From positions 84,477 through 148,476 of the forward strand of contig JBEKEU010000006.1 in the NCBI GenBank assembly GCA_050013675.1: a stretch of 64,000 nt of DNA. The letters are read 5' to 3'. This document shows, piece after piece, positions 1-64,000 of this stretch. Every line of letters starts with the position of its first letter. The first letter of the stretch is position 1. The stretch comes from Sedimentisphaerales bacterium. Lineage in GTDB: Bacteria; Planctomycetota; Phycisphaerae; Sedimentisphaerales; Anaerobacaceae. The translations under genes were made by a program, and so were the position numbers. The notes under the pieces were generated by a model, which was not told the origin of the DNA, did not search any database, and saw only the letters and a program-made list of their open reading frames with translations.

Positions 1-1433
1 AGCGTATGCGATTCGGTTTGGGCCTCCACGCTCAAAGGCAAATGCACCGCCATCTGGTCACCGTCGAAGTCGGCGTTGAACCCCTTGCAAGCCAGCGGAT
101 GCAGCATTATCGCGTTGCCTTCCACCAGCACCGGCTCGAACGCCTGAACACCCATCCTGTGCAAAGTCGGCGCTCGGTTAAGCAGCACCGGGTGCTCGTG
201 AATCACCTCTTCCAGAATATCCCATATCTGCTCGCCTCGCCGCTCAATCATCTTCTTGGCGCTTTTGATGGTGTCGGCCAGCCCGCTTTGCTTGAGCCGG
301 CGGATAATGAACGGCTGATACAACTCCAGCGCAATCCGCTTCGGCAAACCGCACTGATGCAATCTCATCGTCGGCCCTACCACAATCACCGACCGAGCCG
401 AATAATCTACTCGCTTGCCAAGCAGGTTCTCTCTGAATCGACCCTGCTTGCCCTTTATCATATCGCTCAAGCTCTTCAGCGGCCTGTTATTACTTCCCAG
501 CACCGGCCTGCGGCATCTGCCGTTGTCCATCAGCGAATCCACCGCCTGCTGAAGCATTCTCTTCTCGTTGCGAATAATCACTTCCGGCGCATTCAGGTCC
601 ATCAGCTTTTTCAGCCGGTTGTTACGATTGATTATGCGCCTGTAAAGGTCGTTCAAATCACTGGTCGCAAAATTGCCGCTCTCCAAAAGCACCAAAGGAC
701 GCAAATCAGGCGGGATAACAGGAATCACCTCAAGCACCATCCATTCCGCCTTGTTGGAGCTATTCTTGATGGCATCCACCGTCTTGAGACGCTTGCTCAA
801 ATCCTTCATCCGCTGGACGCTGCTGGTCTTGCTTATCGCGGCCCGCAACTCCGTGCTGATGGCCTCCAAATCAAGCCGGGTCAGCAGGGTCTTTATCGCC
901 TCGCCACCCATCAACGCCTTGAAACTGTTGCCGTACTTGGCGGTCGCGTCGCGGTATTCATCCTCAGTAAACAACTGCCCAAGTTTGAGCGGGCTTTGCC
1001 CAGGGTCAGTAACTAAATAATCCTGATAATAGATTACCTTCTCAAGGTCCGACCCTTTCATTCCCAGAACTGTCCCTAACTGGTTCGGAACGGCCTTGAA
1101 AAACCATATATGAAGGCATGGAGCCGCAAGATTGATATGCCCCATCCTTTTACGGCGAACCCTGCTGTGCGTAACTTTCACGCCGCAGCGGTCGCAGATT
1201 ATTCCCTTATACTTCGTCCCCTTGTACTTGCCGCACGCGCATTCCCAGTCCCGCTCAGGCCCAAATATCCGTTCGCAGAAAAGCCCGTCCTTCTCCGGCC
1301 TGTAAGTCCGGTAGTTGATTGTCTCGGGCTTGCGAACCTCGCCGAATGACCAGCTGCGAATATCATTTGGACCGGCAAGCGAAATCTTGACCGAACCGTA
1401 ATCGTTTATCCGATCATAGATATTGCTTATCAT
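1..1433 (-). CDS. rpoC: DNA-directed RNA polymerase subunit beta' (N-terminal ~477 aa; continues past left edge)
   Basis: Not in ORF track because it has no stop in the window. Reverse-strand ATG at 1433 reads [33 protein letters not shown]. Zn-finger [14 protein letters not shown] and catalytic [16 protein letters not shown] were read by hand at 77-30. Lies directly downstream of rpoB. Confidence 0.95.
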
Positions 1434-1521
1434 TTATCTCTGGCTCCTTTTTATCCGCCCGTGGCGGAAACGACCCAATTACCCATATAACCAACAAGGG
1501 TTTCACGACCACCTGTCGAAT

Positions 1522-4500
1522 TTACAAAACAGTACTTCCCAGCCGCTTCTTCTCAAGCTGGATGTTCAAACCCAACCCTCTTATTTCATTGCACAGCACG
1601 TCAAACGAAAGCGGCGTCCCCGCCTCGAGGGTATTTCGTCCCTTAACCATCGACTCGTATATCTTGGTCCGGCCCTCAACATCGTCGCTCTTGACGGTCA
1701 ACATCTCCTGCAGCGTATAAGCCGCACCATAACCCTCCAGAGCCCATACTTCCATTTCGCCGAACCTCTGTCCGCCCGTCCGTGCCTTGCCGCCTAACGG
1801 CTGCTGAGTTATCAAACTGTATGGACCCGTCGAACGCGCGTGAATCTTGTCGTCCACCAGGTGATGCAGCTTCATTATATAAATGTATCCAATCGTCGCC
1901 TGCTGGTCGAACGGCTCGCCCGTCCGCCCGTCATACAACTGCGTCTTCAGCGACTTGGGAACCCGAACGAAAAGCTCCGCGTCAGAGGGCGCCTGATTCG
2001 CCTTCTCAAGCTCAATCTTTCGCCGACTCATTAATTCGTTGGCCTCTTCGGTCAGTTGCTCGATGTCCTGCTCCTTGGCGCCGTCGAAAACAGGCGTAAC
2101 CGCCGTAAATCCCAGCGCCTTCGCCACCCAGCCGAGGTGCGTCTCAAGAATCTGCCCTACGTTCATTCTACTCGGCACCCCCAGCGGGTTGAGCAGTATG
2201 TCAAGTGCCGTGCCATCCTCAAGGAACGGCATATCCTCTTCGGGCAGTATCTTCGCAATAACGCCCTTGTTGCCGTGGCGACCCGCAATCTTGTCTCCAA
2301 TCGACATAGTGCGCTTGGTCGCGACATATACTTTGACCATTTCTATCACGCCGCTGGGCAACTCGTCGCCGTGCTTCAGCCGTTCAACACGCTTTTTGCC
2401 TTCCTCCTCAAGGGCCTTGATTTTCTCAAGAAACTTGTCCGCAAGTTTTTCCACCTTCTCACGCATCGCGGCCGGCTTGACCCATTTGAGGTCCCAGTTT
2501 ACAACCTGTTCGTAAACGACCTCGTCATCCTCGCTGACACCGACTTTCTGTCTGCTGGACGGGTCAATAATATCGACCTCGAACTTCTCATGAATCGCGG
2601 CCACCATTTGCCTGAATATCGCGCACTGCTTCGTCCTTATATCCTTTTCGAACTCTCTTATCTGGGCATTCAGCGCCTTTTTGCCTTCCTCGCCGCCTGC
2701 TCCCCGCCGAACAAACCGTTCGGTCTTGATTACAAACCCTTCATAACCATTGGGCAGTTCAAGTGAATCGTTCTTCACATCTTCGCCTGCCCTGCCGAAT
2801 ATCGCGTGCAGCAGCTTTTCCTCCGGCGTAAGCTCGGTCTTGCCCTTCGGCACAACCTTACCCACCAGAATATCGCCCGGCTGTACCCTCGTGCCCTCGA
2901 ACACCACGCCATGCTCATCGAGATTACGCAACGCCTTTTCGCTGACATTTGGAATATCGCCGGTGAATTCTTCCTTGCCCAGCGGCGTTTCGCGTATCTC
3001 AGCGTCAAACTCATTGATATGAATGCTTGTGAAACTGTCGTTCTTGACTAACCGCTCACTGACAATTATCGCGTCCTCGAAGTTGAACCCCTCGTAAGAC
3101 ATAAAACCGACCAGCACGTTTCTGCCCAGAGCCAGCACGCCATCTACAGTCCCCCCGCCGTCGGCCAGCGTCTGGTCCTTCTCAACCCTCTGTCCCAGCT
3201 TTACAACCGGCTTTTGATTAAGACACGTCCGCTCGTTTAATCCGAAGTACTTCTCCAGTTTATATTCATCCGTATGATTGATGACGACCTTGGTGGCATC
3301 GACGGCGGTAACCGTTCCCGCTTTTTGCGCACGAACAGCCATACTCGAATACCGCCCCGCCATCTCCTCCATACCCGTCTGGACCAGAGGCGGCTCGCAC
3401 CTCAGCAAAGGCACCGCCTGCCGCTGCATATTCGAACCCATCAGCGCTCTGTTCGCGTCGTCGTGCTCGAGGAACGGTATCAGCGCAGCCGACAAACCCA
3501 CAATCTGCTTGGGCGAGACGTCAACGTAGTTGACCTCCTCGTGCGAGACCTGTGCAAGCTCCCCTCGCTGCCGTGCCAGCGCCATTCCCTCACGTATCTT
3601 GCCCGTCTCAGGTTCCACCGCGCTGGGCGGAGCGAATATCGCTTTCATTTCCTCATCTGCCCGCAGGAAGACGACATTATTGGTTACCTTGCCCTTTTCG
3701 ACCTTGTAATAAGGCGACAGCAGGAAACCGTATTCGTCAACCGTGGCGAATATCGCTAATGAACTGATAAGACCGATGTTTGTGCCTTCGGGCGTCTCGA
3801 CCGGGCATATCCTGCCGTAGTGGCTGATATGCACGTCGCGGACCTCGAAGCCCGCGCGCCTTCTGTTCAACCCGCCGGGTCCAAGCGCCGACAACCGTCT
3901 CTCGTGCGTCAACTGGCTTAGCGCATTGGTCTGGTCCACTATCTGGCTCAACTCTCCGCGCCCGAAGAAAAAGTTGATGCTGCTCGACACGCTCTTCGAG
4001 TTGACCAGGTCCGCTATCCGCAGGGGCTGCTCGCCTTCCTTCATCGTGCTCATTCGTTCCTGCACGGTCTTGCGAAGTTTCAAAAGCCCCTTGCGAATTT
4101 CGCCGCCGGCCAGTTCGTCAATAGTCCTAAGCCGGCGATTACCCAAATGGTCGATATCGTCAACCTCGCCCTTGTTATTCCGCAGCCCGATTATGTAGTT
4201 CACCGCATTGATGAAATCCTCGGCCCGCAGCGTCATCTCGGTAAGGCCGACGTTTTGCCCGAACTTGCGGTTCAGCCGGAACCTGCCAACCTTGCCCAGC
4301 CGGTACCGGTTTACGTCAAAAAACTTCTCGTTGAAGAACTGGTTGGCCTTTTCCTGGTTGGCCGGATTACCGGGCCGCAACCTGACGTAAAACTTCAACA
4401 ACGCCTGCTCGTGGCTCTTGCAGTCATCTTCCGCAAGCGTATTGAACACCAGCGCATCACACGTACCCTCGACAACCTCGATACGCTTTATTTCGCTTTG

Positions 4501-5280
4501 CTGAATAATCGAAACCTTGTCGCCTATCTGAGCGCCCGCCTTTACGATTATCTCGCCGCTTTCGGTATCGACGATGTCACGCACCACCCACATATCGGGT
4601 GTCAGCTTGTTCTTCTGGACCTCTTTGGTCTCGTAAAACCGCCTGATTATCTGTTCGGTCTCACTGAAATCAGCGCTTAACGCACGCAGGAAAATCGTCG
4701 CGGGAATCTTGCTCGACTGGTCGATTTTAACCACCAGCACGTCCTTGTGCGTAACGCTTATCTCTATCCAGCTTCCGCGTTCCGGGATAATTCTGCCGCC
4801 GTGCAATATGCGGTCGCCTTCCTTGCTCTCGACCAGAAAATCAACGCCGGGGCTTCTGTGCAGCTGGCTTACGATAACCCGCTCGGCGCCGTTGATGACA
4901 AACTCGCCGCCGCCGATCATCACAGGTATTTCGCCCAGATATATTGCCTGCTCAGCTATGTCCTGCCCGTCCTTGTTGCGAAGCCGGCATGTTATCTTCA
5001 GGGGATACCCGTATGTCAGACGCAACTGCCGGCATTCGTTTACGTTGTACCGGGGCTGCTCAAGCTCGTAAAAAAGATACTCCAGTATCATCCCTTTGTC
5101 ATAGCTTTCTACCGGAAAGGTTTCGCGAAACAACTCTTCCAGCCCCTTGCGCGCACGCTTCGTCGGGGCGACGTCCCTTTGCAAAAACTCGTCGTAGCCC
5201 TTCCTCTGTATGACCACAAGGTCAGGGATTGCAACCTTCTCGCGCATTTTGCCGAAATTACGAACTTTCAATTCAGCCAT
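1522..5280 (-). CDS. rpoB: DNA-directed RNA polymerase subunit beta
   Basis: 1252-aa ORF with hallmark motifs ([36 protein letters not shown]). Operon position between rplL and rpoC. Confidence 0.98.
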
Positions 5281-5360
5281 TTTTCAGTCCCGAATTAAAC
5301 GGCAACTTTTACACTGCCCGATTACTGTCTTTAGCCCCCTTCGGGGCACATTTACATCCG

Positions 5361-5771
5361 TTAGGCGATTTCTACCGTTGCTCCCGCGCTTTCGAGCTGC
5401 TTCTTGGCGGCCTCCGCCTCATCCTTGCTAATCCCGGTTTTGACCGGCTTGGGAGCACCATCAACCAGGTCTTTTGCTTCTTTGAGTCCCAGTGATGTCA
5501 ATGCTCTGACTTCCTTGATGACCTGAATCTTCTTGTCGCCGGCTGCCTTGAGGATAACGTCAAACATCGTCTTCTCAGGGGCCGCCTCAGCCGCTGCTGC
5601 CGCCGGGCCGGCCATCATTACCGCGCCGCCAGCCGCCGGCTCTATGCCGTACTCTTCCTTAAGATAATCGCCAAGCTCCTTGGCCTGCATCAGCGTCAGT
5701 TTGACTATCGCGTCGCCAAGTTTCTTTGTTTCGTCGCTCCAGCTTTTTGCCTGTTTTGTTTCTTCTGACAT
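5361..5771 (-). CDS. rplL: 50S ribosomal protein L7/L12
   Basis: 136 aa with Ala-rich hinge and C-terminal [29 protein letters not shown]. Confidence 0.95.
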
Positions 5772-5887
5772 GTTCGTTGAACTCCTATATCGAATTGCCC
5801 GATGGTAGCCGGGACTACGCCGTCCCGTTTAACTCCATGCTCGGAGGCAGCCACCTGAGCCGTTTGTATTCGTTTTTAAGATACCCC

Positions 5888-6430
5888 TTATGCGGCCTGT
5901 TTGTCCGCGCTTTCGCCTTTGTCCGTAATCGTCTTTATGCAGCCGGCTATTCTCCCGGCAGGTCCGCCAATCGCCCCGGCCAATCTCGCCGCCGGCGACT
6001 TGACCAACATAATAATCCTGCCCTGCAATTCCACCCGGCTCGGCATCTTCGAAAGCCCCGTGGCGCCCTTGCTGTCCAGTGCATCGCCTTCAAGATATGC
6101 GCCTTTTATATGAATCGCCGGCACCTTGCCAACCCAGTTGCTCAATTCCTTGGCCGTATCAACTATGCTGTCGCCGCCGTATGCGACCACGCAAGGCCCA
6201 ACGAAAAGCGACGCCGCTGATTCCATCTTCAGCTTCGTCAGTGTCCTTTTCATAAGGGCATTCTTAACGACCAATAGTTTAATGCCCTTGCTCTTGAGCG
6301 CCCCTCGCATCACGTTATTCTCAACGCCGTTTACATTCTGCGTGCTGATAACGATAAAATCGGTAACCTTTTCGCTAACGATTCTTTTTTCCAGCTCCGA
6401 ACACAGTAAATCTTTTACGAACTTGCTCAT
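5888..6430 (-). CDS. rplJ: 50S ribosomal protein L10
   Basis: 180 aa, located between rplA and rplL. L10-like sequence and conserved operon order. Confidence 0.92.
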
Positions 6431-6506
6431 ATTTTCACCTGCCTGATTTTTTCACAAACGCGTTACGTGCAGCTAATCTCTGCGCACAACAAAAGTCCAA
6501 ATCCGC

Positions 6507-7187
6507 CTATACGGCAATCAACACGCCCGGGCTCATCGCCGCGTGGATACTGATCTTCTTTATATAAGTTCCTTTTGAGCTAATCGGCTTAATCTTCTTG
6601 ATATGCGCTATAACCGCGTCGATGTTGTCTATCAGTTTCTGTGCGTCAAAACTCACCTTGCCGACCACAACGTGGACGTTTCCGCCCGTGTCGTTTTTGA
6701 ATTCGACCTTTCCCGCTGCGAACTCACGCACCGCGGTAGCGACGTCTGCCGTAACCGTGCCGTTTTTCGGCGAGGGCATCTTGCCCTGCGGACCAAGAAC
6801 TCGGCCCAGCTTGCCTACCTTGCCCATAACCTTCGTTGAGGCAATCGCCACGTCGAAATCCGACCAGCCCGCTGTTACCTTGGCAACCAGCTCGTCAACG
6901 CCTACCTCAATAGCGCCCGCCTGCTTTGCCGCTTCCGCATCAGCCCCCTCGCAGAATGCAATGACCTTCTTCTGCTGACCTATCCCGTGAGGCAGCGATA
7001 TCGCGCCGCGGATAATCTGGTCCGACTGCTTCGGGTCGATACCAAGCCAGAATATGCACTGAATCGTCTGGTCAAACTTCGTTGAGTTAAACGTCTTAAC
7101 CTTCGCCACCGCATCAGCCAAACTGACCGGCGTCTCGCTGACCTGCTCTGCCTCTTTGCGGTATCTTTTGCCTCTGCTGATTATCAT
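6507..7187 (-). CDS. rplA: 50S ribosomal protein L1
   Basis: 226 aa. LGPQGKMPSPKNGTVT and AGKVEFKNDTGGNVHVVVGKVSF are L1 signatures. Confidence 0.95.
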   Translation of the reverse strand: MIISRGKRYRKEAEQVSETPVSLADAVAKVKTFNSTKFDQTIQCIFWLGIDPKQSDQIIRGAISLPHGIGQQKKVIAFCEGADAEAAKQAGAIEVGVDELVAKVTAGWSDFDVAIASTKVMGKVGKLGRVLGPQGKMPSPKNGTVTADVATAVREFAAGKVEFKNDTGGNVHVVVGKVSFDAQKLIDNIDAVIAHIKKIKPISSKGTYIKKISIHAAMSPGVLIAV

Positions 7188-7226
7188 AATTTTTATGTCT
7201 CGAATCGCCTTTGGTTTACTTTTCTA

Positions 7227-7682
7227 TTAGTCCACAACCTCAACACCCATACTCCTCGCGGTGCCGCGGATAATTTTCTCCGCCTGCTCCAAACTGTACG
7301 CATTGAGGTCCTTGATTTTTGTCTGTGCAATCTGGCGCACCTGTTCAGCCGTAACCTTGCCCACTTTTTCCTTGTTCGGCACGCCGCTGCCCTTGGCCAC
7401 ACCCGCCGCCTGTTTCAACAACACGGCCGCCGGCGGACTTTTCACCTCAAAGGTAAATGTCTTGTCCGTATAAACCGTTATCACGACAGGCACCGTCGTC
7501 CCGTTAAGCTCTTTTGTCCGCTCATTGAACTGGGAGACAAACTGCCCGATATTGACGCCATGCTGGCCAAGCGCAGGGCCAATCGGAGGGGCCGGCGTCG
7601 CCTGCCCGCCGGGCGCCTGCAACTTTATCTTGACCATTACCTCTTTAACGCCGCCTTTTGCTGCTGGTTTTGCTTTTGCCAT
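7227..7682 (-). CDS. rplK: 50S ribosomal protein L11
   Basis: 151 aa. [16 protein letters not shown] motif. Confidence 0.95.
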
Positions 7683-7726
7683 TATTCAACCTCAAAACAG
7701 GCACTGCCATCGCCGCTGAACCGGCT

Positions 7727-8269
7727 TCACACCTTCTCAATCTGCCAATACTCTATATCCAGCGGCGTGCTTCGCCCGAATATCTCCACTATCACTTTTA
7801 CAATACCTCTGTCCTGGTCGATCGCCTCAACTATCCCCTCAAAACTCTCGAACGGCCCTTCACGAATCTTAATCTGGTCGCCCTTCTTGAAGTCCACCTT
7901 GATGCTCGGCGCTTCCTCCGGTTTTTCGACCTCCTGCATCATCTTCGAGACGTCGGTGTCCCGCATCGCCGTCGGAATACCCTCCGTGCCAACAAAATCG
8001 CCGACGCCGGGAATCTCTTTTATTACAAACCACGCCCTTTCAGGCACCTTACCGCCCTCGGCGGCCTCCATCTCCACAAAAACGTAGCCGGGGTACAACT
8101 TGCGCTTGTGCACGGTCTGCTTGTTGCCGCGAACTTTCTTGACTCTCTCGACGGGAACTTCTATCCTGCCGATAATGTCAGTCAGACCGGCCGCATTGAC
8201 CTTCTGCGAAAGCACCTCTTTTACGTGCATCTCCTTATTGGATGCAACTCTCAGCACGTACCATTTCAT
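7727..8269 (-). CDS. nusG: transcription termination/antitermination factor NusG
   Basis: Start trimmed to ATG at 8269 (MKWYVLRV..., the canonical NusG N-terminus). KOW-like C-terminus. Lies between secE and rplK. Confidence 0.92.
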   Translation of the reverse strand: MKWYVLRVASNKEMHVKEVLSQKVNAAGLTDIIGRIEVPVERVKKVRGNKQTVHKRKLYPGYVFVEMEAAEGGKVPERAWFVIKEIPGVGDFVGTEGIPTAMRDTDVSKMMQEVEKPEEAPSIKVDFKKGDQIKIREGPFESFEGIVEAIDQDRGIVKVIVEIFGRSTPLDIEYWQIEKV

Positions 8270-8326
8270 CAAAACGCCCCGACTCAATAACATAATATGC
8301 TCTGAAACCCGGCTTGCGTCCGCTTT

Positions 8327-8710
8327 TTACTGCACCAGCCATGTTACAGACAACTGAAGAACATAATCCGAGACACCAAGCAGCACCGCCAGGATAATCA
8401 CAACCGAAATCACAACAACCGTCGAAACCACCACTTCTTGTCTGGTGGACCAGTTGACTTTTTTCATCTCGCCTTCGGCGGAAATCATAAAGTCCGCGAT
8501 GTTGGGCTTGTTAACCATCCACATCATCAACACGGACAGGGCGATAAACAGCCCGACCGGCACCATTGTCTCAACCCACAAACCGATGTCCGCCGCATCA
8601 AGTGTTCGGTAAAGCTGTAAACACCCGATCGCCACTATCGCCGCGCCGCCTAATGCGCTAACCATCCGCGTATATCTGCCCTGGCCACGCTTATAAACAC
8701 TCAAACCCAT
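8327..8710 (-). CDS. secE: preprotein translocase subunit SecE (long, multi-TM form)
   Basis: 127 aa with three hydrophobic segments, in the conserved position between tRNA-Trp and nusG. Confidence 0.75.
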   Translation of the reverse strand: MGLSVYKRGQGRYTRMVSALGGAAIVAIGCLQLYRTLDAADIGLWVETMVPVGLFIALSVLMMWMVNKPNIADFMISAEGEMKKVNWSTRQEVVVSTVVVISVVIILAVLLGVSDYVLQLSVTWLVQ

Positions 8711-8830
8711 AATGCACCCGAATCCTTGCCTGACTGCTTAATCGCCATCCGTGTTTTGCCCGCCATAACTCCAATGTCTTTTATCGGGACAAAGGCGAAA
8801 GCTTCGGAGCGCCGGCGACTGGCCACACAC

Positions 8831-8903
8831 CAGGCCAGAAGGGAATCGAACCCCCAACCTTCGGTTTTGGAGACCGACGCTCTGCCAATTGAGCTACTGG
8901 CCT
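8831..8903 (-). tRNA. trnW: tRNA-Trp (anticodon CCA)
   Basis: Hand-folded. Reverse strand reads AGGCCAG TA GCTC AATTGGC AGAGC G TCGGT CTCCAAA ACCGA AGGTT GGGGG TTCGATT CCCTT CTGGCCT G. Acceptor stem pairs perfectly, T-loop is TTCGATT, anticodon loop is CT-CCA-AA. CCA end is not encoded. Confidence 0.9.
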
Positions 8904-8931
8904 ATCATTTGCTCTTTGCACCAAACCCGTT

Positions 8932-9099
8932 TTATTTCCGCTTCAGCTTGTGAATCGTATGCTTGCGTTCAAACTTACAGAACTTCTTCAACTCCAGTTT
9001 GGGGGAGCCGTCAGCCACACTGATGTTGGTTCGATAGTTGCGCTGCCCGCAGTCCTTGCACTCAAGCCAGACGTTTTCCCTTTTGCTTTTTTTAGCCAT
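8932..9099 (-). CDS. rpmG: 50S ribosomal protein L33
   Basis: 55-aa ORF below the track cutoff, read by hand: MAKKSKRENVWLECKDCGQRNYRTNISVADGSPKLELKKFCKFERKHTIHKLKRK. Canonical position between tuf and tRNA-Trp/secE. Confidence 0.9.
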   Translation of the reverse strand: MAKKSKRENVWLECKDCGQRNYRTNISVADGSPKLELKKFCKFERKHTIHKLKRK

Positions 9100-9131
9100 A
9101 CGACCCTGCTGTGCCGTCTTTTAATCGTTCA

Positions 9132-10358
9132 CTAAGCAATAACCTTGGTTACAACACCTGCTCCAACGGTCCTGCCGCCTTCTCGAATGGCAAATCGCAG
9201 GCCTTCTTCCATCGCTATGGGCGAAATAATCTCGACTTCCATCGCGATGTTATCGCCAGGCATACACATTTCCGCGGCTTTACCTTCTCTGCTCTGTATG
9301 AGCTTGACGCTGCCGGTCACGTCTGTCGTTCTGAAGTAGAACTGGGGCTTATATCCCGCGAAGAACGGCGAATGCCTTCCGCCTTCCTCTTTCGTCAGAA
9401 CGTAAACTTCCGACATGAAATGCGTGTGCGGCGTAATGCTTCCCGGCTTGGCAATGACCTGTCCGCGTTCGAGGTCTTTCTTTTCGACGCCTCTAAGCAA
9501 CAACCCGACGTTGTCGCCTGCCTGTCCTTCATTGAGCGTTTTGTTGAACATTTCCACGCCCGTAACCACGGTCTTACGAATATCCGGGGAAAGCCCGATG
9601 ATGGACACTTCTTCGCCGACCTTAACAACGCCTCTTTCAATCCTGCCCGTACCGACCGTTCCTCTGCCCTTAATGCTGAACACGTCTTCGACGGGCATAA
9701 GGAATGGCTTGTCAACTTGTCGCGGCGGAATTGGAATATACTCATCCATCGCCTTGAGCAGCTCAATTATCGGCGCGCAAGCGGGGTCATCTATCGACTT
9801 GGCGGCAAGCGCCGCAGTCGATGAACCGCGGATAATCGGGGTCGTATCACCCGGGAACTCATATTTATTCAGGAGGTCTCTTACTTCCATCTCAACCAGG
9901 TCAACAAGCTCCTTGTCATCGACCAGGTCAACCTTGTTCAGGAATACCACAATCTTCGGCACGTTTACCTGACGGGCAAGCAGTATGTGCTCGCGGGTCT
10001 GAGGCATCGGGCCGTCATAAGCGCTGACCACAAGAATTGCTCCGTCCATCTGGGCGGCGCCGGTAATCATATTCTTCACGTAATCGGCGTGGCCAGGACA
10101 GTCAACGTGGGCATAATGCCTGTTTGCTGTCATATACTCGACGTGCGCGGTCGCAATCGTCAAAATCTTTGTCGGGTCACGTCGGCCCTGCGACTCCGAG
10201 GCTTTGGCTATGTCATCATAGCTCTTAAACTTAGAAAATCCCTGCAGTTCCATTACCTTCGTCATCGCCGACGTCAGCGTCGTCTTGCCATGGTCGACGT
10301 GTCCAATCGTTCCGACGTTGACGTGGGGCTTCGTTCTCTCAAATACCGCCTTAGCCAT
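9132..10358 (-). CDS. tuf: translation elongation factor Tu
   Basis: Start trimmed to ATG at 10358 ([28 protein letters not shown]). GGAGG lies upstream. The track start at 10376 is a TTG. Confidence 0.98.
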
Positions 10359-10509
10359 GGTTATATGAACCTCCAATCAGCACTTTCATTTCCTTGTTCC
10401 TGTTTCCCGATGTAACATCGCTTTAAATTAAACTGACTCTTATAGAATCAACTTCCAGCCAAGCCCGGCCCTGTTCCTGCCGTTGCCTCGGCCCGAAATA
10501 TCTGCACTT

Positions 10510-10582
10510 AGCTGCTGATGGGAATTGAACCCATGACCTCGTCCTTACCAAGGACGCACTCTACCTACTGAGCTACAGCAGC
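10510..10582 (-). tRNA. trnT: tRNA-Thr (anticodon GGU)
   Basis: Hand-folded. Reverse strand reads GCTGCTG TA GCTC AGTAGGT AGAGT G CGTCC TTGGTAA GGACG AGGTC ATGGG TTCAATT CCCAT CAGCAGC T. Located upstream of tuf, as in many bacteria. Confidence 0.9.
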
Positions 10583-10877
10583 AATATCAAAACACACGCT
10601 CTGTGCTGCGCAAAAACACAGGCGGGAACTAAAAACAGTCCCCACGCTCAGCCGCAGGCCTCAAAACCACGCCGTCTTTGCACAACAAATCCTGCACTGA
10701 CAGCCAAACAAACGTCATTAATCTAATTGTGAGTAGGGTAGTTTACAAAAATCCGGGTCAACCTGCAAACATAAAAAAATAAAAAATGTAATTTTTTTTA
10801 CCCCCCTCATATAGGCCGTCTTTTTTAGAAGGCCGTTAACAGCCACCCCCGCAAAATCAACGCCTTTATCAGTATTG

Positions 10878-13160
10878 CTATCCGCCGCTATTTGGGTCTT
10901 CTGCCTCTTTAGCCGGACCAAACCGTTTGCCCCACCGGGCCAGGTGCTGATGCCACAAAGGCCGCTGGTCAGCCGACTTTATTCTCCGCAGTGATTTCAA
11001 CACCATATTGGGGTCTGACCCTTCCGACGGATTATCCAAAAACGCATCAATTGAACGAATAACCGCACTGTCGTTGCCCAAATCCTTTTCCAGCAAACAG
11101 TTACCAACAATCTGGGTCGCCGCCTCCACCTTTGGCCAGCGCAGATATACATCCACTAATTGCCCCAAAATCGCCTCTCTTTGCTCCGCGGTTTTGGCTG
11201 CCCCCCGCAACTTGCCCAAATACTCCGCCGCCTGCTCAAACTGCCCCGCCTTTGTGTAAAGCTGTGCCAGCTTTTCCCGGGTGGCCCTTACCATTTCCGC
11301 CTTGTTTTCCGCAACTGCTTTGCGTTCCGCCAGCTCAAAAAACGATACGCACTGTTCGTCGGACAGTTTCCCTTTGCCTGCCTGGGAATCAAATCTGCCA
11401 ATCCAGCTCTCAATAACATTGACGTCGCAGTTGTTAAATATCTTAAGCATCGCCTGCCACGCCGTCTTGCCTTCAGAATTAGCTCCCAGCTTGTCCCACA
11501 ACCACGACAGGTCGTCTTTGCCGCCCACTTCCCCCGCCAGTTCCATCACCCTGTCTCTGACAATCTGGCTGCGGTCACTGACAAAATCCTTCGCCAGCAA
11601 CTTGAGCGCCCTTGGCCTATCGACACAAATAAGGCCATCGACTGCCGCCTCCCTGACTAAGTCGCTTTCATCACTCAACGCCTGCTCGAAAAGCCCCGCG
11701 AATCGCTTGGCCGACTCCGGCTTGTAAACGTTCTGTCCGCACAATCGCGCCATTGTTCCCAGCAAATCACCCCGCAGCGCCCCATTGCCCTTGTCCCTGC
11801 CATATCTTTCGACAAGCATATCCATATATTTTACGACATCGTCAGCCGCAAGTCCGCCCGGCTCGAGCAGTTTTCTTATTACTTCGGCCCCCCTGTGCGC
11901 CTTTTTCGCATCCTCATCATTCAAGTACCCGGCAGCCCATTCCAGTGTCTGCCTGCGAAGCTCAGGCGAGAGCTGGCTGCCCGATGTCGGAACAAGCGCG
12001 TAATGGCACGCCGCGCCAAGGGCGACAAACAGCTCCGTCTTTACTTCTTCGTCCTGCTCAACCTTGAATTGCTCCGCCAGTCGCTCCGCCGAGCTTAATT
12101 CGCCCGTCAGCGAAAGCAGCTTCGCCGTCGCAAGACGCACGTCCCTGTTGTCGCTGGAAACCAGCTTTACCAAAACCGGGCCAAGCTCCGCGGGCAATTT
12201 CGATTGCGTCCCAATCCGCCACTGCGAAACCTTATCCAAAGCCCACAGCCGAATCATCGATTCGGAATTGTTCAATTGCTCTATCAGGAATTTACCTCGC
12301 TGCCCCTCCTCGCCAAGTCCCTCGTATATCCTGTCCAGCGAACCCAGATACAGTTTCCGCCACTGGTCACGTTCCTTCTCCAGGTCGTTTACCCGCGATT
12401 CCTGCCGAATAAGCCAGTCCCGCTGAAACCGTTCCATTCCGTTTGTTCGCAGGTCGCTCAAAATTTGTGCCCGTCTCCTCGCGTCCCTGCTGACGGGTAT
12501 GCCTAACGACCGAAGCGCATCACCTGCGGCGACTGAAACCTGCTTATCCTTGTCCTCTACAAGCTCAGCTATCCGCGTTATAGCTTTTATATCGAGCTGC
12601 ACCTTCATCGCGTATATCGCGTTTAATCGTGCCTTGACAGGCATCGATTCGTCCTTTGCCATTGGTTCCAGAATATTCGCTATCGTGTCATAATCGAAAA
12701 TCAGTAATGCCTCTGCTGCGAATTTGGCGGGATTTCCCTCTTCCGTTTTCAAAACATTCGCCAACGGCTCAATAAAATCATTCTTGTTCCTCACGGGCCG
12801 CCTGGTCTCCCTGCTTACTGTCAACGCCCTGCAAACCGCCATCCTCGCCTGCTTGTTTTCCGATTGTTTTAATGTATCTATCAGTATCTGCCTTGCGCGG
12901 GTGCTGTCACTGAAAAGCATCACCGTCGCAGCATCCAGACGCACATCTTCCGTGGCCCCTCGCAACAGCGACTCCTGGTTTACCTTCAGTTGCGTGTCCG
13001 TCTCACCTCTCGGCGTCGCCTCCGCCGTCGACACTATCGCGCTATCGACCCTGGTCGCCCCTTGCTGACATCCCGCCAAAACCAATAAAACCAACACCAG
13101 CAAATATGCTCGTTGTATCATTATTACCAACACTTTCTTGAAGTGGTTACTCATCGTCAC
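10878..13160 (-). CDS. HEAT/armadillo-repeat lipoprotein, function unknown
   Basis: 760 aa. N-terminal signal with lipobox LLVLAGC. Repeated HEAT-like units (e.g. DVRLATAKLLS, LVREAAVDGL, MPVKARLNAIYA). Confidence 0.6.
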   Translation of the reverse strand: MTMSNHFKKVLVIMIQRAYLLVLVLLVLAGCQQGATRVDSAIVSTAEATPRGETDTQLKVNQESLLRGATEDVRLDAATVMLFSDSTRARQILIDTLKQSENKQARMAVCRALTVSRETRRPVRNKNDFIEPLANVLKTEEGNPAKFAAEALLIFDYDTIANILEPMAKDESMPVKARLNAIYAMKVQLDIKAITRIAELVEDKDKQVSVAAGDALRSLGIPVSRDARRRAQILSDLRTNGMERFQRDWLIRQESRVNDLEKERDQWRKLYLGSLDRIYEGLGEEGQRGKFLIEQLNNSESMIRLWALDKVSQWRIGTQSKLPAELGPVLVKLVSSDNRDVRLATAKLLSLTGELSSAERLAEQFKVEQDEEVKTELFVALGAACHYALVPTSGSQLSPELRRQTLEWAAGYLNDEDAKKAHRGAEVIRKLLEPGGLAADDVVKYMDMLVERYGRDKGNGALRGDLLGTMARLCGQNVYKPESAKRFAGLFEQALSDESDLVREAAVDGLICVDRPRALKLLAKDFVSDRSQIVRDRVMELAGEVGGKDDLSWLWDKLGANSEGKTAWQAMLKIFNNCDVNVIESWIGRFDSQAGKGKLSDEQCVSFFELAERKAVAENKAEMVRATREKLAQLYTKAGQFEQAAEYLGKLRGAAKTAEQREAILGQLVDVYLRWPKVEAATQIVGNCLLEKDLGNDSAVIRSIDAFLDNPSEGSDPNMVLKSLRRIKSADQRPLWHQHLARWGKRFGPAKEAEDPNSGG

Positions 13161-13233
13161 GGCCTTTGATCACGATAATAAACCCGCATTACCACACACG
13201 TCAACTGCCGATTCCGAAATAGTCCTATAAAAT

Positions 13234-14172
13234 CTATGGCCGCGGGTGAAATTTTCTGTGAATCTCCCGTAACCTCTCCTGGTCAACGTGCGTGTAAATC
13301 TGCGTTGTCGATATATCCACGTGCCCAAGCATTTCCTGAACGCTCCTCAAGTCCGCCCCGCCTGCCAGTAGGTGCGTCGCGAAACAATGTCTCAGCGTAT
13401 GCACCGTCAAATTTTTCGGCATCCCGGCGCGGGCCGCGTATCTTTTGATAAGACGCCAGATTTCGATACGGCCCATAGGCCTGCCTGTTCGACTCAATAG
13501 TAAAAAATCTCCGCTAAACGACTTTGCCAACCTCGGCCTCATATCTTTTAGGTACTCCCGCGTCGCGGCAGCCGCCACCCTGCCAAGCGGAATTACCCGT
13601 TCCCTGCTGCCTTTGCCTATACATCGCAAATACCCCACGTCGAGATTCAAATCCGATATCTTCAAGCCCGCAACCTCGCTGGCCCGGACCCCGGTCGCGT
13701 AAAGCAATTCCAGAATCGCCTTATCGCGCAGGTAATACTTCTCTTTCGGCGACGGCGCCCCCAGCAAATCCACTACCTGTTTCTTGGAGCATATAATCGG
13801 CAGCCGTTGCCAGAGCTTGGGCCCTTCCAGAATCCCCGTAAAATCATCCTCAACCAGCCCGTTTAGCTTGCCAAACCGCAAAAACATCCGAATCGCTACC
13901 AGCGCCCTCTTGGCCGAGGCCTCCGCCCTGTCGCCCTTTGCCAGCGTTATCATATATTTCTGTATCAGAGCAGGCGTAATCTGTTTCGGTTCGCTAACCT
14001 TGCCGGATTTACAGAATTCCAGGAAATCCCTCAAATCCCGTCCATAACCCTGAATTGTGTTGTCAGACAACCCCCCCTCGACTGTCAGGTAACCCAAAAA
14101 GTCCCGAACCAGCCGACCCAATGGCAATTCGTCAAGTTTGTTCGCAATTGTCTGTGTCTGAACTGAAGGCAT
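13234..14172 (-). CDS. xerD: tyrosine site-specific recombinase, XerC/XerD family
   Basis: 312 aa. C-terminal HTLRHCFATHLLAGGADLRSVQEMLGHVDISTTQIYTHV contains the R..HxxR..Y catalytic set. XerC versus XerD cannot be separated by eye. Confidence 0.85.
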   Translation of the reverse strand: MPSVQTQTIANKLDELPLGRLVRDFLGYLTVEGGLSDNTIQGYGRDLRDFLEFCKSGKVSEPKQITPALIQKYMITLAKGDRAEASAKRALVAIRMFLRFGKLNGLVEDDFTGILEGPKLWQRLPIICSKKQVVDLLGAPSPKEKYYLRDKAILELLYATGVRASEVAGLKISDLNLDVGYLRCIGKGSRERVIPLGRVAAAATREYLKDMRPRLAKSFSGDFLLLSRTGRPMGRIEIWRLIKRYAARAGMPKNLTVHTLRHCFATHLLAGGADLRSVQEMLGHVDISTTQIYTHVDQERLREIHRKFHPRP

Positions 14173-14301
14173 AGAGATTCCACGTTAATACTATATATTA
14201 ACTTCATCGACCATTATTCAAAAAACCCTTTAACACCGCTTCACACTTACAATATAATCACCCGCAGATGCCGAATTGACGGAATGATTGAGGTATTAAG
14301 A

Positions 14302-14880
14302 ATGAATAAATCGATATTGAACAAATTGTTTGCCTGCTCGCTGCTCTTTTGGCTGGCTGGCTGTGCGGAAAACAAATACACAAAGACAATAGAACAACTC
14401 TGCCCGCCGGCTGCGACCAAAACAGGCGTGATGACAGCCGCAGAACAGGTGCTCGCCGGGATGCACTTTGGTATTGAAAAGTTCGATGTCGAGGCCGGCT
14501 ATATAAGAACCGCTCCGCTTTCAGGTGCACAGTCATTTGAATTATGGCGTTCAGACAGCGTCGGCTCATTCAACCAGACCGAAGCCGACCTGCACAGTAC
14601 CCGCAGGGCCGTCGAAATCAATATAAGCGAACAAACCGGACAACTCTGCATCAACTGCAGAGCAACTACTCAACGGCTGAGCTTGCCCCAAAGTACCGCC
14701 GGACAGAACCGTCCCGTAATGTCCCCGGACCAAAGGTCCGTCCAAAAGTTAAAACTCGGCCGCGAGCAGAAAGCAAACCTGACCTGGACAGACCTCGGCA
14801 GGGATAACCAACTCGAAACAGAGATTTTGAAACGCATCGAGAAACAACTCGCAGCGACTAAGAAGGAACAAAACAAATGA
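14302..14880 (+). CDS. hypothetical lipoprotein
   Basis: Start moved to ATG at 14302 (GAGG 8 nt upstream). MNKSILNKLFACSLLFWLAGC lipobox. No recognisable family. Confidence 0.55.
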   Translation: MNKSILNKLFACSLLFWLAGCAENKYTKTIEQLCPPAATKTGVMTAAEQVLAGMHFGIEKFDVEAGYIRTAPLSGAQSFELWRSDSVGSFNQTEADLHSTRRAVEINISEQTGQLCINCRATTQRLSLPQSTAGQNRPVMSPDQRSVQKLKLGREQKANLTWTDLGRDNQLETEILKRIEKQLAATKKEQNK

Positions 14881-15878
14881 GAATACTCGTCGCCGGCGGA
14901 GCCGGGTACATCGGAAGCAATATGGCGGCATGTCTGGCCGCCGAAGGCCATCAGCCAATCATCTACGACAATCTAAGCAAGGGACATACGGCCGCGATAA
15001 AAGGACGCAAGTTCGTAAAAGGTGATTTGGCGGATTTAAATCTGCTGACCGCGACCCTCAAAAAACACAAAATAGAAGCTGTGATGCACTTCGCCGCATT
15101 CATCGAAGCGGGTGAATCCGTAACCAATCCCCTCAAGTACTATCAAAACAATGTCTCCAATACACAGACGCTTCTCAGCGCAATGGAATCAGCGGGCGTA
15201 GGTAAATTCGTATTCAGCAGCACCGCCGCGGTTTATGGAATGCCCGACAAACAGCCAATCACCGAAGAAATGCCTAAAAATCCAATCAACCCATACGGCG
15301 AGACAAAATTGGCCGCCGAAAAAATGTGTCACCATCAGGCCGTCGCAGGCAAATTACATTTCGTCGCGCTTCGATATTTCAATGCCTGCGGCTCAGGCAA
15401 CAACTGCGCCCTCGGCGAAGACCATAAGCCAGAGTCGCACTTAATCCCGCTGACGATTTTCGCGGCTATGGGCAAAACGGACGCAATCAAAATCTTCGGC
15501 TCCGATTATCCAACCGACAACGGCACCTGCATCCGCGATTATATTCACGTCGAAGACCTCTGCCTGGCACATCTGCTCGCGTTGAAAAAACTCGATAAGC
15601 AGGCCGAATCGATTTACAACCTCGGCAACGGAAAGGGTTATTCTGTCCGACAGGTGATTGATACCGTAAAAAAGGTGTCGGGGAAAAGCTTCAAAGTTAT
15701 CGAATCGCCTCGCAGGTCGGGAGACCCGCCGGTGCTTGTCTGCGATTCCACAAAAGCCAGAACCGAACTCGGCTGGCAGCCCAAATGGACAAACCTCGAA
15801 AAAATCGTCGCCTCCGCCTGGAAGTGGCACAGCAAATATCCGAACGGATACGCTGAACAGAAAGACAAATGCGAATGA
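14877..15878 (+). CDS. galE: UDP-glucose 4-epimerase
   Basis: 333 aa. N-terminal GGAGYIGS Rossmann motif and a YGxxK-type active site (YGETKLAAEK). Overlaps the upstream stop by 4 nt. Confidence 0.9.
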   Translation: MRILVAGGAGYIGSNMAACLAAEGHQPIIYDNLSKGHTAAIKGRKFVKGDLADLNLLTATLKKHKIEAVMHFAAFIEAGESVTNPLKYYQNNVSNTQTLLSAMESAGVGKFVFSSTAAVYGMPDKQPITEEMPKNPINPYGETKLAAEKMCHHQAVAGKLHFVALRYFNACGSGNNCALGEDHKPESHLIPLTIFAAMGKTDAIKIFGSDYPTDNGTCIRDYIHVEDLCLAHLLALKKLDKQAESIYNLGNGKGYSVRQVIDTVKKVSGKSFKVIESPRRSGDPPVLVCDSTKARTELGWQPKWTNLEKIVASAWKWHSKYPNGYAEQKDKCE

Positions 15879-17212
15879 AAAAAATAAAGCAAAATGTCAC
15901 CCGCTTCCTTAGAAAACACCAGATGGATTATCTCGATGTCGATATCGACCTGGTGATTGACTCGTTTCTGTCCGAAATGCAGCGAGGATTAGCCGGCAAA
16001 AAAAGCACCCTCGATATGATTCCCACCTATATCGAAGTCGGGGCGGATGTCCCCACGAACAAACGCGTAATCGTCGTTGACGCGGGCGGCACAAACTTCC
16101 GGGTCGCAACCGTTTATTTCGACGACCAGAAAATAGCGGCAATCGAAAACCTGCGCCTGTATAAAATGCCAGGCGTCCAGCACGAAATCGGCAAAGACGA
16201 ATTCTTCAAAATTATGGCCGGCTATCTGAAAGACGTAGTAGCCGCTTCACAGAATATCGGCTTCTGTTTTTCATACGCCGTCGAAATGTTCCCCAACAAA
16301 GACGGCCGGCTGATACGATTCTCAAAAGAAATAAAAGCCAAAGACGTCGTCGGTCAATTCATCGGCGAAAACCTCAACCGCGCGCTTGCCTCTATGGGCC
16401 TCGGAGGCAATAAAAAAATCATCCTCCTCAACGACACCGTCGTTACCCTTCTCGCGGGCGTCGGCTATCAGAACCGTTCCTTCGGCTCATACATCGGCTT
16501 CATCTTAGGCACCGGCACCAATACCTGCTACGTCGAAAAAAACAGCAACATCAAAAAAACGCTCGTCCGCCGTAGCGTAAGCGAAGGCGGAAAGAATCTC
16601 GACCTTTTGAAAAGTCAGATTATCAACACCGAATCCGGCAACTTCGGCAGAATCAAACAGGGTAAAATCGACGCCGCCTTCGATAAATCCACCGTCAACC
16701 CCGCCGTCCATAAATTCGAGAAGATGATTTCCGGCGCATACCTCGGCCCCCTGTGTCTGGCCACAATTCACAAGGCCTGCGATGACGGCCTGTTCTCGAC
16801 CGCCGTCGCAAACGCACTTTGGCAGATACCTGAACTCGACACAAAAGATATGAACGCCTTTCTGCTCTATCCCTATGGCAACAACCCCCTCGCCGACGCA
16901 GCCAAACAGGGCAATGCCGACGACTCCCTTACCTTATATTATATAGCTGACCGCCTAACCGAACGCGCCGCCAAACTAACCGCGATTAACCTCTCCGCTA
17001 TGGCAATCAAATCCGGCTCCGGCACCGACCCCTCGCGCCCAATCTGCATCGTCGCCGAAGGCACAACCTTTTACCAGATGAAGGGCTTAAAGAATCGTGT
17101 CGAGTTCTACCTCAAACAATACCTCGAAAACAAGTTCGGTATTCATTACGAGATTATCAGCGTCGATAATGCCACCCTCATCGGCTCCGCAATCGCGGGT
17201 TTAACAAATTGA
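15869..17212 (+). CDS. hexokinase-family sugar kinase
   Basis: 447 aa. Hexokinase motifs VVDAGGTNFRVA, LLNDTVVTLLAG, GFILGTGTN. Start could instead be ATG at 15875 (ATGA overlap with the galE stop). Confidence 0.75.
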   Translation: MRMKKIKQNVTRFLRKHQMDYLDVDIDLVIDSFLSEMQRGLAGKKSTLDMIPTYIEVGADVPTNKRVIVVDAGGTNFRVATVYFDDQKIAAIENLRLYKMPGVQHEIGKDEFFKIMAGYLKDVVAASQNIGFCFSYAVEMFPNKDGRLIRFSKEIKAKDVVGQFIGENLNRALASMGLGGNKKIILLNDTVVTLLAGVGYQNRSFGSYIGFILGTGTNTCYVEKNSNIKKTLVRRSVSEGGKNLDLLKSQIINTESGNFGRIKQGKIDAAFDKSTVNPAVHKFEKMISGAYLGPLCLATIHKACDDGLFSTAVANALWQIPELDTKDMNAFLLYPYGNNPLADAAKQGNADDSLTLYYIADRLTERAAKLTAINLSAMAIKSGSGTDPSRPICIVAEGTTFYQMKGLKNRVEFYLKQYLENKFGIHYEIISVDNATLIGSAIAGLTN

Positions 17213-17318
17213 CGTAAAATATGTCACGCTGAAAAAGCGAGAGTTGCGGATATGTGGAACCCAGCTTAACCACTAAAATCGTATTCATTGTGCCCCTTTG
17301 CGTTATCAAAAAGAGCTT

Positions 17319-18560
17319 TTATAAATCGTTGTCCAAGATGTGGCCGAAGCGATATTTCTTGGTGCGCAGATAGTCGATATTGTGGGGCGTTGGGGCCGCC
17401 TGAAGAGGAATCTGCTCGACAATTTTTATGCCGTAAACTTCGAGCCGATTGATTTTCTTCGGGTTATTGGTAAGGATTTTAATCTGCTTAAGGCCCAGGT
17501 CGCGGAGAATCTGTGCGCCTATGCCGTAGTCGCGTTTGTCGGGCGAAAAGCCCAGCTCGATATTCGCATCAACGGTATCAAAGCCCTGCTCCTGGAGCTT
17601 ATACGCGTGCAGTTTATTTGTCAGGCCAATTCCCCTGCCTTCCTGCCGGAGGTAAACAAGTGCGCCTTTACCAGCTTTTTCAATCATCTGTAACGCGGCT
17701 TCCAACTGCCTGCCGCATTCGCATCGCTGCGAGCGGAACAAGTCCCCCGTCATACATTCCGAGTGCACCCGGACAAGAACCGGCTCATCGTACTGAACCG
17801 GCTTACCCGACTCATCCAAGTCGCCTACACCGCCTTTGCAAATCGCAAGATGCGGCTCAGGCGAGGAAAGCGATTCGTAAGCGATGAGTTTGAAATCCCC
17901 AAAATCGGTCGGCAAATGCACCGCCTCGACCCGCTTGACCTGCGTCTCCCGTTGCAGCCGGTATTCAATCAGCTTGGCGATTGAGGTAATTCTCAGGTTA
18001 TGCTTTTTGCAAAATTCAAGCAGTTGCGGCACACGGGCCATCGACCCGTCGTCGTTCATAATCTCGCAAATCACCGCCGCGGGCTTCATCCCAGCTAATC
18101 GCATCAGGTCAATCGCACCTTCGGTCTGTCCCGCGCGAACAAGAACCCCGCCCTCACGAGCGCGAAGCGGAAATATATGCCCCGGACGAGCAAAATCAGC
18201 GGGCCTCGTTTTATTGGCAATCGCCGTCTGTATTGTGTGCGCCCTGTCTGCCGCACTGATACCCGTGGTAATACCTTCAGCCGCGTCGATACTGACCGTG
18301 AAGGCGGTATGCATTCGTGCGGTGTTGTCCTGAACCTGCGGATGAAGCGCGAGGGCGTCGCATTTCTCGCCCGTTAAAGGCAGACAGATTAACCCCCGCC
18401 CGAATTTCGCCATAAAATTAATAATCTGCGGCGTAACCTTCTCCGCGGCGCAGACAAGGTCGCCCTCGTTCTCGCGGTCCTCATCATCCACAAGGATAAT
18501 CATTTTGCCCGCGCGAAGCTCGTCAAGCACTTCCGGTATCTGGCTAAAATTCACTGACAT
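17319..18560 (-). CDS. ribBA: bifunctional 3,4-dihydroxy-2-butanone-4-phosphate synthase / GTP cyclohydrolase II
   Basis: [11 protein letters not shown] (RibB) and [24 protein letters not shown] (RibA) motifs. Start set to ATG at 18560; the track start at 18596 is TTG. Start is uncertain. Confidence 0.92.
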
Positions 18561-18618
18561 ATAATAAGGATTAGCAGGAATAAGGCGTTTGGTCAAGGGT
18601 TTGGCTGCCCTTCGCCGA

Positions 18619-20037
18619 TTAGCGGGACAGGTATTTGTGAATATTCTGGGCGGCCTTTTTGCCGTCGCCCATCGCCAATATGACCGTCGCCGCGCCGCGG
18701 ACGATGTCTCCGCCCGCGAATACCCCGGGGATACTGGTCATAAGATTCTCGTCGGTCTCAATATAGCCCCACTTGTTGAGTTTCAGGCCCGGAGTGGTCT
18801 TGGTCAGCAGCGGATTTGCGCCGATACCTATCGCTACAATAACGAGGTCGCAGTCGATTACGAATTCCGAGCCGGGGATTGGAACGGGCCGCCGTCTGCC
18901 CGAAGCATCCGGCTCGCCCAACTGCATCCTGATACACTTTAGCCCCCGCACCCAGCCGTCTTTGTCGCCGAGAACTTCCAGCGGCGCGGTGAGCATCTCG
19001 AACCTGATTGTTTCCTCTTCCGCGTGATGAACTTCCTCGACCCGCGCGGGCATTTCTTTTCTGCTGCGACGATAAACAATTATGCTCTCGTCCGCGCCCA
19101 ATCGTTTGCTCGTTCGCACCGCGTCCATAGCGGTATTGCCGCCGCCGATAACGCAAACGCGTTTACCCCGTATAATCGGCGTATCGGATTCAGGATTGTA
19201 TGCCTCCATAAGATTGGCTCGCGTGAGATATTCATTGGCGGAATATACGCCCTTGAAGTTCTCGCCGGGGACATTCATAAACTCAGGCAGCCCCGCGCCG
19301 ACTGCCACAAAAACCGCGTCGAATTTCTCATCATTTATAAGCTGCGGGATTGTTACCGTCCTGCCCACGATAACGTTGGTCTCGATATTGACGCCGAGGG
19401 CCTTGAGATTTCGGATTTCGGCATCGACGATTTTCTTGGGCATACGAAATTCCGGTATGCCATAAACAAGCACGCCGCCCGCCTTGTGAAACGCCTCAAA
19501 GACAGTTACATCGTAACCAAGTTTGGCCAGCTGACCCGCACAGGTAATACCTGCCGGGCCGGAACCGATACACGCTACTTTTTTGCCTGTCTTCTTTATA
19601 GCAGCCACCTTGTTTTTCGACGAGTGCTGCATCTGATAATCAGCTACGAACCGTTCAAGCCAGCCGATGGCGACGGGTGCATCACTTTTACACCGTACGC
19701 AGCACGCCTCGCACTGAATTTCCTGCGGGCAAACCCGACCCGTCACCGCGGGCAGGTCGTTATCTTTGCGAACCAGCTCCGCCGCGGCGAGAAAATCACC
19801 TTCCGCGACGAGCTTTGCAAAACCAGGTATATCGATACCGACGGGACAGCCGGAGATACATTTGGTATTTTTGCACTGAAGGCATCGCTGCGCCTCGCGG
19901 ATTGCGACCTGCTCAGCCAGCCCCAGGTTGACTTCTTTAAAGTCCCTGCTGCGTTCGATGCCGTCACGCTGCGGCATCTGCTGTCGCGGTATCGCCATCC
20001 GTTCTTTCGCGGTCAATTTGTTCGGTTCACTGCTCAC
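18619..20037 (-). CDS. GltD-like NADPH-dependent oxidoreductase, beta subunit (NfnB/SudA-type)
   Basis: 472 aa. N-terminal 2x[4Fe-4S]-type Cys cluster (CLQCKNTKCISGCP), two dinucleotide folds (CIGSGPAGITCA, VIGGGNTAMD). Paired with a PyrK-like subunit. Confidence 0.85.
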   Translation of the reverse strand: MSSEPNKLTAKERMAIPRQQMPQRDGIERSRDFKEVNLGLAEQVAIREAQRCLQCKNTKCISGCPVGIDIPGFAKLVAEGDFLAAAELVRKDNDLPAVTGRVCPQEIQCEACCVRCKSDAPVAIGWLERFVADYQMQHSSKNKVAAIKKTGKKVACIGSGPAGITCAGQLAKLGYDVTVFEAFHKAGGVLVYGIPEFRMPKKIVDAEIRNLKALGVNIETNVIVGRTVTIPQLINDEKFDAVFVAVGAGLPEFMNVPGENFKGVYSANEYLTRANLMEAYNPESDTPIIRGKRVCVIGGGNTAMDAVRTSKRLGADESIIVYRRSRKEMPARVEEVHHAEEETIRFEMLTAPLEVLGDKDGWVRGLKCIRMQLGEPDASGRRRPVPIPGSEFVIDCDLVIVAIGIGANPLLTKTTPGLKLNKWGYIETDENLMTSIPGVFAGGDIVRGAATVILAMGDGKKAAQNIHKYLSR

Positions 20038-20879
20038 TTGTTACCTTGCAAAAGTTTACATTTATGCTCTTCGTATTTTTTGTTTTCGTGTCCCTTATAG
20101 GTCTTCAGTCGGTCCATCAACTCATTGAAATCAACCTTGTGGCCGTCGAATTCGGGGCCATCGACACAGGCAAATTTGCGTTTGCCGTCAATTGTTACCC
20201 GGCAGCCGCCGCACATCCCCGTCCCGTCAACCATCACAGGATTCAAACTTACGATAGTTGGGATATTCAAAGGCCGCGTCAACTCCGCTACCGCCTTCAT
20301 CATTATTACAGGTCCCGCGCAGTAAACAGCATCGACTTTCCCATTGGGAGTTTCGATTAGTTCCCGCAGCGCATCAGTTACGAGTCCTTTTTTGCCCGAT
20401 GAGCCATCGTCGGTTATGACAATCAACTGGTCGCTTGTCGAACCAAGTAATTGTTCGAGAATGACTAATTCTTTGGTGCGTGCGCCGATTATGCTGACTA
20501 TTCTGTTCCCCGCCTGCCGCAGAGCAACCGCCTGCGGATACACGACCGCAGTTCCCAGCCCGCCTCCGATTACCGCCACTGTTCCATACTTGGCGATATG
20601 ACTTGGCTGGCCCAACGGCCCCGCCACGTCGCAAAATGAATCGCCCTTTTTCAATTTTGACATCTCTAAAGTGCTTTTGCCGACCGTCTGCACAATCAGC
20701 GTGATAGTGCCTGTCCTGGTATTAACGTCTGCTATCGTCAGCGGTATGCGTTCGGAATGTTCCAGGCCCCGGACGATTACAAACTGCCCGCACAGCCGGG
20801 ATTTGGCGACTCGCGGTGCTTTTATCTCATACCGGGTTACGTTTGGCCCGAGCGTCTGTTTTTCCACAATTTCAAACAT
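20034..20879 (-). CDS. PyrK-like FAD/[2Fe-2S] electron-transfer subunit (NfnA/SudB-type)
   Basis: 281 aa. Ferredoxin-reductase-like fold with C-terminal CGGCRV...C cluster. Overlaps the partner gene by 4 nt. Confidence 0.8.
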   Translation of the reverse strand: MFEIVEKQTLGPNVTRYEIKAPRVAKSRLCGQFVIVRGLEHSERIPLTIADVNTRTGTITLIVQTVGKSTLEMSKLKKGDSFCDVAGPLGQPSHIAKYGTVAVIGGGLGTAVVYPQAVALRQAGNRIVSIIGARTKELVILEQLLGSTSDQLIVITDDGSSGKKGLVTDALRELIETPNGKVDAVYCAGPVIMMKAVAELTRPLNIPTIVSLNPVMVDGTGMCGGCRVTIDGKRKFACVDGPEFDGHKVDFNELMDRLKTYKGHENKKYEEHKCKLLQGNK

Positions 20880-21038
20880 CTATTTGGCAACTCCTGCCAT
20901 AATAACGAATAAAAACCCACAGAGAACAAAGGATTATACCCTTATTGCCTCCTCAACAAAAATTAAAAATGCAGGTCAAACCCATTAGAGGTTCTTATAT
21001 TGATACGTTTGGGAAATAAAGGTGGATACCTGTGATTC

Positions 21039-22199
21039 CTATTTCTTTCTTCGCAGCAATGCCGCACCTATGGCTAACAATAGCGCAGAAGCAGGTTCAG
21101 GCGTAAGCAGAAAAGCATGATAATCACCATTCTGATTCAGCATAGTGCCGACAATCCAGCCGTTGTTATTTATGCAATTAGCATAACTTAGTTCCCAGCC
21201 GTATGGAGCTTTAACGAGGGTATTGAGGTCTATATTGCCGCCCTGTCCTGTCGGGTCAAAAATACAGGCATGAGGATATATCTGACCAGGAACTTCAGCC
21301 CAGCCCACAATCTGGCCGAGCTCGTTAATGGCATCTGCACCGCTGTTATCGCCCCCGAGCGTTCCAAGGTCTATATTAGCTCCGAAGCCTGAAGAATCAA
21401 AAAGGCAGGCATGCTTATTTCCTAAACCACGAGGACCGGGGGGGGAAATATAAGAATAACCAACAATCTGGTCGTTATTGTTAATGCAATAAGCCCAACT
21501 CTCCTTGCCGCCAAGTGTTCCAAGGTCAATATTTGCCCCTCCGCCCGTTTCATCGAAAAGACAAGCGTGCTGAGAATAAGCAGGACCAGAATACACTACG
21601 GCACTACCGACTATCTTGCCGGCATCATTAATGGAATATGCATAACTCGTATAATATTGATAAGGTATGTGGTGATTTGCCAAATCTTTATTAGCTCCTC
21701 CGCCTGTATTGTCGAAAATAACGGCACAAGTACCGTTATTTCTATCAAGAGTGGCACCGACAATTATACCGCTGTTGTTTATGGAAGAAGCGCCGCCCCA
21801 ATAACGTTGGGAGTTTAAGGATTTGAGGTCAATATTGGCTCCTCCGCCTGTCGGGTCAAAGAGACACGCAAGAGAAGACACACCATAAGAATCTCCTGCT
21901 GAACCTACAATCTGACCGCTGTTGTTGATAGAAGCAGCAACGCTGTTCGGAAGCCCGCTGATGGTTCCGAGATATATGTTGTTGCCGTTTCCCGTTGAGT
22001 CAAAAAGGCAGGCGTGCTGGTTGCCGGAAAGATTGTAAGCACAGCCAACAATCTGACCGTTGTCATTGATGGAAACTGCCTTACTATCAGTGCCGCCGAG
22101 GGTGCCGAGGTCGATAACCTGGCGATATGCAAAAACGGGGCTGCCCAGAACCAATAGAATTACCGCTGCTGAAAAAAGTGTGTTTTTTCCTCTCATCAC
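21039..22199 (-). CDS. HAF-family extracellular repeat protein with PEP-CTERM anchor
   Basis: 386 aa. Signal peptide, about 7 repeats of the pattern ACLFDxTGGGANIDLGTLGG...INxxGQIVG, and terminal YHAFLLTPEPASALLLAIGAALLRRKK (PEP motif + TM + basic tail). Confidence 0.75.
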   Translation of the reverse strand: MMRGKNTLFSAAVILLVLGSPVFAYRQVIDLGTLGGTDSKAVSINDNGQIVGCAYNLSGNQHACLFDSTGNGNNIYLGTISGLPNSVAASINNSGQIVGSAGDSYGVSSLACLFDPTGGGANIDLKSLNSQRYWGGASSINNSGIIVGATLDRNNGTCAVIFDNTGGGANKDLANHHIPYQYYTSYAYSINDAGKIVGSAVVYSGPAYSQHACLFDETGGGANIDLGTLGGKESWAYCINNNDQIVGYSYISPPGPRGLGNKHACLFDSSGFGANIDLGTLGGDNSGADAINELGQIVGWAEVPGQIYPHACIFDPTGQGGNIDLNTLVKAPYGWELSYANCINNNGWIVGTMLNQNGDYHAFLLTPEPASALLLAIGAALLRRKK

Positions 22200-22455
22200 T
22201 GTCTCTCCTGCTCCCTATATTGTCAGAAAAACAATCTATTGAGCTACAGTTTGCCCCTTCTTCACAGGGTGATTACAGGGTACCCGGTCTTAGGGAAAAT
22301 GTCAAGGAAATTCCGGTAAAAAGCCGGGCATTCAAGGCAAAAGCGATTTTTTGGTGCGATTCGGGCAGGCAAGCCGACAAATAAATAGCGTATAGCGGGT
22401 AGCGAATAGAAATCCTAAACGCCATACGCTATACGCTAAACGCTGGAAAGAAGTT

Positions 22456-23640
22456 ATGGCTGAAGTGGCAACAACATTAGTTGAACTGGATTATAAAGAG
22501 AACCTGGGCTGGCGTATCGGCGCGGTCGTCATTACCCTTATGGCAATCGGCACAGTATTTGTCTTTTCGGCGGGGGTTGAGGTTGCCAAAGGCGTCAATC
22601 TATCGCAGTTTTACGAGTCGGCCAACCTGCGAAAGGCCCTGTTTTTCCCTTTAGCCGTCGCGGTTATGCTGGTGGTATCCCGAATCGATTATCGTCGGCT
22701 CGGTTTTGACAATGGACTATGGCGTTCGCCGATGACCTACTTATTCGGTATCAGCGTGATTTTGCTGGTGCTGGTGCTCATACCCCATATCGGCTCGCAA
22801 ATCAACCAGGCCAGACGCTGGCTCCGGATTCCGCTGGGCTTTGCCACAATCAGCTTCCAGCCATCGGAACTGGCCAAATGGACTGTGGTCTTTTCGCTCT
22901 CGGCCTTCTGCGTGAAATACGGCGACCGGCTCAAATCCTTCAAACAGGGATTTCTGCCGGTTTGTATCGTCCTCGGACTGGTGGTGGGACTCATCATCAT
23001 CGAGGACTTCGGCTCAGCGGCCCTGATTGCAATGCTCGCCTTTTTCATATTGCTCATAGGCGGGGCCAACTGGCGATACCTCGTTGCCCCCCTGCCTGTC
23101 GCTGCGATTGGTTTTGCCGCCGCGATACTCGCCTCGCCAACCAGAAGGATGCGGATACTGGCTTTCCTGCACCCCGACCAGTGGACCGGCTCATCAAACT
23201 ATCAGGCCAGTCAGTCGCTCATCGCAATTGGCTCCGGAGGATTTTTCGGCAAAGGGCTTGGTATGGGCGTCTGCAAATATGGCCATCTTCCTGAAGACAC
23301 AACCGATTTTATCTTCTCGATTATCGGCGAAGAAATGGGCCTGGTCGGAACATTAACGGTTATTGCGCTATTCATCCTGTTTATAGCGCTTGGTGTTATG
23401 GTAATAAATCGCTGCAAAGAACCGTTTGGCAAGCTGCTCGCAACAAGCATCGTCCTCGCTATCGGCTTTCAGGCCGCACTTAATATCGGCGTGGTAACAG
23501 TGGTCCTGCCGACAAAGGGCCTGCCCCTGCCTTTCGTGAGCGCAGGCGGAACAAGCATGCTTTTATCCGCCGCGGCCGTAGGCGTGCTGTTGAATATCGC
23601 ATCGCAGTGCGAAAAAACGCAGCTCAGGGAGGATGCGTAA
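22456..23640 (+). CDS. ftsW: SEDS-family peptidoglycan glycosyltransferase (FtsW/RodA)
   Basis: 394 aa polytopic membrane protein. SQSLIAIGSGGFFGKGLG and LPTKGLPLPFVSAGGTS motifs. Immediately upstream of murG. Confidence 0.85.
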   Translation: MAEVATTLVELDYKENLGWRIGAVVITLMAIGTVFVFSAGVEVAKGVNLSQFYESANLRKALFFPLAVAVMLVVSRIDYRRLGFDNGLWRSPMTYLFGISVILLVLVLIPHIGSQINQARRWLRIPLGFATISFQPSELAKWTVVFSLSAFCVKYGDRLKSFKQGFLPVCIVLGLVVGLIIIEDFGSAALIAMLAFFILLIGGANWRYLVAPLPVAAIGFAAAILASPTRRMRILAFLHPDQWTGSSNYQASQSLIAIGSGGFFGKGLGMGVCKYGHLPEDTTDFIFSIIGEEMGLVGTLTVIALFILFIALGVMVINRCKEPFGKLLATSIVLAIGFQAALNIGVVTVVLPTKGLPLPFVSAGGTSMLLSAAAVGVLLNIASQCEKTQLREDA

Positions 23641-24758
23641 TGGCTGGCAAAAGTATCTTCTTCGCCGGCGGAGGAACGGGCGGGCATATTTACCCCGCAT
23701 TGGCGGTAGCGGAGAAGATTGCCGAACTTGACCCAACTGCAAAAATTCATTTCTTTATCAGCACCCGCGACATCGACAAGCACGTCCTGTCTAAAACCAG
23801 TTTCGAATACACAACCCTGCCCGCGGTCGGGCTTTCAATAAGACCAGACAGATTTTTCAATTTCTGCAAAATGTTCCTGTCGAGTTATAAAATCGCAGCC
23901 GACGCCTTGACCAAATACAATAATCCAATTGTCGTCGGCGTCGGCGGATTCGTCGCCGCGCCCGTTTGTCGGGCGGCCTACAAATCAAAAATACCCCTCT
24001 TCCTGCTCAACGTGGATATCATTCCCGGCAAGGCCAATAAACTCATCGGGCGATGGGCACAACGAATCTTTGTGCAGTTCGAGGAAACCACTGAATACTT
24101 CGGCAGGCAAAAAACAAAAGTAACCGTCGCCGGCTGTCCCCTGCGAAACAGTTTTGAAAAACCGAATCCGCAAAGGGCAAAAGAAACGCTCGGCCTCGAC
24201 GGCAAAAAGAAAATCCTGCTCATAACAGGCGCGTCAACCGGCTCGCAAAACATAAACAGAACCGTATGCTCGCTGCTCGACAAATTAGCGGATTACGCAG
24301 ATTCCTGGCAGATAGTTCATTTAGCAGGCAGGGCAAACTTCGACCAGGTCGAGGCCGGCTACGCCAACGCCCCTGTAAGGAACAAAGTCGTCGATTACTA
24401 TGACGATATGGCGGACCTGCTCGCCGCAGCAGACATCGTCATCGGCAGAAGCGGCGCCGTCAGTGTCGCCGAATATGCCGCTGCGGGTGTGCCCAGCATC
24501 TGTATGCCCTACCCGTATCATAAGGATATGCACCAGTACCTCAACGCCGGCAAACTCGTCGATGCGGGCGCGGCGGTTATCGTGGATGACATCGGCGATG
24601 AAAAAGACCGGCGAGAGTGGCTCTGGGAGGAGCTTGAGCCGTTGCTGAAAGACGAAAAAAAACGCCTGCAAATGAAAAACGCCTGCAAAACAATAACTCG
24701 AAAAAACGCCGCTAAAATGATTGCCGAGGCGGTGCTCGACGGGCGAAATTCTATTTGA
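23640..24758 (+). CDS. murG: UDP-N-acetylglucosamine--lipid I transferase
   Basis: Start trimmed to ATG at 23640 (TAATG overlap with the ftsW stop). FFAGGGTGGHIYPALAVA and GRSGAVSVAEYAAAGVPSI motifs. Confidence 0.92.
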   Translation: MAGKSIFFAGGGTGGHIYPALAVAEKIAELDPTAKIHFFISTRDIDKHVLSKTSFEYTTLPAVGLSIRPDRFFNFCKMFLSSYKIAADALTKYNNPIVVGVGGFVAAPVCRAAYKSKIPLFLLNVDIIPGKANKLIGRWAQRIFVQFEETTEYFGRQKTKVTVAGCPLRNSFEKPNPQRAKETLGLDGKKKILLITGASTGSQNINRTVCSLLDKLADYADSWQIVHLAGRANFDQVEAGYANAPVRNKVVDYYDDMADLLAAADIVIGRSGAVSVAEYAAAGVPSICMPYPYHKDMHQYLNAGKLVDAGAAVIVDDIGDEKDRREWLWEELEPLLKDEKKRLQMKNACKTITRKNAAKMIAEAVLDGRNSI

Positions 24759-24781
24759 AAAGAAAAACAGCAGGATAAAAA

Positions 24782-25279
24782 ATGAAATTGGGAAAAATAG
24801 TCATCCTGGTCGCGGCGTTTATACTCTCGTTTTTGGTGTCCTGGCTCTTCCTGTATATGTGGGGGCATAACCCCATTATCGTCACTTTATCGCCCTACGA
24901 CGTTAATGTCCCAGGCAAACCGCTGATTTCAGCCAAGGTGTACTCACTCAAACCGGGAGATTATTTGCTTGTCCTTACAGATGTTGAATCCGGCCGGCGG
25001 GAAGGATACTGGTTCAATCCCCGCGATGGACGCATAGGCGTCCCCGCCTTCCCAACTTATCTGCCGCTGGGCAACCACGCGGTCATAAGCAAAACGACCC
25101 TCGACGGCTTTACTTACCTGGGCGAATACGTCGCTGACTGGGAAACAAAGAAAAACAACATAGCATTCACCATCAAAGGGCCTTCAGAGGCCGTTCGAGC
25201 AGCAAGAGACCTCTCGCCTGAAAACCTCAAGAGTGAGCTTTCGTTCGGCACGAAGGTTGTTATGAAAACCAGGGAGTAA
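24782..25279 (+). CDS. hypothetical membrane-anchored protein
   Basis: 165 aa with one N-terminal TM helix. No recognisable motif. Confidence 0.5.
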   Translation: MKLGKIVILVAAFILSFLVSWLFLYMWGHNPIIVTLSPYDVNVPGKPLISAKVYSLKPGDYLLVLTDVESGRREGYWFNPRDGRIGVPAFPTYLPLGNHAVISKTTLDGFTYLGEYVADWETKKNNIAFTIKGPSEAVRAARDLSPENLKSELSFGTKVVMKTRE

Positions 25280-25419
25280 ATTGGATAATTCCGGATGATA
25301 TGGATGCAATGTGGTTAAGGTTCAGCGGCAGGTAAAAGTTTTTGATGTTGACAATGCAGAGACGATGATTAGGATGATGCCGTCTAGGCGAAACAATTTC
25401 GGAATGAAAGGGTACGGAA

Positions 25420-25821
25420 ATGAGCGTTAAGCGAATCGCCGTCCACTGCGTTGATATCGAAGACAAACCCGGCAGTTTACAGAAATTTCTGACGCAAAGC
25501 AGTTTGTCAGGCGTGGATTACCTGTGCTTATCGGCGTTTTCGTGCAGCGATAATCGCAGCCGTGTCTATGTAAGCGCAAAGGACCCGAAAAGTTTTGAGG
25601 ATTTTGCCTGTGAAGCCGGGATAAAAACAACTGAGGCAGCAGGGTTTATTGTCAGCGGCGAAGACCGCGTCGGTGCGGCGGCGAATATGTTAAAAGGTCT
25701 TGCCGAAAAAGACATTCGCGGAATTGCCGGCACCGCGATGGTCTGCGACAATCGGTACCACTTGTTTGTCGTGGTCAACGCCAAAGACGCAGACCGGGCA
25801 CAAAAGGCGCTGGGCGATTAG
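25420..25821 (+). CDS. hypothetical protein, possibly a tandem ACT-like domain protein
   Basis: 133 aa. Two halves each show an ACT-like pattern (VxxxDKPGSL / SGEDRVGAAANML). Weak by-eye call. Confidence 0.4.
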   Translation: MSVKRIAVHCVDIEDKPGSLQKFLTQSSLSGVDYLCLSAFSCSDNRSRVYVSAKDPKSFEDFACEAGIKTTEAAGFIVSGEDRVGAAANMLKGLAEKDIRGIAGTAMVCDNRYHLFVVVNAKDADRAQKALGD

Positions 25822-25925
25822 CGGATGCGAGGCAAACAGCAAAATTGAAAAGCAAAGGGCAGACATAATTGTTAACAGGCAAATTCTAATATAAAAATAC
25901 ATTATAAAATTTGGAGGTCGCAGGT

Positions 25926-26969
25926 ATGTTGCTATGGACTATGAGAGCGCTTTTTGTCGTCATAATTGTTGCTGTTCTTCTTGTAAATCTGACGGTGCCG
26001 GAGATTTCTATCGAGCAGGGCCGGGCCAATTTCTACGCCATACTCTGGAGCGGCCTGGTACTGGTGGCAGCGGCATTTTTCGTGGATATCATAACACCCA
26101 AGAAATCTCTGGCGGCCCTGGCGGGCATCTTCTTCGGGCTGCTCGTCGGGATAGTGGTCAGTTGGGCGATGACCCAGGTGTTCGATATGCTTATCGATAT
26201 CTATCGGATATCGCTTAGCCCGACGGCAACCACGGCTATAAAATGGATGCTCGGAATATGTATATGCTTTATCATTATCACTATTGTCATACGCACAAAG
26301 GACGACGTGCGCTTCGTGATTCCATACGTCGAGTTTACAAAGCAGACCAAAGGAGCAAGGCCTTTCGTGCTGGATACGTCGGCTATTATCGACGGCCGAA
26401 TCGCCGACCTGTATAAAAGCAAATTGTTCGACTCGCCTCTCATTGTCCCGCGATTCGTTTTGAACGAGATACAGTTAATTTCCGATTCGGCGGACAAACT
26501 GAAACGTAACCGCGGCAGACGAGGTCTGGATATACTCAAGGAGATGCAGACGAATCCCACGATTGATATAACCATCGACGACACCGTTGTGCCGGACATC
26601 GAAGGCGTAAAGGGTGTTGACCAGAAGCTGATTCCATTCACCAAGAACTGCGGCGGACGACTCGTAACAACGGATTATAACCTCAGCAAGGTTGCGGCCG
26701 TGCGAGAGGTGGACGTCCTGAATATAAACGACCTGGCCAACTCGCTCAAGACCATTGCCCTGCCCGGAGAAAACATGAAGGTTCGCATCATAAAGCCGGG
26801 CGAAGAACCTCAGCAGGGTATCGGATACCTCGACGACGGCACGATGGTGGTTGTCGAGGAGGCCCGCGGCAAAATCGGCAAAGATATTATCATTGCGGTA
26901 ACAAGTTCGCTTCAAACGTCTGCCGGAAAAATGATCTTCGGCAAATTCGAAGGATATACCGGACAATAG
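25926..26969 (+). CDS. PIN/TRAM domain membrane protein (YacL-like)
   Basis: Start moved to ATG at 25926 (GGAGG 8 nt upstream). 3-4 N-terminal TM helices, PIN core (FVLDTSAIIDGRI, LVTTDYNL), C-terminal TRAM-like segment. Confidence 0.8.
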   Translation: MLLWTMRALFVVIIVAVLLVNLTVPEISIEQGRANFYAILWSGLVLVAAAFFVDIITPKKSLAALAGIFFGLLVGIVVSWAMTQVFDMLIDIYRISLSPTATTAIKWMLGICICFIIITIVIRTKDDVRFVIPYVEFTKQTKGARPFVLDTSAIIDGRIADLYKSKLFDSPLIVPRFVLNEIQLISDSADKLKRNRGRRGLDILKEMQTNPTIDITIDDTVVPDIEGVKGVDQKLIPFTKNCGGRLVTTDYNLSKVAAVREVDVLNINDLANSLKTIALPGENMKVRIIKPGEEPQQGIGYLDDGTMVVVEEARGKIGKDIIIAVTSSLQTSAGKMIFGKFEGYTGQ

Positions 26970-27072
26970 CCGCCGGAAGAATACAATTAGCATTTGGCCC
27001 CGCCATTCTTGCCTAAGTATTAACGAAGGCGGACCTGTCCTCCGTAGCTCCTAGCGAAGGAGGATGGTGGGG

Positions 27073-27747
27073 TTATTGCCTTCTTAAAAGACATTTTACC
27101 GACAGCATAATCACACCCAACAGACCGATGGTGAAAAGCGGCCACGAGAAGTGCCCGGCGTAGTCAGACAATTGCATATATTGCCCGGCGATGCAAAATG
27201 ATACGACTATAATAAAGCTGGAGAGCAAAAAGCCGAGCCAGACCCAACGTGATACCTTGATTGGTTTGCCAACGCAATCGCGGTAAAAAATCAGCGTCGC
27301 AAAAACAAGCATTGTCAGCGACACAAGCACAGGCGCCAGGACTGGGCCTGCCCAGGGGCAGGGTATCAGGAAAAAGACGTCCCAATCCATAATTGAAGCC
27401 GGCCAATCCAATATGACCTTTAGCCAGACGTAATAGAATATATCCCAAACGGCAAAGATTATCATAAAGCACGCAAGCCGCTGCCGGCGATTTTGCCCGG
27501 CGAGAAAACATGCGGCAAATATCAGGACAATTGTCGCGGCCTCTCTGGCAACCTCAACCGGTAGAATACGATTGGACTCGGCGGTAAGAGGAAATGACGT
27601 GAGGGGAAAGACAAAGCCGGAGGGATGAAAAATTTGCCGAAGATAAACGACCACCGCCGCCTCGATATAGCCAAAAGCGATTGCCAGTATCACGACGAGC
27701 CAGAAACGGCTTATCGCTGTTTTTGGGAGTGTTGGTGAAATGGTCAT
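27073..27747 (-). CDS. hypothetical polytopic membrane protein
   Basis: Start trimmed to ATG at 27747, forming an ATGA overlap with the ispG stop. Roughly six hydrophobic helices. Confidence 0.55.
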   Translation of the reverse strand: MTISPTLPKTAISRFWLVVILAIAFGYIEAAVVVYLRQIFHPSGFVFPLTSFPLTAESNRILPVEVAREAATIVLIFAACFLAGQNRRQRLACFMIIFAVWDIFYYVWLKVILDWPASIMDWDVFFLIPCPWAGPVLAPVLVSLTMLVFATLIFYRDCVGKPIKVSRWVWLGFLLSSFIIVVSFCIAGQYMQLSDYAGHFSWPLFTIGLLGVIMLSVKCLLRRQ

Positions 27748-28826
27748 AGGTTGTTCAGGAGTCGCAGGAGCATCGGTATAATCCGGTTTTCTGCGACGGT
27801 TGCGATTTTCTTCCCTTTGCGATAAATGAACACCTTGTTTTTTGCGGCACATACGGCCAAGTCCGCGTCTGCCGCCTCCCCCGGCCCGTTGACAATGCAT
27901 CCCATAACGGCGATTCGCACCGGCCTGCCCTGAGCTTTGTCGAAGGGTTTATCGATACCACTCACCGCTTTTTTCACCTTGCGAGCAAGCTCTGCTATAT
28001 CAATCTCAGTCCGGGCGCAGGTCGGACAAACTATCAGTTGCAATTTGGGCGCAGGGTAGAGCCCCAGCGAAATGAGAATCTGTTTGGCGATTCCGGTTTC
28101 GATGACTGGGTCGCCTGCCGCGCTAACGCGTATAGTATCGCCGATGCCTTCCGCCAGAAGCGTCCCCAGAGTAACAGCCGAGGGGACACAGGCGTCTTCA
28201 GGCAGCCCCGCATGCGTCAGGCCCAGGTGAATTGGGTAATCGAATGTCTCCGCGATGCGCCTGTTGATTTCGATTGTGCGAATCGTGTCGCTGCTTTTTG
28301 CGCTAAGGACGATTTGCGAAAAACCCCGCCCTTCAAAAAGCCGGACGTATCCTTTCAACTCCTTCAGCATCAGCGCGACCCGTCTGCCGGAAACGACATC
28401 CGGTTTTCCCAGGTCTCTTATGCTCGCTTCGTTGACGCCGATGCGGATTGCGACCTTGTGCATTTTAGCGGCGTCTATGATTCGCAGGATGTCGTCGCGA
28501 TTTTTTATATTGCCGGGATTGAGCCGGATTTTCGCCGCGCCCGCCTCGATGGCCTCGACGGCCCGCTGTGGGCTGAAGTGAATGTCGGCAATCAGGGGGA
28601 TATTTACCTTTTGGACGATTTGGGCAAAAGCAGTGGTATCGGCACGGGTCGGCACGGCCACACGAACTAATCGGCAGCCGGCTTCCGCAAGTTGATTTAT
28701 CTGCCGGACGCACCGGCCCACGTCGGTGGTCGGCACCTTGGTCATCGATTGGATAACAACCGCCGACGATGACCCGATTTTCACGCTGCCTGCGTCAATC
28801 GTTCTGGTTTTCTTTCGCTTAAACAT
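27744..28826 (-). CDS. ispG: 4-hydroxy-3-methylbut-2-en-1-yl diphosphate synthase
   Basis: 360 aa. VIQSMTK, RVAVP, IPLIADIHF, CPTCART and GCIVNGPGE motifs. Confidence 0.93.
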   Translation of the reverse strand: MFKRKKTRTIDAGSVKIGSSSAVVIQSMTKVPTTDVGRCVRQINQLAEAGCRLVRVAVPTRADTTAFAQIVQKVNIPLIADIHFSPQRAVEAIEAGAAKIRLNPGNIKNRDDILRIIDAAKMHKVAIRIGVNEASIRDLGKPDVVSGRRVALMLKELKGYVRLFEGRGFSQIVLSAKSSDTIRTIEINRRIAETFDYPIHLGLTHAGLPEDACVPSAVTLGTLLAEGIGDTIRVSAAGDPVIETGIAKQILISLGLYPAPKLQLIVCPTCARTEIDIAELARKVKKAVSGIDKPFDKAQGRPVRIAVMGCIVNGPGEAADADLAVCAAKNKVFIYRKGKKIATVAENRIIPMLLRLLNNL

Positions 28827-28922
28827 AAACTAATTGTAGCTTGTCGTAATCGGCCAATCAAATTAAAATGCCTATATTGGAACGACGGCTTTGTTGAGTT
28901 TTTAGTTTAGAAAGAGGCGATT

Positions 28923-29132
28923 ATGAAAAAAAACACGTTGCATAAGATTTTGAACCCCATTTTGCTGGTGCTTTTTATCAACCAGGCGGTAACTGTACTG
29001 CTTCTCGACGAGTTACCACCCTGGGCATTCCAGATTTTTCATAAAGCCGGCGGCGGCACCCTGCTCGCCCTTATCGCCGTCCATTTCATCCTGAACTTCA
29101 ACTGGGTCAAGGCAAATTACTTCTCGAAATAA
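28923..29132 (+). CDS. small hypothetical membrane protein
   Basis: 69 aa with two hydrophobic helices. AAAGAGG RBS upstream. Confidence 0.4.
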   Translation: MKKNTLHKILNPILLVLFINQAVTVLLLDELPPWAFQIFHKAGGGTLLALIAVHFILNFNWVKANYFSK

Positions 29133-29219
29133 AAAGTTATTTGAAACAATATATTCCACTGATTTTTATTTTCTATGCCCTCTGTGGAATCTGTGGTTAG
29201 AAATGAATCGAGGTTAAAT

Positions 29220-29411
29220 ATGGGACTACTTTGGGAAATTGTGCAGACGGGCCTGATGTACGGGCAGAAACGAAAAGCCGACACAATTGACGACAGGGTC
29301 CAGATTCTCGAAGACCGGCTTACAGCAACGCAAAACACACTGCGAAAGCTTGTGAAAAAACTCGAAGAAATGCAGGGAACCGATATCGACGGCGACGGCA
29401 AAGTAGGATAA
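29220..29411 (+). CDS. small hypothetical coiled-coil protein
   Basis: Start moved to ATG at 29220 (GAGG 6 nt upstream). The longer track ORF would begin inside a CTCTGTGG repeat element. Confidence 0.35.
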   Translation: MGLLWEIVQTGLMYGQKRKADTIDDRVQILEDRLTATQNTLRKLVKKLEEMQGTDIDGDGKVG

Positions 29412-29524
29412 AGACAGTTTTAAGTTCCCGGTGTTGAGTTTTGAGTCGAATTACAGGGCAATATAAGACCAGATTCGAGGTTATGGGCGATGTTATTGGA
29501 ATTTTGAATAATTTTTTATTATTT

Positions 29525-29555
29525 TTGTTGTGGCCGGAGAAATTTGTGGTATAAT
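29525..29555 (+). promoter_or_regulatory. candidate sigma70-type promoter with extended -10 for csp
   Basis: Perfect TATAAT at 29550-29555 preceded by TGG (extended -10) and a weak TTGTTG/TTGTGG -35. Would give a ~100-nt leader before the GTG at 29661. Confidence 0.45.
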
Positions 29556-29660
29556 GGATTTCTTGTAGGGCATATCTTTTCACCTTTCAAGGATATCCTC
29601 CCAAAAAATTGTGAAAGGCAAGTAGCTTTATGGCCAGGTAACAGGCCAAGGAGAATTGTT

Positions 29661-29864
29661 GTGAGTACAGGTACAGTAAAATGGTTTAATGATCAAAAGG
29701 GGTTTGGGTTTATCGTAGCCGACGACGGCGGCCCGGACCTGTTCGTTCACCACTCGGAAATCAAGTCATCCGGGTACTCGAGTTTGAGCGAAGGGCAGAA
29801 GGTTGAGTACGAAGTTGGCCAGGGCAAAAAAGGCCCCTGCGCGACAAACGTAGTTCCAAAATAA
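29661..29864 (+). CDS. cspA: cold-shock protein (CspA family)
   Basis: GTG start at 29661, 8 nt after [24 protein letters not shown] (RNP-1) and DLFVHHS (RNP-2). The longer track ORF from 29544 is an alternative-start artefact. Confidence 0.9.
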
Positions 29865-29892
29865 GCACCAATACTACTTGACGCCAAAGAAA

Positions 29893-29918
29893 GGCCTCGC
29901 ATCGCGGGGCCTTTTTTA
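29893..29918 (+). terminator. rho-independent terminator after csp
   Basis: GGCCTCGC / GCGGGGCC hairpin (one G-U pair) followed by TTTTTT. Confidence 0.6.
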
Positions 29919-30007
29919 TTTGCTGACATTCAACATCGCTTCGAATTTCCCTTGATTTCGGGCCGCACAAGGCATAAATAGTTAGGGTCTTGGGAAATGA
30001 TAAAAAT

Positions 30008-31276
30008 ATGACAAAGGTGATGGTAAACGCGATAGTGGCACAGTCAGGCGGGCCAACGTCTGTAATCAATTCGAGCGTGTGCGGGGTAATTCAGGAAGCG
30101 GCGAAAACCAAAAAAATAGGCAGGGTATTAGCGGCACACGATGGCATATTAGGCGTTTTGAAGGAAGAACTGTTTGACGCATCGGCGGAGAAAGCATCGG
30201 TAATCGAGGCATTAAAGCGGACGCCTGCGGCGGCGATGGGCTCCTGTAGGTATAAGCTCAAATCTATCGACCAGGCACAATCGGATTTCGACAGGGTTCT
30301 GAATGTCTTTAAGGCGCACGATATACACTACTTTTTCTACGCGGGCGGCAACGACTCAATGGATACCGCGGACAAGATAAACAAGCTTGCGGCACAACGC
30401 GGCTATGAGCTTGTATGCATCGGCATACCGAAGACCATCGATAACGACCTTGCGTTCACGGACCACTGTCCGGGTTTCGGAAGCGTAGCGAAATACGTGG
30501 CGACCTGCGCAATGGAGGCGGGACGAGATAACGAGGCGTTATCGACATTCAACGCGTGCACCATCATTGAGGTAATGGGCAGAAACGCGGGTTGGATTGC
30601 AGCGGCATCAGGATTGGCAACAAGAGAGCCGAAGGACGCCCCCCATCTTATTTATATGCCTGAGTCAGCGTTTACATTCGAGAAGTTACTCAGGGACGTT
30701 AAAGAGATTTACAGGGAATTCCGCAGGGTGTTTATCATCGTCGGCGAAGGGCTCAAAGACGAGAAAGGCAATCACATTGCCGCGGAAACCGCCGGCTTCG
30801 GCAAGGATGCCTTCGGGCATGCCACGCTTGGTGGCGTGGCGGAGGTGCTCAAAAACGTCATCGAAAAAGAAGCGGGAATAAAGGCATACTGGAACAAACT
30901 CGGGTCACAGCAAAGATGTTCAATGCACTTCGCGTCACTGACGGACGTCAACGAGGCGTATATGTGCGGCAAGACGGCGGTCAAGGCGGCGATGAGCGGA
31001 GTCAACGGGAAAATGATAACGCTGGTTCGGGCGAAAGGCGCGAAATATAAATGCACAATCGGGTTCGCGGAACTGAAAGACGTTGCAAACGGGGAAAAAA
31101 AGGTGCCCAAGGAATTCATAAACGAAAAGGGCAATCATATCACCGAGGCGTGTCGTAGATATATCGGGCCATTGATTAAAGGCGAGGCGCCGATAACGGT
31201 CGGCAAGGACGGGCTGCCCGTGTATGTTCGGCTGGCCAAAAAGTGGGTTGAGAAAAAGTTGCCGAGTTACTTATGA
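30008..31276 (+). CDS. pfp: phosphofructokinase, likely pyrophosphate-dependent
   Basis: GGPTSVIN, GGNDS, PKTIDND, MGRNAGW motifs. Size and N-terminus match the short PPi-PFK group. Start set at ATG 30008; the track start is TTG. Confidence 0.85.
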   Translation: MTKVMVNAIVAQSGGPTSVINSSVCGVIQEAAKTKKIGRVLAAHDGILGVLKEELFDASAEKASVIEALKRTPAAAMGSCRYKLKSIDQAQSDFDRVLNVFKAHDIHYFFYAGGNDSMDTADKINKLAAQRGYELVCIGIPKTIDNDLAFTDHCPGFGSVAKYVATCAMEAGRDNEALSTFNACTIIEVMGRNAGWIAAASGLATREPKDAPHLIYMPESAFTFEKLLRDVKEIYREFRRVFIIVGEGLKDEKGNHIAAETAGFGKDAFGHATLGGVAEVLKNVIEKEAGIKAYWNKLGSQQRCSMHFASLTDVNEAYMCGKTAVKAAMSGVNGKMITLVRAKGAKYKCTIGFAELKDVANGEKKVPKEFINEKGNHITEACRRYIGPLIKGEAPITVGKDGLPVYVRLAKKWVEKKLPSYL

Positions 31277-32520
31277 ATCTGAGCAAGTATTCATTCGGGA
31301 TTGGGGACAGGTTTGGGCTCGAGGGAGATGCCCTGCTTTCAGCGGTAATGCAGGCAGACAAGGCGGGGGTCGAGGTAACGCCCGTCTGGAATAAGTCGCA
31401 TCGGGAGCACACTATAATCGGGACGACGCCTGAGGATGTCCGCAAGGAGGCGGATGAGGCAGTTAGGGGGATGGGGTGGGTCGGCAATTACTACGTCGAT
31501 GCGGACCATATAAATTCCGGCAACGTTGACGAGTTTATTAAATGGAGCGATTTCTTCACGCTTGATGTTGCGGATTACATAGGCCAGCCGGCACAGAAGA
31601 ACGAGGTTGACCGATTTATCGACAGTTGCGTGAAATATATCGACGGATTGTCTGTCCCCGGAATCAGGGAGAGTTTGGCTGTCGGCGAAAGTTCGGTACG
31701 GGTGATAGCGGGCAAGTACCTGACGGCGGTCAAACAGGCGGGAAAATTATACAGGCATATAGCATCTAAAAAGGGTGTGGGGAATTTTGTTGTCGAGATG
31801 TCGATGGATGAGACGCAAACGCCTCAGACGCCGGTAGAATTGTTCTTTATTTTGGCGGCAGCGGCGCAGGAAGAAATACCTGTCCAGACGATTGCACCGA
31901 AGTTTTCAGGCAGGTTCAATAAGGGCGTCGATTACGTCGGCGACGCCGAGCGATTCGCGGCGGAGTTCGAACGCGATGTCGCGATAGTAGCGTACGCGGT
32001 TGAGGAATTCGGACTGCCAAAAAATTTGAAGCTGAGCGTTCATTCAGGCAGCGACAAGTTTTCGATTTATGGGGCGATTAACAAGACGCTGAGGAAATTT
32101 GACGCGGGGCTGCACGTCAAGACGGCGGGGACAACGTGGCTTGAGGAGTTGGCAGGTTTGGCGTTGGCGGGTGGGGCGTATCTGGCAATTGCGAAACGAA
32201 TATACGCAGAAGCGCTTGAGAGGATGGATGAGCTGACGAAGCCATACGCGACGGTGATTGATATCAATAAGGGCAGGTTGCCGAATCCTGAGGTTGTCGC
32301 GGAGTGGAACGGCAAAAGATTCGCGGAGGCACTTCGGCACGACCAATCCTGCGGGCGATATAATCCGGATTTGCGGCAGTTATTGCACGTCGGTTACAAG
32401 GTCGCCGCCCAGATGAAATCAGATTTTACGCGTGCGGTGTCGGAATGCGAGGGGATAATCAGGCCGATGGTGATGGAAAATATTTATCAACGACACATTA
32501 AGCCGATTTTTATCGACTAA
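31273..32520 (+). CDS. possible tagaturonate/fructuronate epimerase (UxaE-like)
   Basis: 415 aa. N-terminal SFGIGDRFGL and DADH motifs recalled from the UxaE family. Context includes uxaC and an SDR. Assignment from memory only. Confidence 0.45.
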   Translation: MNLSKYSFGIGDRFGLEGDALLSAVMQADKAGVEVTPVWNKSHREHTIIGTTPEDVRKEADEAVRGMGWVGNYYVDADHINSGNVDEFIKWSDFFTLDVADYIGQPAQKNEVDRFIDSCVKYIDGLSVPGIRESLAVGESSVRVIAGKYLTAVKQAGKLYRHIASKKGVGNFVVEMSMDETQTPQTPVELFFILAAAAQEEIPVQTIAPKFSGRFNKGVDYVGDAERFAAEFERDVAIVAYAVEEFGLPKNLKLSVHSGSDKFSIYGAINKTLRKFDAGLHVKTAGTTWLEELAGLALAGGAYLAIAKRIYAEALERMDELTKPYATVIDINKGRLPNPEVVAEWNGKRFAEALRHDQSCGRYNPDLRQLLHVGYKVAAQMKSDFTRAVSECEGIIRPMVMENIYQRHIKPIFID

Positions 32521-32535
32521 ATTCGGGAATATATT

Positions 32536-33354
32536 ATGAAGACATTATTTGATTTGACGGGTAAGGTGGCGGCGGTAACGGGCGCGGGTGGGGTGCTTTG
32601 CGGCCAAATGGCAAAGGCATTGGCCTGCGCAGGGGCAAAAGTCGCGGTGATTGATTTGTCGCCGGAAGCGGCCAAGAAAGTTGCCGACGAAATTAAATCA
32701 CAGGGCGGCACTGCGTTAGCCGTCAAATGCAATGTACTGGATAAAAAGCAGATTGAAGATGCCGCTAAGGAAATTACCGCGAAGTTCGGCAAAGTCGATA
32801 TCCTGATTAACGGCGCGGGAGGCAACAAAAAAGACGCGACAACATCGGATAGTATGCCGTTTTTCGATTTGCCAGCCGAGGCGATTCGCGGGGTATTCGA
32901 TTTGAATTTCCTGGGGACACTTTTGCCCTGCCAGGTATTCGGCAAAGAGATGGCAAAAAATGGAAGCGGAGTAATATTGAACATATCGAGTATGAACGCG
33001 ATGAGACCATTGACAAAGATTTGCGGATATTCGGCAGCGAAAGCAGCCGTGAGCAACTTTACCCAGTGGTTAGCGGTGCATATCAATCAGAATTACTCGA
33101 AGGATATCCGTGTCAACGCGATTGCCCCGGGATTTTTCCTGACCGAACAGAACAGGTTCTTATTGACTGATGAAAAAACAGGGCAATTGACCCCTCGCGG
33201 CAAAACAATTATCGAGCATACCCCGATGGCCCGGTTCGGCAATCCCGATGACTTGACTGGCACAATGCTTTGGCTCGTCAGCGACGCCGCCAAATTTGTA
33301 ACCGGCGTTGTCGTGCCGGTAGATGGCGGATTTTCGGCGTTCAGCGGGGTTTAG
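32536..33354 (+). CDS. short-chain dehydrogenase/reductase (mannonate/fructuronate-reductase-like)
   Basis: 272 aa. TGAGGVLC cofactor motif, NGAG, YSAAK catalytic motif. Confidence 0.85.
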   Translation: MKTLFDLTGKVAAVTGAGGVLCGQMAKALACAGAKVAVIDLSPEAAKKVADEIKSQGGTALAVKCNVLDKKQIEDAAKEITAKFGKVDILINGAGGNKKDATTSDSMPFFDLPAEAIRGVFDLNFLGTLLPCQVFGKEMAKNGSGVILNISSMNAMRPLTKICGYSAAKAAVSNFTQWLAVHINQNYSKDIRVNAIAPGFFLTEQNRFLLTDEKTGQLTPRGKTIIEHTPMARFGNPDDLTGTMLWLVSDAAKFVTGVVVPVDGGFSAFSGV

Positions 33355-33687
33355 GGATTTGCGATTTTCGATTGTCGATTGTCGATTTGGGGATGAGGAT
33401 GCTGCCGGAGGCGGGAAAAAGACCGAATTTAGAATTTAGAGGTAAGAAGTTAGAAGACGGAAAGCTCGGCTTCGTTGAAAAACTACGCCGAGGTCTTCGC
33501 TTCCGTCTTCGTCCCTACCCGTAAGGGATGCCAAATGGCAAAGGGACTACGCCGAGACGGGGCGCTACGAAAAAATGGCTGTGCCCATTTACTTACAAGA
33601 TTTTACATGATAAAAGAGAAGAGTCTCGAATAATCGCCACGAAAGGAGTCTAAAATCGCTGAAGAACAATGTAAATATAAAGTCGGG

Positions 33688-34566
33688 ATGATTTTGAAAC
33701 ATCCCTATAAACCGGAATGGGGCCCTGGTGAAGTAGAAAATATTACCGATACTACTGTACATATTTTCTTTCGAAACGATCCTGAGAAGAAGACAAGAAT
33801 GTTCAGCCGCATTTCCCAAAACGGTCCAATAGAATGGGAAAGTTACAAAGAAGATATTCCTAAAAAACGTGATGATTTAAATAACATTCATGAAAAACCA
33901 GAATCAGAAATTCATGTTGAGGTAACAGAAAATTGCCTTAATTACTTGACCCATTTAGAAAATATTTATCCTGTGAAGACTATGGAGGAATCTTCGCCAC
34001 CATCTTCACCTGGTATTTATGCGTGGTACTTCGATGAGCCACCCCCTTACGTTCCAACAAGTGGTTGTACATTTGTCAAAGCCGGAGGGTGGCTATTTAA
34101 AACAAAGTGGTGGTTATTATATATTGGCCGTGCCGAGGATTTAAATGATCGTAACGTAAATTATCATATAAAAGGCGAACATTATGCTGAAGGGACCATA
34201 TCCTCATTGAGGTTGTCGCTTGGATGTCTACTATCAAAGAAATTGGATCTAATTCTGTACTACCCTCCAGAATCATTCGGTGCTTATGGAGACAGTAAAC
34301 TTAATGAATGGCTTAAAGAACACGTAAGAATTAGTTGGATTGAAGTAAAGAACATATATGTTATAGAGCCAGAGATAATACGAAACTGCACATTACCATT
34401 AAACTACAAAGATAATGACCATCCTTTAAAGAAACCGCTTTCAAACCTGAGAACAGCATTCAGAAATATTTCCAAGAATTTGGGACAAAAATCCAATAAA
34501 AAAGAATTTAGAAGAGCATATGAAAATTTTGCTAGAGAATGTAAGTCGTTAGGAATTAACAGGTGA
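33688..34566 (+). CDS. orphan hypothetical protein with GIY-YIG-like motifs
   Basis: 292 aa, visibly AT-rich. PGIYAWYF ... LLYIGRAEDLNDR resembles GIY/YIG+R but with unusually long spacing. N-terminal ~40 aa resembles a small beta-barrel domain. Confidence 0.5.
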   Translation: MILKHPYKPEWGPGEVENITDTTVHIFFRNDPEKKTRMFSRISQNGPIEWESYKEDIPKKRDDLNNIHEKPESEIHVEVTENCLNYLTHLENIYPVKTMEESSPPSSPGIYAWYFDEPPPYVPTSGCTFVKAGGWLFKTKWWLLYIGRAEDLNDRNVNYHIKGEHYAEGTISSLRLSLGCLLSKKLDLILYYPPESFGAYGDSKLNEWLKEHVRISWIEVKNIYVIEPEIIRNCTLPLNYKDNDHPLKKPLSNLRTAFRNISKNLGQKSNKKEFRRAYENFARECKSLGINR

Positions 34567-34843
34567 GCGATTATACCGAAAACGCCTTAATTGAATAGCC
34601 CGCAATCCTAAAAAACCGCAAATCAGTAAATCCGTATAATCTGTGGCCAGTTAAAAACAGCGCAACCAGCGTCTAAAAAACAATGACACCGAGCAAAGCG
34701 AGGATCCCGCTTCCCTATGCGGATTCTTAAATCTGTGGAAATCTGCGTCATCCGCGATTAAAATGAGTTGTTTTACAACCCGCCGTGAAACGGCGGGCTA
34801 AATATCAGTGAACTCTGTGTAATCTGTGGCTTAGGAGAATTAA

Positions 34844-35749
34844 ATGACTGATGCGGCGGCACCGTTGAAGGAGTTTAAGGTAACGAAGGAGTTTTTCGTC
34901 GGGATTGATTCGGACGGGTGCGTGTTCGATACGATGGGGATAAAGCAGCGGGAGTGTTTCTGCCCGTGGACGGTGGCGTGTTACAATTTGCAGCCGGTGG
35001 CTGAGGCGGCCAGAGAATGCAGGGTCTTTGCGGATTTATTCAGCAAGACGCGCGGGGCGAATAGGCACAAAACACTCAAGCGGATTTTGTCGGAACTGCT
35101 GCCGAATCATCCACAGGTAAAGCAGAGGGGATTTGAGGTTCCGCAGCCGAAGCATTATTTCGCGTGGGTAGATAACCCCAAGAGCATTCTAAGCAATGAC
35201 GGATTAAAAAAAGCGGCTGAGGCGGCGAAGGACCCGATGGTGAAGAAAGAATTAGAGCAGGCGCTTGACTGGAGCATAAAAGTAAACAAGGCCATAACGG
35301 ACATCGTAAAAGGAATACCGCCCTTCCCGTTTGTGCGGGAGAGTTTGGAAAAAATCGGGCCAAAAGCGGATGTTATAGTGGTATCCGCGACGCCCGGCGA
35401 GGCATTAGTGCGGGAATGGCAGGAGCATGATATCGCCAAATACGTAGCAATAATAGCGGGCCAGGAAATGGGAACAAAGGCCCAGCATCTTGAATACGCG
35501 ACGAAAGGTCGATACGATAAGGACCATGTCTTGATGGTAGGCGATGCTCCGGGCGACCTTAAGGCGGCAAAAACGAACGATGCGTTGTTTTACCCGATAG
35601 TGCCGGGCAAAGAAACAGAGTCGTGGAAGCGATTTTATGATGAGGCGTTCGACAGGTTTCTCAAGGGGCTATTCGCGGGCGGATACGAGCAGAAGCTGAT
35701 TACGGAATTCGAGAATTCCCTGCCGGGCAAACCGCCGTGGGAAAAATGA
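34844..35749 (+). CDS. HAD-superfamily hydrolase
   Basis: 301 aa. Motif I GIDSDGCVFDT, motif III/IV region VGDAPGD. Confidence 0.75.
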   Translation: MTDAAAPLKEFKVTKEFFVGIDSDGCVFDTMGIKQRECFCPWTVACYNLQPVAEAARECRVFADLFSKTRGANRHKTLKRILSELLPNHPQVKQRGFEVPQPKHYFAWVDNPKSILSNDGLKKAAEAAKDPMVKKELEQALDWSIKVNKAITDIVKGIPPFPFVRESLEKIGPKADVIVVSATPGEALVREWQEHDIAKYVAIIAGQEMGTKAQHLEYATKGRYDKDHVLMVGDAPGDLKAAKTNDALFYPIVPGKETESWKRFYDEAFDRFLKGLFAGGYEQKLITEFENSLPGKPPWEK

Positions 35750-35837
35750 TTCACCGCCGAGCACGCGGAGACCGCAGAGAAAAAACGTAAATTAATCTCT
35801 GCGTGCTTTGCGGCCTCTGTGGTAAAAAAGGTGAGAT

Positions 35838-37112
35838 ATGGTAATTGAACGACAATATGCGGATGGGGTCATCAGCAAAGAGCAAATGCGGGAGGCGGTG
35901 GCGGACTATTTCGGCAAGAGAAATTACTCCGGCAAAAGCATTCTTGTTATTGTCCCGGATAATACACGTTCCGGCCCGGTGGGCGGGGTATTCAAGGCCA
36001 TCTACGACTGCATCGGCAATGAAGTCAGCCGGCTGGATGTGCTGGTAGCGCTGGGGACTCATCAGCCAATAAGCGAAGAGCAGATTTGTACCCGGCTGAC
36101 GATAACGCAGGAGGAACGAAACGGCAAATACAAAGCGGTGAAATTTTTTAATCACCAGTGGGATAACCCCGAGATGTTCAAGTTCGCAGGCCAGATTCAC
36201 GCCGACAAAATTGAACGGCTGACCAAGGGACTTTTCAGCGAAGAGGTTGAGGTCATGGTTAATAAACTGGTTTTCGATTACGATGAGTTCTTTATCATCG
36301 GGCCGGTATTTCCGCACGAGGTAGTGGGGTTTTCGGGCGGGCACAAATATATCTTCCCGGGCGTTGCAGGGCCTCAAATCATAAACTTTTTCCACTGGCT
36401 TGGCGCGGTGATAACCAACCCCGCGATAAATGGCAACAAGTGGACGGCGACTCGTGAGGTCGTCGAGAACGCGGCATCATACATAAAAACGCCGCACACG
36501 CTGTTTGCGATTGTGTCGAATAAAGAAGAGTTCAAAGGCATATTCATCGGCGACTGCGTTGAAGCGTGGGAAAGAGCGGCGGATTTGTCGGCGAAGGTTC
36601 ATATCGTTTATAAGGACAAGCCCTACAAAACGGTGCTGGGAATAGCGCCGAATATGTATGACGAGATGTGGACGGCGGGCAAGGTGATGTATAAGCTGGA
36701 GCCGGTAATTGCGGACGGCGGGATGCTGATTATTTATGCGCCGCATATCAAAGAGGTTTCGGTAACGCACGGCAAAACAATCGAGCAGGTCGGCTATCAT
36801 ACGCGGGATTATTTCCTCAAACAGTGGGACAAGTTCAAGGATTACCCACTGGGAGCGATAGCTCACTGCACGCACGTCAAGGGAATCGGCACATATAACA
36901 ACGGCGTGGAAAAGCCGAGAATCAACGTCGTGCTGGCGACGGGCATAAGCAGGGAGCGATGTAAGAAAATAAACCTCGGTTATATGGACCCGGAACAAAT
37001 TGACATCGCTAATTACGAGGGCAAGGAAGACAAAGGGATTTTGGTTGTTCACGACGCGGGCGAAACGTTGTATAGATTGGCGGACGGTTCTATACCAAGA
37101 ATAAGAGAATAA
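35838..37112 (+). CDS. LarA-like (lactate racemase family / DUF2088) protein
   Basis: 424 aa. ALGTHQP and GFSGGHKYIFPG motifs are typical of nickel-pincer-dependent racemase/epimerase homologues. Confidence 0.65.
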   Translation: MVIERQYADGVISKEQMREAVADYFGKRNYSGKSILVIVPDNTRSGPVGGVFKAIYDCIGNEVSRLDVLVALGTHQPISEEQICTRLTITQEERNGKYKAVKFFNHQWDNPEMFKFAGQIHADKIERLTKGLFSEEVEVMVNKLVFDYDEFFIIGPVFPHEVVGFSGGHKYIFPGVAGPQIINFFHWLGAVITNPAINGNKWTATREVVENAASYIKTPHTLFAIVSNKEEFKGIFIGDCVEAWERAADLSAKVHIVYKDKPYKTVLGIAPNMYDEMWTAGKVMYKLEPVIADGGMLIIYAPHIKEVSVTHGKTIEQVGYHTRDYFLKQWDKFKDYPLGAIAHCTHVKGIGTYNNGVEKPRINVVLATGISRERCKKINLGYMDPEQIDIANYEGKEDKGILVVHDAGETLYRLADGSIPRIRE

Positions 37113-37119
37113 TAATCCC

Positions 37120-37142
37120 TCAATAAATTGGGGGGCTAAATT
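37120..37142 (+). promoter_or_regulatory. conserved upstream motif CAATAAATTG-GGGGCTAAATT (copy A)
   Basis: Nearly identical 22-23 nt string recurs at 63039-63061. Both copies lie ~25 nt upstream of a start codon. A partial copy (CGGCGGGCTAAAT) lies near 34790. Confidence 0.35.
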
Positions 37143-37165
37143 TTAATTGGGAAGGAAATCATAAA

Positions 37166-38617
37166 ATGACACAGGCGGATATCGGATTAGTCGGGCTTGC
37201 GGTGATGGGCGAAAACCTGATTTTGAATATGGAAAGCAAGGGGTTCACCGTCGCGTGTTTCAACAGGACGGTTTCGAAGGTCGATGATTTTGTAAACGGG
37301 CGGGCAAAAGGCAAGAAGATAATCGGCTGTCGCTCAATCGGGGAGCTGACTGCGAATCTGAAAAAGCCAAGGAAGGTAATGCTGATGGTAAAGGCGGGAC
37401 AGGCAGTAGATGATTTCATCGAGCAGTTACTGCCTCATCTTGAGAACGGGGACATAATTATCGACGGCGGCAATTCGCATTTCCCGGATACGATTCGCAG
37501 GACCAAATACGTGGAGAGCAAAGGTAAGCTGTATATCGGCACGGGCGTTTCCGGCGGCGAGGAGGGCGCGTTGCGCGGGCCGTCGATTATGCCGGGCGGG
37601 TCGCCGGCGGCCTGGCCGAACGTCAAACCGATATTCCAGGCGATTTGCGCCAAAACGGACAAGGGGGAACCCTGCTGCGAATGGGTCGGCGAAAACGGCG
37701 CGGGGCATTTTGTCAAAATGGTGCATAACGGGATTGAGTACGGCGATATGCAGTTGATATGCGAGACGTATCATTTGATGCGGGAAGGGCTGGGGTTGAG
37801 TAACGCCGAGATGCATAAGGTCCTCGCGGAGTGGAACCAGAGCGAGCTGAACTCATACCTGATTGAGATTACGCGGGATATCCTCGCTTATAAGGACGAG
37901 CAGGGAAACGAGGTAATCGATTTGATTTTGGACACAGCGGGGCAAAAAGGCACGGGCAAATGGACAGTTGTAGCCGCGCTGGATTCGGGTCAGCCCTTGA
38001 CGCTGATAGGCGAGGCGGTATTCGGGCGATGTTTGTCGGCTTTGAAGTACGAACGAGTAAAGGCATCGCAAGTTTTGAAAGGCCCCAAGGCGCAGTTCAA
38101 GGGTGACAAAGCAAGATTCATCGACGATTTGCGAAAGGCGCTATACGCGTCGAAGATTATAAGCTACGCGCAGGGTTATCAGCTTATGCGTGCAGCAGCG
38201 AAGGAATACGGCTGGAACCTAAACTACGGTGGAGTCGCCCTGATGTGGCGTGGCGGGTGCATTATCCGTTCGGTATTTTTGGGCGAGATTAAAAAGGCAT
38301 TCGACAAAAACCCTAACCTCGAAAACCTTTTACTCGACCCGTTCTTCAAACGGGCGATGGCAAAGGCACAGACATCCTGGCGGCGGGTAGTAACAACAGC
38401 GGTCAAACTGGGTATCCCAATTCCGGCAATCAGCGCGGCGATGGCGTTTTACGACGGCTATCGTCACGAGCGGCTGCCAGCGAACCTGCTGCAGGCACAG
38501 CGGGATTATTTTGGCGCGCATACTTACGAGCGGGTTGATAAGCCAAGGGGCGAGTTTTTCCATACCAACTGGACCGGCCGGGGCGGCGATACAAGCTCAT
38601 CCGCATATACTGTGTGA
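37166..38617 (+). CDS. gnd: 6-phosphogluconate dehydrogenase (decarboxylating)
   Basis: 483 aa. GLAVMGENL, GTGVSGGEEGA, HFVKMVHNGIEYGDMQLI, RDYFGAHTYER. Confidence 0.95.
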   Translation: MTQADIGLVGLAVMGENLILNMESKGFTVACFNRTVSKVDDFVNGRAKGKKIIGCRSIGELTANLKKPRKVMLMVKAGQAVDDFIEQLLPHLENGDIIIDGGNSHFPDTIRRTKYVESKGKLYIGTGVSGGEEGALRGPSIMPGGSPAAWPNVKPIFQAICAKTDKGEPCCEWVGENGAGHFVKMVHNGIEYGDMQLICETYHLMREGLGLSNAEMHKVLAEWNQSELNSYLIEITRDILAYKDEQGNEVIDLILDTAGQKGTGKWTVVAALDSGQPLTLIGEAVFGRCLSALKYERVKASQVLKGPKAQFKGDKARFIDDLRKALYASKIISYAQGYQLMRAAAKEYGWNLNYGGVALMWRGGCIIRSVFLGEIKKAFDKNPNLENLLLDPFFKRAMAKAQTSWRRVVTTAVKLGIPIPAISAAMAFYDGYRHERLPANLLQAQRDYFGAHTYERVDKPRGEFFHTNWTGRGGDTSSSAYTV

Positions 38618-38835
38618 CGCCGAATACGACAGTAAATGTTAATCTTTTGGTTTCCGGCAGATATCGATAATTTCATCTTCCTCGTCAAAAGTAGGACCAT
38701 CCGTCGTCATATAATCGCCGCCGTCCCCGCCGTGAGATAGTAAATCAGCCGGCAAGTTGACTTAAATAGAATTGTCGTGTATATTCCGGCAAGTGAAAAA
38801 ACCAGGTTTTTGACGATATTTTCACAGGAACTCTT

Positions 38836-39081
38836 ATGGATTTGTTCTGGAAGATAATCATAGTGGGCGCAGCGCTTGTCGCTATCGGCTGGATTGCGTA
38901 TGGGATATGGGAGTGGCGTGAACGCAAGCTCGAAAAGGAAAGGCCGAAGGTGCGGTCCGAGCGATACCAGCAGGCGTCAAGTTCAGTCGCGGATTACGCG
39001 AAGAAACTGGCCGAATTCAAAAAGCCGACATATAAACGTGAGGATGCCCCGCCGACAGATACAAAACCGCCTCAGGAGTAA
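38836..39081 (+). CDS. small hypothetical membrane protein
   Basis: 81 aa with one N-terminal TM helix and a charged tail. Confidence 0.4.
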   Translation: MDLFWKIIIVGAALVAIGWIAYGIWEWRERKLEKERPKVRSERYQQASSSVADYAKKLAEFKKPTYKREDAPPTDTKPPQE

Positions 39082-39087
39082 ACGCCA

Positions 39088-40500
39088 ATGGCAACAACAT
39101 TTTTAACCGAAGATTTTCTGCTGCAGGGCAAAATCGCTCGCCGGCTTTATCACGAATACGCCGAGCAAATGCCCATTTATGATTACCACTGTCATTTGCC
39201 CGCGGGACTGATTGCCGAAAACCACCTGTTCGAAAACATTACCAGGGTGTGGCTGGCAGGCGACCATTACAAGTGGCGGGCGATGAGAGCCAACGGCGTT
39301 GACGAACGATACATCACCGGCAACGCGGGCGATTACGAGAAATTTGAAAAATGGGCACAGACGGTTCCCTGCACCCTGCGAAACCCGCTTTATCACTGGA
39401 CCCATCTGGAGCTGAAACGATATTTCGGCATAAATGAACTGCTCAACGGAAACAACGCGAAAGACATTTACGACGCGTGCAGTGAAATGCTGGGGTCAGC
39501 GGATTTCAGTGTCCTCAAACTGCTCGGCAAAATGAACGTCGAGCTGGTATGCACAACCGAGGGGCCGCTGGATACCCTTGTGCATCACAGGAAAATCCGC
39601 GAAAATTCGCCCGTGTTAAAAGTTTACGCGGCTTTTAGGCCCGACAAAGCCCTGGCAACCGAGGATTTGCCGGCCCTGAATGTATTTATAGATAAACTCG
39701 GCCAACTGTGCGGCGGCGAGATACGCACTTTCGATTCATACATCGAAGCGATACGCCTCAGGCACAAGTATTTTCACGATGAGGGTTGTCGGCTGTCGGA
39801 TTACGGGCTTGAGACGGCATACGCGGAGCGGTACGGCGCCGATGAGATTGCGAAAATCTTTGAGAAAATCAGGACAAACAGGCCGCTTGAGGCCGGCGAA
39901 TCGCTGAAGTTCAAATCGGCAATGATGTTTGAGCTGGCGAGTATGGACGCCGAGGCCGACTGGGTCATGCAATTGCACCTTGGGGCATTGAGAAACAACA
40001 ACAGCGGGATGCTGAATATGCTCGGGCCCGACACCGGCTACGATTCAATCGGGGATTTTGATATAGCCCGGCCTTTGGCGATGTTTCTCGACAGATTGAA
40101 CACTGCGGACAAGCTGCCGAAAACGATTTTGTATAACCTCAACCCCAAAGACAACGCGGTTATGGCGACTATGGCCGGCAACTTTCAGGACGGCTCCTGC
40201 CCAGGCAAAATACAATACGGCTCGGCGTGGTGGTTCTTAGACCAGAAGACCGGCATCGAAGAGCAACTCGGAATGCTTTCGAATATGGGGCTTTTGAGCC
40301 GGTTCGTCGGTATGACAACTGATTCGCGGAGTTTCCTGTCGTTTCCGCGCCACGAGTATTTCCGCAGAATACTTTGCAACATCATCGGCGGCGACGTGGA
40401 GCAGGGGTTATTGCCCAACGATATGCAATTGCTGGGCAAAATGGTCGAGGACATCTGCTTCAACAACGCAGAAAGATACTTTGCGATGCCGGTCGATTAA
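39088..40500 (+). CDS. uxaC: glucuronate isomerase
   Basis: 470 aa. DYHCHL, DHYKWRAMR, NPLYHWTHLELKR motifs. Confidence 0.93.
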   Translation: MATTFLTEDFLLQGKIARRLYHEYAEQMPIYDYHCHLPAGLIAENHLFENITRVWLAGDHYKWRAMRANGVDERYITGNAGDYEKFEKWAQTVPCTLRNPLYHWTHLELKRYFGINELLNGNNAKDIYDACSEMLGSADFSVLKLLGKMNVELVCTTEGPLDTLVHHRKIRENSPVLKVYAAFRPDKALATEDLPALNVFIDKLGQLCGGEIRTFDSYIEAIRLRHKYFHDEGCRLSDYGLETAYAERYGADEIAKIFEKIRTNRPLEAGESLKFKSAMMFELASMDAEADWVMQLHLGALRNNNSGMLNMLGPDTGYDSIGDFDIARPLAMFLDRLNTADKLPKTILYNLNPKDNAVMATMAGNFQDGSCPGKIQYGSAWWFLDQKTGIEEQLGMLSNMGLLSRFVGMTTDSRSFLSFPRHEYFRRILCNIIGGDVEQGLLPNDMQLLGKMVEDICFNNAERYFAMPVD

Positions 40501-41027
40501 TCCTTGGCAGCTTTAGTGCGGTGTATAGTCGAGACGGGCTTGAGATATTCAAACAGCTCGAATGACTCGCCGGATGGACCTCTAAAAAACGCTATCCTTA
40601 CGCCCCCCATCAGATTCGGGTCATCTATAATCGGAGTGAAGAAGCTGACCCCCTTGGCCTTTAGTTTCGCGAAAACGGTATTGATATCTTTGACCTCAAG
40701 GGCAATATGGTCAATAACTCCGCCTGTTCTTGGTTTGGCCTTGTTGACATCTTCCGGCTCAAGCAGCTCAATTATGCACGAACCTCGACGAACCATCGCA
40801 AAGCTATATCCGGAATCCAGATGCGCCCTGTGAACCACATCAAAACCGAGTGTATCAGTATAGAAAACGAGGGATTTGGACATATCTCTCGTATAGACGC
40901 AAATATGCGCAAGGCCGTTGATGTCTGGGGTATTGGCGTCCGCGAATGATGATTGATTAGCAATAGCCATAGTTATAACCACCATAAAAATAACAATAAA
41001 ATCGTTCACGTTTCGTCTTGTGCGCAT
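40497..41027 (-). CDS. secreted VOC/glyoxalase-family protein
   Basis: Start trimmed to ATG at 41027 (MRTRRNVNDFIVIFMVVITMAIA signal). VOC-like HICVYTRD / IDHIALEV motifs. Shares a TTAA stop overlap with uxaC. Confidence 0.7.
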   Translation of the reverse strand: MRTRRNVNDFIVIFMVVITMAIANQSSFADANTPDINGLAHICVYTRDMSKSLVFYTDTLGFDVVHRAHLDSGYSFAMVRRGSCIIELLEPEDVNKAKPRTGGVIDHIALEVKDINTVFAKLKAKGVSFFTPIIDDPNLMGGVRIAFFRGPSGESFELFEYLKPVSTIHRTKAAKD

Positions 41028-41114
41028 CCGGGCAAACCCTTTCAAAAAAATATGCGGCTCAATGACTCGAAAACATAACTTATGCAATTAAACCATAACT
41101 TATGATTTTCTGCG

Positions 41115-41146
41115 TATAAAAAAGGTCCCGCTTTTTGGGCGGGACC
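41115..41146 (-). terminator. rho-independent terminator after csp (minus strand)
   Basis: GGTCCCGC / GCGGGACC 8-bp hairpin followed on the minus strand by TTTTTT. Confidence 0.65.
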
Positions 41147-41172
41147 ACAGGTTTTTCGCACGGCAAACCGTT

Positions 41173-41376
41173 TTAGGAAGGTTTGACGTCTGTCGCTTCC
41201 GGGCCTTTCTTGCCCTGAGCGAGAGTATATTCCACCGCCTGACCTTCTTTTAGCGTCCTGAAACCCTCGGCAGCAATCTTGGAGTGATGAACAAACACAT
41301 CCTCGCTGCCGTCATCGGGAACGATAAAACCAAAACCTTTTTTCTCATTGAACCATTTTACTTTACCTGTAGCCAC
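41173..41376 (-). CDS. cspA: cold-shock protein (CspA family)
   Basis: 67 aa. GTG start 6 nt after [18 protein letters not shown] / DVFVHHS. Confidence 0.9.
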
Positions 41377-41685
41377 GTTTTTCTCCTTTTAACCCACACT
41401 ACCGATTCCTCGCTGTTTACCGAAAGCGCTCTTTCGAGGATAGTTAAAAAAGCGCCCTTTACACGGTGACAAAATATCTCAAGACGTCTTGCGATTCAAC
41501 AACTTTTTAAGGATTTTTTTGGCCTTCCAGACGGCGAACAAGGGCCATTTTATCCCCGATTCACAGGCCAAATAGCCGCTGACAACTATTGTTTTCATAT
41601 CATTTTTGGCCGGCAAAACGAGGTTTTTGCTTTACTTGAACGCAGCCGGCAGGTATATACAGTATCTCTAATGTGGTAAAAGGGC

Positions 41686-41714
41686 TTGACATAGCAATAA
41701 GTTTAAACTAAATT
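41686..41714 (+). promoter_or_regulatory. candidate promoter for rpsB-tsf
   Basis: TTGACA (41686-41691), 17-nt spacer, TAAATT (41709-41714), about 65 nt upstream of rpsB. Confidence 0.3.
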
Positions 41715-41780
41715 TTCGTGTTTGGTCTTGAGTTTTGGTACCAATATATGGTTGTTTAATTAAGGTTTTTGGAGGTTTTT

Positions 41781-42608
41781 GTGGCTAAAGAGTTGGCAAA
41801 AGAGTTAATTAGCGCAGGCGTCCATTTCGGACACAGCGCAAACCGATGGAACCCCAAAATGGGGCCTTTTATTTTTGGCAAACGCGGGCAGATACACATT
41901 ATCGACGTGCGCAAAACACTTGCGGGCCTGGTAATTGCGAAGAAACTGCTTATCGACGTAGTGGCGTCAGGCAAGGACGTCGTCTTCGTAGGAACCAAGC
42001 GGCAGGCACAAAAGGCGGTTGAGGCATCGGCGGCAAAATGCGGAATGCACTGCGTCTCGGACCGATGGCTTGGCGGGACTCTCACGAATTTCAGGACGAT
42101 ACGGTCGCGTGTTCAGCGGCTGGAAGAACTGGAAGGGATGCAGGAAGCGGGAACGCTCGAGTCACAGAGCAAAAAGCAGGCGTCTCGGCTGAAACGCGAA
42201 CTGCGGAAAATAAAAGGCAATATGGAGGGGATACGCAAAATGAGCCGGCTGCCCGGCGTCGTTATCGTAGTCGATGGCAAAAAAGAATATCTCGCCCTGC
42301 GGGAAGCCAGGAAACTCGGCATAACAACGGTGGGGATAATCGATACCGATTGCGACCCCGACACCGTGGACGTGGTGATTCCAGCCAATGATGATTCGAT
42401 AAGAGCGATAAGCTTGTTACTGGACGAGCTTGCCGACGCGGTAGCCCAAGGCAAAACAATGGATACGATTCGCAAGGACGTCGCGTCCAAACCCAAGCAC
42501 GTCAGGTCAAAAAGAACGGTAATGGCGCGTGCGGATAAGACGGAAGTCGAGCCGGCATCTGAGGAAACGAGCGAAACACCCCCAACAAACGGCGGACAGG
42601 CACAGTAA
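41781..42608 (+). CDS. rpsB: 30S ribosomal protein S2
   Basis: Start set at GTG 41781, 5 nt after GGAGG (the track TTG start overlaps the RBS). LISAGVHFGH motif. Confidence 0.95.
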   Translation: MAKELAKELISAGVHFGHSANRWNPKMGPFIFGKRGQIHIIDVRKTLAGLVIAKKLLIDVVASGKDVVFVGTKRQAQKAVEASAAKCGMHCVSDRWLGGTLTNFRTIRSRVQRLEELEGMQEAGTLESQSKKQASRLKRELRKIKGNMEGIRKMSRLPGVVIVVDGKKEYLALREARKLGITTVGIIDTDCDPDTVDVVIPANDDSIRAISLLLDELADAVAQGKTMDTIRKDVASKPKHVRSKRTVMARADKTEVEPASEETSETPPTNGGQAQ

Positions 42609-42655
42609 CCAAAAAACAATAATACCGAAAAGGTTTTTTAGCAGGAGCTTTTGAA

Positions 42656-43522
42656 ATGGCGGAGATTCCGGCAGCACTGGTAGTTAAACTTCGCAAGATG
42701 AGCAGCCAGGGTATGATGGACTGCAAAAAGGCGCTCGAAGAGGCCAACGGCGACATTGACGCGGCAATGGCAATACTGCGGAAAAAAGGCCTTGCGACAT
42801 TAGCCAAACGTGCGGAGCGAGAAACTACTCAGGGACTGGTGGTCAGTAAAGCAAGCCCGGACGGCAGGACTGCGGTTCTGGCGTCGCTGTGCTGCGAGAC
42901 GGATTTTGTCTCCAACAGCGATGATTTCAAGGCCGTGGCAGATAAACTGGCCGAATACGGAATGGCTTGCGCCAAAAATGACGGAATCGAGAACGTTCTG
43001 GAGACAGCCGTCGGCGGCAAAAAGTTCCGCGACGTTATCACAGAGCTGGTAAGCAAAACCGGCGAGAAAACGGAAATCGGCGACTACGCTAAATTCCGGC
43101 TCGATGGCGACGGACTTATATGTGTTTACGTGCACTTCAACAAGAAAGTCGGAACGATGCTGGAAATAGCCGCAAGCGACCCGAAGGTGGCCTCCTCGGA
43201 AGAGTTAAAGCGTTCCGGCGCCGATATTGCGATGCACATTACCGCCACAAAACCGCTTGCACTGGACAAATCAGGCATTGACCCCAAGGTGATTGAGCAG
43301 GAAAAGAGCATTTACGCCGACCAGATGAAAAATAAGCCGGCCAACATTGTAGATAAAATCGTCGAAGGCAAAATGAAGAAATTTTTCGAGGACAATTGCC
43401 TGCTCGACCAGAAATTTGTAAAGGATGACACTAAAACAGTGGCGCAGGTATTGGATGACGCGGCCAGGTCGGCAGGCGGCAAGGCGACACTAAAGAAATT
43501 CGTTAGATTCGACGTCGGATAA
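42656..43522 (+). CDS. tsf: translation elongation factor Ts
   Basis: 288 aa. LRKMSSQGMMDCKKALEEANGDIDAA (UBA-like N-terminus). Confidence 0.95.
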   Translation: MAEIPAALVVKLRKMSSQGMMDCKKALEEANGDIDAAMAILRKKGLATLAKRAERETTQGLVVSKASPDGRTAVLASLCCETDFVSNSDDFKAVADKLAEYGMACAKNDGIENVLETAVGGKKFRDVITELVSKTGEKTEIGDYAKFRLDGDGLICVYVHFNKKVGTMLEIAASDPKVASSEELKRSGADIAMHITATKPLALDKSGIDPKVIEQEKSIYADQMKNKPANIVDKIVEGKMKKFFEDNCLLDQKFVKDDTKTVAQVLDDAARSAGGKATLKKFVRFDVG

Positions 43523-43575
43523 GCGGTTTGTCGGATATATCTTCGCCGACCCAAAGGATATGGGAAACAAAATAA

Positions 43576-44292
43576 ATGCCAGCGAGCAAATACAAGCGGG
43601 TGCTGCTTAAGTTATCGGGGGAGAGTTTTTGCGAGCAAGGCGGTTTCGGGATTGACGGCGAGCATCTCGAGTCGATAGCGGCCAGAATTGCCGAGATTAA
43701 CACCCTCGGTCCTCAGGTGGCCGTCGTAGTGGGAGGGGGGAACTTCATCAGGGGGGAAAAATTTTCACAAAAAACAATGATACCGCGAAATACCACGGAT
43801 TACATGGGGATGCTCACGACCATTATCAACGCCTGCGCCCTGCAGGAAACGCTCGAAAAACTTGGCACAACGACGCGCGTGATGAGCGCGATAGAAGTTG
43901 AGGCGATGTGCGAGCGGTTTATTCGCCGAAGAGCAATGAGACACTTTGAGCAGGGCAGAATCGTAATATTAGCCGGCGGGACAGGCAACCCGTTTTTCAC
44001 CACCGATACCTGCGCGGCACTGCGGGCGGCGGAGCTTGACGCCGACGTACTGATAAAGGCGACGAAGGTTGACGGCGTTTACAGCGACGACCCCCAAAAA
44101 AATCCCAATGCAAAACTTTTTGACAAACTGTCATATCAGGATGTTCTCGAAAAGAATCTTCGCGTAATGGACCATTCGGCCATCAGCTTGTGCAGGGACA
44201 ACAAAATCCCGGTAATCGTGCTGAACATCTTCAAGAAAGGCAATTTAACCAAAGCGATTCGCGGCGAATCGGTAGGGACCGTGATTTGTTAG
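43576..44292 (+). CDS. pyrH: UMP kinase
   Basis: 238 aa. YKRVLLKLSGE, VVVGGGN, AGGTGNPFFTTD. Confidence 0.95.
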   Translation: MPASKYKRVLLKLSGESFCEQGGFGIDGEHLESIAARIAEINTLGPQVAVVVGGGNFIRGEKFSQKTMIPRNTTDYMGMLTTIINACALQETLEKLGTTTRVMSAIEVEAMCERFIRRRAMRHFEQGRIVILAGGTGNPFFTTDTCAALRAAELDADVLIKATKVDGVYSDDPQKNPNAKLFDKLSYQDVLEKNLRVMDHSAISLCRDNKIPVIVLNIFKKGNLTKAIRGESVGTVIC

Positions 44293-44308
44293 AGGCAGGA
44301 GGCGAGCT

Positions 44309-44869
44309 ATGCCCGTTAAGCAGATAATAACAGACAGCGAAGCCAAGATGAAAAAGGCGACAGATGTCCTGCAGGACGAGCTTAAAGGTGTTCGCACAGG
44401 CAGGGCATCGACGGGGCTGGTTGAAAATCTGAGGGTTGAGTACTATGGCAACCCCACGCCTTTGAAAGCGCTGGCGGCTCTGTCAACACCCCAGCCGGAT
44501 ATGATTTTGGTCAAGCCCTTCGACCCGGGGTCAATCAAGGATATAGACAAGGCGATATTGGCCAGCGACCTGGGTTTGACACCGATGACGGACGGCAAGA
44601 CGATACGGCTGAGCGTTCCGCCTTTGAGCGAGGAACGGCGGATGCAGTTGACGCATCAGATAAAAGGAATGGGCGAACAGGCAAAGGTAAGCGTTCGCAA
44701 CGTCAGAAGAGACGAAATAAAGTCGCTTGAGAAAGCAGAAAAGGACAAGCTCATAACCAAAGACGACTTTGAGAAGGGCAAAAAACAGCTCGACGATTTG
44801 ACCAAGCAGCACACCGACAAACTTGACCACGTGGTCAAACACAAGTCGGACGAAATAATGCAAAGTTAG
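44309..44869 (+). CDS. frr: ribosome recycling factor
   Basis: 186 aa. LKGVRTGRAS, IRLSVPPLSEERR. Confidence 0.95.
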   Translation: MPVKQIITDSEAKMKKATDVLQDELKGVRTGRASTGLVENLRVEYYGNPTPLKALAALSTPQPDMILVKPFDPGSIKDIDKAILASDLGLTPMTDGKTIRLSVPPLSEERRMQLTHQIKGMGEQAKVSVRNVRRDEIKSLEKAEKDKLITKDDFEKGKKQLDDLTKQHTDKLDHVVKHKSDEIMQS

Positions 44870-45043
44870 CCCTAGTCCGGACGGCAAATTAAGGATGATA
44901 CCTGCCGTCCCTGTATTTCTGATAGTGAGGCCGATGGACAATGGATAGAGTCGATTGGGCCTGTTATCCTTCCCTTACATTGCACTGATTCTCTCTGAAT
45001 GATATGGATTTGATGGATTTGAAACATTTTTGGGGATTGCCTT

Positions 45044-48000
45044 ATGGAACCTTCGGAAAACAACAAAACTGTAACTGGTAAAAAAACCGGCAAAAAGATA
45101 CTGAAAATAGTGGCCGGCACAGTGCTGATTTTACTTCTGCTTTTGATTGTGCTGGTGGCGTTCGTCGTGCCGGCGTATGTCTCCAGTGAAAGCGCACGCA
45201 AGCTGATACTGTCGAAGGCCAACGCCTCCGGCGCAGGAGCCATCGATTTCGCTAAGCTGTCGATGAGCTGGTTTAAGGGTATCAGCGTCAGCAATATCAG
45301 CTTCAAAAACGCCGACCAGGGCGTTTCCGTAGCCGTAAAAGGCGTCTCGACCATGCCCGATTACGGCGCGATGCTGACGGGCAACCTGTCTTTCGGCGAA
45401 ACGGTTATCGATGGGCCGAAAGTGGAAATAGACGTCGATAAAATGAAGCAAAGCGCCTCTGCTACCGCCGCTAAACCGGCAGCCAAAGGCAATGCGAAAT
45501 CCTCAGCCGGCGTGCCAATCAAAAAAATAGACCTTGTCATCAGGGATGGGGACATAAAAATAAAAGACAGCCGCGGTTCCGTTGAGATTTCAAAGATAAA
45601 CAGCGCAGTGAATTTACGGCCGCCGGGCGAGAAGACAACGCTGGAGATGGGCGCCAGCATCGCCGGGCAGGGCACGACTTCGACGGTAAACGCAAAAGGC
45701 GATGTGAACCCGGGCAGTAACTGGGACTTCAAAAAGACAAGCGGAAATATGACAGTCGAAGTCAACAACCTGAATCTGAGCCAGTTGGAATCGATATTGG
45801 CGATTGCGGGCATCGATATGGGTGCCAAGGGGATAGTTTCGGCGCATTTGAAGGGCGAGCTGAAACAGGGAGTGATAGAAAGCGTCGGCATTGACGTAAC
45901 AGGCAGCGGACTTGAGATAACGGTCCCACAGTTGAAAGGGGATAAAATAAAAACCGGCATGCTGAACGTCGCGGTGAAAATGAGCCAGCAGGGAAATCTT
46001 GTCAACGTCGAAAAAATGAGCGTTGCTACCGACTGGCTCAAGGCCGAGGCCAACGGCACGGCACCGATGAATATGGCGTCTGTTTCGGAATTTATGAAGC
46101 CCGACTCGAAGTATGAATTAAAGGCAAATCTCGAATGCGACCTGCCCGCGGTAGCGGCAATGCTGCCCAAAACGCTCGGCCTCAAAGAACAAACTAAACT
46201 GACGGGCGGCAAACTCCTCGGCAGCGTGCAAACCCTCACTGAGGCAGGCGCAAAAAAACTCGCCGGACAGGTGAGTATCGAGGGTCTCGCGGGAATGGTC
46301 GAAGGCAAACCGATATCGCTTTCCGAGCCGATTCAGGCGCAGGCAAAAATAACAGCCGAGGGCGACCAGATAAAATTCGAGAAAGTGGGCGTGTCGTCCG
46401 CGTTCGCAACGGTCAATTGCACGGGCACTATGGAGACGTTTAATTACGATGCGCAGATAGACCTCGCCAAACTCGCCGACGAGCTGGGCCAGTTCGCCGA
46501 CCTCGGCAAATACAAACTTGCCGGGCAGGTCGCAAGCAAAGGACAGATAACCAACAACAGCAAAACAACAATGGTCACCAGTTCGTCGAATATATCGAAT
46601 CTGCGGGTAAGTCCCTCGACTGATATAACTATTAATGAGCCGAATGCCTCGCTCGATGTTATTGCCTCGCTTGACAAACAAACCAACGTTCTTCTGGTGA
46701 AACAATTGAAGACAGACACCAGTTTGGGACAGTTCAGCGTCAAAGACGGACGCCTCCCGATAGGTAATAACGTCAAAGAACCGATTTCGCTTACCGCCTC
46801 CGTAAAAGGTTTGGACCTCGCCAAAGTCCAACCATACCTTGTAATGACAAAGGCCATTTCAAAGGACGTGGTGCTCGGCGGCGTGGTCGAGTCGGATATA
46901 ACCGTCAATTTCAAGGATGGCGGCTACAGAATAACTACCGACACAACAAAAATCGCCAACCTCTTGGTAAAGTCCCCCGGCAAAGAGGCCTTTATCCAGA
47001 ATCCCGTCGCCATCGTCCTTGACGCGGAAGTGAACCCGACAACAAAAACAATGGCCGTCAACAACGCCGAGATTACAAGCCCCGACATAAAAATAAAAGC
47101 CAGCGTCCAGCAGAAAATCGAGGGGCAAAATAGCTCCATACAGGGAACCGCAAAGCTCGATTACGACTGGAAGACGATTACGGCGATGCTCTCGCCTTTT
47201 ATGCCCGCGGGACTGACTATCGAAGGCAAACGACAGGATTCGATTAGTTTTGCAAGCAAATATCCCACGAAAGACGCCAACCAGATGCTCGCCAACCTCA
47301 ATGCCCAGGCCAAAGTCGGTTTCGACAAGGTTGGTTATATGGGGCTCAGCGTCGGCACCACCAACGTGGATATAAAAGTAGATAAGGGTTTTTTAACCAT
47401 CGCGCCGTTCACCTCCGTCGTCAACAACGGCCAGTTTAATTTCGGCGGCTCCGCCGACTTCAAACAAAAACCCGCCATATTCAGAACGCCCGGCCCGATG
47501 AGCATAATCAAGGACGTGCAGATAAACAAGGAAATGGCCAACAAACTCCTCGCCAAAGTTAACCCCGTCTTCTTCGGCGTATCAAGTATCACCGGCGCCG
47601 CCAATTTCCAGTGCGACCAGTTGGCTGTGCCGATAAACGGCGGCAAACCGGAAGACGCCAATATCGCGGGCACAATCTCGCTTACACAGGTCAAAATGCA
47701 GTCAACGGGATTGATGGGCGCGATATTGACCGCCACCGGCACATCGGATGGACAATTGATTACGATTCACCCGACGCCTTTCACCGTCAGAAACGGCTTC
47801 GTTAAATATCCTGATATGCAGATGGATATCGGCACTATGCCAATTAACTTCAGCGGCAGTGTACCCATTGACCCCAACAGAAAAATTGAAAGTTTCAGCG
47901 TTACTTTGCCGGTCAGCGCAACCGGCAAGCTGGTTAAGGGCGGCTCGCAGAGAATAACCGCCTATGTCAAGGGAACGCCCAATAATCCCAAGCTCGACCT

Positions 48001-48073
48001 GGGAAAGATGATTCAGGAGCAGGCGGTCCAGACGGGCCTGGAGCTTTTGATGCAAGGTGCCCGCAAAAAGTAA
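45044..48073 (+). CDS. large AsmA/TamB-like membrane-anchored protein
   Basis: 1009 aa. Single N-terminal TM, then long beta-rich, Gly/Lys/Thr-rich sequence without Cys. AsmA-like N-terminus by eye only. Confidence 0.45.
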   Translation: MEPSENNKTVTGKKTGKKILKIVAGTVLILLLLLIVLVAFVVPAYVSSESARKLILSKANASGAGAIDFAKLSMSWFKGISVSNISFKNADQGVSVAVKGVSTMPDYGAMLTGNLSFGETVIDGPKVEIDVDKMKQSASATAAKPAAKGNAKSSAGVPIKKIDLVIRDGDIKIKDSRGSVEISKINSAVNLRPPGEKTTLEMGASIAGQGTTSTVNAKGDVNPGSNWDFKKTSGNMTVEVNNLNLSQLESILAIAGIDMGAKGIVSAHLKGELKQGVIESVGIDVTGSGLEITVPQLKGDKIKTGMLNVAVKMSQQGNLVNVEKMSVATDWLKAEANGTAPMNMASVSEFMKPDSKYELKANLECDLPAVAAMLPKTLGLKEQTKLTGGKLLGSVQTLTEAGAKKLAGQVSIEGLAGMVEGKPISLSEPIQAQAKITAEGDQIKFEKVGVSSAFATVNCTGTMETFNYDAQIDLAKLADELGQFADLGKYKLAGQVASKGQITNNSKTTMVTSSSNISNLRVSPSTDITINEPNASLDVIASLDKQTNVLLVKQLKTDTSLGQFSVKDGRLPIGNNVKEPISLTASVKGLDLAKVQPYLVMTKAISKDVVLGGVVESDITVNFKDGGYRITTDTTKIANLLVKSPGKEAFIQNPVAIVLDAEVNPTTKTMAVNNAEITSPDIKIKASVQQKIEGQNSSIQGTAKLDYDWKTITAMLSPFMPAGLTIEGKRQDSISFASKYPTKDANQMLANLNAQAKVGFDKVGYMGLSVGTTNVDIKVDKGFLTIAPFTSVVNNGQFNFGGSADFKQKPAIFRTPGPMSIIKDVQINKEMANKLLAKVNPVFFGVSSITGAANFQCDQLAVPINGGKPEDANIAGTISLTQVKMQSTGLMGAILTATGTSDGQLITIHPTPFTVRNGFVKYPDMQMDIGTMPINFSGSVPIDPNRKIESFSVTLPVSATGKLVKGGSQRITAYVKGTPNNPKLDLGKMIQEQAVQTGLELLMQGARKK

Positions 48074-48107
48074 ACGAATAGTAACTCGGGCCGGGAGGTA
48101 CTAAAAT

Positions 48108-49433
48108 ATGTTTGATAAGGTATTGTCAACCCCGACAGCCCATGTCGGCAGAATCGGCCGATTCGCCATTTTTCAAATCAAACTTTGGATTCACTGCTTT
48201 CGATTGCTCAAAAAAAATCGTTCAGGCCAGCAGGCCGCGGCAATGTCGTATTACACAATGTTCGGCCTTGTCCCGCTGGCGGTGGTGATGCTGATGGTCT
48301 TCCAGTTCCTCCCCGCTTATAAAGACGCCGGCCAGAAAATCAAGGACGCCGTTTATTCGCAACTGCACCTTTCCACAATCGAATACCCCGACCCCGCAAA
48401 CCCCAATTCCAACATAAAACTAACCGACAATCTCGACGCCATCGTCGCCAAGGTATTCGCCGGGTTCAATCAGGGAACAATCGCTATTTTGGGCGCGGTG
48501 CTGATTATATTTGCGGCTTTGATGATGCTGCTGACTATCGAGGGAGCGTTTGACCAAATCTGGGGCGTGGGCAGAGGCAGAAGCATCGTCCACAGAATAG
48601 TCAATTACTGGGCGCTGTTAACTCTTGGCCCCCTGCTCCTTGCTACCGCCATATACGTCGCCACCAAATACGCCGCTATCAACCAGCTCCAAAAAACTGT
48701 CCTCTCGCACACGGCCCCCGTCGTGGTCTCATACCTCGCATCGGTCGCCGGGTTTTTCCTGCTCTATCTTCTTTTGCCGAATACAAAGGTGAAATTTCGG
48801 GCGGCGATATGGGGAGCGGTTATCGCTGCCCTTGTCTGGATGTTGGCCAAATGGGGCTTCAAACTCTACGTCGTAAAATTCATCCCCTATAACGAGGTTT
48901 ACGGCGTCCTCGGCCTCATACCCCTCGGCGTGTTCTGGATTTATCTTAGCTGGTTCATTGTCCTTTTCGGCCTTCAGCTCACATATACCACTCAGCACCT
49001 CAACACCCTCGACGCCGCAGAAATCGCCGCCGCCCAAAAGCAGGAAGAATATTTCATCGCTAACGACCTGACCATAATGAATATGGTAGGCGAAATCGCC
49101 TCCGCCTTTAAGGCAGGCAACGGCGCAGTGGAAGCCGAAACGATTTCAAGCAAACTCAATATGCCGCCCGAATTCGCGGAAAAGGTCCTCTCGCACCTGG
49201 TGGCAAGGGGCATTTTAGCACGGGTATCCGAACCAAAGGATGGCTTCCTGCTTGCCAAATCCCCTGACGATATGAAACTCTCTGAAATCGCCGCCGCCAT
49301 CTCGCTGGCTGGTTTTGGCCAGTCGGCGGATGTGTCCGCGGGCCTGCAAAAGGTCGCCCGGTCACAGCAGGAAATGTTCTCGCAGTTCAACGTCACGCAG
49401 CTTATTAGCGACAAAAACAACCAGACCAGCTAA
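48108..49433 (+). CDS. YihY/BrkB-family membrane protein with C-terminal cytoplasmic extension
   Basis: 441 aa. AAAMSYYTMFGLVPL start of the family core, six TM helices, ~130-aa soluble tail. Confidence 0.75.
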   Translation: MFDKVLSTPTAHVGRIGRFAIFQIKLWIHCFRLLKKNRSGQQAAAMSYYTMFGLVPLAVVMLMVFQFLPAYKDAGQKIKDAVYSQLHLSTIEYPDPANPNSNIKLTDNLDAIVAKVFAGFNQGTIAILGAVLIIFAALMMLLTIEGAFDQIWGVGRGRSIVHRIVNYWALLTLGPLLLATAIYVATKYAAINQLQKTVLSHTAPVVVSYLASVAGFFLLYLLLPNTKVKFRAAIWGAVIAALVWMLAKWGFKLYVVKFIPYNEVYGVLGLIPLGVFWIYLSWFIVLFGLQLTYTTQHLNTLDAAEIAAAQKQEEYFIANDLTIMNMVGEIASAFKAGNGAVEAETISSKLNMPPEFAEKVLSHLVARGILARVSEPKDGFLLAKSPDDMKLSEIAAAISLAGFGQSADVSAGLQKVARSQQEMFSQFNVTQLISDKNNQTS

Positions 49434-50053
49434 GCAATCAGCATCACACCGGCTTTATAGAGAAAAAATAAACCGAAGAACAGCATCGCGCCGGCACATA
49501 CCTGCATAACTCGCCGCTGGACTTTCGGCCCAAACAGCGTTGTGCCGTGAAAACTCGCGAATGACAACGCCGTAACCCAGAGCAAATCGACTAACCAGTG
49601 AACAATCGCGAACAACGCGAAAGCATACAGGCCGAACTTCGTCGCAGTTATTGCCAGTCCCAGCCCTACAGTCGCCCACCATATCAGAAAATATGGATTA
49701 GAGACCGTTAAAACTATCCCCGCCAGAATCGGCTTGTCCTTTTTTGCTCCGGCCTGAATATCCGCAGGACGCGAAACCGTTTTGAACATTCCGTATGCCA
49801 TATAAAGCAAAGCGAGACCTCCCGCGATACCAATGGTAATCTGTGCCGAGGTCTTCTGAAAAATAGCGCCCAAACCGAAGATAATCAAAACCATCAGGGG
49901 GAACTCAACGATGCCGTGCCCTACTGCCAGCAATGACCCGGCCCATCGGCTGCGCGTCCCCATCGTAATCGCCGTCGCCGTAACAGGCCCCGGCTGCATC
50001 GCACCCGATATCGAAATGATGAATACCTGAATTAAAAACAGCACCAACGTCAT
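49430..50053 (-). CDS. LysE/RhtB-family amino-acid exporter
   Basis: 207 aa, six TM helices. PGP motif near the N-terminus (MQPGPVT). Confidence 0.8.
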   Translation of the reverse strand: MTLVLFLIQVFIISISGAMQPGPVTATAITMGTRSRWAGSLLAVGHGIVEFPLMVLIIFGLGAIFQKTSAQITIGIAGGLALLYMAYGMFKTVSRPADIQAGAKKDKPILAGIVLTVSNPYFLIWWATVGLGLAITATKFGLYAFALFAIVHWLVDLLWVTALSFASFHGTTLFGPKVQRRVMQVCAGAMLFFGLFFLYKAGVMLIA

Positions 50054-50205
50054 CTGTTATTCTGTTCTTGTTTTTTGGGAGTGTGCTTTGCACACCATTT
50101 TATAGGATTTCTTGTTTTGAATTTGCTTTTTTGGGTCATTTGAATTTGTTTCGTATTTAGAGTTTAGGATTTCGAATTTCGGTTGCGGCCAAAGGCCGCC
50201 AACCG

Positions 50206-50622
50206 TTACTCCCCGATAATTTTAACCAGCACTCGTTTTTTTCGTTTGCCGTCGAACTCACCGTAGAAAATCTGCTCCCAGGGACCAAAATCGAGTTTAC
50301 CGTTGGTAACCGCAACGACAACCTCCCGGCCCATAATAGTCCGCTTCAAATGCGCGTCGGCGTTGTCTTCGTAGCCGTTATGGTGATACTGCGAATACGG
50401 CTTTTCAGGCGCAAGCTTCTCAAGCCACGTCTCAAAATCCTGGTGCAGTCCCGGCTCATCGTCGTTTATAAAAACCGAAGCGGTAATGTGCATCGCGTTG
50501 ACAAGACAAAGGCCCTCTTTGACGCCCGATTCAGCAAGACATTGCTCGACCTGCGAAGTAATGTTAATCAACTCTCGCCTGGTCGCGGTATTGAACCAAA
50601 GCTCTTTCCTGTAACTTTTCAT
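50206..50622 (-). CDS. yjbQ: YjbQ/UPF0047 family protein
   Basis: 138 aa. [42 protein letters not shown]. Confidence 0.85.
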
Positions 50623-50809
50623 AAGTCCGTAACTCCTTATAACAATTGACGCTGGGAATATCTTAACAAGTTTTATCTTATGGGGAAATTAAAAGATAAG
50701 GGCGTTAAGATTATCTCTCTTGCCGATTTGGATAAAAAATTCTAACCACGCGGATTACCCCGCCAATTCTATCTTGCAAATATCTCCACATTGCTTACAC
50801 TAATTACCT

Positions 50810-52321
50810 ATGGCTAAGAAACCCGCATCCAATTCAAAGAAACCCCAAACGGCTGCCAAACCCTCCTCGCTCGTCGATACTCGCGTCATTTATTGCGGCG
50901 ATAATCTCGAACAATTGAAAAAACTCCCCGATGAATGTGTTGACCTGATTTATATCGACCCGCCCTTTAACTCAAACCGCAATTATGAGGTCTTCTGGGG
51001 CGAGACAAAGGAAAAACGCGCCTTTGAAGACCGCCACGCCTCAACGCAGGCCTATATCGACTTTATGCGGCCCCGCTGCGTCGAATTGCACCGCGTCCTC
51101 AAGAAAACCGGCTCATTCTACTACCACTGCGACTGGCACGCCTCACACTACGTCAAAATTATGCTCGACCAGATTTTCAGCGAAAACCAGTTCGTTAATG
51201 AAATTGTATGGAAGAGAAGCTCAAATCGCTCTTCAATGAGCAAGATTTTTCGTCGTGCTCACGACAGTATCTTCTTTTATACAAAAAATAGTGATTACCT
51301 TTTCAATATGCAATACAAAGAACTTTCCGAAGGTTCGCTTGAAAACTACAAGCACGAAGATGAAAAAGGAAGATATAGATACGTTCCATTGTTAGTCAGC
51401 GGAAAAAGAAATGGTGAAACAGGAAAGCTGTGGAAAGGTATAGACCCAAATCATTACGGTAAAGCTGGAATGCATTGGGTAACAATTCCTGATAAGCTTG
51501 ATGAATATGATTCAAAAGGTTTAATTTATTGGCCTGAAAAAGGAGGACTCCCAACATTAAAGTATTATTTGGAAGATAATAAAGGCGTTCCGCTATCTGA
51601 TGTTTGGGACGATATAGACCTAATCAGTTCATCTTCTCGTGAATCTTTAGGCTATCCCACACAAAAACCCTTAGCACTTCTTGATAGAATAATTGAGGCT
51701 TCAAGCAATCCAAACGATATTGTCCTCGATGCCTTTTGTGGTTGTGGGACGGCTTTAGTTGCCGCTGAAAATCTCGGCAGGCAGTGGATTGGCATTGATG
51801 TTTCGCCGACTGCCTGCCGTGTTATGGCAAAGCGTCTGCGCGATGTCTGCAAAATGAAAGAGGATGAAACGCTCTGGCGGAATGGTCGGGGCTTCGTTGT
51901 TCGAGACCTGCCCTGGACAATCGAGAAGTTGCGAGAAATCCCGCCGTTTGAGTTTGAGAACTGGGCCGTTATCGCACTGGGTGGCATTCCAAACGTTGCC
52001 AAGGTTGGCGATATGGGTATCGACGGGCGTATCTATCCGGTGTCGGCCACACCGAAAAAAGACAAAGGAGAGCTTGGCTTTATGGATGTTTGGTATCCCA
52101 TTCAGGTCAAGCAGAAAGATAAAGTCGGCAGACCCGATATCGATTCCTTCGAGGCAGTTATGACGCGTGAAGACAGAACAAAGGGGTTCTTTGTTGCCTT
52201 CGACTACTCATCCGATGCTATGAGTGAGATACAGGCGTTCTTCAAAAAGTCCGGCAAAAGCATAATCGCACTTACCGTCAAAGACATCCTCGACGAGCAA
52301 ATCGCCTATAAATTAGCATAA
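50810..52321 (+). CDS. beta-class N6-adenine/N4-cytosine DNA methyltransferase fused to a C-terminal Mrr-like (PD-(D/E)xK) nuclease domain
   Basis: 503 aa. Motif IV IYIDPPFNS lies before motif I DAFCGCGTALVAA (beta order), with YPTQKP. The last ~130 aa carry GDMGIDG ... IQVKQK ... FFVAFDYS, resembling the Mrr_cat core. Confidence 0.85.
   Translation: MAKKPASNSKKPQTAAKPSSLVDTRVIYCGDNLEQLKKLPDECVDLIYIDPPFNSNRNYEVFWGETKEKRAFEDRHASTQAYIDFMRPRCVELHRVLKKTGSFYYHCDWHASHYVKIMLDQIFSENQFVNEIVWKRSSNRSSMSKIFRRAHDSIFFYTKNSDYLFNMQYKELSEGSLENYKHEDEKGRYRYVPLLVSGKRNGETGKLWKGIDPNHYGKAGMHWVTIPDKLDEYDSKGLIYWPEKGGLPTLKYYLEDNKGVPLSDVWDDIDLISSSSRESLGYPTQKPLALLDRIIEASSNPNDIVLDAFCGCGTALVAAENLGRQWIGIDVSPTACRVMAKRLRDVCKMKEDETLWRNGRGFVVRDLPWTIEKLREIPPFEFENWAVIALGGIPNVAKVGDMGIDGRIYPVSATPKKDKGELGFMDVWYPIQVKQKDKVGRPDIDSFEAVMTREDRTKGFFVAFDYSSDAMSEIQAFFKKSGKSIIALTVKDILDEQIAYKLA
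52281..52318 (+). repeat. copy 1 of the 'methyltransferase 3'-end' repeat (functional gene end, ...KDILDEQIAYKLA*)
   Basis: AAGACATCCTCGACGAGCAAATCGCCTATAAATTAGCA. Counted by hand: 31/38 identical to copy 2 and 29/33 identical to copy 3. Confidence 0.9.
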
Positions 52322-52349
52322 GAGCATAAATCTTTAAGGAGAAAGATAT

Positions 52350-52634
52350 ATGACAAGCTCAAAAAAACTTAAAGAAATATTATCTGAGATTGAACAAGCG
52401 CCAATTTCCGCTGGATGTGGTGAGCTTAGTGAAATAATGAAAAAAGCAGGAATACTTACACCTACTGCAGGGATGGATAGCCTAAAAGACAAATGTATCA
52501 GTAGCCTGCATACTGCCATACAAACCGAAAAGATGTTCGAATCGTGTGTTTATGCAAAATGGTCTTGTTTTTGTGCGGCTGTAGCTGCAATTGCATCCTG
52601 CATCAGCGTTCTTTTGTGTTTGTTTCGAGGATAA
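52350..52634 (+). CDS. orphan small tail-anchored Cys-rich protein
   Basis: 94 aa, AT-rich. AAGGAGA RBS 8 nt upstream. C-terminal hydrophobic helix CFCAAVAAIASCISVLLCLF. No known family. Confidence 0.45.
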   Translation: MTSSKKLKEILSEIEQAPISAGCGELSEIMKKAGILTPTAGMDSLKDKCISSLHTAIQTEKMFESCVYAKWSCFCAAVAAIASCISVLLCLFRG

Positions 52635-52667
52635 TAAAATTGAAAAACTTTTATCTCTATAACCACA

Positions 52668-52705
52668 AAGACATCCTCGAATCGCAAATCGCCTACAAAG
52701 TGGCG
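52668..52705 (+). repeat. copy 2 of the 'methyltransferase 3'-end' repeat (relic, still reads ...KDILESQIAYKVA*)
   Basis: AAGACATCCTCGAATCGCAAATCGCCTACAAAGTGGCG followed by TAA. Only ~23 codons are open upstream, so it is a gene-end relic. Confidence 0.85.
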
Positions 52706-52710
52706 TAAAT

Positions 52711-53898
52711 ATGCATGAACTTCCAATCGACAAGAATAAAATAGCAACGCTCTCAAAGAAAGCTAAGCATTACAATATCTTTCCTATTTTCATGCCACGC
52801 TATCTTCCTGATATGAGTCAACCTGAAACGAGTCAACATCCCGTTTCGCAATTATTAGGCGAATTAGTAAAAGATGCTCTTGAGTTTCTTTTAATAGCTA
52901 CAGACAAAGAAGTTGAAGCTTTGCTCGACAGTTTTCCTTCCGGGATAAAAATGCTAGTTGAACATACAAGCGGTCCAAAAGAAGACCGACTAAGAAGAAT
53001 CGCTCTTTATTATATTATCGTAATGGTCGAACGTATTTATTTCTCATTCAAAGACGTAATAAATGAAGATACTAAATCAAGTGTGGTTTTAGAAATATAT
53101 CCTGAACTCAAGAACTCCTTTGATAAAGATGGTTTACTGAGTATCAATGATGATTTTATTTTACATGATGGAGGCATAGAATATAAAAAGCATATGCTCC
53201 ATTATCACCAGTTGCTTCGCAGAGGATTTACCTCGAATCCAAATTTCGATTTTACTGCTCTGTTCCTGCAATATTACCAAAAAACAAAACCAAACAATAG
53301 TTTTAGGGTTGCAATAGACCACCGCCGAATAATGACAAAGGAGTTTTATTCCCAAATTATGGAACTTGATACTTGGTTTGGCCCGGCATTCAATAAGTCC
53401 AAGATAGACGACCCAAACGAAATAGGTCTAACGGTAGTGAAAAGAAACAAGAACTCGTTATTCGAATTGACAAATAGGCTTGATCGCACAGAGTTTTTCT
53501 GGTTTTACCGCGATGGAATAAAAACCTTTGAGGTAGAGGAAATATCAGATCAAGATTACTGTTTCGATAATTACAACTTTAACAGGTATATACATAGTGA
53601 GCGCGATATTGGGAACAAAATCACTCGACACTTAGATGGTGCAGTTAAAGTTTATTTGAAGGATACATACGCTGACAGGAAAAATTCGAATATTCCTAAA
53701 GAAATGAAATGCTATAAAAAAATAAAATTGTGGCGTATAGATGGAGATATCGACCTCGATTCATGGAAAGATCTGATTTCGTTTTTCTACAAGGGCAATG
53801 AAATGATAATTGAATACTTTAATCCAGAAGAATTTAAGCAAATGTTCGAACTTCGAGTCCGTGATTTTGAAGCATGGAAACGTCAGCAAAGAGAGTAA
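52711..53898 (+). CDS. orphan 395-aa protein of unknown function (candidate defence gene)
   Basis: Long uninterrupted ORF in a strongly AT-rich stretch. Starts 2 nt after the relic stop. No motif recognisable by eye. Confidence 0.6.
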   Translation: MHELPIDKNKIATLSKKAKHYNIFPIFMPRYLPDMSQPETSQHPVSQLLGELVKDALEFLLIATDKEVEALLDSFPSGIKMLVEHTSGPKEDRLRRIALYYIIVMVERIYFSFKDVINEDTKSSVVLEIYPELKNSFDKDGLLSINDDFILHDGGIEYKKHMLHYHQLLRRGFTSNPNFDFTALFLQYYQKTKPNNSFRVAIDHRRIMTKEFYSQIMELDTWFGPAFNKSKIDDPNEIGLTVVKRNKNSLFELTNRLDRTEFFWFYRDGIKTFEVEEISDQDYCFDNYNFNRYIHSERDIGNKITRHLDGAVKVYLKDTYADRKNSNIPKEMKCYKKIKLWRIDGDIDLDSWKDLISFFYKGNEMIIEYFNPEEFKQMFELRVRDFEAWKRQQRE

Positions 53899-53955
53899 AT
53901 TTAATTAGGAAATGTAGGATTATTGGAATGCAAAAGGGGGACATTCTGTTTTTTG

Positions 53956-54016
53956 GCGATTCAAAGATAAAACCGGCAGGATAAAAAAGCTTATCGCCAT
54001 AAGGCGATAACGGCAA
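53956..54016 (+). repeat. 61-nt inverted repeat, left copy (contains 8-bp hairpin TTATCGCC-ATAA-GGCGATAA)
   Basis: Reverse complement of 60352-60412 matches at 59/61 positions (hand alignment). Confidence 0.92.
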
Positions 54017-54046
54017 TTCTCTGCGGTAAAAAAGCAGCGTGATTTT

Positions 54047-54092
54047 GCGTTACCTGTCCTGAGCAGTAGTCGAAGGAATCAGCGTCTAAAAA
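54047..54092 (-). repeat. dispersed intergenic element (inverted copy of 57898-57942)
   Basis: GCGTTACCTGTCCTGAGC..TCGAAGGAATC.GCGTC.AAAAA versus the reverse complement of 57898-57942. The 18-nt and 11-nt blocks are identical. Confidence 0.75.
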
Positions 54093-54126
54093 TATCTCTG
54101 CGTTCTCTGCGTCCTCTGCGGTGAAA

Positions 54127-54290
54127 AATCTGCCTGCCCTGCGTAGCCGCTTCGGCGAAGTAGGGTGGTTGTAAATTAGATTGACCAAAGCCGCCTAATC
54201 TGCCTGCCCTGCGACTCGTCCGGCGTAGCGCAAGCGAAGTCGGAAGCCGCTTCGGCGAAGTAGGGTGATTGTAAATTAGATTGACCAAAG
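54127..54290 (+). repeat. tandem direct repeat upstream of the ECF sigma gene
   Basis: The unit AATCTGCCTGCCCTGCG..AGCCGCTTCGGCGAAGTAGGGTG(G/A)TTGTAAATTAGATTGACCAAAG occurs at 54127-54190 and 54197-54290. The second copy carries a 31-nt insertion. Confidence 0.85.
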
Positions 54291-54371
54291 GCATAAAATA
54301 GGTGATTATATAGTGGGCTTTGTTGCGGAGGGGGTCTTGGGGTTGAAGTTTATCTGATAAGGGCCAAACGA

Positions 54372-54971
54372 GTGGCACACAGTCAGCATATAAACGTCGA
54401 AGATACGGTTTTGGTGCAGAAATGGCGTAAGGGCGACCCCAGCGCCATTGAAAAACTCGTCTGCAAATACCAGGGCCGAATCTACAACCTCATATTGAAA
54501 ATCTGCTCAAATCCCAGCGACGCCGCGGAACTAACCCAGGATACGTTTGTCAAAGTAATAGAGAACATTGGTAAGTTCGAGAGCCGCAGCGGCTTTTACA
54601 CCTGGGCGTTCAGAATCGCGGTCAACCTGACGCTGAATTACCGCAAAAGAAAGGCAACGGTCGGGTTTACCTCGCTTGACGCCGAACTGGCTGCGGGCGA
54701 CGAACAGACCAGGCAGGGTCTGGCAGCGATATTATCAGACGATAAGGCCCCTGACCCGGCCCAAATCGCCGAAAACAGGGAACTTTGCGAACTGATACAA
54801 AAAGGAATTCGCAAACTCGATGACGAACACAGAGCAATCATTGTGCTTAGGGATATCGAAGGAATGGATTACGCGCAAATCGCGGAAGTGCTGGGCACAG
54901 AATTGGGCACGGTCAAAAGCCGGCTCAGCAGGGCCCGCGCTGCGTTGAGGCAGATTCTGGAGGCCTTATGA
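54372..54971 (+). CDS. ECF (group IV) RNA polymerase sigma factor
   Basis: 199 aa, GTG start. Region 2 (DAAELTQDTFVKV, FYTWAFRIAVN) and region 4 (DYAQIAEVLGTELGTVKSRLSRAR). Confidence 0.9.
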   Translation: MAHSQHINVEDTVLVQKWRKGDPSAIEKLVCKYQGRIYNLILKICSNPSDAAELTQDTFVKVIENIGKFESRSGFYTWAFRIAVNLTLNYRKRKATVGFTSLDAELAAGDEQTRQGLAAILSDDKAPDPAQIAENRELCELIQKGIRKLDDEHRAIIVLRDIEGMDYAQIAEVLGTELGTVKSRLSRARAALRQILEAL

Positions 54972-55999
54972 ATTTTGAACAAAACCCAAAAATTGAGGAA
55001 TTGCTGAATAGTTACATCGACGACGAGTTGTCGGCTGATGAACGCTCAGAGGTGCAGCGCCTTGTCCGCGAAAACCACACTATCGCACAACGCTTACGCC
55101 AACTCGAAAGATGCAAGGCGATGGTAAGCTCTTTACCCCCCGCCGAACCGCCCGCCCAGGTAGTCGCCGGAATTAAACAACTGCTGCGAAACCATTCGGC
55201 CGGCAAAAGCGAATCTACGCATATCGAAAGCAGGCGAGGAGCAAGGCACCTGTTCGTTCGCCAGGTCATGGCGGCATCAATAATAATTGGGCTTGTGGGC
55301 ATTATGGGCGCAGTAGTGTATAGGATTGTCGGACCAGAGGAAACCGCCATGCCAATCGTCGCGGTGCAGCCGGCACCGACCGTTAAGCCAACTGCGTCGC
55401 CTGTAGCAACGAAACCGGAAGAGACAAAAAAGACGGTTGCCGTCGCCGCTGTTGAGGACGCGACAAGCATAGGCCTGTACTCGCTCCAGTTGCAGACCGC
55501 CGACTTTACCGCGGTTGACGCCTATATAAATAAGCTCCTCGAAGAAAGCCCCTGGCTGCGATACGAAGCGATAAAAGACCAGCCGGGCAAAAGCGCATAC
55601 AGAATTCTTTGCAGCAGAGGCGGCCTTGAGGCAATGATGAGCGATTTGGCGACGGTGTGGCCAAAATTCGATTCGACAACACTGATTGTGCGCACCGATA
55701 ACGTCGGCCAGGATGTCACCGTCGCGTCCGTAAAGCCGGAGCAGGTTGCCGATATTGCCAGACAGGACACAATTGCTAATCGTGTAAAACTTGCGAAGGA
55801 TTTCGCGATGCTAAACAGTGTCGAGCAGATTATGCCCGACGAAAAAATGCTCGCCGCGACGGAGCGGTCGATGCCTGAACTGACAACCATCCCCAAGCCG
55901 GTCCTGACCTCGGGCGATAAAAACGTCGTAACCGCCCCCAAAGGCGCATGGGATCAGGTTCAGGTGGATTTGAATGTCGTCGTCACTGGCCACAAATAG
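54968..55999 (+). CDS. putative anti-sigma factor (single-pass membrane protein)
   Basis: 343 aa. 4-nt overlap with the sigma gene. N-terminal LLNSYIDDELSADERSEV anti-sigma-like helix, and a TM at about residues 95-117. Confidence 0.6.
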   Translation: MNFEQNPKIEELLNSYIDDELSADERSEVQRLVRENHTIAQRLRQLERCKAMVSSLPPAEPPAQVVAGIKQLLRNHSAGKSESTHIESRRGARHLFVRQVMAASIIIGLVGIMGAVVYRIVGPEETAMPIVAVQPAPTVKPTASPVATKPEETKKTVAVAAVEDATSIGLYSLQLQTADFTAVDAYINKLLEESPWLRYEAIKDQPGKSAYRILCSRGGLEAMMSDLATVWPKFDSTTLIVRTDNVGQDVTVASVKPEQVADIARQDTIANRVKLAKDFAMLNSVEQIMPDEKMLAATERSMPELTTIPKPVLTSGDKNVVTAPKGAWDQVQVDLNVVVTGHK

Positions 56000-56206
56000 T
56001 TTAGCCCCCAATCCTGCTTGTCCTCTCGTAGCGAAGCGAAGATCCCCGCATGTCTTTGGCGGGGAGCCAGACCCCTTGGTTTCTTTGTCGGGGGTCATTC
56101 CCGCGACACAAAGCGAAGCGGAGAGCACGGAACGGAAAGCTGGAATCCACAAATAAAAAACCCCCGGATAGCCGGGGGTTCAAACTGCCGTGGGATGTGC
56201 AGTCCG

Positions 56207-57343
56207 TTATTCGAGATTCATTGCCTCAGCGAAGGTAGCCATGTTGTTGGCCCATTTCTGGGCTTCGTTTATGTCGATTTTGTCATCTTTGACTAATCGG
56301 GCAAGGTGTCTTTCCATCGTAATCATCTTCTCATCGTACCTATTCGTGGTCTTGGTCTGGAGTTGCGAATATATCTGCTCGACCTTGCCTGTTCTTATGA
56401 GATTGGCGGTGGCGTAGTTATTGTTAAGAATTTCCATCGCGGCGATTCGACCTTTGCCGTCCTTTCGCGGAATCAGTTTCTGGCTGATGATGTACGCCAG
56501 CCCCAGCGACAGCTGGTTTCGCACCTCGTTTTGCCTGCCGGACGGGAAGTAATCCAGAATGCGCATAATTGTCCCCGCGGTGTCCCTTGTGTGCAGCGTC
56601 GAGAAAACCAAATGCCCCGTCTCAGCCGCCATAAGCGTCATCGCGATTGTCTCCGCGTCGCGCATTTCGCCGACGAGGATTATGTTGGGGTCTTCGCGGA
56701 GCATCGAGCGCAGGCCGTCGATAAACGAATGTACGTCCCTGCCGATTTCTCGCTGCGAGACCAGCGAATGATTCTGCTCAAAAATATATTCAATCGGGTC
56801 TTCGATGGTGATTATCCGGCAGGCGCGTTCTTCGGTTATGCGGTTAATCAGCGATGCGATTGTCGTCGATTTGCCGGCGCCCGTCACACCTGTAACCAGG
56901 ACCAGGCCGTGTTTGCGATTTATAATGTCCTTCCAGATATCATTGGGAAATCCGACCCTCTCCACCGACGGTATATCGGTTGACAGCGCACGAATGGCCG
57001 CGCAGATGCCGTCATTTTCTTTGAAGACGTTGATTCTAAAGTGCGTTGCGGCCAGCCGATATGAGCAATCAACAGTGTGCAGCTCGCGTAATTTGTCTAT
57101 GCTTGCATCCGACAAGAGCGGCAATATTAACTGTTCGGCCATTTCCTGCGTCAACACCGGGCCTTTGAGCTTTTCGATGTCGCCATCGACGCGATAGGCG
57201 GGCGCAGCGCCAACCTTGAGGTGCAGGTCCGAAACCCGCATCGTACCCACCTGCTCAAAATAGTTGAGCATATCCTGGATACTCAACTGCCCCCTATTCT
57301 CGGTGGGATATACGCTTTTTGTGATTTCGCGAACGACCGCCAT
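56207..57343 (-). CDS. pilT: PilT-family type IV pilus retraction ATPase
   Basis: Start trimmed to MAVVREI (57343). Walker A GVTGAGKST, Asp box, Walker B, and GHLVFSTLHT His box. Confidence 0.9.
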   Translation of the reverse strand: MAVVREITKSVYPTENRGQLSIQDMLNYFEQVGTMRVSDLHLKVGAAPAYRVDGDIEKLKGPVLTQEMAEQLILPLLSDASIDKLRELHTVDCSYRLAATHFRINVFKENDGICAAIRALSTDIPSVERVGFPNDIWKDIINRKHGLVLVTGVTGAGKSTTIASLINRITEERACRIITIEDPIEYIFEQNHSLVSQREIGRDVHSFIDGLRSMLREDPNIILVGEMRDAETIAMTLMAAETGHLVFSTLHTRDTAGTIMRILDYFPSGRQNEVRNQLSLGLAYIISQKLIPRKDGKGRIAAMEILNNNYATANLIRTGKVEQIYSQLQTKTTNRYDEKMITMERHLARLVKDDKIDINEAQKWANNMATFAEAMNLE

Positions 57344-57497
57344 TTCCCGCTCCTTGTCAAAAACCATACAAATTATAAGTTCTAAAATCAGGGTTTCAAA
57401 AAGCCATGCACGCACTAATATAGGCAAGGGATGTATCGGCAAAAAATGGGGGTCGGAAAAGCTGAATTTGGCGGTTAGGCGTTGTTTTTTGGGACTG

Positions 57498-57791
57498 TTA
57501 TTTGGCTTTTGCCCCTCGACTCTGCTCGGGACGGGCGAGCCATTCGTTGAGGTTTTTGGCTAAGATTTTGACGTCCTTTTTGGTCATTATGTGGTCGATG
57601 ATTGCGGGCGGTATTTTGAGGTTGACCATCGCTTTTTGCGCACGCTCCCACAGCCGGTCTCGTCTTGCGTCGGTGTCGGCTAAGAACAACTCGCTGACTA
57701 ATTCGCTTAACTTGCCCAGGGCAATGTCGTTGCGGTTGTTGTAGTAGTTCGTTATTATGCTTTTTTGATACGCTGAGTATTCCTGTTTAGC
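57498..57791 (-). CDS. hypothetical protein
   Basis: Start trimmed to MAKQEYSAYQK (57791). 97 aa, helical, no known motif. Confidence 0.45.
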   Translation of the reverse strand, partial: AKQEYSAYQKSIITNYYNNRNDIALGKLSELVSELFLADTDARRDRLWERAQKAMVNLKIPPAIIDHIMTKKDVKILAKNLNEWLARPEQSRGAKAK

Positions 57792-57887
57792 CATATTTGA
57801 GTCCTGCGTTCTGCGTACTTTGCAACTAACTACGAACACTGAACAATGAACTAATTCTGCCTCAAACCGGCGGGAAAATCAAGCCCC

Positions 57888-57942
57888 GGCCAGACGGTTT
57901 TTTTGACGCAGATTCCTTCGACAAGCTCAGGACAGGTAACGC
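57888..57942 (+). repeat. dispersed intergenic element flanking the BrnTA module (downstream side)
   Basis: GGCCAGACGG-T7-GACGCAGATT is repeated directly at 58531-58562. The distal half is an inverted copy of 54047-54092. Confidence 0.8.
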
Positions 57943-57972
57943 GGATTTACGCTGTTTCTTTAAAAGTTTAGA

Positions 57973-58182
57973 TTATGCGACGGTCAGCTTTTTGTGTGAA
58001 TGAGCACACTGACGCAGGTAAAGATTGACTAAGTTTTGATAGGGGATACCGGTCTCTTGTGCCATTTGCTTGAAATACTCAATCACATCGACCCCAAGAC
58101 GCAGCGTAACCTGCTTTTTTAAGGTATTCGCGTAAGGATTTCGCCGGCCTTTAAGTTTTGAAAAATCGTATTCTTTTCTCAT
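57973..58182 (-). CDS. brnA: BrnA-family antitoxin
   Basis: 69 aa. RHH-like VTLRLGVDVIEYFK. 4-nt overlap downstream of brnT. Confidence 0.8.
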   Translation of the reverse strand: MRKEYDFSKLKGRRNPYANTLKKQVTLRLGVDVIEYFKQMAQETGIPYQNLVNLYLRQCAHSHKKLTVA

Positions 58183-58472
58183 AGTTCACCTCTGGCAAAT
58201 TCGCCTTTTTCCTTCGTTGTCGCCTTCCTTGCTGAAATAATCCTGATTTGCCTTCCCTGGCTGTCAAAACAATATGAAACAACCAGCAATCGCAGTCGGC
58301 AGTCAAACCCCAGCATCAGGAACCTGTCTTCATCAGCCGAATGGTCCGGGTCAAAGAACTCTTTGGCATTCTCATCAAAGAATACCGTTGAGGCGTCTTT
58401 GAAGGAAACCCCGTGTTTTTTGAGGTTCTGCGCCGCCTTTCGGTCGTCCCAGGAAAATGTTATCTTTCCCAT
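58179..58472 (-). CDS. brnT: BrnT-family ribonuclease toxin
   Basis: 97 aa. FSWDDRKAAQNLKKHGVSFKDASTVF and IRIISARKATTKE are BrnT (DUF497) signatures. Confidence 0.85.
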   Translation of the reverse strand: MGKITFSWDDRKAAQNLKKHGVSFKDASTVFFDENAKEFFDPDHSADEDRFLMLGFDCRLRLLVVSYCFDSQGRQIRIISARKATTKEKGEFARGEL

Positions 58473-58530
58473 AATTATATTATATTGCTTTCGGCATTAC
58501 GGTTCAAGGAAATTAAAAAAAATCGTCGAT

Positions 58531-58562
58531 GGCCAGACGGTTTTTTGACGCAGATTGCCTCC
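58531..58562 (+). repeat. dispersed intergenic element flanking the BrnTA module (upstream side)
   Basis: GGCCAGACGG-T6-GACGCAGATT, a direct repeat of 57888-57917. Confidence 0.8.
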
Positions 58563-58695
58563 AAACCCTTGCTAATTGCAGGGATTTCGCAATAATTCGA
58601 ATGCAAATGCAATATTATCAGGTTCCCAAGCGTCAGTAGCTGTATTGAAGAAATAAACGGCTTATCATTTTTGGAAATCGCTGATTGCGGAAAGG

Positions 58696-59388
58696 ATGGA
58701 CAATATGAAAATCGATTGCATAAAAAAGACGATGGTAATTTTGGCCGCACTGACTTTTGGTTGTGCCGTAGCTTTTACAGGGTCTGCCCCGGATCCCAAT
58801 TCGCCCGCGCACAGGAATAAAGGTCCGGCTGCACAAAGGCCCGCTCGCGAGTTTTTGCAGGAGCTTAGCGAGAAACTGAATCTCACGGACGCACAGAAGG
58901 CCGCCATCAAACCGATTCTGGCGACCGAGGCCAACGAAATAAAGGCCGTTCACCAGGATAGTTCGCTTTCAACTGAGCAAAAACAAGCGAAAATCAAAGA
59001 AATTCGGGACAGCAGCAGGGAAAAGATAAACGCGCTGCTGACACCCGAGCAGCAGAAAACATTTGCCGAAATGAAGGGTGAAGCGGGCGGCAGAATGCGT
59101 GAAGCATTCCATAACCGGCTGGCTATGATAGCTGAAAAACTGAACCTCACGGACGAACAGAAGACCGCCATCAAACCGATTCTGGCGACCGAGGTCAATG
59201 ATATGACAGCTGTCATGCAGGACAATTCTCTCTCTAAGGAACAAAAGCAAACTAAAATCGCTGGCATTCGGGAGGCCTCAGACACAAAGATAAACGCGCT
59301 GCTGACCCCCGAACAGCAGGCCAAATGGGCCAAACTAAAAGAAAACGCAAAACAGGAGCGTAATAAAAAGGATGCACCGGGCAAATAA
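58696..59388 (+). CDS. periplasmic Spy/CpxP-like (LTxxQ) repeat protein
   Basis: 230 aa. Signal peptide plus two copies of LNLTD.QK.AIKPILATE...QK..KI..IR......KINALLTPEQQ. Start may be ATG at 58705. Confidence 0.6.
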   Translation: MDNMKIDCIKKTMVILAALTFGCAVAFTGSAPDPNSPAHRNKGPAAQRPAREFLQELSEKLNLTDAQKAAIKPILATEANEIKAVHQDSSLSTEQKQAKIKEIRDSSREKINALLTPEQQKTFAEMKGEAGGRMREAFHNRLAMIAEKLNLTDEQKTAIKPILATEVNDMTAVMQDNSLSKEQKQTKIAGIREASDTKINALLTPEQQAKWAKLKENAKQERNKKDAPGK

Positions 59389-59455
59389 GCCCAGTGGCCG
59401 GCAAAAACCTGCTGACAGTTATTACCATACTGTCTGCTGAATACGACATAAAAAA

Positions 59456-59486
59456 GACAGGAGTTGAAAAGCTCCTGTCTTTTTAT
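59456..59486. terminator. bidirectional rho-independent terminator
   Basis: GACAGGAG / CTCCTGTC hairpin flanked by AAAAA and TTTTT, between convergent genes. Confidence 0.65.
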
Positions 59487-59644
59487 TTGTGCGACAAGTG
59501 GCCATGGGGGCAGGATAGCATATAAGTATATGCGTATATACTTATGGAGTGCTCCAACAGTCGAGGTTTTTGAGACACGGATTACCTATTGCGGTAAACA
59601 CTCTTTAGTTTCGCTTACATTACGTCTTCATTGCGGCAGCAGGC

Positions 59645-60040
59645 CTATGCCCACAGGTCTTGTATATCCTCATCGGACTGGAGCCAGTTTGTCGCCTTTT
59701 CAAAATCGGTGAACGCCATAACGGTAAATCTGTCGATATTCGCGCACATCTCCAAAAAAACAGCTTTGTTGAATTGTTCATCATCTCTTGCAATGACGGC
59801 GATCTTACTTCGGAATGCCTCCTTGTGTCGCCCAAGTTCAAGAATCAGCTCATGCAAGTCGGCATGATCCATGTTGCTGTGGACTTCCCGCAAGTCTAAC
59901 AGCAGCTCATGGTCTCCGATTAGATGCTCCATCTTCGCGATTTGACCGAGCACTTTTTTGCTCTCATCAAGGTCTATCTCGCCGGTGGGCTTGGCCTTTA
60001 TGAAATCCTTGGCTTGAATTATCTTATAGTTTACCCGCAT
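59645..60040 (-). CDS. hypothetical protein (possibly STAS-like)
   Basis: Start trimmed to MRVNYKIIQ (60040). The longer track ORF runs through a CACAGAG repeat element. The fold guess is weak. Confidence 0.4.
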   Translation of the reverse strand: MRVNYKIIQAKDFIKAKPTGEIDLDESKKVLGQIAKMEHLIGDHELLLDLREVHSNMDHADLHELILELGRHKEAFRSKIAVIARDDEQFNKAVFLEMCANIDRFTVMAFTDFEKATNWLQSDEDIQDLWA

Positions 60041-60351
60041 TTTCCCGCATCCTGAATAATCCTGCTTTTGTTCCACATATACTCTACTTATGGCACAGGT
60101 TTCCGACGATTTTATCCTGCCATTAAGATAATAGCAATAAGGTGGATTTTTTCGCCACAGAGAACACAGAGAGCACAGGGAATTCATTTTTTTTTAGACG
60201 CCGATTGCGCAGATTCCGCAGAGAATATGTTTAGCCCGGCAACTTTATTGCCGGGTCCCGCCTCCATAACTCAAAACTAAACACTCAACACTCAAAACTA
60301 ACATTTGACACCTCGTTTGTGAAAATCTATAGTGGGTTTGTCAGGAGGATT

Positions 60352-60412
60352 TTGCCGTTATCGCCTTATGGCGATAAGCTTTTTTGACCTGCCGGTTTTA
60401 TCTTTGAATCGC
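60352..60412 (-). repeat. 61-nt inverted repeat, right copy
   Basis: Reverse complement GCGATTCAAAGATAAAACCGGCAGGTCAAAAAAGCTTATCGCCATAAGGCGATAACGGCAA versus 53956-54016: 59/61 identical. Confidence 0.92.
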
Positions 60413-60421
60413 TCCTATGCT

Positions 60422-60910
60422 CTATTTTTGTTTCTGTTTATTGTAATATTTACACACTAAACGATCATAACGATGTATGTAGTCCCTGATATTGTGATAT
60501 TTATTTACAATGACAGCTTTAGCTTCCAGCCGTAACGTCTCATCGTCCGGAACCTGATTGATTTGTTCCAAATTTGCCGCATCTATCCTCCCTCTGAGAA
60601 AGATATTGGCTTTTTGATGCGCTTTAATTTCTACGCCAAATAAATCTATTGCCTTCATAGAAGCACTATGGATATAACCAGTCGCTTCTACTCTATCGAC
60701 CTCGATTGGAAAAGGGTTATTATTTCTAACATCAAGTATAATATTAAACTGCGACTGATACTTATCGCACCAAACTTCCACCGTGCCCTCTTGAGCGGAC
60801 ACAAAAACCTCAATGTTCTTTTTTGTTCTTCCGGGAGAATACAACCAAAAACTAATTATTTTCGGCAAATGAGAGATTAATTTTAATAAGATGTCTATGA
60901 CCCATTCCAT
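60422..60910 (-). CDS. orphan 162-aa protein (N-terminal hydrophobic helix + beta-rich domain)
   Basis: AT-rich ORF immediately downstream of the R-M pair and of repeat copy 3. NNNPFPIEVDRVEATGY loosely resembles LEA_2/WHy-type domains. No firm family. Confidence 0.5.
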   Translation of the reverse strand: MEWVIDILLKLISHLPKIISFWLYSPGRTKKNIEVFVSAQEGTVEVWCDKYQSQFNIILDVRNNNPFPIEVDRVEATGYIHSASMKAIDLFGVEIKAHQKANIFLRGRIDAANLEQINQVPDDETLRLEAKAVIVNKYHNIRDYIHRYDRLVCKYYNKQKQK

Positions 60911-60944
60911 AATTTACTTGCCACAAATAAAATACTAAATTTTG

Positions 60945-60977
60945 TGCCAGTTTGTAGGCAATTTGCTCGTCGAGGAT
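60945..60977 (-). repeat. copy 3 of the 'methyltransferase 3'-end' repeat (relic, inverted orientation)
   Basis: The minus strand reads ATCCTCGACGAGCAAATTGCCTACAAACTGGCA (ILDEQIAYKLA), 29/33 identical to 52286-52318. It overlaps the stop of the endonuclease gene. Confidence 0.85.
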
Positions 60978-61546
60978 TACGAATCGACACCGATAATGAG
61001 AACGGGGATGTCGATGTTTGAAACGCCGCGATGTTCCAAATCCCAAACGAATTGCTCAAAGTATGAAACACCGGTTGACATCTGATCCGCAAACCGCTTC
61101 ACGGGAACTATTTCCACTCCGGCGTCAATGAATCCAAGGTTTTTGAAGATTGTCATCTTGGCACAGACGTTATAGACCATGAAGGCATATTTTCCGAACT
61201 GCACTTCCACACCAAGATTTTCTTTCAAAAAATCCATTTCCCGGAATGCGCCTTTATTGAGCGTTTCCGGCTTATAGCCGGGCCGGTAATACTGTGTGGG
61301 ATACTGGCACGGAACTTTTTGACAGCTCCAGCCCGATGCAAAAAACTTCTCTTTGAATTTTTTATTGAGAGCAACAGGACTAAAAAGACGCCGACCTCGC
61401 ATCGTCTTTTCCTTACTGATTTTCTTCATACAAGCGGAACTGTCAACCTGCCGGATTACTTCATAAACCTCTTTGACTAATTTTGAGTGGTGTTTAGCGA
61501 GATACGCGTTACCCTTATTGAATGAATATTCTCCGGCAATAATCAC
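60977..61546 (-). CDS. putative type II restriction endonuclease, BglII/BstYI-like
   Basis: 189 aa. 4-nt overlap with the upstream methyltransferase. MDFLKENLGVEVQFGK gives D-X8-E-X-Q, the spacing of the BglII catalytic residues (D84, E93, Q95). Confidence 0.6.
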   Translation of the reverse strand: MIIAGEYSFNKGNAYLAKHHSKLVKEVYEVIRQVDSSACMKKISKEKTMRGRRLFSPVALNKKFKEKFFASGWSCQKVPCQYPTQYYRPGYKPETLNKGAFREMDFLKENLGVEVQFGKYAFMVYNVCAKMTIFKNLGFIDAGVEIVPVKRFADQMSTGVSYFEQFVWDLEHRGVSNIDIPVLIIGVDS

Positions 61547-62529
61547 AGAAGGGTTTCCTCCTTATCCCAAATTGCAGGACGCCGGCTTACCTTTTCTCGC
61601 CCTGTTGGCGTAAAAACCGGCTTGCCCAAGGGACGTGTCTTTAACGTTCCTTCAGCCAGCATCTGGAGACGTTTTCGGCATATATCCAGATATTTTTCTT
61701 CGCGGTCGCACCCGACAGCACGCCGATTATGTTTCGCCGCCGCGATGAGGGTTGATCCGACGCCGGCATACGGGTCGTAAATCCAGTCGTCCTCTTTGGT
61801 CAAAGCCAGAACACAACGCTCAACCAATTCCACGGGAAACTGGCAGGGATGGATAGTTTTTTCCGGATGATTCGCTTTGACGTTCGGGATGTCCCATATC
61901 AGACGCTCCCAGTCTTCAGCAACAATCTTCCAAACATCGGAAGGATTCTTGCCTAAAGGATTACCCGAAGGAAATCCTTTTTTGTCACCCTTGAAATGAC
62001 ATTTCCCAGGATACTTGGCGGGCACCCTTACCGGATCTAAGTTAAAAATATAATTATCCGACTTGGTAAACCAAAGGATAGTTTCATACCGACCGGAAAA
62101 ACGCAAACTGCAATGTAATCCATGCTCGAAATGCCAGATAATTCGATTGCGAAGTTGCAATCCCTTCGACTTGAACAAATCATAGAAATAAATATCAAGC
62201 GGAAATACTTCGCCGTTTTCAACGTAGTTGCCCACCTGCCAGCAAATGCTCCCGTCATGCTTTAGGCAACGCGCAAGTTCGCCTATTAATGGTTCCTGTT
62301 GAGCGAGGTATTCCTTCAGCGACGATTTGTGCTCATATTCCTTCCCGATGTTATAGGGAGGCGAGGTAATGATTAGCGAAAAGAAATCTTTTGGAAGAGA
62401 ACTCGCAAAAGCCAAAGCATCATCACAGGCCATCACGAGATTTGCCTCAGGCGTGAATTTATCAGATATTTCAAAGCTGCCGCCAAATAGCGACCTCATC
62501 CGTGAACTGGTTCTATATTCCCTTATCAT
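61543..62529 (-). CDS. beta-class DNA methyltransferase (N4-cytosine/N6-adenine, SPPY type)
   Basis: 328 aa. IITSPPYNIG (motif IV) precedes DPYAGVGSTLIAA (motif I). Confidence 0.88.
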   Translation of the reverse strand: MIREYRTSSRMRSLFGGSFEISDKFTPEANLVMACDDALAFASSLPKDFFSLIITSPPYNIGKEYEHKSSLKEYLAQQEPLIGELARCLKHDGSICWQVGNYVENGEVFPLDIYFYDLFKSKGLQLRNRIIWHFEHGLHCSLRFSGRYETILWFTKSDNYIFNLDPVRVPAKYPGKCHFKGDKKGFPSGNPLGKNPSDVWKIVAEDWERLIWDIPNVKANHPEKTIHPCQFPVELVERCVLALTKEDDWIYDPYAGVGSTLIAAAKHNRRAVGCDREEKYLDICRKRLQMLAEGTLKTRPLGKPVFTPTGREKVSRRPAIWDKEETLL

Positions 62530-63038
62530 AACTGTTAGTTTAAATCATGCTCGATAATTTGCAAGAGAACATTCGTAACTGCAAATCATAGGAAAAGCTT
62601 TTCTAACGAGGCCTGTCCCAGTTTTTAATGTAAAAACAAGGATTATTGCGTTTTTGAGGCCATTTTGGGCCTATTTTTTGCATGTTTTTCAGGCCGACCT
62701 TTCGCTGTAACCTTTTGCGGAATAAGGACATAAAACAGGACTAAAAAAGTCGTATAAAACAACTGTATCAAACATTTGTATGATACATTTGTTCACCAAA
62801 AGCGCGCAAGTGTTTTTTGGCAAATCCGGGAAATTCTGAAAATTTTTTTACTCCTTATACCATAACAAGTTAAGTGCATTTCGAGGCATCCCCAAAATCG
62901 GATTTTTCGTCAAAAGCGCGCAAGTTCGCGCCAATTATAGAGGGACGCGCGAAGCGGGTCGCTTCGCGAGAAAGTAGAAAGTTGAGCAGGAGAACAGGAG
63001 AAAGGGAATTTAAGATTTGAGATTTGAAAGTAACCCAC

Positions 63039-63061
63039 GCAATAAATTGCGGGGCTAAATT
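63039..63061 (+). promoter_or_regulatory. conserved upstream motif CAATAAATTG-GGGGCTAAATT (copy B)
   Basis: GCAATAAATTGCGGGGCTAAATT, 25 nt upstream of the HNH-AP2 start. Matches 37120-37142. Confidence 0.35.
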
Positions 63062-63085
63062 GCAAAGATACGAAGGGAGGATATT

Positions 63086-63661
63086 ATGTCAAGTATCACA
63101 ATCAAAGTTCCAAACTGGTTAGACCGTATTTGCGCGTGGCCGGTGGTGGCTTATCGGCAATTGAAGTTCGGCTACCCATTTCGCAAAATTCCTCTCGGCG
63201 AAGGCAGATTCACCCTTGTTGACCCCGCGCTCTTTTATCGGCTCAATATCTTCCAGTGGTACGCAGATGGAAAGAGCGAGAAAATCTATGCCGTCAGGAA
63301 TATAATATCGGCTAATGAAAATTCAAGAACTATGCGATTACACAGGGAAATTATGAATGTTCCACCAGGCATTTTGGTGGACCATAGAAACGGCGACACA
63401 TTAGACAATAGAAGAACCAATCTGCGTTTGGCAACTTGTTCACAGAATTCCTGTAACAGACAAAAGACAAAATCAAAAACCTCTTCTCGATTTATCGGCG
63501 TTTCTTTTGACAAACACAAGGTCGTGTGGACTGCCTATATCAGTTTTCACAGGAAAAGAATATGGTTAGGGTGTTTCAAAACCGAAATCGCAGCCGCGAA
63601 GGCGCATGATGAGGCGGCGAAAAAGTATCACGATGAGTTCGCCCGGCTCAACTTTGTTTAG
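63086..63661 (+). CDS. HNH endonuclease with AP2/ERF-type DNA-binding domain (homing-endonuclease-like)
   Basis: 191 aa. VDHRNGDTLDNRRTNLRLATCSQNSCN (HNH) followed by SRFIGVSFDKHKVVWTAYISFHRKRIWLGCFKTEIAAAKAHDEAAKKYHDEFARLNF (AP2). GGGAGG RBS. Confidence 0.85.
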   Translation: MSSITIKVPNWLDRICAWPVVAYRQLKFGYPFRKIPLGEGRFTLVDPALFYRLNIFQWYADGKSEKIYAVRNIISANENSRTMRLHREIMNVPPGILVDHRNGDTLDNRRTNLRLATCSQNSCNRQKTKSKTSSRFIGVSFDKHKVVWTAYISFHRKRIWLGCFKTEIAAAKAHDEAAKKYHDEFARLNFV

Positions 63662-63840
63662 CGTGCAGCGGGCAGCGTTCAGGCAAGAAACCACGAAATA
63701 CTAAATACGAAAGACGAACGACGTTCCACCGATTTCCACTGGCATTAGGGTTGCGGTTGAGTATAATCTGACGAAAGCGCCGGCCCGGCCTGTCTCGAGC
63801 GAAGTCGAGGGGATGGCCGTAGTGAATAATCATTGAGGAT

Positions 63841-64000
63841 ATGAGCGCAAAGACGGCAAAATTGATTTTGATTGCGATTGCACTGTATATGCCGGTCAAT
63901 TCGGCTGGTGCGATTGACAACACACAGGCGAAAGCGTTCGCGGGCCGGGACGTTCAAATCAACGCGGACAAATTAACTAATTATCACGACGCCAACGGCA
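63841..64000 (+). CDS. 5' end of a secreted hypothetical protein (runs off right edge)
   Basis: ATG at 63841 reads MSAKTAKLILIAIALYMPVNSAGA|IDN..., a signal-peptide-like sequence. No stop before the window end. The RBS spacing is short, so the start is uncertain. Confidence 0.35.
   Translation, partial: MSAKTAKLILIAIALYMPVNSAGAIDNTQAKAFAGRDVQINADKLTNYHDANG

Follow-up and report, generated by a model that had tools for sequence, protein, structure and literature searches.

Rearrangements linked to restriction-modification (R-M) genes have already been catalogued, including insertion with long target duplication, allelic substitution, and recognition-domain diversity (PMC2853133). Here, we describe events that match these classes in a peat-bog genome of the Sedimentisphaerales (Phycisphaerae, Planctomycetota). 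In the window, a DNA stretch of 64,000 nucleotides, one region carries the same type of locus twice, in opposite orientations; the resident gene of this locus type joins a beta-class DNA methyltransferase to an Mrr nuclease. No characterised enzyme sharing the domain order of this fusion was found. We regard it as fairly probable that the region represents two inverted methyltransferase-Mrr slots, whose cargo has been swapped within a common frame of promoter and 3′ gene end.

A methyltransferase-Mrr gene as a proposed slot

The anatomy claimed in a first-pass annotation was borne out, since all ORFs, a 61-nt inverted repeat, and AT-rich arms lie where it had placed them. A computed GC profile confirmed that the arms (0.405 on the left and 0.428 on the right) are AT-richer than the core between them (0.496) and the window's first 50 kb (0.513). 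The lowest values were those of orf395 (0.355), the methyltransferase-Mrr recognition domain (0.363), orf162 (0.364), and orf94 (0.393). A second repeat, formed by the tail of the methyltransferase-Mrr gene, was absent from that annotation. The features of the left arm are as follows.

50759..50809, + strand: methyltransferase-Mrr promoter and short leader (TTGCAA, 17 nt, TACACT, ATG), left bracket of the slot
50810..52321, + strand: methyltransferase-Mrr fusion, 503 aa (Pfam N6_N4_Mtase 3e-52, Mrr_cat 3.5e-5; PADLOC MTase_II 5.5e-78)
51212-51649, + strand: its central recognition domain, codons about 135-280, hypervariable and AT-rich
52279..52321, + strand: tail copy 1, working 3′ end of the methyltransferase-Mrr gene (KDILDEQIAYKLA*), direct repeat D4/D5
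about 52277-52679, + strand: orf94 mini-cassette, about 390 nt, between tail copies 1 and 2
52350..52634, + strand: orf94, 94 aa, Cys-rich transmembrane anchor at the C terminus (residues 74-92, hydropathy 2.6)
52666..52708, + strand: tail copy 2, read as the gene's original 3′ end, now displaced (84% identity to copy 1), ending 2 nt ahead of the orf395 ATG
52711..53898, + strand: orf395, 395 aa, conserved core at about residues 118-370, of a large uncharacterised family

The fusion protein combines a beta-class N6/N4 DNA methyltransferase with a C-terminal Mrr-type PD-QxK nuclease. Genome assemblies yielded at least 582 relatives, whose mean identity to the window copy is 81% in the N-terminal part, 32% in the centre, and 83% in the C-terminal part. 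Their recognition domains fall into 17 multi-member types when grouped at 60% identity, and the motifs DPPF, FCGCGT, GDxGIDG, and QVK were invariant in 82 sequences. Because neither set of catalytic motifs varies and the recognition domain would have been exchanged between conserved arms, the putative enzyme is probably a self-contained single-chain R-M protein.

Homology between loci is limited to the stretch from about 40-50 nt upstream of the methyltransferase-Mrr ATG through the stop codon. With a promoter, an N-terminal third, and a C-terminal third that appear nearly alike in hundreds of genomes, the gene would provide portable homology, such that the locus behaves as a slot. A co-oriented ORF begins within 100 nt downstream at 35 of 77 loci; ORFs at this position are often AT-rich and seldom the same gene, and one encodes a GIY-YIG-RAMA protein. 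The gene just downstream would therefore vary by genome, being orf395, orf162, the GIY-YIG-RAMA nuclease gene, or others.

Probable cassette exchange in the two arms

The right arm comprises the following features, of which the intergenic repeat at its inner end is listed further below.

60422..60910, - strand: orf162, 162 aa, N-terminal hydrophobic/amphipathic helix and Ig-like beta-sandwich (Pfam LEA_2 weak, 1.2e-3)
60942..60977, - strand: tail copy 3, a 36-nt remnant of the methyltransferase-Mrr 3′ end (inverted repeat I3, 86% complementary)
60977..61546, - strand: BstYI-like (BglII-family) type II restriction endonuclease, 189 aa (Endonuc-BglII 3.5e-20; PADLOC REase_II 3e-35)
61543..62529, - strand: SPPY-motif (N4-cytosine-type) methyltransferase, 328 aa, ITSPPYN (Pfam N6_N4_Mtase 3e-50)
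62527..62565, - strand: remnant methyltransferase-Mrr promoter and leader (TTGCAA, 16 nt, TAAACT), which now drives the BstYI-like R-M pair
63086..63661, + strand: HNH-AP2 free-standing homing-type endonuclease, 191 aa (Pfam HNH_3 2.4e-8, AP2 1.2e-8; phrog_99 2e-36)

The SPPY methyltransferase is the cognate of the nuclease, and the stop codon of its gene overlaps the nuclease start by 4 nt. The nuclease had been described as BglII-like, and it does belong to the Endonuc-BglII family, but its nearest PDB match is BstYI (1sdo, E 8e-33), far closer than BglII (E 4e-4). On the other side of the pair, a 556-nt non-coding stretch terminates in the remnant promoter, which matches the 40 nt preceding the methyltransferase-Mrr ATG of locus L038 at 87.5% identity; the left-arm promoter aligns with this copy and with those of L029, L024, and L038. 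Tail copy 3 begins at the stop codon of the nuclease gene and carries 1 mismatch in a 27-nt pattern. In total, there are three copies of the methyltransferase-Mrr gene's final 36-43 nt, and the pattern search returned 3 matches versus 0 expected. On sequence comparison, the methyltransferase-Mrr coding sequence of the right arm is read as exactly replaced by the BstYI-like pair, with the promoter and the last 36 nt kept; the swapped segment would have begun at the ATG and ended 36 nt short of the former stop codon. At L024, an unrelated 322-aa gene lies between 5′ and 3′ methyltransferase-Mrr stubs. The arms had been annotated as two unrelated R-M modules, and their contents are indeed unrelated, but the three tails, the promoter copy, and an orf162 pair at L193 (see below) assign both to the same locus type.

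The HNH-AP2 gene is oriented divergently from the right-arm slot. Its homologs adjoin methyltransferase-Mrr genes in L029, L038, L043, and L066 and lie within 8 kb of them in L033 and L034; at L038 the two genes are divergent, as in the right arm. The block of HNH, methyltransferase, nuclease, and 160-aa genes was also found on one related contig.

In the left arm, the orf94 cassette would have entered the 3′ end of the methyltransferase-Mrr gene and duplicated that end, so that the resident gene stays intact. Locus L035 carries both the cassette and the tail duplication, the cassette being about 97% identical and the flanking methyltransferase-Mrr gene body about 75%. Tail duplications elsewhere measure 42 nt (L035), 101 nt (L043), and at least 50 nt (L088; up to about 189 nt at the protein level), and at L026 the order is tail, 161-aa gene, tail. 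Lengths of 36, 43, 57, 77, 84, 101, and about 189 nt were recorded across loci, and no recombinase behind cassette insertion was evident. Given these two observations, insertion could have been homologous, illegitimate, or endonuclease-stimulated. We infer the direction of each event, as neither an empty site nor a donor allele was recovered for this species.

The cargo genes might instead be integron-like or otherwise site-specifically recombined cassettes, as the neighbours of orf395 homologs are mostly co-oriented and the orf94 cassette is bracketed by repeats, with both junctions near the same ATCCTCGA stretch. We consider this scarcely credible: attC-like repeats are absent from five co-oriented arrays, an integrase is absent, and duplications ranging from 36 to about 189 nt argue against a fixed crossover site. 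The repeated cassette exchange that the first-pass annotation had proposed is, on the other hand, strongly supported by the exact coding-sequence replacement and the tail-bracketed mini-cassette, both of which recur in other genomes.

The 61-nt repeat and the core segment

The segment between the arms and the repeats that flank it contain the following features.

53932..54016, + strand: intergenic repeat copy 1, 61-nt core 53956-54016 (hairpin on the minus strand, -20.2 kcal/mol, z -3.2)
54017..60351: core segment, GC close to the genome average
54372-54971, core: ECF sigma factor (precomputed Pfam match)
54968-55999, core: ORF read as the anti-sigma factor of the ECF sigma (no Pfam match on record)
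56207-57442, - strand: PilT-like ATPase (precomputed Pfam match)
57973-58472, - strand: BrnA/BrnT (precomputed Pfam match)
58696-59388, core: LTXXQ protein (faint precomputed Pfam match)
59645-60187, - strand, core: STAS-like 180-aa ORF
60352..60412, - strand: intergenic repeat copy 2, in the opposite orientation to copy 1 (hairpin on the plus strand, -20 kcal/mol, z -2.5)

The core genes named by the first-pass annotation thus agree with Pfam for the ECF sigma, the PilT-type ATPase, BrnT/BrnA, and, faintly, LTXXQ, but not for the anti-sigma ORF.

The two arms of the 61-nt repeat are 97% complementary, and no such pair is expected (100 shuffles). Read on the minus strand, copy 1 shows a GC-containing hairpin of 8 bp and then a T-run, and the terminator-like hairpin of copy 2 reads on the plus strand. 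The repeat does close both arms, as had been claimed, but it is not confined to them: a third copy, whose hairpin is longer, was located about 3 kb past the right end of the window (L011:3789-3880). The match of copy 1 at L027 reaches 83 nt, and related genomes have partial copies. Because those of L033 and L034 follow methyltransferase-Mrr genes at a distance of 1.4-1.5 kb, the repeat might conceivably serve as a right-hand homology anchor.

This 61-nt inverted repeat around 6.3 kb, together with the 36-nt inverted tail repeat around 8.6 kb, is what a DNA-inversion switch would offer, flipping the core or swapping cargo between promoters in the manner of shufflon-like or phase-variable R-M loci. 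Such a switch is highly improbable here, since no recombinase gene was found in or adjoining the region, the repeat has further copies elsewhere and resembles a terminator, and the 17 independent metagenome contigs, which came from several samples and in several cases span a repeat, were all collinear with the window, none showing inversion. The repeat looks like a lineage-specific intergenic terminator-like element that by chance closes both cargo regions, rather than an active recombination site.

The orphan genes and their possible roles

The orphan ORFs had been named as the window's foremost candidates for an undescribed defence or accessory system. For orf395 this has indirect support from a TIR fusion and its methyltransferase neighbours, but support is uneven, as no catalytic signature was found in the 94- and 162-aa proteins. 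Nor do the three constitute one system, since each also occurs on its own, with neither the other two nor an R-M partner.

Homologs of orf395 numbered 235 at E <= 0.001 in a word-indexed search, with 1144 clusters at 50% identity. An AlphaFold2 model (pLDDT 89.4, pTM 0.85) gave no fold match in PDB or BFVD, and profile searches gave none in any family library searched, PADLOC among them. One homolog, P0202, a single sequence on a single contig, carries a Thoeris-type TIR domain (ThsB-like; ThsB1, 6.5e-50) fused to the orf395 domain. DNA methyltransferases are the most frequent neighbours of the family, yet about 85% of its loci have none nearby; transposases and toxin-antitoxin genes also recur, and many neighbours are housekeeping genes. 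No relative was detected in 2.9 million viral contigs, a result neutral for a defence role.

The homologs of orf94 form 29 clusters, 50-98% identical and nearly all 94 aa long, with no match in Pfam, PADLOC, NCBIfam, or PHROGs. For orf162, 16 homologs were found, and its model (pLDDT 68) matches Af_0446 (3but), the TMEM106B luminal domain (8b7d), and LEA14 (1yyc), the beta-sandwich being of the LEA_2 (WHy) type. An orf162-family gene directly follows an intact methyltransferase-Mrr gene in L193 and follows a methyltransferase-Mrr tail in L024, L026, and L027; from these positions, orf162 is read as the ancestral downstream neighbour of the gene.

Might the orphans be functional partners of the upstream R-M modules, with orf395 as the real or a second nuclease or an effector, and orf162 and orf94 as nuclease-triggered membrane effectors? 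The tight co-oriented gaps would fit (2-5 nt from tail to orf395, 29 nt ahead of orf94, and about 65 nt ahead of orf162), as would the recurring pairs. An orf395 homolog abuts an intact methyltransferase-Mrr gene in L108 and L109, where orf94 is absent, and trails 34%-identical relatives in L166 and L168; other DNA methyltransferases lie near orf395 homologs in L114, L142, L163, and L181; the L193 pair involves orf162; and orf94 is found behind a Shedu-type nuclease gene (L191) and behind a gene for a 236-aa protein with an Rx4H motif. Against this, the 80 closest methyltransferase-Mrr loci hold no orf395 or orf162 homolog and only one orf94, most orf395 homologs lack a methyltransferase nearby, and orf162 stays where methyltransferase-Mrr was replaced (in the window and L024). 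Moreover, the fusion's own nuclease motif is invariant, so a separate nuclease is not needed. In several lineages, orf395 homologs come immediately after methyltransferase-Mrr genes, whose recognition domains are of three different types; neither a hypervariable block within orf395 nor co-variation with the recognition domain was found, and we rejected orf395 as a specificity-matched nuclease for lack of that co-variation. Partnership of this kind is accordingly unlikely.

We also give a rather low probability to the orphans being unrelated to immunity and merely gathered in a recombination-prone spot, orf162 and orf94 as small envelope or stress proteins and orf395 as an enzyme of unknown metabolism. 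The LEA_2/WHy fold is not catalytic, the orf94 and orf162 families also occur between ilvN and ilvC in relatives, orf395 homologs have their many housekeeping neighbours, and PADLOC matched none of the three. That ilvN-ilvC site, however, is itself a variable hot spot holding a gutted methyltransferase-Mrr gene. The TIR fusion, the recurrence of methyltransferase, transposase, and toxin-antitoxin neighbours, and a strong AT skew with patchy spread across phyla, as is typical for mobile defence genes, likewise point to immunity.

In the slot model that we favour, orf162 and orf94 would be co-transcribed trailers; a defence role for them is weakly indicated, and they may serve upstream nuclease-type genes as accessory or effector proteins in the membrane. 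Judged from its sequence and genomic context, orf395 is a plausible candidate for a stand-alone immunity protein. It would be an independent single-gene protein of new fold, riding this and other variable loci and working independently of the specificity of the neighbouring enzyme.

Anatomy and composition of the region

Between 50810 and 63661, the first-pass annotation had drawn a mirror-image defence island, in which two restriction-modification (R-M) modules regarded as unrelated, together with three orphan ORFs, face each other across a core (54017-60351). The map was checked with a six-frame ORF list and domain scans of the window, and all seven ORFs were reproduced.

Genes of the two arms and the right-hand border (coordinates, strand, description)
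50810-52321, +, methyltransferase-Mrr fusion, 503 aa: N6_N4 methyltransferase with a C-terminal Mrr_cat domain
52350-52634, +, orf94, 94 aa: no family match
52711-53898, +, orf395, 395 aa: no family match
60422-60910, -, orf162, 162 aa: weak LEA_2 match
60977-61546, -, BglII-family nuclease, 189 aa: Pfam PF09195
61543-62529, -, methyltransferase, 328 aa: SPPY motif
63086-63661, +, HNH-AP2 endonuclease, 191 aa: HNH_3 and AP2 domains

The AT-richness described for both arms was borne out by a GC profile (left arm, 0.405; right arm, 0.428; core, 0.496; rest of the window, 0.513), and the most AT-rich genes are the three orphans (GC 0.355-0.393). The core genes were supported by Pfam matches on identical contigs, apart from the anti-sigma ORF, for which no Pfam match was recorded. 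An Rfam scan of the window returned two distant tRNAs only, and one scan of a genome collection yielded no genome with the island's flanks. Within the core, the gene for an LTXXQ-like periplasmic protein (58696-59388) carries an internal 264-nt tandem duplication (58870-59009 / 59134-59273), the halves of which are 78-80% identical.

The 61-nt inverted repeat that closes the two arms was also recovered, at 53956-54016 and 60352-60412 (97% complementary; 0 expected by chance). It includes a hairpin of 8 bp and, after it, a T-run, read on the strand pointing outward from the core, and the two copies fold at -20 kcal/mol with z values of -2.5 and -3.2. The segment is flanked by two inverted repeats (61 nt and 36 nt), as an invertible switch would need, and inversion of the core, as in a shufflon, was considered. 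This was rejected, since all 17 metagenome contigs bearing orf395 or orf162 keep the same linear arrangement as the window, giving 0 variant contigs, and no recombinase was found among the annotated ORFs of the region. The repeat was also considered as a module-specific boundary. A third copy, with a longer, interrupted hairpin, lies about 3 kb to the right of the window end (L011:3789-3880), immediately downstream of a 1036-aa gene that lacks a Pfam match; the left half of the repeat is present at three further loci (L033, L034, and L027) and at L029, where it lies beyond a convergent unrelated gene. The third copy and the partial L029 copy, both at unrelated genes, weaken the boundary reading. 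In our reading, the 61-nt repeat is an intergenic element specific to the lineage rather than an active inversion site, and it might conceivably serve as a right-hand homology anchor.

Other repeats were observed nearby. The stretch from the 61-nt repeat to the sigma-factor gene (54017-54371) is dense in short repeats, including a 46-nt unit present twice, 100 nt apart (54145-54190 and 54245-54290, 98% identical), and CTCTGCG-type motifs occur also near 60150-60230 and at L034 and L035. A second inverted repeat of 38 nt (84%) lies inside the core at 54027-54064 and 57925-57962, its left site adjoining the 61-nt repeat and its right site lying between a 113-aa ORF and brnA.

The methyltransferase-Mrr family and the reuse of its gene ends

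The resident gene of the left arm belongs to a large family: at least 582 relatives were found in one genome-collection scan, the best 80 of which come from Phycisphaerae, other Planctomycetota, Acidobacteriota, Verrucomicrobiota, and further groups; multiple copies are present in several genomes. By exact sequence match, the window proteins were traced to a Sedimentisphaerales metagenome-assembled genome. Homology between loci is limited to the interval from about 50 nt ahead of the ATG through the stop codon. Among 82 family members, the mean identity to the window protein is 81% over residues 1-130 and 83% over residues 285-503 but only 32% over residues 135-280, and the central segment (146 residues) can be grouped at 60% identity into 17 clusters of more than one member. 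The corresponding recognition domain in the window (51212-51649) has a GC content of 0.363 versus 0.49-0.50 in the arms of the gene. An AT-rich, divergent centre between conserved arms suggests that the recognition domain is frequently swapped through recombination in those arms.

The motifs DPPF and FCGCGT of the methyltransferase and GDxGIDG and QVK of the Mrr nuclease are invariant in the 82 sequences. The methyltransferase belongs to PF01555 with motifs in beta-class order, its nearest solved structures in a PDB sequence search being CcrM, MboIIA, and RsrI, and the nuclease occupies residues 377-476 at the C terminus. From these sequence features we infer a single-chain R-M enzyme with an exchangeable recognition domain; no characterised homolog of the fusion was found in PDB sequences or in a review. 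Like the type IIC/IIG enzymes MmeI and BpuSI and the Mrr-motif nuclease of LlaGI (PMC2790908), the fusion combines methyltransferase motifs and a PD-(D/Q)xK nuclease in one polypeptide, and, as in type IIC/IIG enzymes, one exchangeable recognition domain is predicted to govern specificity. The MmeI/BpuSI architecture itself, with an N-terminal nuclease and a gamma-class methyltransferase, does not apply. Unlike MmeI, BpuSI, and LlaGI, the window protein is of the beta class (DPPF before FxGxG), has its Mrr_cat nuclease at the C terminus, and is only about 500 aa long, without a helicase or translocase.

A repeat scan of the window revealed that the last 36-43 nt of this gene, encoding KDILDEQIAYKLA and the stop (hereafter the tail), are present three times, where 0 would be expected by chance.

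Tail copies in the window (coordinates, strand, position)
52279-52321, +, copy 1: the real end of the methyltransferase-Mrr gene
52666-52708, +, copy 2: stops 2 nt short of the orf395 start codon
60942-60977, -, copy 3: starts at the BstYI-like nuclease's stop codon and lies 31 nt ahead of orf162

Tail copy 3 lies in the right arm, and the other end of that arm is related to the same gene family. The sequence at 62527-62565, the 40 nt ahead of the SPPY methyltransferase start, is 87.5% identical to the 40 nt upstream of the methyltransferase-Mrr gene at L038, a locus in another genome, and a promoter-like arrangement (TTGCAA, 16-17 nt, TA(A/C)ACT) is common to the right arm, the left arm, L029, and L024. 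The shared tail and shared promoter indicate that the right arm is itself a methyltransferase-Mrr locus, in which the BstYI-like pair has taken the place of the coding sequence. Thus, the arms, taken as unrelated in the first-pass annotation, are instead homologous loci. The replacement appears to span from the ATG to 36 nt ahead of the old stop; a 5' coding remnant was sought in the right arm and none was found, the promoter alone surviving. At L193, a 162-family gene directly follows an intact methyltransferase-Mrr gene, and this arrangement probably represents the ancestral state of the right arm. L038 carries an HNH-AP2 gene as the divergent neighbour of methyltransferase-Mrr, as in the right arm, and the replaced block is repeated on a related contig, where a 160-aa gene (77% identical) accompanies the HNH-AP2, methyltransferase, and nuclease genes. 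L024, about 80% identical at the nucleotide level, retains 5' and 3' stubs of methyltransferase-Mrr around an unrelated 322-aa gene, followed by a 161-aa gene, in what is apparently a parallel event.

The incoming nuclease matches Pfam PF09195 (3.5e-20, residues 12-188) and is nearer to BstYI (1sdo, E 8e-33, residues 4-187) than to BglII (E 4e-4). Its partner matches PF01555 (3e-50), with the SPPY motif read in translation, and the two genes overlap by 4 nt. The pair is predicted to be a type II R-M system of the BstYI/BglII family, with which it shares end-to-end alignment to BstYI, membership of the Pfam BglII family, the SPPY methyltransferase, and the 4-nt gene overlap. It differs in nuclease length (189 aa versus 203 aa in BstYI) and in that the pair would be expressed from a borrowed promoter.

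In the left arm, orf94 lies between tail copies 1 and 2, which are 43-nt repeats. At L108 and L109, only 5 nt separate an intact methyltransferase-Mrr gene from a 395-aa homolog (79-81% identical), with no orf94 between them; the direct repeats of more than 30 nt that bracket orf94 in the window are single copy at these uninterrupted loci, and no mobility gene accompanies the insertion. L035 contains the same orf94 cassette with the same tail duplication. From the first tail to ATCCTCGA of the second, it is about 97% identical to the window, whereas the upstream gene body is about 75% identical and the downstream cargo is unrelated (201 aa versus 395 aa).

Tail duplications were found at other loci as well. 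At L043, a 101-nt duplication (99% identical) surrounds a REP-associated transposase-like ORF; at L088, a duplicated tail fragment of 63 codons encloses a 162-aa ORF whose C terminus carries a membrane anchor; and at L026 the order is tail, 161-aa gene, tail. The ORF at L043, judged by eye, is a 191-aa REP-associated tyrosine-transposase-like protein, and it follows the methyltransferase-Mrr gene together with REP-like repeats (9510-10885). Across loci, the duplication measures between 36 and about 189 nt, and recombinase genes are absent. The variable length and the lack of a recombinase argue for insertion with long target duplication and allelic substitution rather than site-specific recombination.

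Both processes, along with allelic diversity of recognition domains, have been catalogued as R-M-linked rearrangements by Furuta, Abe and Kobayashi 2010 (PMC2853133). The loci described here agree with that catalogue in three respects: cargo lies between direct target duplications of more than 30 nt without a transposase or integrase, one R-M system is swapped for another between conserved flanks, and the recognition domain is exchanged within a conserved single-chain enzyme. They differ in that a single gene family always supplies the duplicated target, namely its 3' end, that in many cases something other than an R-M system is carried (orf94, the REP-associated transposase, the 162-aa ORF), and that the replacement retains the resident promoter exactly.

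Turnover of cargo is also seen downstream of the gene. A co-oriented ORF begins within 100 nt of the methyltransferase-Mrr stop in 35 of 77 loci, and these ORFs, which in many cases greatly exceed the locus in AT content, are seldom the same gene; at L028 and L030, for example, a GIY-YIG-RAMA protein is encoded. The recognition-domain type of the window is shared by L028 only, where the cargo differs, and the orf395 family is paired with three recognition-domain types. Cargo does not track recognition-domain type.

HNH-AP2 genes lie within 1.7 kb of methyltransferase-Mrr in 4 of 80 loci (L029:7195-7776, L038:5591-6292, L043:6383-7249, and L066:7030-7758; the best 80 of at least 582) and within 8 kb in 2 more, and in one metagenome-assembled genome, fen_1362, all three methyltransferase-Mrr copies have one nearby. 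None was found among 83 control loci around orf395 homologs. The window gene (63086-63661; HNH_3 and AP2 domains; phrog_99, 2e-36) is predicted to encode a free-standing homing endonuclease, and HNH-AP2 proteins may stimulate exchange at the methyltransferase-Mrr locus.

Other sites of variable content were noticed in relatives. The ilvN-ilvC spacer is a hot spot (L024:6093-9560, L188:3479-6794, and L190:254-3569), occupied at L024 by the gutted methyltransferase-Mrr gene, the 322-aa gene, and an orf162 homolog, and at L188 and L190, in the opposite orientation, by a 236/247-aa gene and an orf94 homolog. A gene at 37.9 kb of the window (37877-38593) is 76% identical to one on L191:1-717, a contig that carries a Shedu-like gene and an orf94 homolog, which suggests another variable spot in the lineage.

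The three orphan genes

The first-pass annotation had put forward the three orphans as the best candidates for an undescribed defence or accessory system and had suggested PADLOC, among other tools, for placing them. None of the 94-, 395-, and 162-aa proteins matched a family in PADLOC-DB 2.0. Against Pfam, PADLOC, NCBIfam, and PHROGs, orf94 and orf162 gave nothing beyond a sub-threshold match of orf162 to LEA_2 (PF03168, 19.8 bits; cut-off, 25.4).

The orf94 family comprises 29 clusters, nearly all of exactly 94 aa, and the protein has a strong C-terminal membrane anchor. Elsewhere, its homologs follow a Shedu-type nuclease gene (L191 and L192) or, in the ilvN-ilvC hot spot, a 236-aa Rx4H-motif protein. 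The latter (236/247 aa; L188:4204-4947 and L190:1012-1722) contains KVRCNLFHGTK, an Rx4H motif as in HEPN RNases by eye, and had no match in Pfam or PADLOC.

The orf162 family (16 clusters) is characterised by an invariant NNNPFPIEIDR-type motif. Its structure model, with a pLDDT of 68, consists of an N-terminal helix and a beta-sandwich, and at that model quality it matched Af_0446 (3but, 1.7e-5), the TMEM106B luminal domain (8b7d, 2.6e-5), and LEA14 (1yyc, 7.6e-4). The modelled beta-sandwich and the NPxP-type motif after the N-terminal helix would resemble those LEA_2/WHy proteins, from which orf162 differs in falling below the Pfam threshold, in the narrowness of its family, and in being tied to the methyltransferase-Mrr gene end. 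Nothing here suggests a catalytic role.

For orf395, a word-indexed search returned 235 homologs at E <= 0.001, with about 50-60% identity across phyla and including Nostoc, Microcystis, Poribacteria, Acidobacteria, and Arcobacteraceae, and a full profile search yielded 1144 clusters at 50% identity. No match was obtained in Pfam, NCBIfam, PHROGs, PADLOC, or a PDB profile search. The AlphaFold2 model (pLDDT 89.4, pTM 0.85) shows a helical N-terminal part and a beta-rich core, and a Foldseek search with this model found no match in the PDB or BFVD at E <= 0.001. Neither these structure searches nor the family libraries supported a PD-(D/E)xK or other known nuclease fold. No relatives were found in viral contigs.

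Clustering of 228 ORFs neighbouring orf395 homologs gave a sole recurrent family, the N6_N4 methyltransferase with or without Mrr. A Pfam census of neighbours listed 7 N6_N4, 3 Eco57I/N6_Mtase, and 1 D12 methyltransferase, together with about 10 transposases/integrases, 2 antitoxins, 2 SNase proteins, and many housekeeping genes. A nuclease matched in specificity to the adjacent methyltransferase was rejected, since orf395 homologs are paired with three recognition-domain types, each type has varied downstream genes, and the orf395 identity profile contains no recognition-domain-like block of its own. Integron cassettes were likewise rejected, as five arrays around homologs lack attC-like intergenic repeats and no integrase lies in the region.

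One homolog, P0202, carries a TIR domain (PADLOC ThsB1, 6.5e-50; Pfam TIR_2, 2.4e-17) ahead of a 395 domain sharing 35% identity with the window protein (E 4e-68); it is a singleton, and the fusion was seen once. Its N-terminal TIR resembles those of Thoeris ThsB-type proteins. The window protein differs from ThsB in having no TIR domain by Pfam, and orf395 itself was therefore not assigned to ThsB. Independent single-gene immunity is the most likely function of orf395, at roughly even chances. Overall, one orphan, orf395, stands as a reasonable defence candidate on indirect evidence, and the three do not form one system.

Two further features of the family were recorded. A subgroup of about 690 aa (P0290, P0293, P0294, P0297, P0302, P0305, and P0308) differs at the N terminus and is extended by about 300 aa at the C terminus; the extensions had no match in Pfam or PADLOC. 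At L108:4355-5272 and L110:9237-10112, the 395 homolog is followed by homologous proteins of about 300 aa with a C-terminal SNase domain.

Implications for defence-gene exchange

The region belongs to a familiar type of defence island, and the R-M-linked rearrangements that shaped it are likewise of known kinds. As in other islands and hot spots, R-M systems, a toxin-antitoxin module, a homing-type nuclease, and unknown genes are clustered in AT-rich DNA whose content varies between related genomes. Its flanks are different, being the promoter and last codons of a defence gene, whereas elsewhere they are housekeeping genes or prophage arms. The earlier idea of repeated cassette exchange was right and is now defined by promoter-to-tail replacement and tail-bracketed insertion.

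A broader proposal, which we consider rather improbable as a whole, joins three elements: the 395-aa family would be an undescribed stand-alone anti-phage protein of new fold (a sensor or effector, going by the TIR fusion); the promoter and tail would form a portable slot among the Planctomycetota, Acidobacteriota, and Verrucomicrobiota of soil and peat; and HNH-AP2 proteins may stimulate exchange. Whole defence genes would be exchanged through such a slot, as would recognition domains and trailing genes for small membrane proteins.

Among the by-products of the analysis, those of greatest interest are the promoter-and-tail slot and the widespread methyltransferase-Mrr family. These findings do not overturn current understanding. 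The 395-aa family, which exceeds 1000 clusters and has a confident model lacking any fold neighbour, is nominated as a defence candidate. If the fusion cleaves DNA, it would represent an unrecognised family of single-chain restriction enzymes, very widespread and with many specificities. The region can serve as a base-level example, from an uncultured planctomycete, of defence-gene ends used as homology arms for swapping defence genes.

Follow-up and report, generated by a model that had tools for sequence, protein, structure and literature searches.

The sequence that recurs three times in the window, i.e., the whole stretch of 64,000 nucleotides analyzed here from a Sedimentisphaerales bacterium, is probably the 3' end of a promiscuous methyltransferase-Mrr gene that anchors a modular slot, and its partial copies (stubs) are probably recombination scars that formed without a dedicated integrase. 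Among Sedimentisphaerales-type Planctomycetota, this slot presents a recurrent layout: a conserved promoter, one or several restriction-modification (R-M) genes, the methylase tail, one or several co-oriented cargo genes and a distal boundary that we named element B. The left-hand slot of the window contains the following features.

50759-50809 (+): conserved methylase-Mrr family promoter with a short leader, CTTGCAAAT...TTACACTAATTACCT-ATG (upstream alignment)
50810-52321 (+): beta-class N4/N6 DNA methyltransferase fused to a C-terminal Mrr-type nuclease domain, 503 aa (Pfam)
52279-52321 (+): tail copy 1, where the 503-aa gene truly ends, KDILDEQIAYKLA-stop (repeat search, alignment of homologue ends)
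52350-52634 (+): orf94, encoding a small protein that has a hydrophobic stretch at its C-terminus, located between the 43-nt direct repeats (open reading frame)
52666-52708 (+): stub 2, the final 43 nt of a methylase-Mrr gene whose native position is just before orf395 (colinearity with relatives)
52711-53898 (+): orf395, cargo of a widespread uncharacterized family, starting 2 nt past the stop of stub 2
53925-54016 (+): element B, the distal boundary: a degenerate pre-B followed by the core GGCGATTCAAAGATAAAACCGGCAG (53955-53979) and by a hairpin (repeat search, related loci)

A repeat search of the window placed the copies at 52279-52321 (+), 52666-52708 (+) and 60942-60977 (-). The first two form a direct repeat of 43 nt with 84% identity, and positions 52286-52321 form an inverted repeat of 36 nt with the third copy (86% complementary). 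The two direct copies and the inverted one claimed in a preliminary description of this DNA were all recovered, with about none expected by chance: a degenerate 33-mer matched both direct copies and 0.00 matches were expected from 100 shuffles. As described there, the 503-aa gene truly ends with copy 1, and copy 3 lies at the stop of a BglII-like nuclease gene, beginning at the last A of its TAA; the own stop codon of this copy is now CAA. Copy 2 translates as KDILESQIAYKVA-stop. Its frame had been reported as open for about 23 codons upstream and is in fact open for 67 codons, although methylase homology begins only 13 codons ahead of the stop. Each copy is indeed followed by one open reading frame, but at 28, 2 and 31 nt rather than at the 30-70 nt first given. 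Most differences between copies are synonymous or conservative when read as methylase codons; the copies therefore derive from different functional alleles and not from drift in place. The possibility of an assembly artefact was ruled out, as the layout was identical in at least five independent assemblies (L001, L002, L003, L101 and L110).

The 503-aa gene matched the Pfam families N6_N4_Mtase (3e-52) and Mrr_cat (3.5e-5) and belongs to a very large family, with more than 8000 homologues at 64-92% identity in several phyla. Members of this family have conserved ends and a variable middle. The preliminary description had proposed to check whether such genes elsewhere end with the same sequence, and they do: K[DE]IL[DE]EQIA.KL[AVT] was the C-terminus of all 120 best homologues and of 76 of 80 genome loci from Planctomycetota, Verrucomicrobia, Acidobacteria and others. 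KDILDEQIAYKLA-stop is therefore the near-invariant C-terminus of the methyltransferase-Mrr fusion family. At the DNA level, homology to the gene was found in two blocks (50760-51214 and 51650-52321) separated by an unalignable middle, and this swappable central part (about 51215-51650) may correspond to the target-recognition part. The promoter and leader (50759-50809) constitute the left limit of DNA homology to unrelated genomes; homology with L004, L005, L009, L010 and L011 starts 43-52 nt 5' of the ATG.

Stub 2 is the remnant of a methylase that once preceded orf395. Positions 52666-53897 are colinear with the 3' end of a methylase followed by an orf395 homologue in L111/L113 (91%), L115/L116 (85%) and L117-L120 (82%), and in L111, L113, L115 and L117 homology begins at 52666 and stops at the orf395 stop codon. 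In these relatives, an intact 502-aa methylase lies 2 nt 5' of the orf395 homologue. In the window, the body of this methylase was lost at the junction behind the upstream methylase and orf94 unit. The orf94 cassette itself, whose product had no family match in the Pfam scan, recurs in L011 and L087/L090 with 93-97% amino acid identity and with other cargo downstream. Because its left junction is identical in these three genomes while the right part of the stub and the downstream cargo differ each time, the crossovers lie within the stub. The orf395 family comprises 235 homologues without any Pfam or PADLOC match for the window protein. Its AlphaFold model was predicted with confidence (pLDDT 92, pTM 0.88) and yielded no structural match in PDB or BFVD. 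Distant homologues of orf395 occur alone, beside toxin-antitoxin genes.

A second slot, on the opposite strand, presents the same kind of history.

60352-60413 (-): second copy of element B, closing the right-hand slot (repeat search, homology)
60422-60910 (-): orf162, a cargo gene of a small family, starting 31 nt past stub 3
60942-60977 (-): stub 3, what is left of a replaced methylase-Mrr gene (its final 36 nt), with the stop mutated to CAA (repeat search)
60977-61546 (-): BglII-like restriction endonuclease (Pfam Endonuc-BglII, 3.5e-20)
61543-62529 (-): N4/N6 DNA methyltransferase paired with the BglII-like enzyme (Pfam N6_N4_Mtase, 3e-50)
62530-62570 (-): promoter and leader of the methylase-Mrr family (allele of L006 and L014), now driving the BglII-type methylase (blastn, alignment CTTGCAAATTATCGAG..TTAAACTAA)
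63086-63661 (+): HNH-AP2 endonuclease gene, divergent from the R-M slot (Pfam HNH_3 and AP2)

Based on Pfam, the overlapping endonuclease and methyltransferase genes are predicted to form a BglII-type Type II R-M system. The 31-35 nt before the ATG of M.BglII matched the methylase-Mrr promoter at the same position in L014 and L006 (blastn), and stub 3 presented 94-97% identity to the tails of L005, L006, L010 and L011. A methylase-Mrr promoter is thus kept before M.BglII and a methylase tail after R.BglII, as in an R-M allelic substitution: the BglII-type pair took the place of the methylase, starting at its ATG and leaving only the final 36 nt of its ORF, and stub 3 is the remnant of the methylase that once preceded orf162. 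The same HNH-AP2 gene and intergenic flank precede a different methylase in L009. At the level of gene calls, the order HNH-AP2, M.BglII, R.BglII and orf160 was found again in contig ERZ1426817, and the DNA of L123 contains the BglII-stub-orf160-B junction as in the window, with the TAA of the stub retained. Identity to L123 is mosaic: 96.9% for BglII, 91.7% for the stub, 72% for the spacer, 81% for orf162, 92% for B and 50% beyond B. The orf162 gene has 16 homologues, and its product had a weak LEA_2 match only and a model of low confidence (pLDDT 68). A methylase 3' stub was found upstream of every orf162 homologue with readable upstream DNA (L123, L124, L125/L127 and L128).

Element B was absent from the preliminary description. 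Its two copies in the window (53955-54016 and 60352-60413) are inverted and share 97% identity over 61 nt, and the hairpin is terminator-like on the opposite (-) strand, with fold z-scores of -2.5 to -2.7. In 1.3 Mb of related loci, B was detected only downstream of methylase tails, and it was found at 17 metagenome loci. The right-hand copy is 92% identical to the B of L123, and homology stops after it. Together, the inverted tail (36 nt, 86%) and B (61 nt, 97%) copies enclose a core segment and could in principle act as a shufflon-like switch inverting the 6.3-8.6 kb between them, which would re-pair cargo with the two R-M systems. This is extremely improbable: both junctions present a single orientation in all independent contigs, there is no invertase gene, the segment holds housekeeping-type genes (ECF sigma and anti-sigma factors, a PilT-like ATPase and BrnTA), and the modules are found in direct orientation elsewhere (L009, and L100 with two direct B copies).

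Nearly every genome carries different cargo between tail and B, and abortive-infection and defence domains are abundant in this cargo. We identified at least 13 unrelated cargo sets at this position in related genomes, with a GC content of 0.34-0.48 (most at 0.34-0.42), so that the variable cargo between conserved boundaries anticipated in the preliminary description was observed. The 34 first genes downstream fell into 31 clusters. Cargo domains include RhuM, Abi_C/HEPN, AbiTii, AbiU2, PIN with an SDH protease, GIY-YIG-RAMA, AbiJ, Ymh, Schlafen and Fic, and the PADLOC families PDC-S14/S15/S50/M68A, SduA and a CBASS-type nuclease were also recovered. Variable genes enriched in known defence families between conserved boundaries are the signature of a defence hotspot, and the slots show it. 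The three cargo genes of the window (orf94, orf395 and orf162) had no defence-family match. Cargo is co-oriented with the methylase at nearly all loci; in the window it follows the tail or stub by 2-31 nt, and elsewhere it follows the tail by up to 200 nt.

These patterns point to a slot whose conserved promoter, N-terminus, C-terminus/tail and B would serve as portable homology. Incoming DNA would join there by ordinary homologous or short-homology recombination, and its second end would often be joined illegitimately. As a consequence of such joining, cargo would travel with a stub of its anchor gene and tail-cargo-stub-cargo arrays would accumulate, with no need for a dedicated integrase. 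Homologous recombination alone is insufficient for reaching new loci, because the whole module is present in unrelated genomic contexts. No empty site or polymorphic junction was found among the assemblies compared.

Alternatively, tail and B might be the two attachment-site halves of a dedicated cassette system, in which small promoterless cassettes are inserted and excised in a site-specific, integron-like manner by a non-integrase enzyme such as HNH-AP2 through break and repair. We consider this unlikely, although the boundaries hold several observations in its favor. Direct boundary duplications, the footprint that site-directed insertion leaves, surround two cassettes: orf94 (43 nt of tail) and a 229-aa gene of L087 (15 nt of pre-B). 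The starts of three independent stubs are at most 7 nt apart, at -43 (orf94 lineage), -43 (L086) and -36 (BglII), several further breakpoints lie at or near CCTCGA or TCAAAGA motifs, and this clustering exceeds what random illegitimate joining would predict. Moreover, an extended B ends with ..AAAATCCTC where stub 3 starts, the B core of L125 is contiguous with a methylase 3' end and tail, cargo is co-oriented behind a single promoter, and an HNH-AP2 gene lies repeatedly beside slots: homologues were found near methylase or B loci in L005, L009, L010, L014, L019, L042, L084, L086, L089, L094, L096, L099 and the ERZ1426817 contig. However, the distance and orientation of HNH-AP2 relative to the slots vary and the gene is missing at many loci; many methylase loci also present variable cargo yet no B. 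A free-standing homing endonuclease that mobilizes flanking markers would pair an HNH nuclease and a DNA-binding domain beside the mobile segment with cleavage of alleles lacking the endonuclease; given its HNH_3 and AP2 domains and its recurrent adjacency, HNH-AP2 may be a candidate for such an enzyme.

The search for a recombinase and for site-like properties of the tail also bears on this alternative. No integrase was found by Pfam scans among the sizeable open reading frames of 48-64 kb, in agreement with the preliminary description, and the only Phage_integrase gene of the window, the XerC/D-like gene mentioned there, is located 37 kb away at 13234-14172 (-). Neither a tyrosine nor a serine recombinase was detected in or beside any island examined. 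The three tail copies fold like shuffled sequences on both strands (z-scores of -0.1 to -1.2), i.e., without an attC-like hairpin. There was no excess of synonymous conservation in the tail, the last 13 codons showing an identity of 0.46 relative to 0.44-0.46 elsewhere, and in the 39 closest loci the tail ranked 43 of 212 windows for synonymous-codon identity. Stub lengths were about 30, 36, 43, 66-100, at least 141 and about 200 nt, the stub of L087 is truncated internally, and collapsed mini-genes arose at short repeats such as TTCAAAGAAAACC. Given the lack of an integrase, of an attC-like hairpin and of extra tail conservation, together with the spread of stub lengths (about 30 to 200 nt), we favor recombination scars within a modular defence hotspot over a dedicated att system. 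Of the two origins first proposed, the att-like or integron-type site is thus not supported and is considered unlikely, despite the starts at -43, -43 and -36. The scar of serial methyltransferase replacement is supported by stub 2 being colinear with an intact methylase end before orf395, by stub 3 at a BglII-replaced methylase whose promoter was kept and by the variable cargo. A further scheme, in which tail and B form the composite site of an integrase-free cassette system that exchanges defence genes at preferred nucleotides (around -43/-36 and in pre-B), possibly triggered by HNH-AP2 breaks, appears quite unlikely.

It is also conceivable, with a similarly small probability, that the stubs are retained as cis elements for the cargo, providing a stop codon, a ribosome standby or translation coupling, or RNA stability, such that the repeat would be a regulatory leader. 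Indeed, orf395 begins 2 nt past the stub stop exactly as it does behind the intact methylase of relatives, stub frames are open with the stop kept in most copies, and a stub precedes every readable orf162 homologue, with a conservation no lower than that of the gene (92% vs. 81% of nucleotides in L123), although this excess is based on just 36 nt and is not significant. Against a regulatory role, the stop was lost in stub 3 of the window and in L128 with the downstream ORF still present, the orf162 start is too far from the stub (31 nt) for coupling and the L087 stub is truncated. This interpretation is compatible with recombination scars, which may also persist as carriers of a stop and a translation-start context for cargo.

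Furuta, Abe & Kobayashi 2010 (PMC2853133) described R-M-linked insertion with long target duplication, R-M allelic substitution and recognition-domain replacement. Their long-target-duplication class requires an insert below 20 kb, a duplication above 30 bp, no other mobile element, a single-copy target in the comparison genome, and both R and M genes within the insert (PMC2853133). The orf94 unit has a compatible size and duplication (344-bp insert, 43-bp duplication, no mobility gene), and relatives carry the methylase-tail-orf395 arrangement without the insert, but with another methylase allele; the insert, however, encodes orf94 alone. The similarities with these rearrangements are the direct repeats of more than 30 bp around an insert without mobility gene, the swap of one R-M system for another between the same flanks (the BglII pair for methylase-Mrr) and a methylase with conserved ends and an exchanged middle. 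In contrast to those cases, it is the coding 3' end of the R-M gene that is duplicated here, around an insert consisting of one small gene unrelated to R-M. The substitution spares the promoter of the replaced ORF along with its final 36 nt, and the anchor-stub-B architecture, filled with defence cargo, is shared by many genomes.

Some defence islands and hotspots are anchored by conserved flanking genes, such as the core defence hotspots of Pseudomonas aeruginosa and the P2/P4 prophage hotspots. The slots resemble them in their hypervariable, low-GC, defence-enriched cargo between conserved boundaries, with turnover presumably through flank recombination. They differ by their tiny size (0.5-2.8 kb, 1-3 genes), by a proximal flank formed by a mobile R-M gene, where those hotspots have a core or phage gene, and by a distal flank that is a 55-95-nt non-coding element, the whole unit being found in unrelated contexts. 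As in integron arrays, unrelated short cassettes that are co-oriented and putatively promoterless follow one promoter and are separated by imperfect repeats; unlike in integrons, there is no adjacent IntI, the repeat is not an attC-type imperfect palindrome but a gene fragment of variable length, and only 1-3 cassettes are present.

Some integrative elements, such as tRNA- or tmRNA-targeting islands, insert into the 3' end of a gene and supply a surrogate end. The target 3' end is likewise found on both sides of the orf94 insert with an intact upstream gene, but the insert is devoid of integrase, repeat lengths (15, 30, 43, at least 141 and about 200 nt) and boundaries vary, and the displaced end is a different allele that arrived with downstream cargo. 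Finally, abortive-infection genes are known within R-M loci, e.g., prrC in the EcoprrI hsd locus and RhuM or Abi genes in Type I operons. Abi-, HEPN- and RhuM-type genes are similarly predicted to be co-transcribed with the R-M enzyme here, whereas the anchor is a single-polypeptide methylase-Mrr fusion and relatives of orf395 also stand alone.

Our results indicate that the "methylase-Mrr tail ... B" pattern is a landmark for finding uncharacterized defence candidates in little-studied Planctomycetota and in further bacteria of soil and peat; orf395, with its confident predicted fold and no structural relative, is one example. The stubs constitute a readable history of R-M turnover, which includes whole-ORF replacement sparing the promoter and the last 12 codons, cargo moving with the stub of a former neighbor and collapsed mini-genes. 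If the clustered breakpoints did reflect a dedicated mechanism, this would represent a new integrase-free way to assemble gene cassettes, and the composite tail and B site would be a previously undescribed system, a functional analogue of integrons made from a gene fragment.

The preliminary description had reported three copies of the end of the methylase-Mrr gene, and all of them are present in the window, where two low-GC islands (0.35-0.45 against a background of ~0.52) are oppositely oriented around a 6.3-kb core:

52279-52321, + strand: copy 1, the true end of the 503-aa methylase-Mrr gene at 50810-52321 (N6_N4_Mtase fused to an Mrr_cat nuclease domain)
52666-52708, + strand: copy 2 (stub 2), reading KDILESQIAYKVA-stop
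60942-60977, - strand: copy 3 (stub 3), beginning at the last base of the stop codon of the BglII-like gene, its own stop lost
53955-54016 (+) and 60352-60413 (-): element B, a 61-nt inverted repeat (97% identity) at the inner edge of both islands
63086-63661: HNH_3 + AP2 endonuclease gene (HNH-AP2), divergent from the BglII restriction-modification (R-M) pair
Left island, + strand: promoter, methylase-Mrr, tail, orf94, stub, orf395, B
Right island, - strand: HNH-AP2 (divergent), promoter, M.BglII-like, R.BglII-like, stub, orf162, B
Core between the islands: ECF sigma factor, anti-sigma factor, PilT-like ATPase, BrnT/BrnA, LTXXQ protein

A repeat search aligned copies 1 and 2 as a 43-nt direct repeat (84% identity) and 52286-52321 with copy 3 as a 36-nt inverted repeat (86% complementary). 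A degenerate 33-mer matched both direct copies, with 0.00 matches expected in shuffles. Chance and a generic repeat, the objection that the description had itself raised, were rejected. Two of its details needed correction: 67 codons rather than ~23 are open through copy 2, and the next ORFs start 28, 2 and 31 nt past the copies rather than 30-70 nt. The same layout was found in at least five independent assemblies, which excludes an assembly chimera. Differences among the copies are mostly synonymous or conservative in the methylase frame, indicating that the three descend from different working alleles. An Rfam search over the repeats and B matched no known RNA family.

The ending of copy 1, KDILDEQIAYKLA-stop, hardly varies among the C-termini of a very large protein family, with more than 8000 members at an E-value of 0.001 and 69-100% identity for the best 120. 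The preliminary description had proposed testing whether paralogous genes share this ending; a genome scan recovered it in 76 of 80 loci from Planctomycetota (mainly Sedimentisphaerales and Phycisphaerae MAGs), Verrucomicrobia, Acidobacteria, Actinomycetes, Elusimicrobia and others, and some genomes carry several methylase-Mrr copies. The orphan repeats are stubs of such genes, that is, tails without their methylase body. The gene, which has an N-terminal CCTCGAACAAT site and the putative promoter TTGCAA-N17-TAAACT, is mosaic at the protein and DNA levels. The N-terminal ~125 aa and C-terminal ~220 aa are conserved and reach 93% nucleotide identity between genomes with unrelated flanks; the middle (~51215-51650 in the window) cannot be aligned between genomes and presumably represents a swappable recognition domain.

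The tail itself could be the recombination site of a dedicated cassette mechanism, possibly triggered by HNH-AP2, but its properties make this unlikely. Folding z-scores on either strand were no better than those of shuffles, so that the tail lacks hairpin potential and an attC-like or other secondary structure was rejected. Across the 76 loci, the last 13 codons had a synonymous-codon identity of 0.46, compared with upstream values of 0.455 and 0.442, and among the 39 closest loci this segment ranked an unremarkable 43rd of 212 windows for synonymous conservation. DNA-level selection on the tail was rejected because synonymous conservation shows no excess.

Stub 2 is the last 43 nt of the methylase natively preceding orf395 (52711-53898). 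In the closest relatives of this gene, orf395 lies 2 nt behind an intact 502-aa methylase-Mrr, with nucleotide identities to the window of 91% (L111/L113), 85% (L115/L116) and 82% (L117-L120; L-numbers denote comparison loci). Homology to the window runs from 52666, precisely where the stub begins, to the orf395 stop codon, which identifies the stub as a native methylase end; B is absent from these loci. The orf395 family is widespread and uncharacterised (235 homologues in cyanobacteria, Acidobacteria, Poribacteria and others), with ~37 invariant residues, many His, Asp, Glu, Arg and Lys among them. Its distant homologues stand alone, often next to toxin-antitoxin genes; we therefore rejected an obligate partnership with the methylase and consider orf395 to be cargo. 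The AlphaFold model of orf395 is confident (pLDDT 92, pTM 0.88), and yielded no Foldseek match in PDB or BFVD; there was no PDB sequence match either.

In the right island, an R-M pair was substituted between a kept promoter and tail. Sequence comparison indicates that this BglII-type pair took the place of a methylase-Mrr ORF, from the ATG up to a point 36 nt short of its stop: the 31-35 nt upstream of the M.BglII start match the methylase-Mrr promoter/leader of L006 and L014, with identical placement relative to the ATG (CTTGCAAATTATCGAG...TTAAACTAA), and stub 3 shares 94-97% identity with the tails of L005, L006, L010 and L011. The region between HNH-AP2 and the R-M genes, which carries a 23-nt direct repeat (TTGTTCACCAAAAGCGCGCAAGT-like, 62789-62925), is 84% conserved with its equivalent in L009, whose slot holds a different (N6_Mtase) methylase. 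The order HNH-AP2, M, R.BglII, orf160 is found again, from gene calls only, in contig ERZ1426817, and L123 presents the same BglII-stub-orf160-B junction at the DNA level, with the TAA of the stub retained. Identity to L123 is 96.9% at the BglII 3' end, 91.7% in the stub, 72% in the spacer, 81% in orf162, 92% in B and 50% beyond B. This mosaic profile indicates that segments of different histories meet at the stub and that the shared module ends at B. Every orf162 homologue with readable upstream DNA is preceded by a stub, of 36 nt in L123, at least 32 nt in L124 (the contig begins within it), ~95 nt in L125/L127 (fused to the B core) and ~100 nt in L128, where a second stub and then a DUF4238 gene are also found. 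The structure model of orf162 was too uncertain for structural search.

In the window, L011 and L087/L090, the orf94 cassette (93-97% amino acid identity) lies behind a different methylase allele each time, with the same cassette-stub junction in all three: ...CTCTATAACCA, C or T, then AAAGACATCCTCGA. To the right, the stub reads GAATCG...GTGGCGTAA before orf395 in the window, is nearly identical to the genome's own tail before orf201 in L011, and is truncated after GCCTAT before genes of 200 and 229 aa in L087. An identical left junction combined with differing right parts and cargo shows that recombination occurred within the 43 nt; crossovers fall within stubs. In L087, a 15-nt duplication of pre-B, the degenerate stretch before the B core, surrounds the 229-aa gene; boundary duplications, carried by two cassettes, are one point in favor of the dedicated mechanism.

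Further relics were found in other loci. Collapsed mini-genes (L084:60-216, L095:4150-4299 and L086:1735-1973) retain the promoter together with 11-47 codons of the N-terminus and the final 13-23 of the gene. Those of L084, an in-frame 34-codon ORF, and of L095/L098 join ~11 N-terminal to ~23 C-terminal codons at the short repeat TTCAAAGAAAACC / TTCAAAAAAACCGG, and in L086 a filler of 4 codons separates 47 N-terminal codons from the last 13. Upstream of a full gene, L091 carries an N-terminal relic that ends at CTCGAACAATT, and L064 has a methylase relic of ~200 nt. On a complete Sedimentisphaerales chromosome (L019:11509-12882), at least 141 nt of the methylase 3' end and ~40 nt downstream are duplicated around an IS200-like Y1 transposase gene. 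Junctions in the window, L084, L086, L091 and L125 are often at similar A-rich words (ATTCAAAGAAACC at the N-terminus, TTCAAAAAAACCGG at the C-terminus, GTCAAAGACATCC at the tail start and ATTCAAAGATAAAACC in the B core), and others at CCTCGA(A/C), within both the N-terminal DNLEQL and the C-terminal DILDEQI codons. These coincidences might reflect microhomology or nuclease preference. A dedicated mechanism would also accord with several breakpoints at or near CCTCGA or TCAAAGA motifs and with the starts of three independent stubs at -43, -43 and -36, but stub lengths spread from ~30 to ~200 nt in a small census, limited to one genome and one metagenome scan and skewed by the way in which loci were collected.

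Together, stubs and B delimit a cargo slot of hypervariable content. The test proposed in the preliminary description, for variable cargo between conserved boundaries, came out positive: gene sets in the tail-to-B interval, of which at least 13 are unrelated to one another, are nearly all co-oriented and have a GC content of 0.34-0.48 (mostly 0.34-0.42). Across the family, 34 first-downstream co-oriented genes formed 31 clusters. The compared sequences are mostly MAG contigs and all functions are predicted; cargo domains include RhuM, Abi_C/HEPN, AbiTii, HEPN_AbiU2, AbiJ_NTD4, Hypoth_Ymh, PIN (alone or with SDH protease), Schlafen AlbA_2, Fic, FRG and the combination GIY-YIG + RAMA, and PADLOC families include PDC-S14, PDC-S15, PDC-S50, PDC-M68A, SduA and a CBASS-type endonuclease effector. 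The window's orf94, orf395 and orf162 match none of the defence families recognised in other cargo.

The consensus of B across loci has three parts: pre-B, AAAAAGGGGTCAGGAGCCTTTTTTCAGG; a core, GCGATTCAAAGAYAAAACCGGCAG; and an often present hairpin, GCTTATCGCCATAAGGCGATAAC, followed by a T-run on the opposite strand. In 1.3 Mb of related loci, B was found solely downstream of methylase tails on the same strand. A metagenome scan yielded 17 further B loci; among those with sufficient upstream sequence, most have a tail or stub 0.6-2.8 kb before B. B also closes a methylase-free defence islet (PIN, SDH-protease, an 84-aa ORF and B) in L100, where this third copy (L100:4747) lies ~3.4 kb past the window's right end. 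The B core resembles the methylase-Mrr FFKKTGK-coding stretch and the mini-gene junction. Similarity to the coding stretch is significant for some alleles only (z 3-7) and is stronger for the B-tail fusion of L125 (z 9-11), whose B core runs directly into the methylase 3' end; this is suggestive of a shared ancestry. In related loci, no inverted B copy or other terminal repeat was detected within 5 mismatches at the left edge of the islands, and viral contigs searched for a phage origin contained neither B nor the tail. We rejected an inversion of the segment that separates the inverted copies, since no contig contained an alternative junction.

Other repeats were observed in the window. The intergenic region 54019-54300 is dense in short repeats, with a 46-nt unit at 54145-54190 and 54245-54290 (98% identity) and CTCTGCG-type reiterations, and inverted matches to parts of it (54027-54092) lie at 57899-57962; similar motifs (aatcagtgtaaatc / gcgtctaaaaa-like) trail B or tails in other genomes. 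In the core, a BrnT/BrnA toxin-antitoxin pair lies at 57973-58472 (- strand), and the LTXXQ-family gene (58696-59388) has an internal 264-nt duplication (58870-59339, 78-80% identity). Elsewhere, 29661-29755 and 41282-41376 form a 95-nt inverted repeat (80% complementary, arms 11.5 kb apart), and seven tandem copies with a period of ~150 nt (61-78% identity) at 21147-22084 probably encode a repeat-domain protein.

We consider it probable that the locus is a modular hotspot built by ordinary recombination, with stubs as scars. The conserved promoter, N-terminus, C-terminus/tail and B would act as portable homology, at which incoming DNA would recombine by ordinary homologous or short-homology recombination, its other end often being joined illegitimately or by microhomology. 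Redundant methylase bodies would be deleted later, so that the cargo would keep a stub of its former neighbor, and retention may be aided by a role of the stub as the cargo's stop and translation-start context. The occurrence of the module in unrelated genomic contexts and the frequent presence of HNH-AP2 as a neighbor could also be accounted for by a dedicated cassette mechanism. However, no integrase or other recombinase was found in or beside the islands of the examined loci, those of the window included, and its sole recombinase is, as previously noted, a XerC/D-like gene 37 kb from the island. Empty-site or polymorphic alleles of the window locus were not found; all contigs that encode identical YjbQ or sigma proteins and extend as far as the island carry the same one.

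Of the two readings offered initially, the scar of methylase replacement was supported by the stubs and the R-M substitution, whereas an att-like or integron-type site was not, since IntI and an attC fold are lacking. An integrative element likewise fails for lack of an integrase and a fixed core. In contrast, the individual events match the R-M classes of Furuta et al. (2010, PMC2853133), namely insertion with long target duplication, allelic R-M substitution and recognition-domain replacement, and the locus as a whole corresponds to defence hotspots that have conserved flanks. Three traits are unusual here: on its proximal side the slot is flanked by the coding end of a mobile R-M gene, fragments of which travel with the cargo; a short non-coding element, B, closes the slot; and the complete unit from promoter to B is found repeatedly in genomic contexts that are unrelated.

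Follow-up and report, generated by a model that had tools for sequence, protein, structure and literature searches.

A gene that fuses a DNA methyltransferase to a nuclease domain is followed, in a metagenome-assembled genome of Sedimentisphaerales (Planctomycetota), by two AT-rich genes for proteins of 94 and 395 amino acids, and the question raised by this locus is whether the two genes act together or were brought together by chance. The initial annotation of the window (the whole stretch of 64,000 nucleotides analysed here) read them as orphan genes with a sensor-plus-membrane-effector layout of the abortive-infection type, with the caveat that a gene-end relic between them suggested independent cassettes. 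As far as sequence can tell, the 94-aa and 395-aa genes are not a pair; they are unrelated passengers behind a mobile methylase/nuclease gene. We give roughly even chances to the fuller reading, in which the region from 50.8 to 53.9 kb would be a small horizontally acquired defence islet, the two genes its independent cargo, and the 395-aa family a candidate for a new defence enzyme, either linked to restriction or standing alone, its function inferred.

Layout of the locus

The features on which the argument depends are as follows.

50810 to 52321, + strand: methyltransferase–Mrr fusion gene (503 aa), the anchor gene of the islet
51182 to 51619, + strand: central target-recognition region of the methylase (aa ~125–270), AT-rich and variable between alleles
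52279 to 52321, + strand: copy 1 of a direct repeat (family D1, 43 nt, spacing 387 nt), the functional methylase 3' end (KDILDEQIAYKLA plus stop)
52350 to 52634, + strand: 94-aa ORF (ORF-94), predicted small tail-anchored membrane protein; ribosome-binding site AAGGAG at 52335–52340
52635 to 52665, + strand: 31-nt spacer (taaaattgaaaaacttttatctctataacca) that accompanies the 94-aa cassette
52666 to 52708, + strand: copy 2 of the direct repeat, the displaced methylase 3' end (relic), ending in a TAA that precedes the 395-aa ATG by 2 nt
52711 to 53898, + strand: 395-aa ORF (ORF-395, ABSA64_10430), predicted soluble protein with an N-terminal helical domain (aa 1–136) and a beta-rich core (aa ~124–375)
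53991 to 54010, no strand: perfect palindrome TTATCGCCttatGGCGATAA, 93 nt past the 395-aa stop, at the right edge of the AT-rich islet

Both genes lie downstream of the methylase gene and on its strand, with spacers of exactly 28 nt (methylase to 94-aa gene) and 76 nt (94-aa to 395-aa gene), and GC contents of 0.39 and 0.355, respectively, against 0.50 in the window bear out the strong AT-richness first reported. Plausible ribosome-binding sites had been proposed for the two of them; the 94-aa gene has one, 9 nt before its ATG, and the 395-aa gene has only a weak GTGG-type site that falls within the 43-nt relic. As translational coupling has been lost and this site is poor, the 395-aa gene may be weakly expressed in the window. 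The palindrome at the right edge forms a terminator-like site, scored on the − strand, and GC is back to ~0.51 beyond 54 kb. Promoter and terminator scans gave counts not exceeding shuffled expectation, and searches around the islet with Rfam and tRNA models revealed neither an integration site nor an RNA element within 40 kb. The wider window also carries a BstYI-like Type II restriction–modification (R-M) system, the endonuclease of which was detected at E=8e-33, and a BrnT/A-like pair.

Size, selection and distribution of the two families

The description of the two genes as orphans was not borne out. Homologues of the 94-aa protein, 94–100 aa long, form 29 clusters, and the 395-aa protein has 235 matches in a word-indexed search and at least 905 representative clusters at 50% identity, from many phyla, in an exhaustive search. 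Comparison with homologous loci gave dN/dS values of 0.12–0.17 for the 94-aa gene and 0.13–0.21 for the 395-aa gene, which indicates purifying selection on each, and both are therefore genuine selected coding genes. Low GC and database annotations that read only 'hypothetical protein' would also be expected of chance open frames in AT-rich DNA, but hundreds of full-length homologues, dN/dS of 0.12–0.21, a conserved start codon and an AlphaFold (AF2) pLDDT of 91 already refute this reading, leaving it a probability close to nil.

The 395-aa family is patchily distributed across phyla, from Cyanobacteria to Planctomycetota, at 46–89% identity, and includes apparently disrupted copies (L030, L034, L036 and L038; L numbers denote individual loci). 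Neither family has relatives in the viral contigs of IMG/VR; one 28%-identical match lies in an unannotated 6.8-kb 'Bacteriophage sp.' record. Two clusters (P0185 and P0317, 65% identical to each other) are N-terminal TIR_2 fusions of the 395-aa family, and Pfam finds no TIR domain in the window protein. Such fusions are weak evidence for defence, because in those organisms the same TIR domain occurs in fusions with a great many other, unrelated domains.

The upstream methyltransferase–Mrr gene

The 503-aa product of the anchor gene matches the Pfam families N6_N4_Mtase (E=3e-52) and, at its C-terminus, Mrr_cat (E=3.5e-5; 24.3 bits against a cut-off of 21), together with the PADLOC models MTase_II (E=5.5e-78) and MTase_III. 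Its sequence relatives in the PDB are CcrM, RsrI, MboIIA and the EcoP15I Mod subunit, and also 6k0w Mod. Motif IV, (D/S)PP(F/Y), precedes motif I, FxGxG, as in beta-class enzymes, a D...(Q/E)xK nuclease core is present, and DPPF (aa 50–53), FCGCGT (309–314), D405 and Q432-V-K434 are invariant across alignment A6. By these motifs, 50810–52321 is a gene for a beta-class N6A/N4C DNA methyltransferase with an Mrr-like nuclease domain. When compared with the alleles in L006, L045, L048 and L122, the target-recognition region is 27–38% identical and its flanks 83–94%; GC is 0.37 in this region and 0.48–0.50 in the flanks. Judged from these alignments, the region is swapped between otherwise near-identical methylase alleles. 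In sister loci, the same methylase carries downstream genes other than the 395-aa gene.

History of the methylase–395 junction

A gene-end relic is indeed present, with 84% identity over 43 nt between 52666–52708 and 52279–52321, and by this similarity it derives from an earlier methylase allele. In the closest relatives of the locus (L040, L045, L047, L048 and L049, with 395-aa homologues 79–89% identical), only 2 nt separate the methylase stop from the 395-aa start, and no 94-aa gene intervenes; the window junction taaatATGcatgaacttcc corresponds to the intact methylase–395 junction tagatATGcatgaacttcc in L045. The caveat about independent cassettes is thus supported and gains precision, in that the window retains the exact junction of its relatives behind the 43-nt relic. 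Since the closest relatives keep this junction without the 94-aa gene, the methylase–395 arrangement is, on comparative grounds, the older operon and the 94-aa cassette the later arrival. The relic likewise implies that ORF-94 was inserted into a pre-existing methylase–395 operon. ORF-395 is the older partner of the methyltransferase–Mrr gene, and ORF-94 was inserted or recombined between the two, bringing along a new copy of the methylase 3' end, with the earlier one left behind as the relic.

The cassette is also found without the 395-aa family. A 31-nt spacer identical to that of the window lies upstream of each locus's own relic in L006, L007 and L008, where cassette, spacer and relic are followed by a different gene that does not belong to the 395-aa family (an unrelated 201-aa gene in L006). 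Loci L122–L124 have the methylase–94 order without a relic, followed by PIN_2. An imperfect repeat of ~25 nt can be seen by eye on both sides of the 94-aa cassette in L125, where the upstream gene is not the methylase; the repeat search did not report it, and we therefore claim no general insertion signature for the cassette.

The 94-aa protein and its contexts

The hydrophobic C-terminal helix with five cysteines noted earlier is supported by the position of 5 of the 7 Cys within the last 29 residues and by a transmembrane-like Kyte–Doolittle 19-residue mean of 2.16. This tail (aa 71–92, 22 residues; predicted membrane insertion) is conserved within the family, which shares the invariant motif ..P.AGMDSLKDKC...QTE.M...C.YAKWSC..A..A. 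The label 'Cys-rich' fits the window protein, with its seven Cys, and does not extend to the family; it is mostly a local feature, because only C66, C73 and (nearly) C49 are conserved. No match to the 94-aa protein was found in Pfam, NCBIfam, PADLOC (PADLOC-DB v2, 0 families at E≤1) or PHROGs. Upstream of its homologues lie genes of four unrelated families: methylase–Mrr, MmeI-like and Shedu SduA, the nuclease-type defence genes behind which it recurs, and a gene for a 247-aa protein that contains an Rx4H string. The downstream genes are PIN_2, one that is AbiTii-like, and two unknowns (201 and 189 aa). In 7/7 independent contexts the 94-aa gene was found only beside nuclease-type or Abi-type genes. 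We read ORF-94 as a lineage-restricted cassette for a tail-anchored membrane protein unrelated to ORF-395, with membrane effector or modulator as candidate roles.

These contexts bear on the proposed two-gene abortive-infection system, in which ORF-395 would be the cytosolic sensor and ORF-94 the membrane effector. The two are adjacent on the same strand, ORF-94 has a predicted C-terminal transmembrane helix and the setting is defence-like. Moreover, in L040, the closest relative, a different tail-anchored protein of 106/115 aa follows the 395-aa homologue and overlaps its stop, and a small membrane protein beside the 395-aa family is therefore perhaps not pure chance. However, when all fetched loci were searched by tblastn with the 94-aa protein, the pairing appeared in the window only (0/115 other 395-family loci), and every other 94-aa locus has different neighbours and no 395-family gene. 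The relic between the ORFs speaks for insertion into an existing operon, and the same cassette and relic precede the unrelated gene in L006. The pair is largely refuted by this absent co-occurrence, and we regard it as highly improbable.

Neighbours of the 395-aa family

A methylase-type gene adjoins the 395-family gene in 8 of the 38 distinct loci with at least 1 kb on both flanks (~21%); in ~80% there is no adjacent methylase and the gene is alone, and no methylase lies within 6 kb of it in L001–L005, which are on long contigs. The methylase–nuclease neighbours are of two unrelated architectures, beta-class N6_N4–Mrr and gamma-class MmeI/Eco57I Type IIG. Type IIG enzymes are adjacent in L012, L032, L037, L051 and L074, and N6_N4–Mrr/NA-iREase1 fusions in the close clade and in a 37%-identical clade (L099–L101), where ~40% identity of the methylase and 37% of the 395-aa protein suggest co-inheritance of the pair. 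Among the 119 immediate neighbours left after de-duplication, DNA methylases outnumber all other Pfam families, with which PADLOC agrees, and methylase-type genes account for 11/134 adjacent and 4/332 distal genes (Fisher p=3.6e-4, for queries taken from adjacent genes and biased towards them). Other conflict-type neighbours are AbiGi, HNH, SNase and PIN-TPR. Together with the neighbours of the 94-aa family, these genes support a defence context in general, as had been supposed. A conserved small downstream partner was considered and rejected, the 145–160-aa ORFs present in many loci being unrelated to each other. A literature search found no described methylase–Mrr partner and no Type IIG-associated family that matched.

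Most 395-family loci have ordinary housekeeping neighbours (FtsH, Mfd, amidohydrolase, MsrA), and the plasmid-borne homologues in Pseudomonas and Leptospira, surrounded by IS elements and hypothetical genes, are uninformative. Both of these observations would be expected if the two ORFs were passengers of non-defence function (e.g. niche metabolism or envelope) hitch-hiking on AT-rich mobile DNA, as would the lack of a match between either protein and any known-defence HMM and the absence of both families from IMG/VR viral contigs. We consider such passengers doubtful, if deserving of real weight, given that DNA methylase–nuclease genes form the single most frequent neighbour class and do so in two unrelated architectures, that the 94-aa gene keeps to nuclease- and Abi-type company, and that the 395-aa family has TIR fusions and a patchy cross-phylum distribution at the identities given above.

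The linkage to methylases could alternatively mean that ORF-395 and the methyltransferase are cognate, with ORF-395 as the restriction or effector subunit of a two-gene R-M system whose Mrr-like domain would only bind DNA. Consistent with this, the stop–2 nt–start junction is kept in at least four relatives, the methylase–395 pairing recurs in the 37%-identical clade, the methylase C-terminal domain in L101 and L099 scores higher for NA-iREase1 (an 'inactive' REase domain) than for Mrr_cat, and restriction enzymes are notoriously hard to annotate. However, the ~80% of distinct loci without an adjacent methylase (none within 6 kb on long contigs) count against a restriction nuclease, because a true one would be lethal there. 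Furthermore, the methylase target-recognition region is 27–38% identical between alleles, yet the 395-aa core is 86–100% identical; with the recognition region swapped and the core constant, ORF-395 cannot carry a matching sequence specificity. The methylase retains its D...QxK nuclease residues and is also found with other downstream genes instead, the Type IIG neighbours already hold their own nuclease, and no nuclease fold or motif was detected in ORF-395. A cognate subunit is thus unlikely. ORF-395 as a classical Type II endonuclease was rejected, with no constant methylase, no nuclease fold and no covariation of specificity.

Fold and conserved residues of the 395-aa protein

The early view of the 395-aa product as a soluble protein with no assignable motif holds: the Kyte–Doolittle 19-residue peak is 1.21, a pattern scan found no Walker A, HKD or ExExK, and the PD-(D/E)xK-like strings fall on non-conserved positions. 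The protein has no match in Pfam, NCBIfam, PADLOC (PADLOC-DB v2, 0 families at E≤1), PHROG or the PDB, and Pfam, NCBIfam, PADLOC and Foldseek detected no nuclease fold or motif of the PD-(D/E)xK, HNH, GIY-YIG or PLD kinds. PDB searches with a single sequence and with profiles A1, A5 and A7 returned chance matches to designed proteins only. Identity with CBAH was rejected, the match (E=0.018) being below cut-off and not common to 80 relatives. The AF2 model is confident (pLDDT 91.1, pTM 0.87); nothing was found by Foldseek at E≤1e-3 for the short form against PDB and BFVD or for a 695-aa long-form model against PDB. The suggested route to the fold, by structure prediction and Foldseek, thus ended in a confident model with no structural neighbour.

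Across 80 diverse members, D203, H307 and K339 are invariant, and H166, E218, E276, E277, R292, H295, D309, Y315, R323, R342, D344 and N363 are at least 90% conserved. The three invariant residues, taken with H166, E276, E277, H295, D309, R342 and D344, suggest an enzyme. From this conservation, the invariant His, Asp, Glu, Lys and Arg would lie on one face of the beta-rich core as a metal- or phosphate-binding active site, and ORF-395 would most likely be a hydrolase acting on nucleic acid or nucleotide. Assignment of the conserved residues to a triphosphate-tunnel (CYTH), 2OG-oxygenase (HxD...H) or PLD pattern was considered and dropped, because neither motif order nor Foldseek agrees with them.

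Discussion

The reading of the two genes as independent cargo would have the islet built around the mobile methyltransferase–Mrr fusion gene, the target-recognition region of which is swapped between alleles. ORF-395 may be a self-sufficient anti-invader effector that, where co-transcribed with a restriction enzyme, could serve as a second line, in the way that PrrC is coupled to EcoprrI. A stronger claim, that the 395-aa family is an anti-invader enzyme of new fold that had so far escaped recognition, acting alone or co-transcribed with single-chain methylase–nuclease restriction enzymes, is tentative and falls clearly short of an even chance. Were it true, second-line effectors coupled to restriction would gain a new class in this family, and the methylase–Mrr plus 395 operon would be a new two-component R-M-like system. 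If the family is a defence enzyme, a widespread and structurally new protein would be added to the prokaryotic immune repertoire, and it would be the second example after PrrC/EcoprrI of a restriction-coupled effector, here with single-chain methylase–nuclease fusions. The locus also offers a clean, datable case of the rebuilding of a defence islet, through a swap of the methylase recognition domain, insertion of a cassette together with a second copy of the gene end, and, in sister genomes, the substitution of other cargo downstream. The size, good conservation, solubility and confident model of the 395-aa family make it readily amenable to expression, mutagenesis (D203, H307, K339) and structure determination.

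Several known systems resemble parts of this locus. The window methylase shares its beta-class motif order and central variable recognition region with Type III Mod, and the fusion of a nuclease domain to a methylase with Type IIG enzymes. It differs from Type III/IIG enzymes in having no Res helicase subunit, and the 395-aa downstream partner has no helicase or nuclease motifs and is dispensable in sister loci. ORF-94 resembles holin-like and type I toxin-like small proteins in its single C-terminal transmembrane segment and its occurrence in defence islets, and has a soluble helical head of ~70 aa; it is longer than type I toxins and has no homology to any described family, and it differs from the small membrane proteins of defence and toxin modules in that the gene upstream of it comes from any of four unrelated families. 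For the fold of the 395-aa family, p32/MAM33 (the best long-form Foldseek match, non-significant at E=0.06 and probability 0.5–0.66) and the Whirly-like MRP1/2 (non-significant, E=0.42) have in common with the model a long antiparallel sheet flanked by helices, but TM-scores of at most 0.26 make them a lead only and not a fold assignment.

The 395-aa family has no homology to PADLOC, Pfam or PHROG models and no structural neighbour that would join it to Shedu SduA, Abi or TIR-domain proteins, yet like them it is solitary, patchy, AT-rich, horizontally moved and occasionally disrupted. Like other single-gene defence proteins, it lies near R-M, AbiGi, HNH, SNase and PIN genes, and its TIR fusions are rare.

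The anticodon nuclease PrrC is encoded within the Type Ic R-M locus EcoprrI, and its relative RloC usually lies apart from such loci. The 395-aa protein resembles PrrC neither in sequence nor in fold, and is without an ABC-ATPase domain, Walker A or Pfam match; its partner is a single-chain methylase–Mrr or Type IIG enzyme, whereas that of PrrC is a Type I complex. Two published accounts describe PrrC as always R-M-linked and RloC as rarely so (PMC3458546; PMC1484252). Of the distinct 395-family loci, ~21% show linkage to R-M and the others do not; the gene is similarly an accessory one that in some genomes lies beside a restriction enzyme gene in the same orientation, with relatives that stand alone elsewhere. 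PrrC/EcoprrI may thus provide the logical template for the 395-aa family as a second line behind restriction.

Gene content and origin of the islet

The Sedimentisphaerales MAG that supplied the window carries three consecutive genes:

50810-52321, + strand: methylase-Mrr gene (503 aa), first of the three
52350-52634, + strand: 94-aa ORF, hypothetical protein ABSA64_10425 in the NCBI annotation
52711-53898, + strand: 395-aa ORF, hypothetical protein ABSA64_10430 in the NCBI annotation

Spacers of exactly 28 and 76 nt separate them, as first described, and the low GC content was borne out (0.39 for the 94-aa gene and 0.355 for the 395-aa gene versus 0.50 for the window). Ribosome-binding sites had been proposed for both ORFs; AAGGAG lies ahead of the 94-aa start, but the site at the 395-aa start is weak. 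The initial annotation regarded both genes as orphans, a description that no longer applies. Homologues of the 94-aa protein fall into 29 clusters (94-100 aa throughout, 50-98% identical), and a word-indexed search with the 395-aa protein returned 235 matches (nearly all 380-400 aa, 46-89% identical) from sources including Nostoc, Microcystis, Poribacteria, Acidobacteria and Arcobacteraceae. An exhaustive search with the latter reached 905 representative clusters at E<=1e-3 (626 at E<=1e-10), and a further 28 and 74 loci came from scans of genomes and metagenomes, respectively, and span Cyanobacteria, Desulfobacteraceae, Chromatiales, Nitrospirota, Acidobacteriota, Campylobacterales, Chloroflexota, Verrucomicrobiota and Ignavibacteriales. 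Nei-Gojobori dN/dS against homologous loci lay at 0.12-0.17 (94-aa gene) and 0.13-0.21 (395-aa gene), so both ORFs are real coding genes under selection and belong to conserved families.

The 503-aa protein combines a beta-class DNA methyltransferase (N6_N4_Mtase in Pfam, E=3e-52) with an Mrr-like restriction-endonuclease domain at its C-terminus (Mrr_cat, E=3.5e-5, exceeding the curated cut-off). PADLOC labels it a Type II/III methylase, and its relatives among PDB sequences are CcrM, RsrI, MboIIA and Type III Mod subunits. The recognition region (residues ~125-270, window 51182-51619) is AT-rich (GC 0.37) and is 27-38% identical to alleles in four other loci (L006, L045, L048 and L122), with 83-94% identity in its flanks; DPPF, FCGCGT and the nuclease residues D405...Q432-x-K434 are invariant in the alignment. 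The gene is a mosaic whose recognition region has been swapped between alleles, a pattern suggesting that this Type III-Mod-like fusion enzyme changes its specificity by recombination.

The two downstream genes had been read as a sensor-plus-membrane-effector pair of the abortive-infection type, with the caveat that they might have arrived as independent cassettes. A tblastn search of every fetched locus with the 94-aa protein placed its gene beside a 395-family gene in the window and in none of the 115 other loci. The two genes do not form a conserved pair and the sensor-plus-effector reading is unsupported; it was the caveat that proved right, on the evidence of the relic junction and of methylase-395 relatives free of the 94-aa gene. 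In these closest relatives (79-89% identity to the 395-aa protein; L040, L045, L047, L048 and L049), the 395-aa homologue starts 2 nt past the stop codon of a methylase-Mrr gene (501-502 aa), and no 94-aa gene comes between. The gene-end relic reported in the window was confirmed: the 43 nt at 52666-52708 directly repeat the methylase 3' end at 52279-52321 with 84% identity, and the junction of the relic, '...gtggcgtaaatATGcatgaacttcc', matches the methylase-395 junction of L045, '...ctggcatagatATGcatgaacttcc'. Because the 2-nt junction of the relatives is matched by the relic, the older arrangement is the translationally coupled methylase-395 operon. In the window the displaced old 3' end is preceded, in order, by a new methylase 3' end, 28 nt of spacer, the 94-aa gene and another 31 nt of spacer, and this 94-aa cassette was inserted later. 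Three loci (L006-L008) share cassette, spacer and relic with the window (repeat 98% identical, spacing 387 nt as in the window) and continue into an unrelated 201-aa gene in place of the 395-aa gene, while three more (L122-L124) have methylase and 94-aa genes without a relic, followed 20 nt on by a PIN_2 gene. In the simplest history, a methylase-94 locus would have recombined with a methylase-395 locus, with methylase homology anchoring one end and an illegitimate join at the other, 43 nt short of the old stop.

The 94-aa family

The hydrophobic, Cys-rich C-terminus that had been described for the 94-aa protein is present (Kyte-Doolittle 2.16; seven Cys, five in the last 29 residues), but only C66, C73 and, nearly, C49 are conserved. 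The invariant head motif of the family is P-x-x-G-M-D-S-L-K-D-K-C ... Q-T-E-x-M ... C-x-x-A-K-W-S-C. In seven of seven independent contexts the gene lies directly 3' of a nuclease-type defence gene.

Genes directly upstream of the 94-aa gene, with the loci concerned
Methylase-Mrr: window, L006, L122-124; pseudogenised in L130
MmeI-type enzyme: L127
Shedu SduA (PADLOC E=1e-22): L125/126
247-aa protein with an Rx4H string: L009-011, 5204-5947, between ilvN and ilvC

The 247-aa protein was inserted along with the 94-aa gene; its R-x4-H string, VRCNLFHG, is reminiscent of HEPN nucleases, and it has no Pfam or PADLOC match. Downstream of the 94-aa gene the content varies (PIN_2, an AbiTii-like gene, unknowns of 201 and 189 aa, or the 395-aa gene), and no member of the family was found in viral contigs. 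A conserved, imperfect 18-nt inverted repeat (78% complementary) brackets the ribosome-binding site and start codon, and may occlude the former:

52321-52338 / 52368-52385: inverted repeat at the 94-aa start, window
5972-5989 / 6019-6036: the same repeat in L006

Genomic neighbours of the 395-aa family

No neighbour is common to all 395-family loci. The most frequent class comprises DNA methylase-nuclease fusion enzymes, whose two architectures are unrelated to each other. MmeI/Eco57I-like Type IIG enzymes directly adjoin the gene in L012, L032, L037, L051 and L074, and an N6_N4 methylase with Mrr_cat or NA-iREase1 adjoins it in the close clade and in a 37%-identical clade (L099-L101). In the latter the methylase, too, is only ~40% identical to that of the window, which agrees with long co-inheritance of the pair. 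N6_N4_Mtase (5) and Eco57I (4) top the Pfam list for 119 de-duplicated immediate neighbours, with which PADLOC concurs, and of the 38 distinct loci for which both flanks are available, 8 have a methylase-nuclease gene next to the 395-family gene. Methylase matches were enriched among adjacent genes (11/134 versus 4/332 more distal genes; odds ratio 7.3, p=3.6e-4), although this comparison is biased, as adjacent genes served as the BLAST queries. Both the 94-aa and the 395-aa families keep company with restriction-type fusion enzymes. Further 395-family neighbours include AbiGi, HNH, SNase, PIN and PIN-TPR proteins, and housekeeping genes (e.g. FtsH, Mfd, amidohydrolase, MsrA) also occur. Copies are apparently disrupted in L030, L034, L036 and L038; no member of the family was found in IMG/VR, and distant homologues lie on Pseudomonas and Leptospira plasmids amid IS elements. 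In L040, the closest relative, the gene after the 395-aa homologue lies at 2491-2811 and overlaps the stop of that homologue by 4 nt; it encodes a tail-anchored small membrane protein of 106 aa (115 aa in another ORF call) that has no relation to the 94-aa protein of the window.

Fold and conservation of the 395-aa family

The 395-aa product is soluble and lacks Walker A, HKD, ExExK and conserved PD-(D/E)xK strings, in agreement with the initial annotation. Searches of Pfam, NCBIfam, PADLOC, PHROG and PDB sequences gave no match with the single sequence or with 37- or 80-member profiles. Structure prediction and Foldseek, the check that had been suggested, yielded a confident AlphaFold2 model (pLDDT 91.1, pTM 0.87; 37-sequence alignment) without structural relatives (nothing at E<=1e-3 in PDB or BFVD; top TM-scores ~0.15). 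In the model, helices form the N-terminal domain (aa 8-136) and the C-terminal end, and between them lies a beta-rich core (aa 143-347) built of long antiparallel strands. Among 80 diverse members D203, H307 and K339 are invariant, E276, E277, H295 and D309 are kept in 79, Y315, R342, D344 and N363 in 78, and H166, E218, R292 and R323 in at least 90%. Several conserved residues alternate along single strands (e.g. H307-x-D309-x-A311-x-K/R313-x-Y315) and therefore point to one sheet face, which we infer to be an active site or a ligand site that probably binds metal or phosphate.

The core (aa ~124-375) also occurs joined to other modules. A ~690-aa subfamily encoded outside the window (clusters P0225, P0228, P0237 and others) adds an N-terminal beta domain and a C-terminal extension of ~300 aa ending in a CxxC...CxC cluster; its model (pLDDT 85) has no PDB neighbour, the top match being p32 at E=0.06. 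The N-terminal pattern VP..HD....iG of this subfamily resembles HK97-type prohead proteases by eye and has no Pfam match. A TIR_2 domain stands at the N-terminus in two further clusters (P0185 and P0317, which share 65% identity); it is weak evidence of function because this TIR type is found fused to dozens of different domains in those organisms.

Other features of the window

Additional elements were noted in the window:

54095-54290: ~100-nt tandem duplication, intergenic, between the islet and an ECF sigma-factor gene
57973-58472, - strand: overlapping small ORFs (69 and 97 aa), by eye a candidate BrnA/BrnT-type toxin-antitoxin pair
60422-60910, - strand: 162-aa ORF just downstream of, and co-oriented with, the following system
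60977-62529, - strand: second, classical Type II R-M system
63086-63661, + strand: 191-aa ORF with an HNH-like string, LVDHRNGDTLDNRRTNL, and an AP2-like C-terminus

The duplication contains 46-nt cores (54145-54190 / 54245-54290, 98% identical) and short CTGCG-rich repeats; the core has no further copy within the window and no Rfam match. In the Type II system, the gene for a 189-aa BstYI-like endonuclease (PDB 1sdo, E=8e-33; BglII, E=4e-4) overlaps by 4 nt that of a 328-aa RsrI-like beta-class methyltransferase (E=8.5e-27). The 191-aa ORF at the window edge looks by eye like a homing-endonuclease-type protein. GC dips (0.39-0.45 versus ~0.51) at 33000-35000, 41000-42000 and 60000-63000 suggest horizontally acquired segments.

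Functional interpretation

A 395-family gene next to a methylase could encode a classical cognate restriction endonuclease. This is unlikely because most 395-family loci have no methylase, the 395-aa core does not co-vary with the swapped methylase recognition region, the restriction-type partners have their own nuclease domains, and no nuclease fold is detectable in the 395-aa protein, whereas the BstYI-like enzyme of the window was recognized at E=8e-33. We instead regard the gene as a defence-islet or restriction-linked accessory gene, and the family as a candidate enzyme with a conflict-related role; that it represents a truly new class of defence enzyme is a more doubtful proposition. The protein would act alone in most genomes and, in about a fifth, may form a second line backing the single-chain restriction enzymes with which it is co-transcribed. 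The family is of interest because it is large, cross-phylum, unannotated and confidently folded yet without structural relatives, and for its preferential linkage to methylase-nuclease fusions.

Passages in PMC3458546 and PMC1484252 describe PrrC as always R-M-linked and RloC as rarely so. Neither is homologous to the 395-aa protein; the logic proposed for its family would parallel theirs, with a linked gene in some genomes and an unlinked one in the rest.
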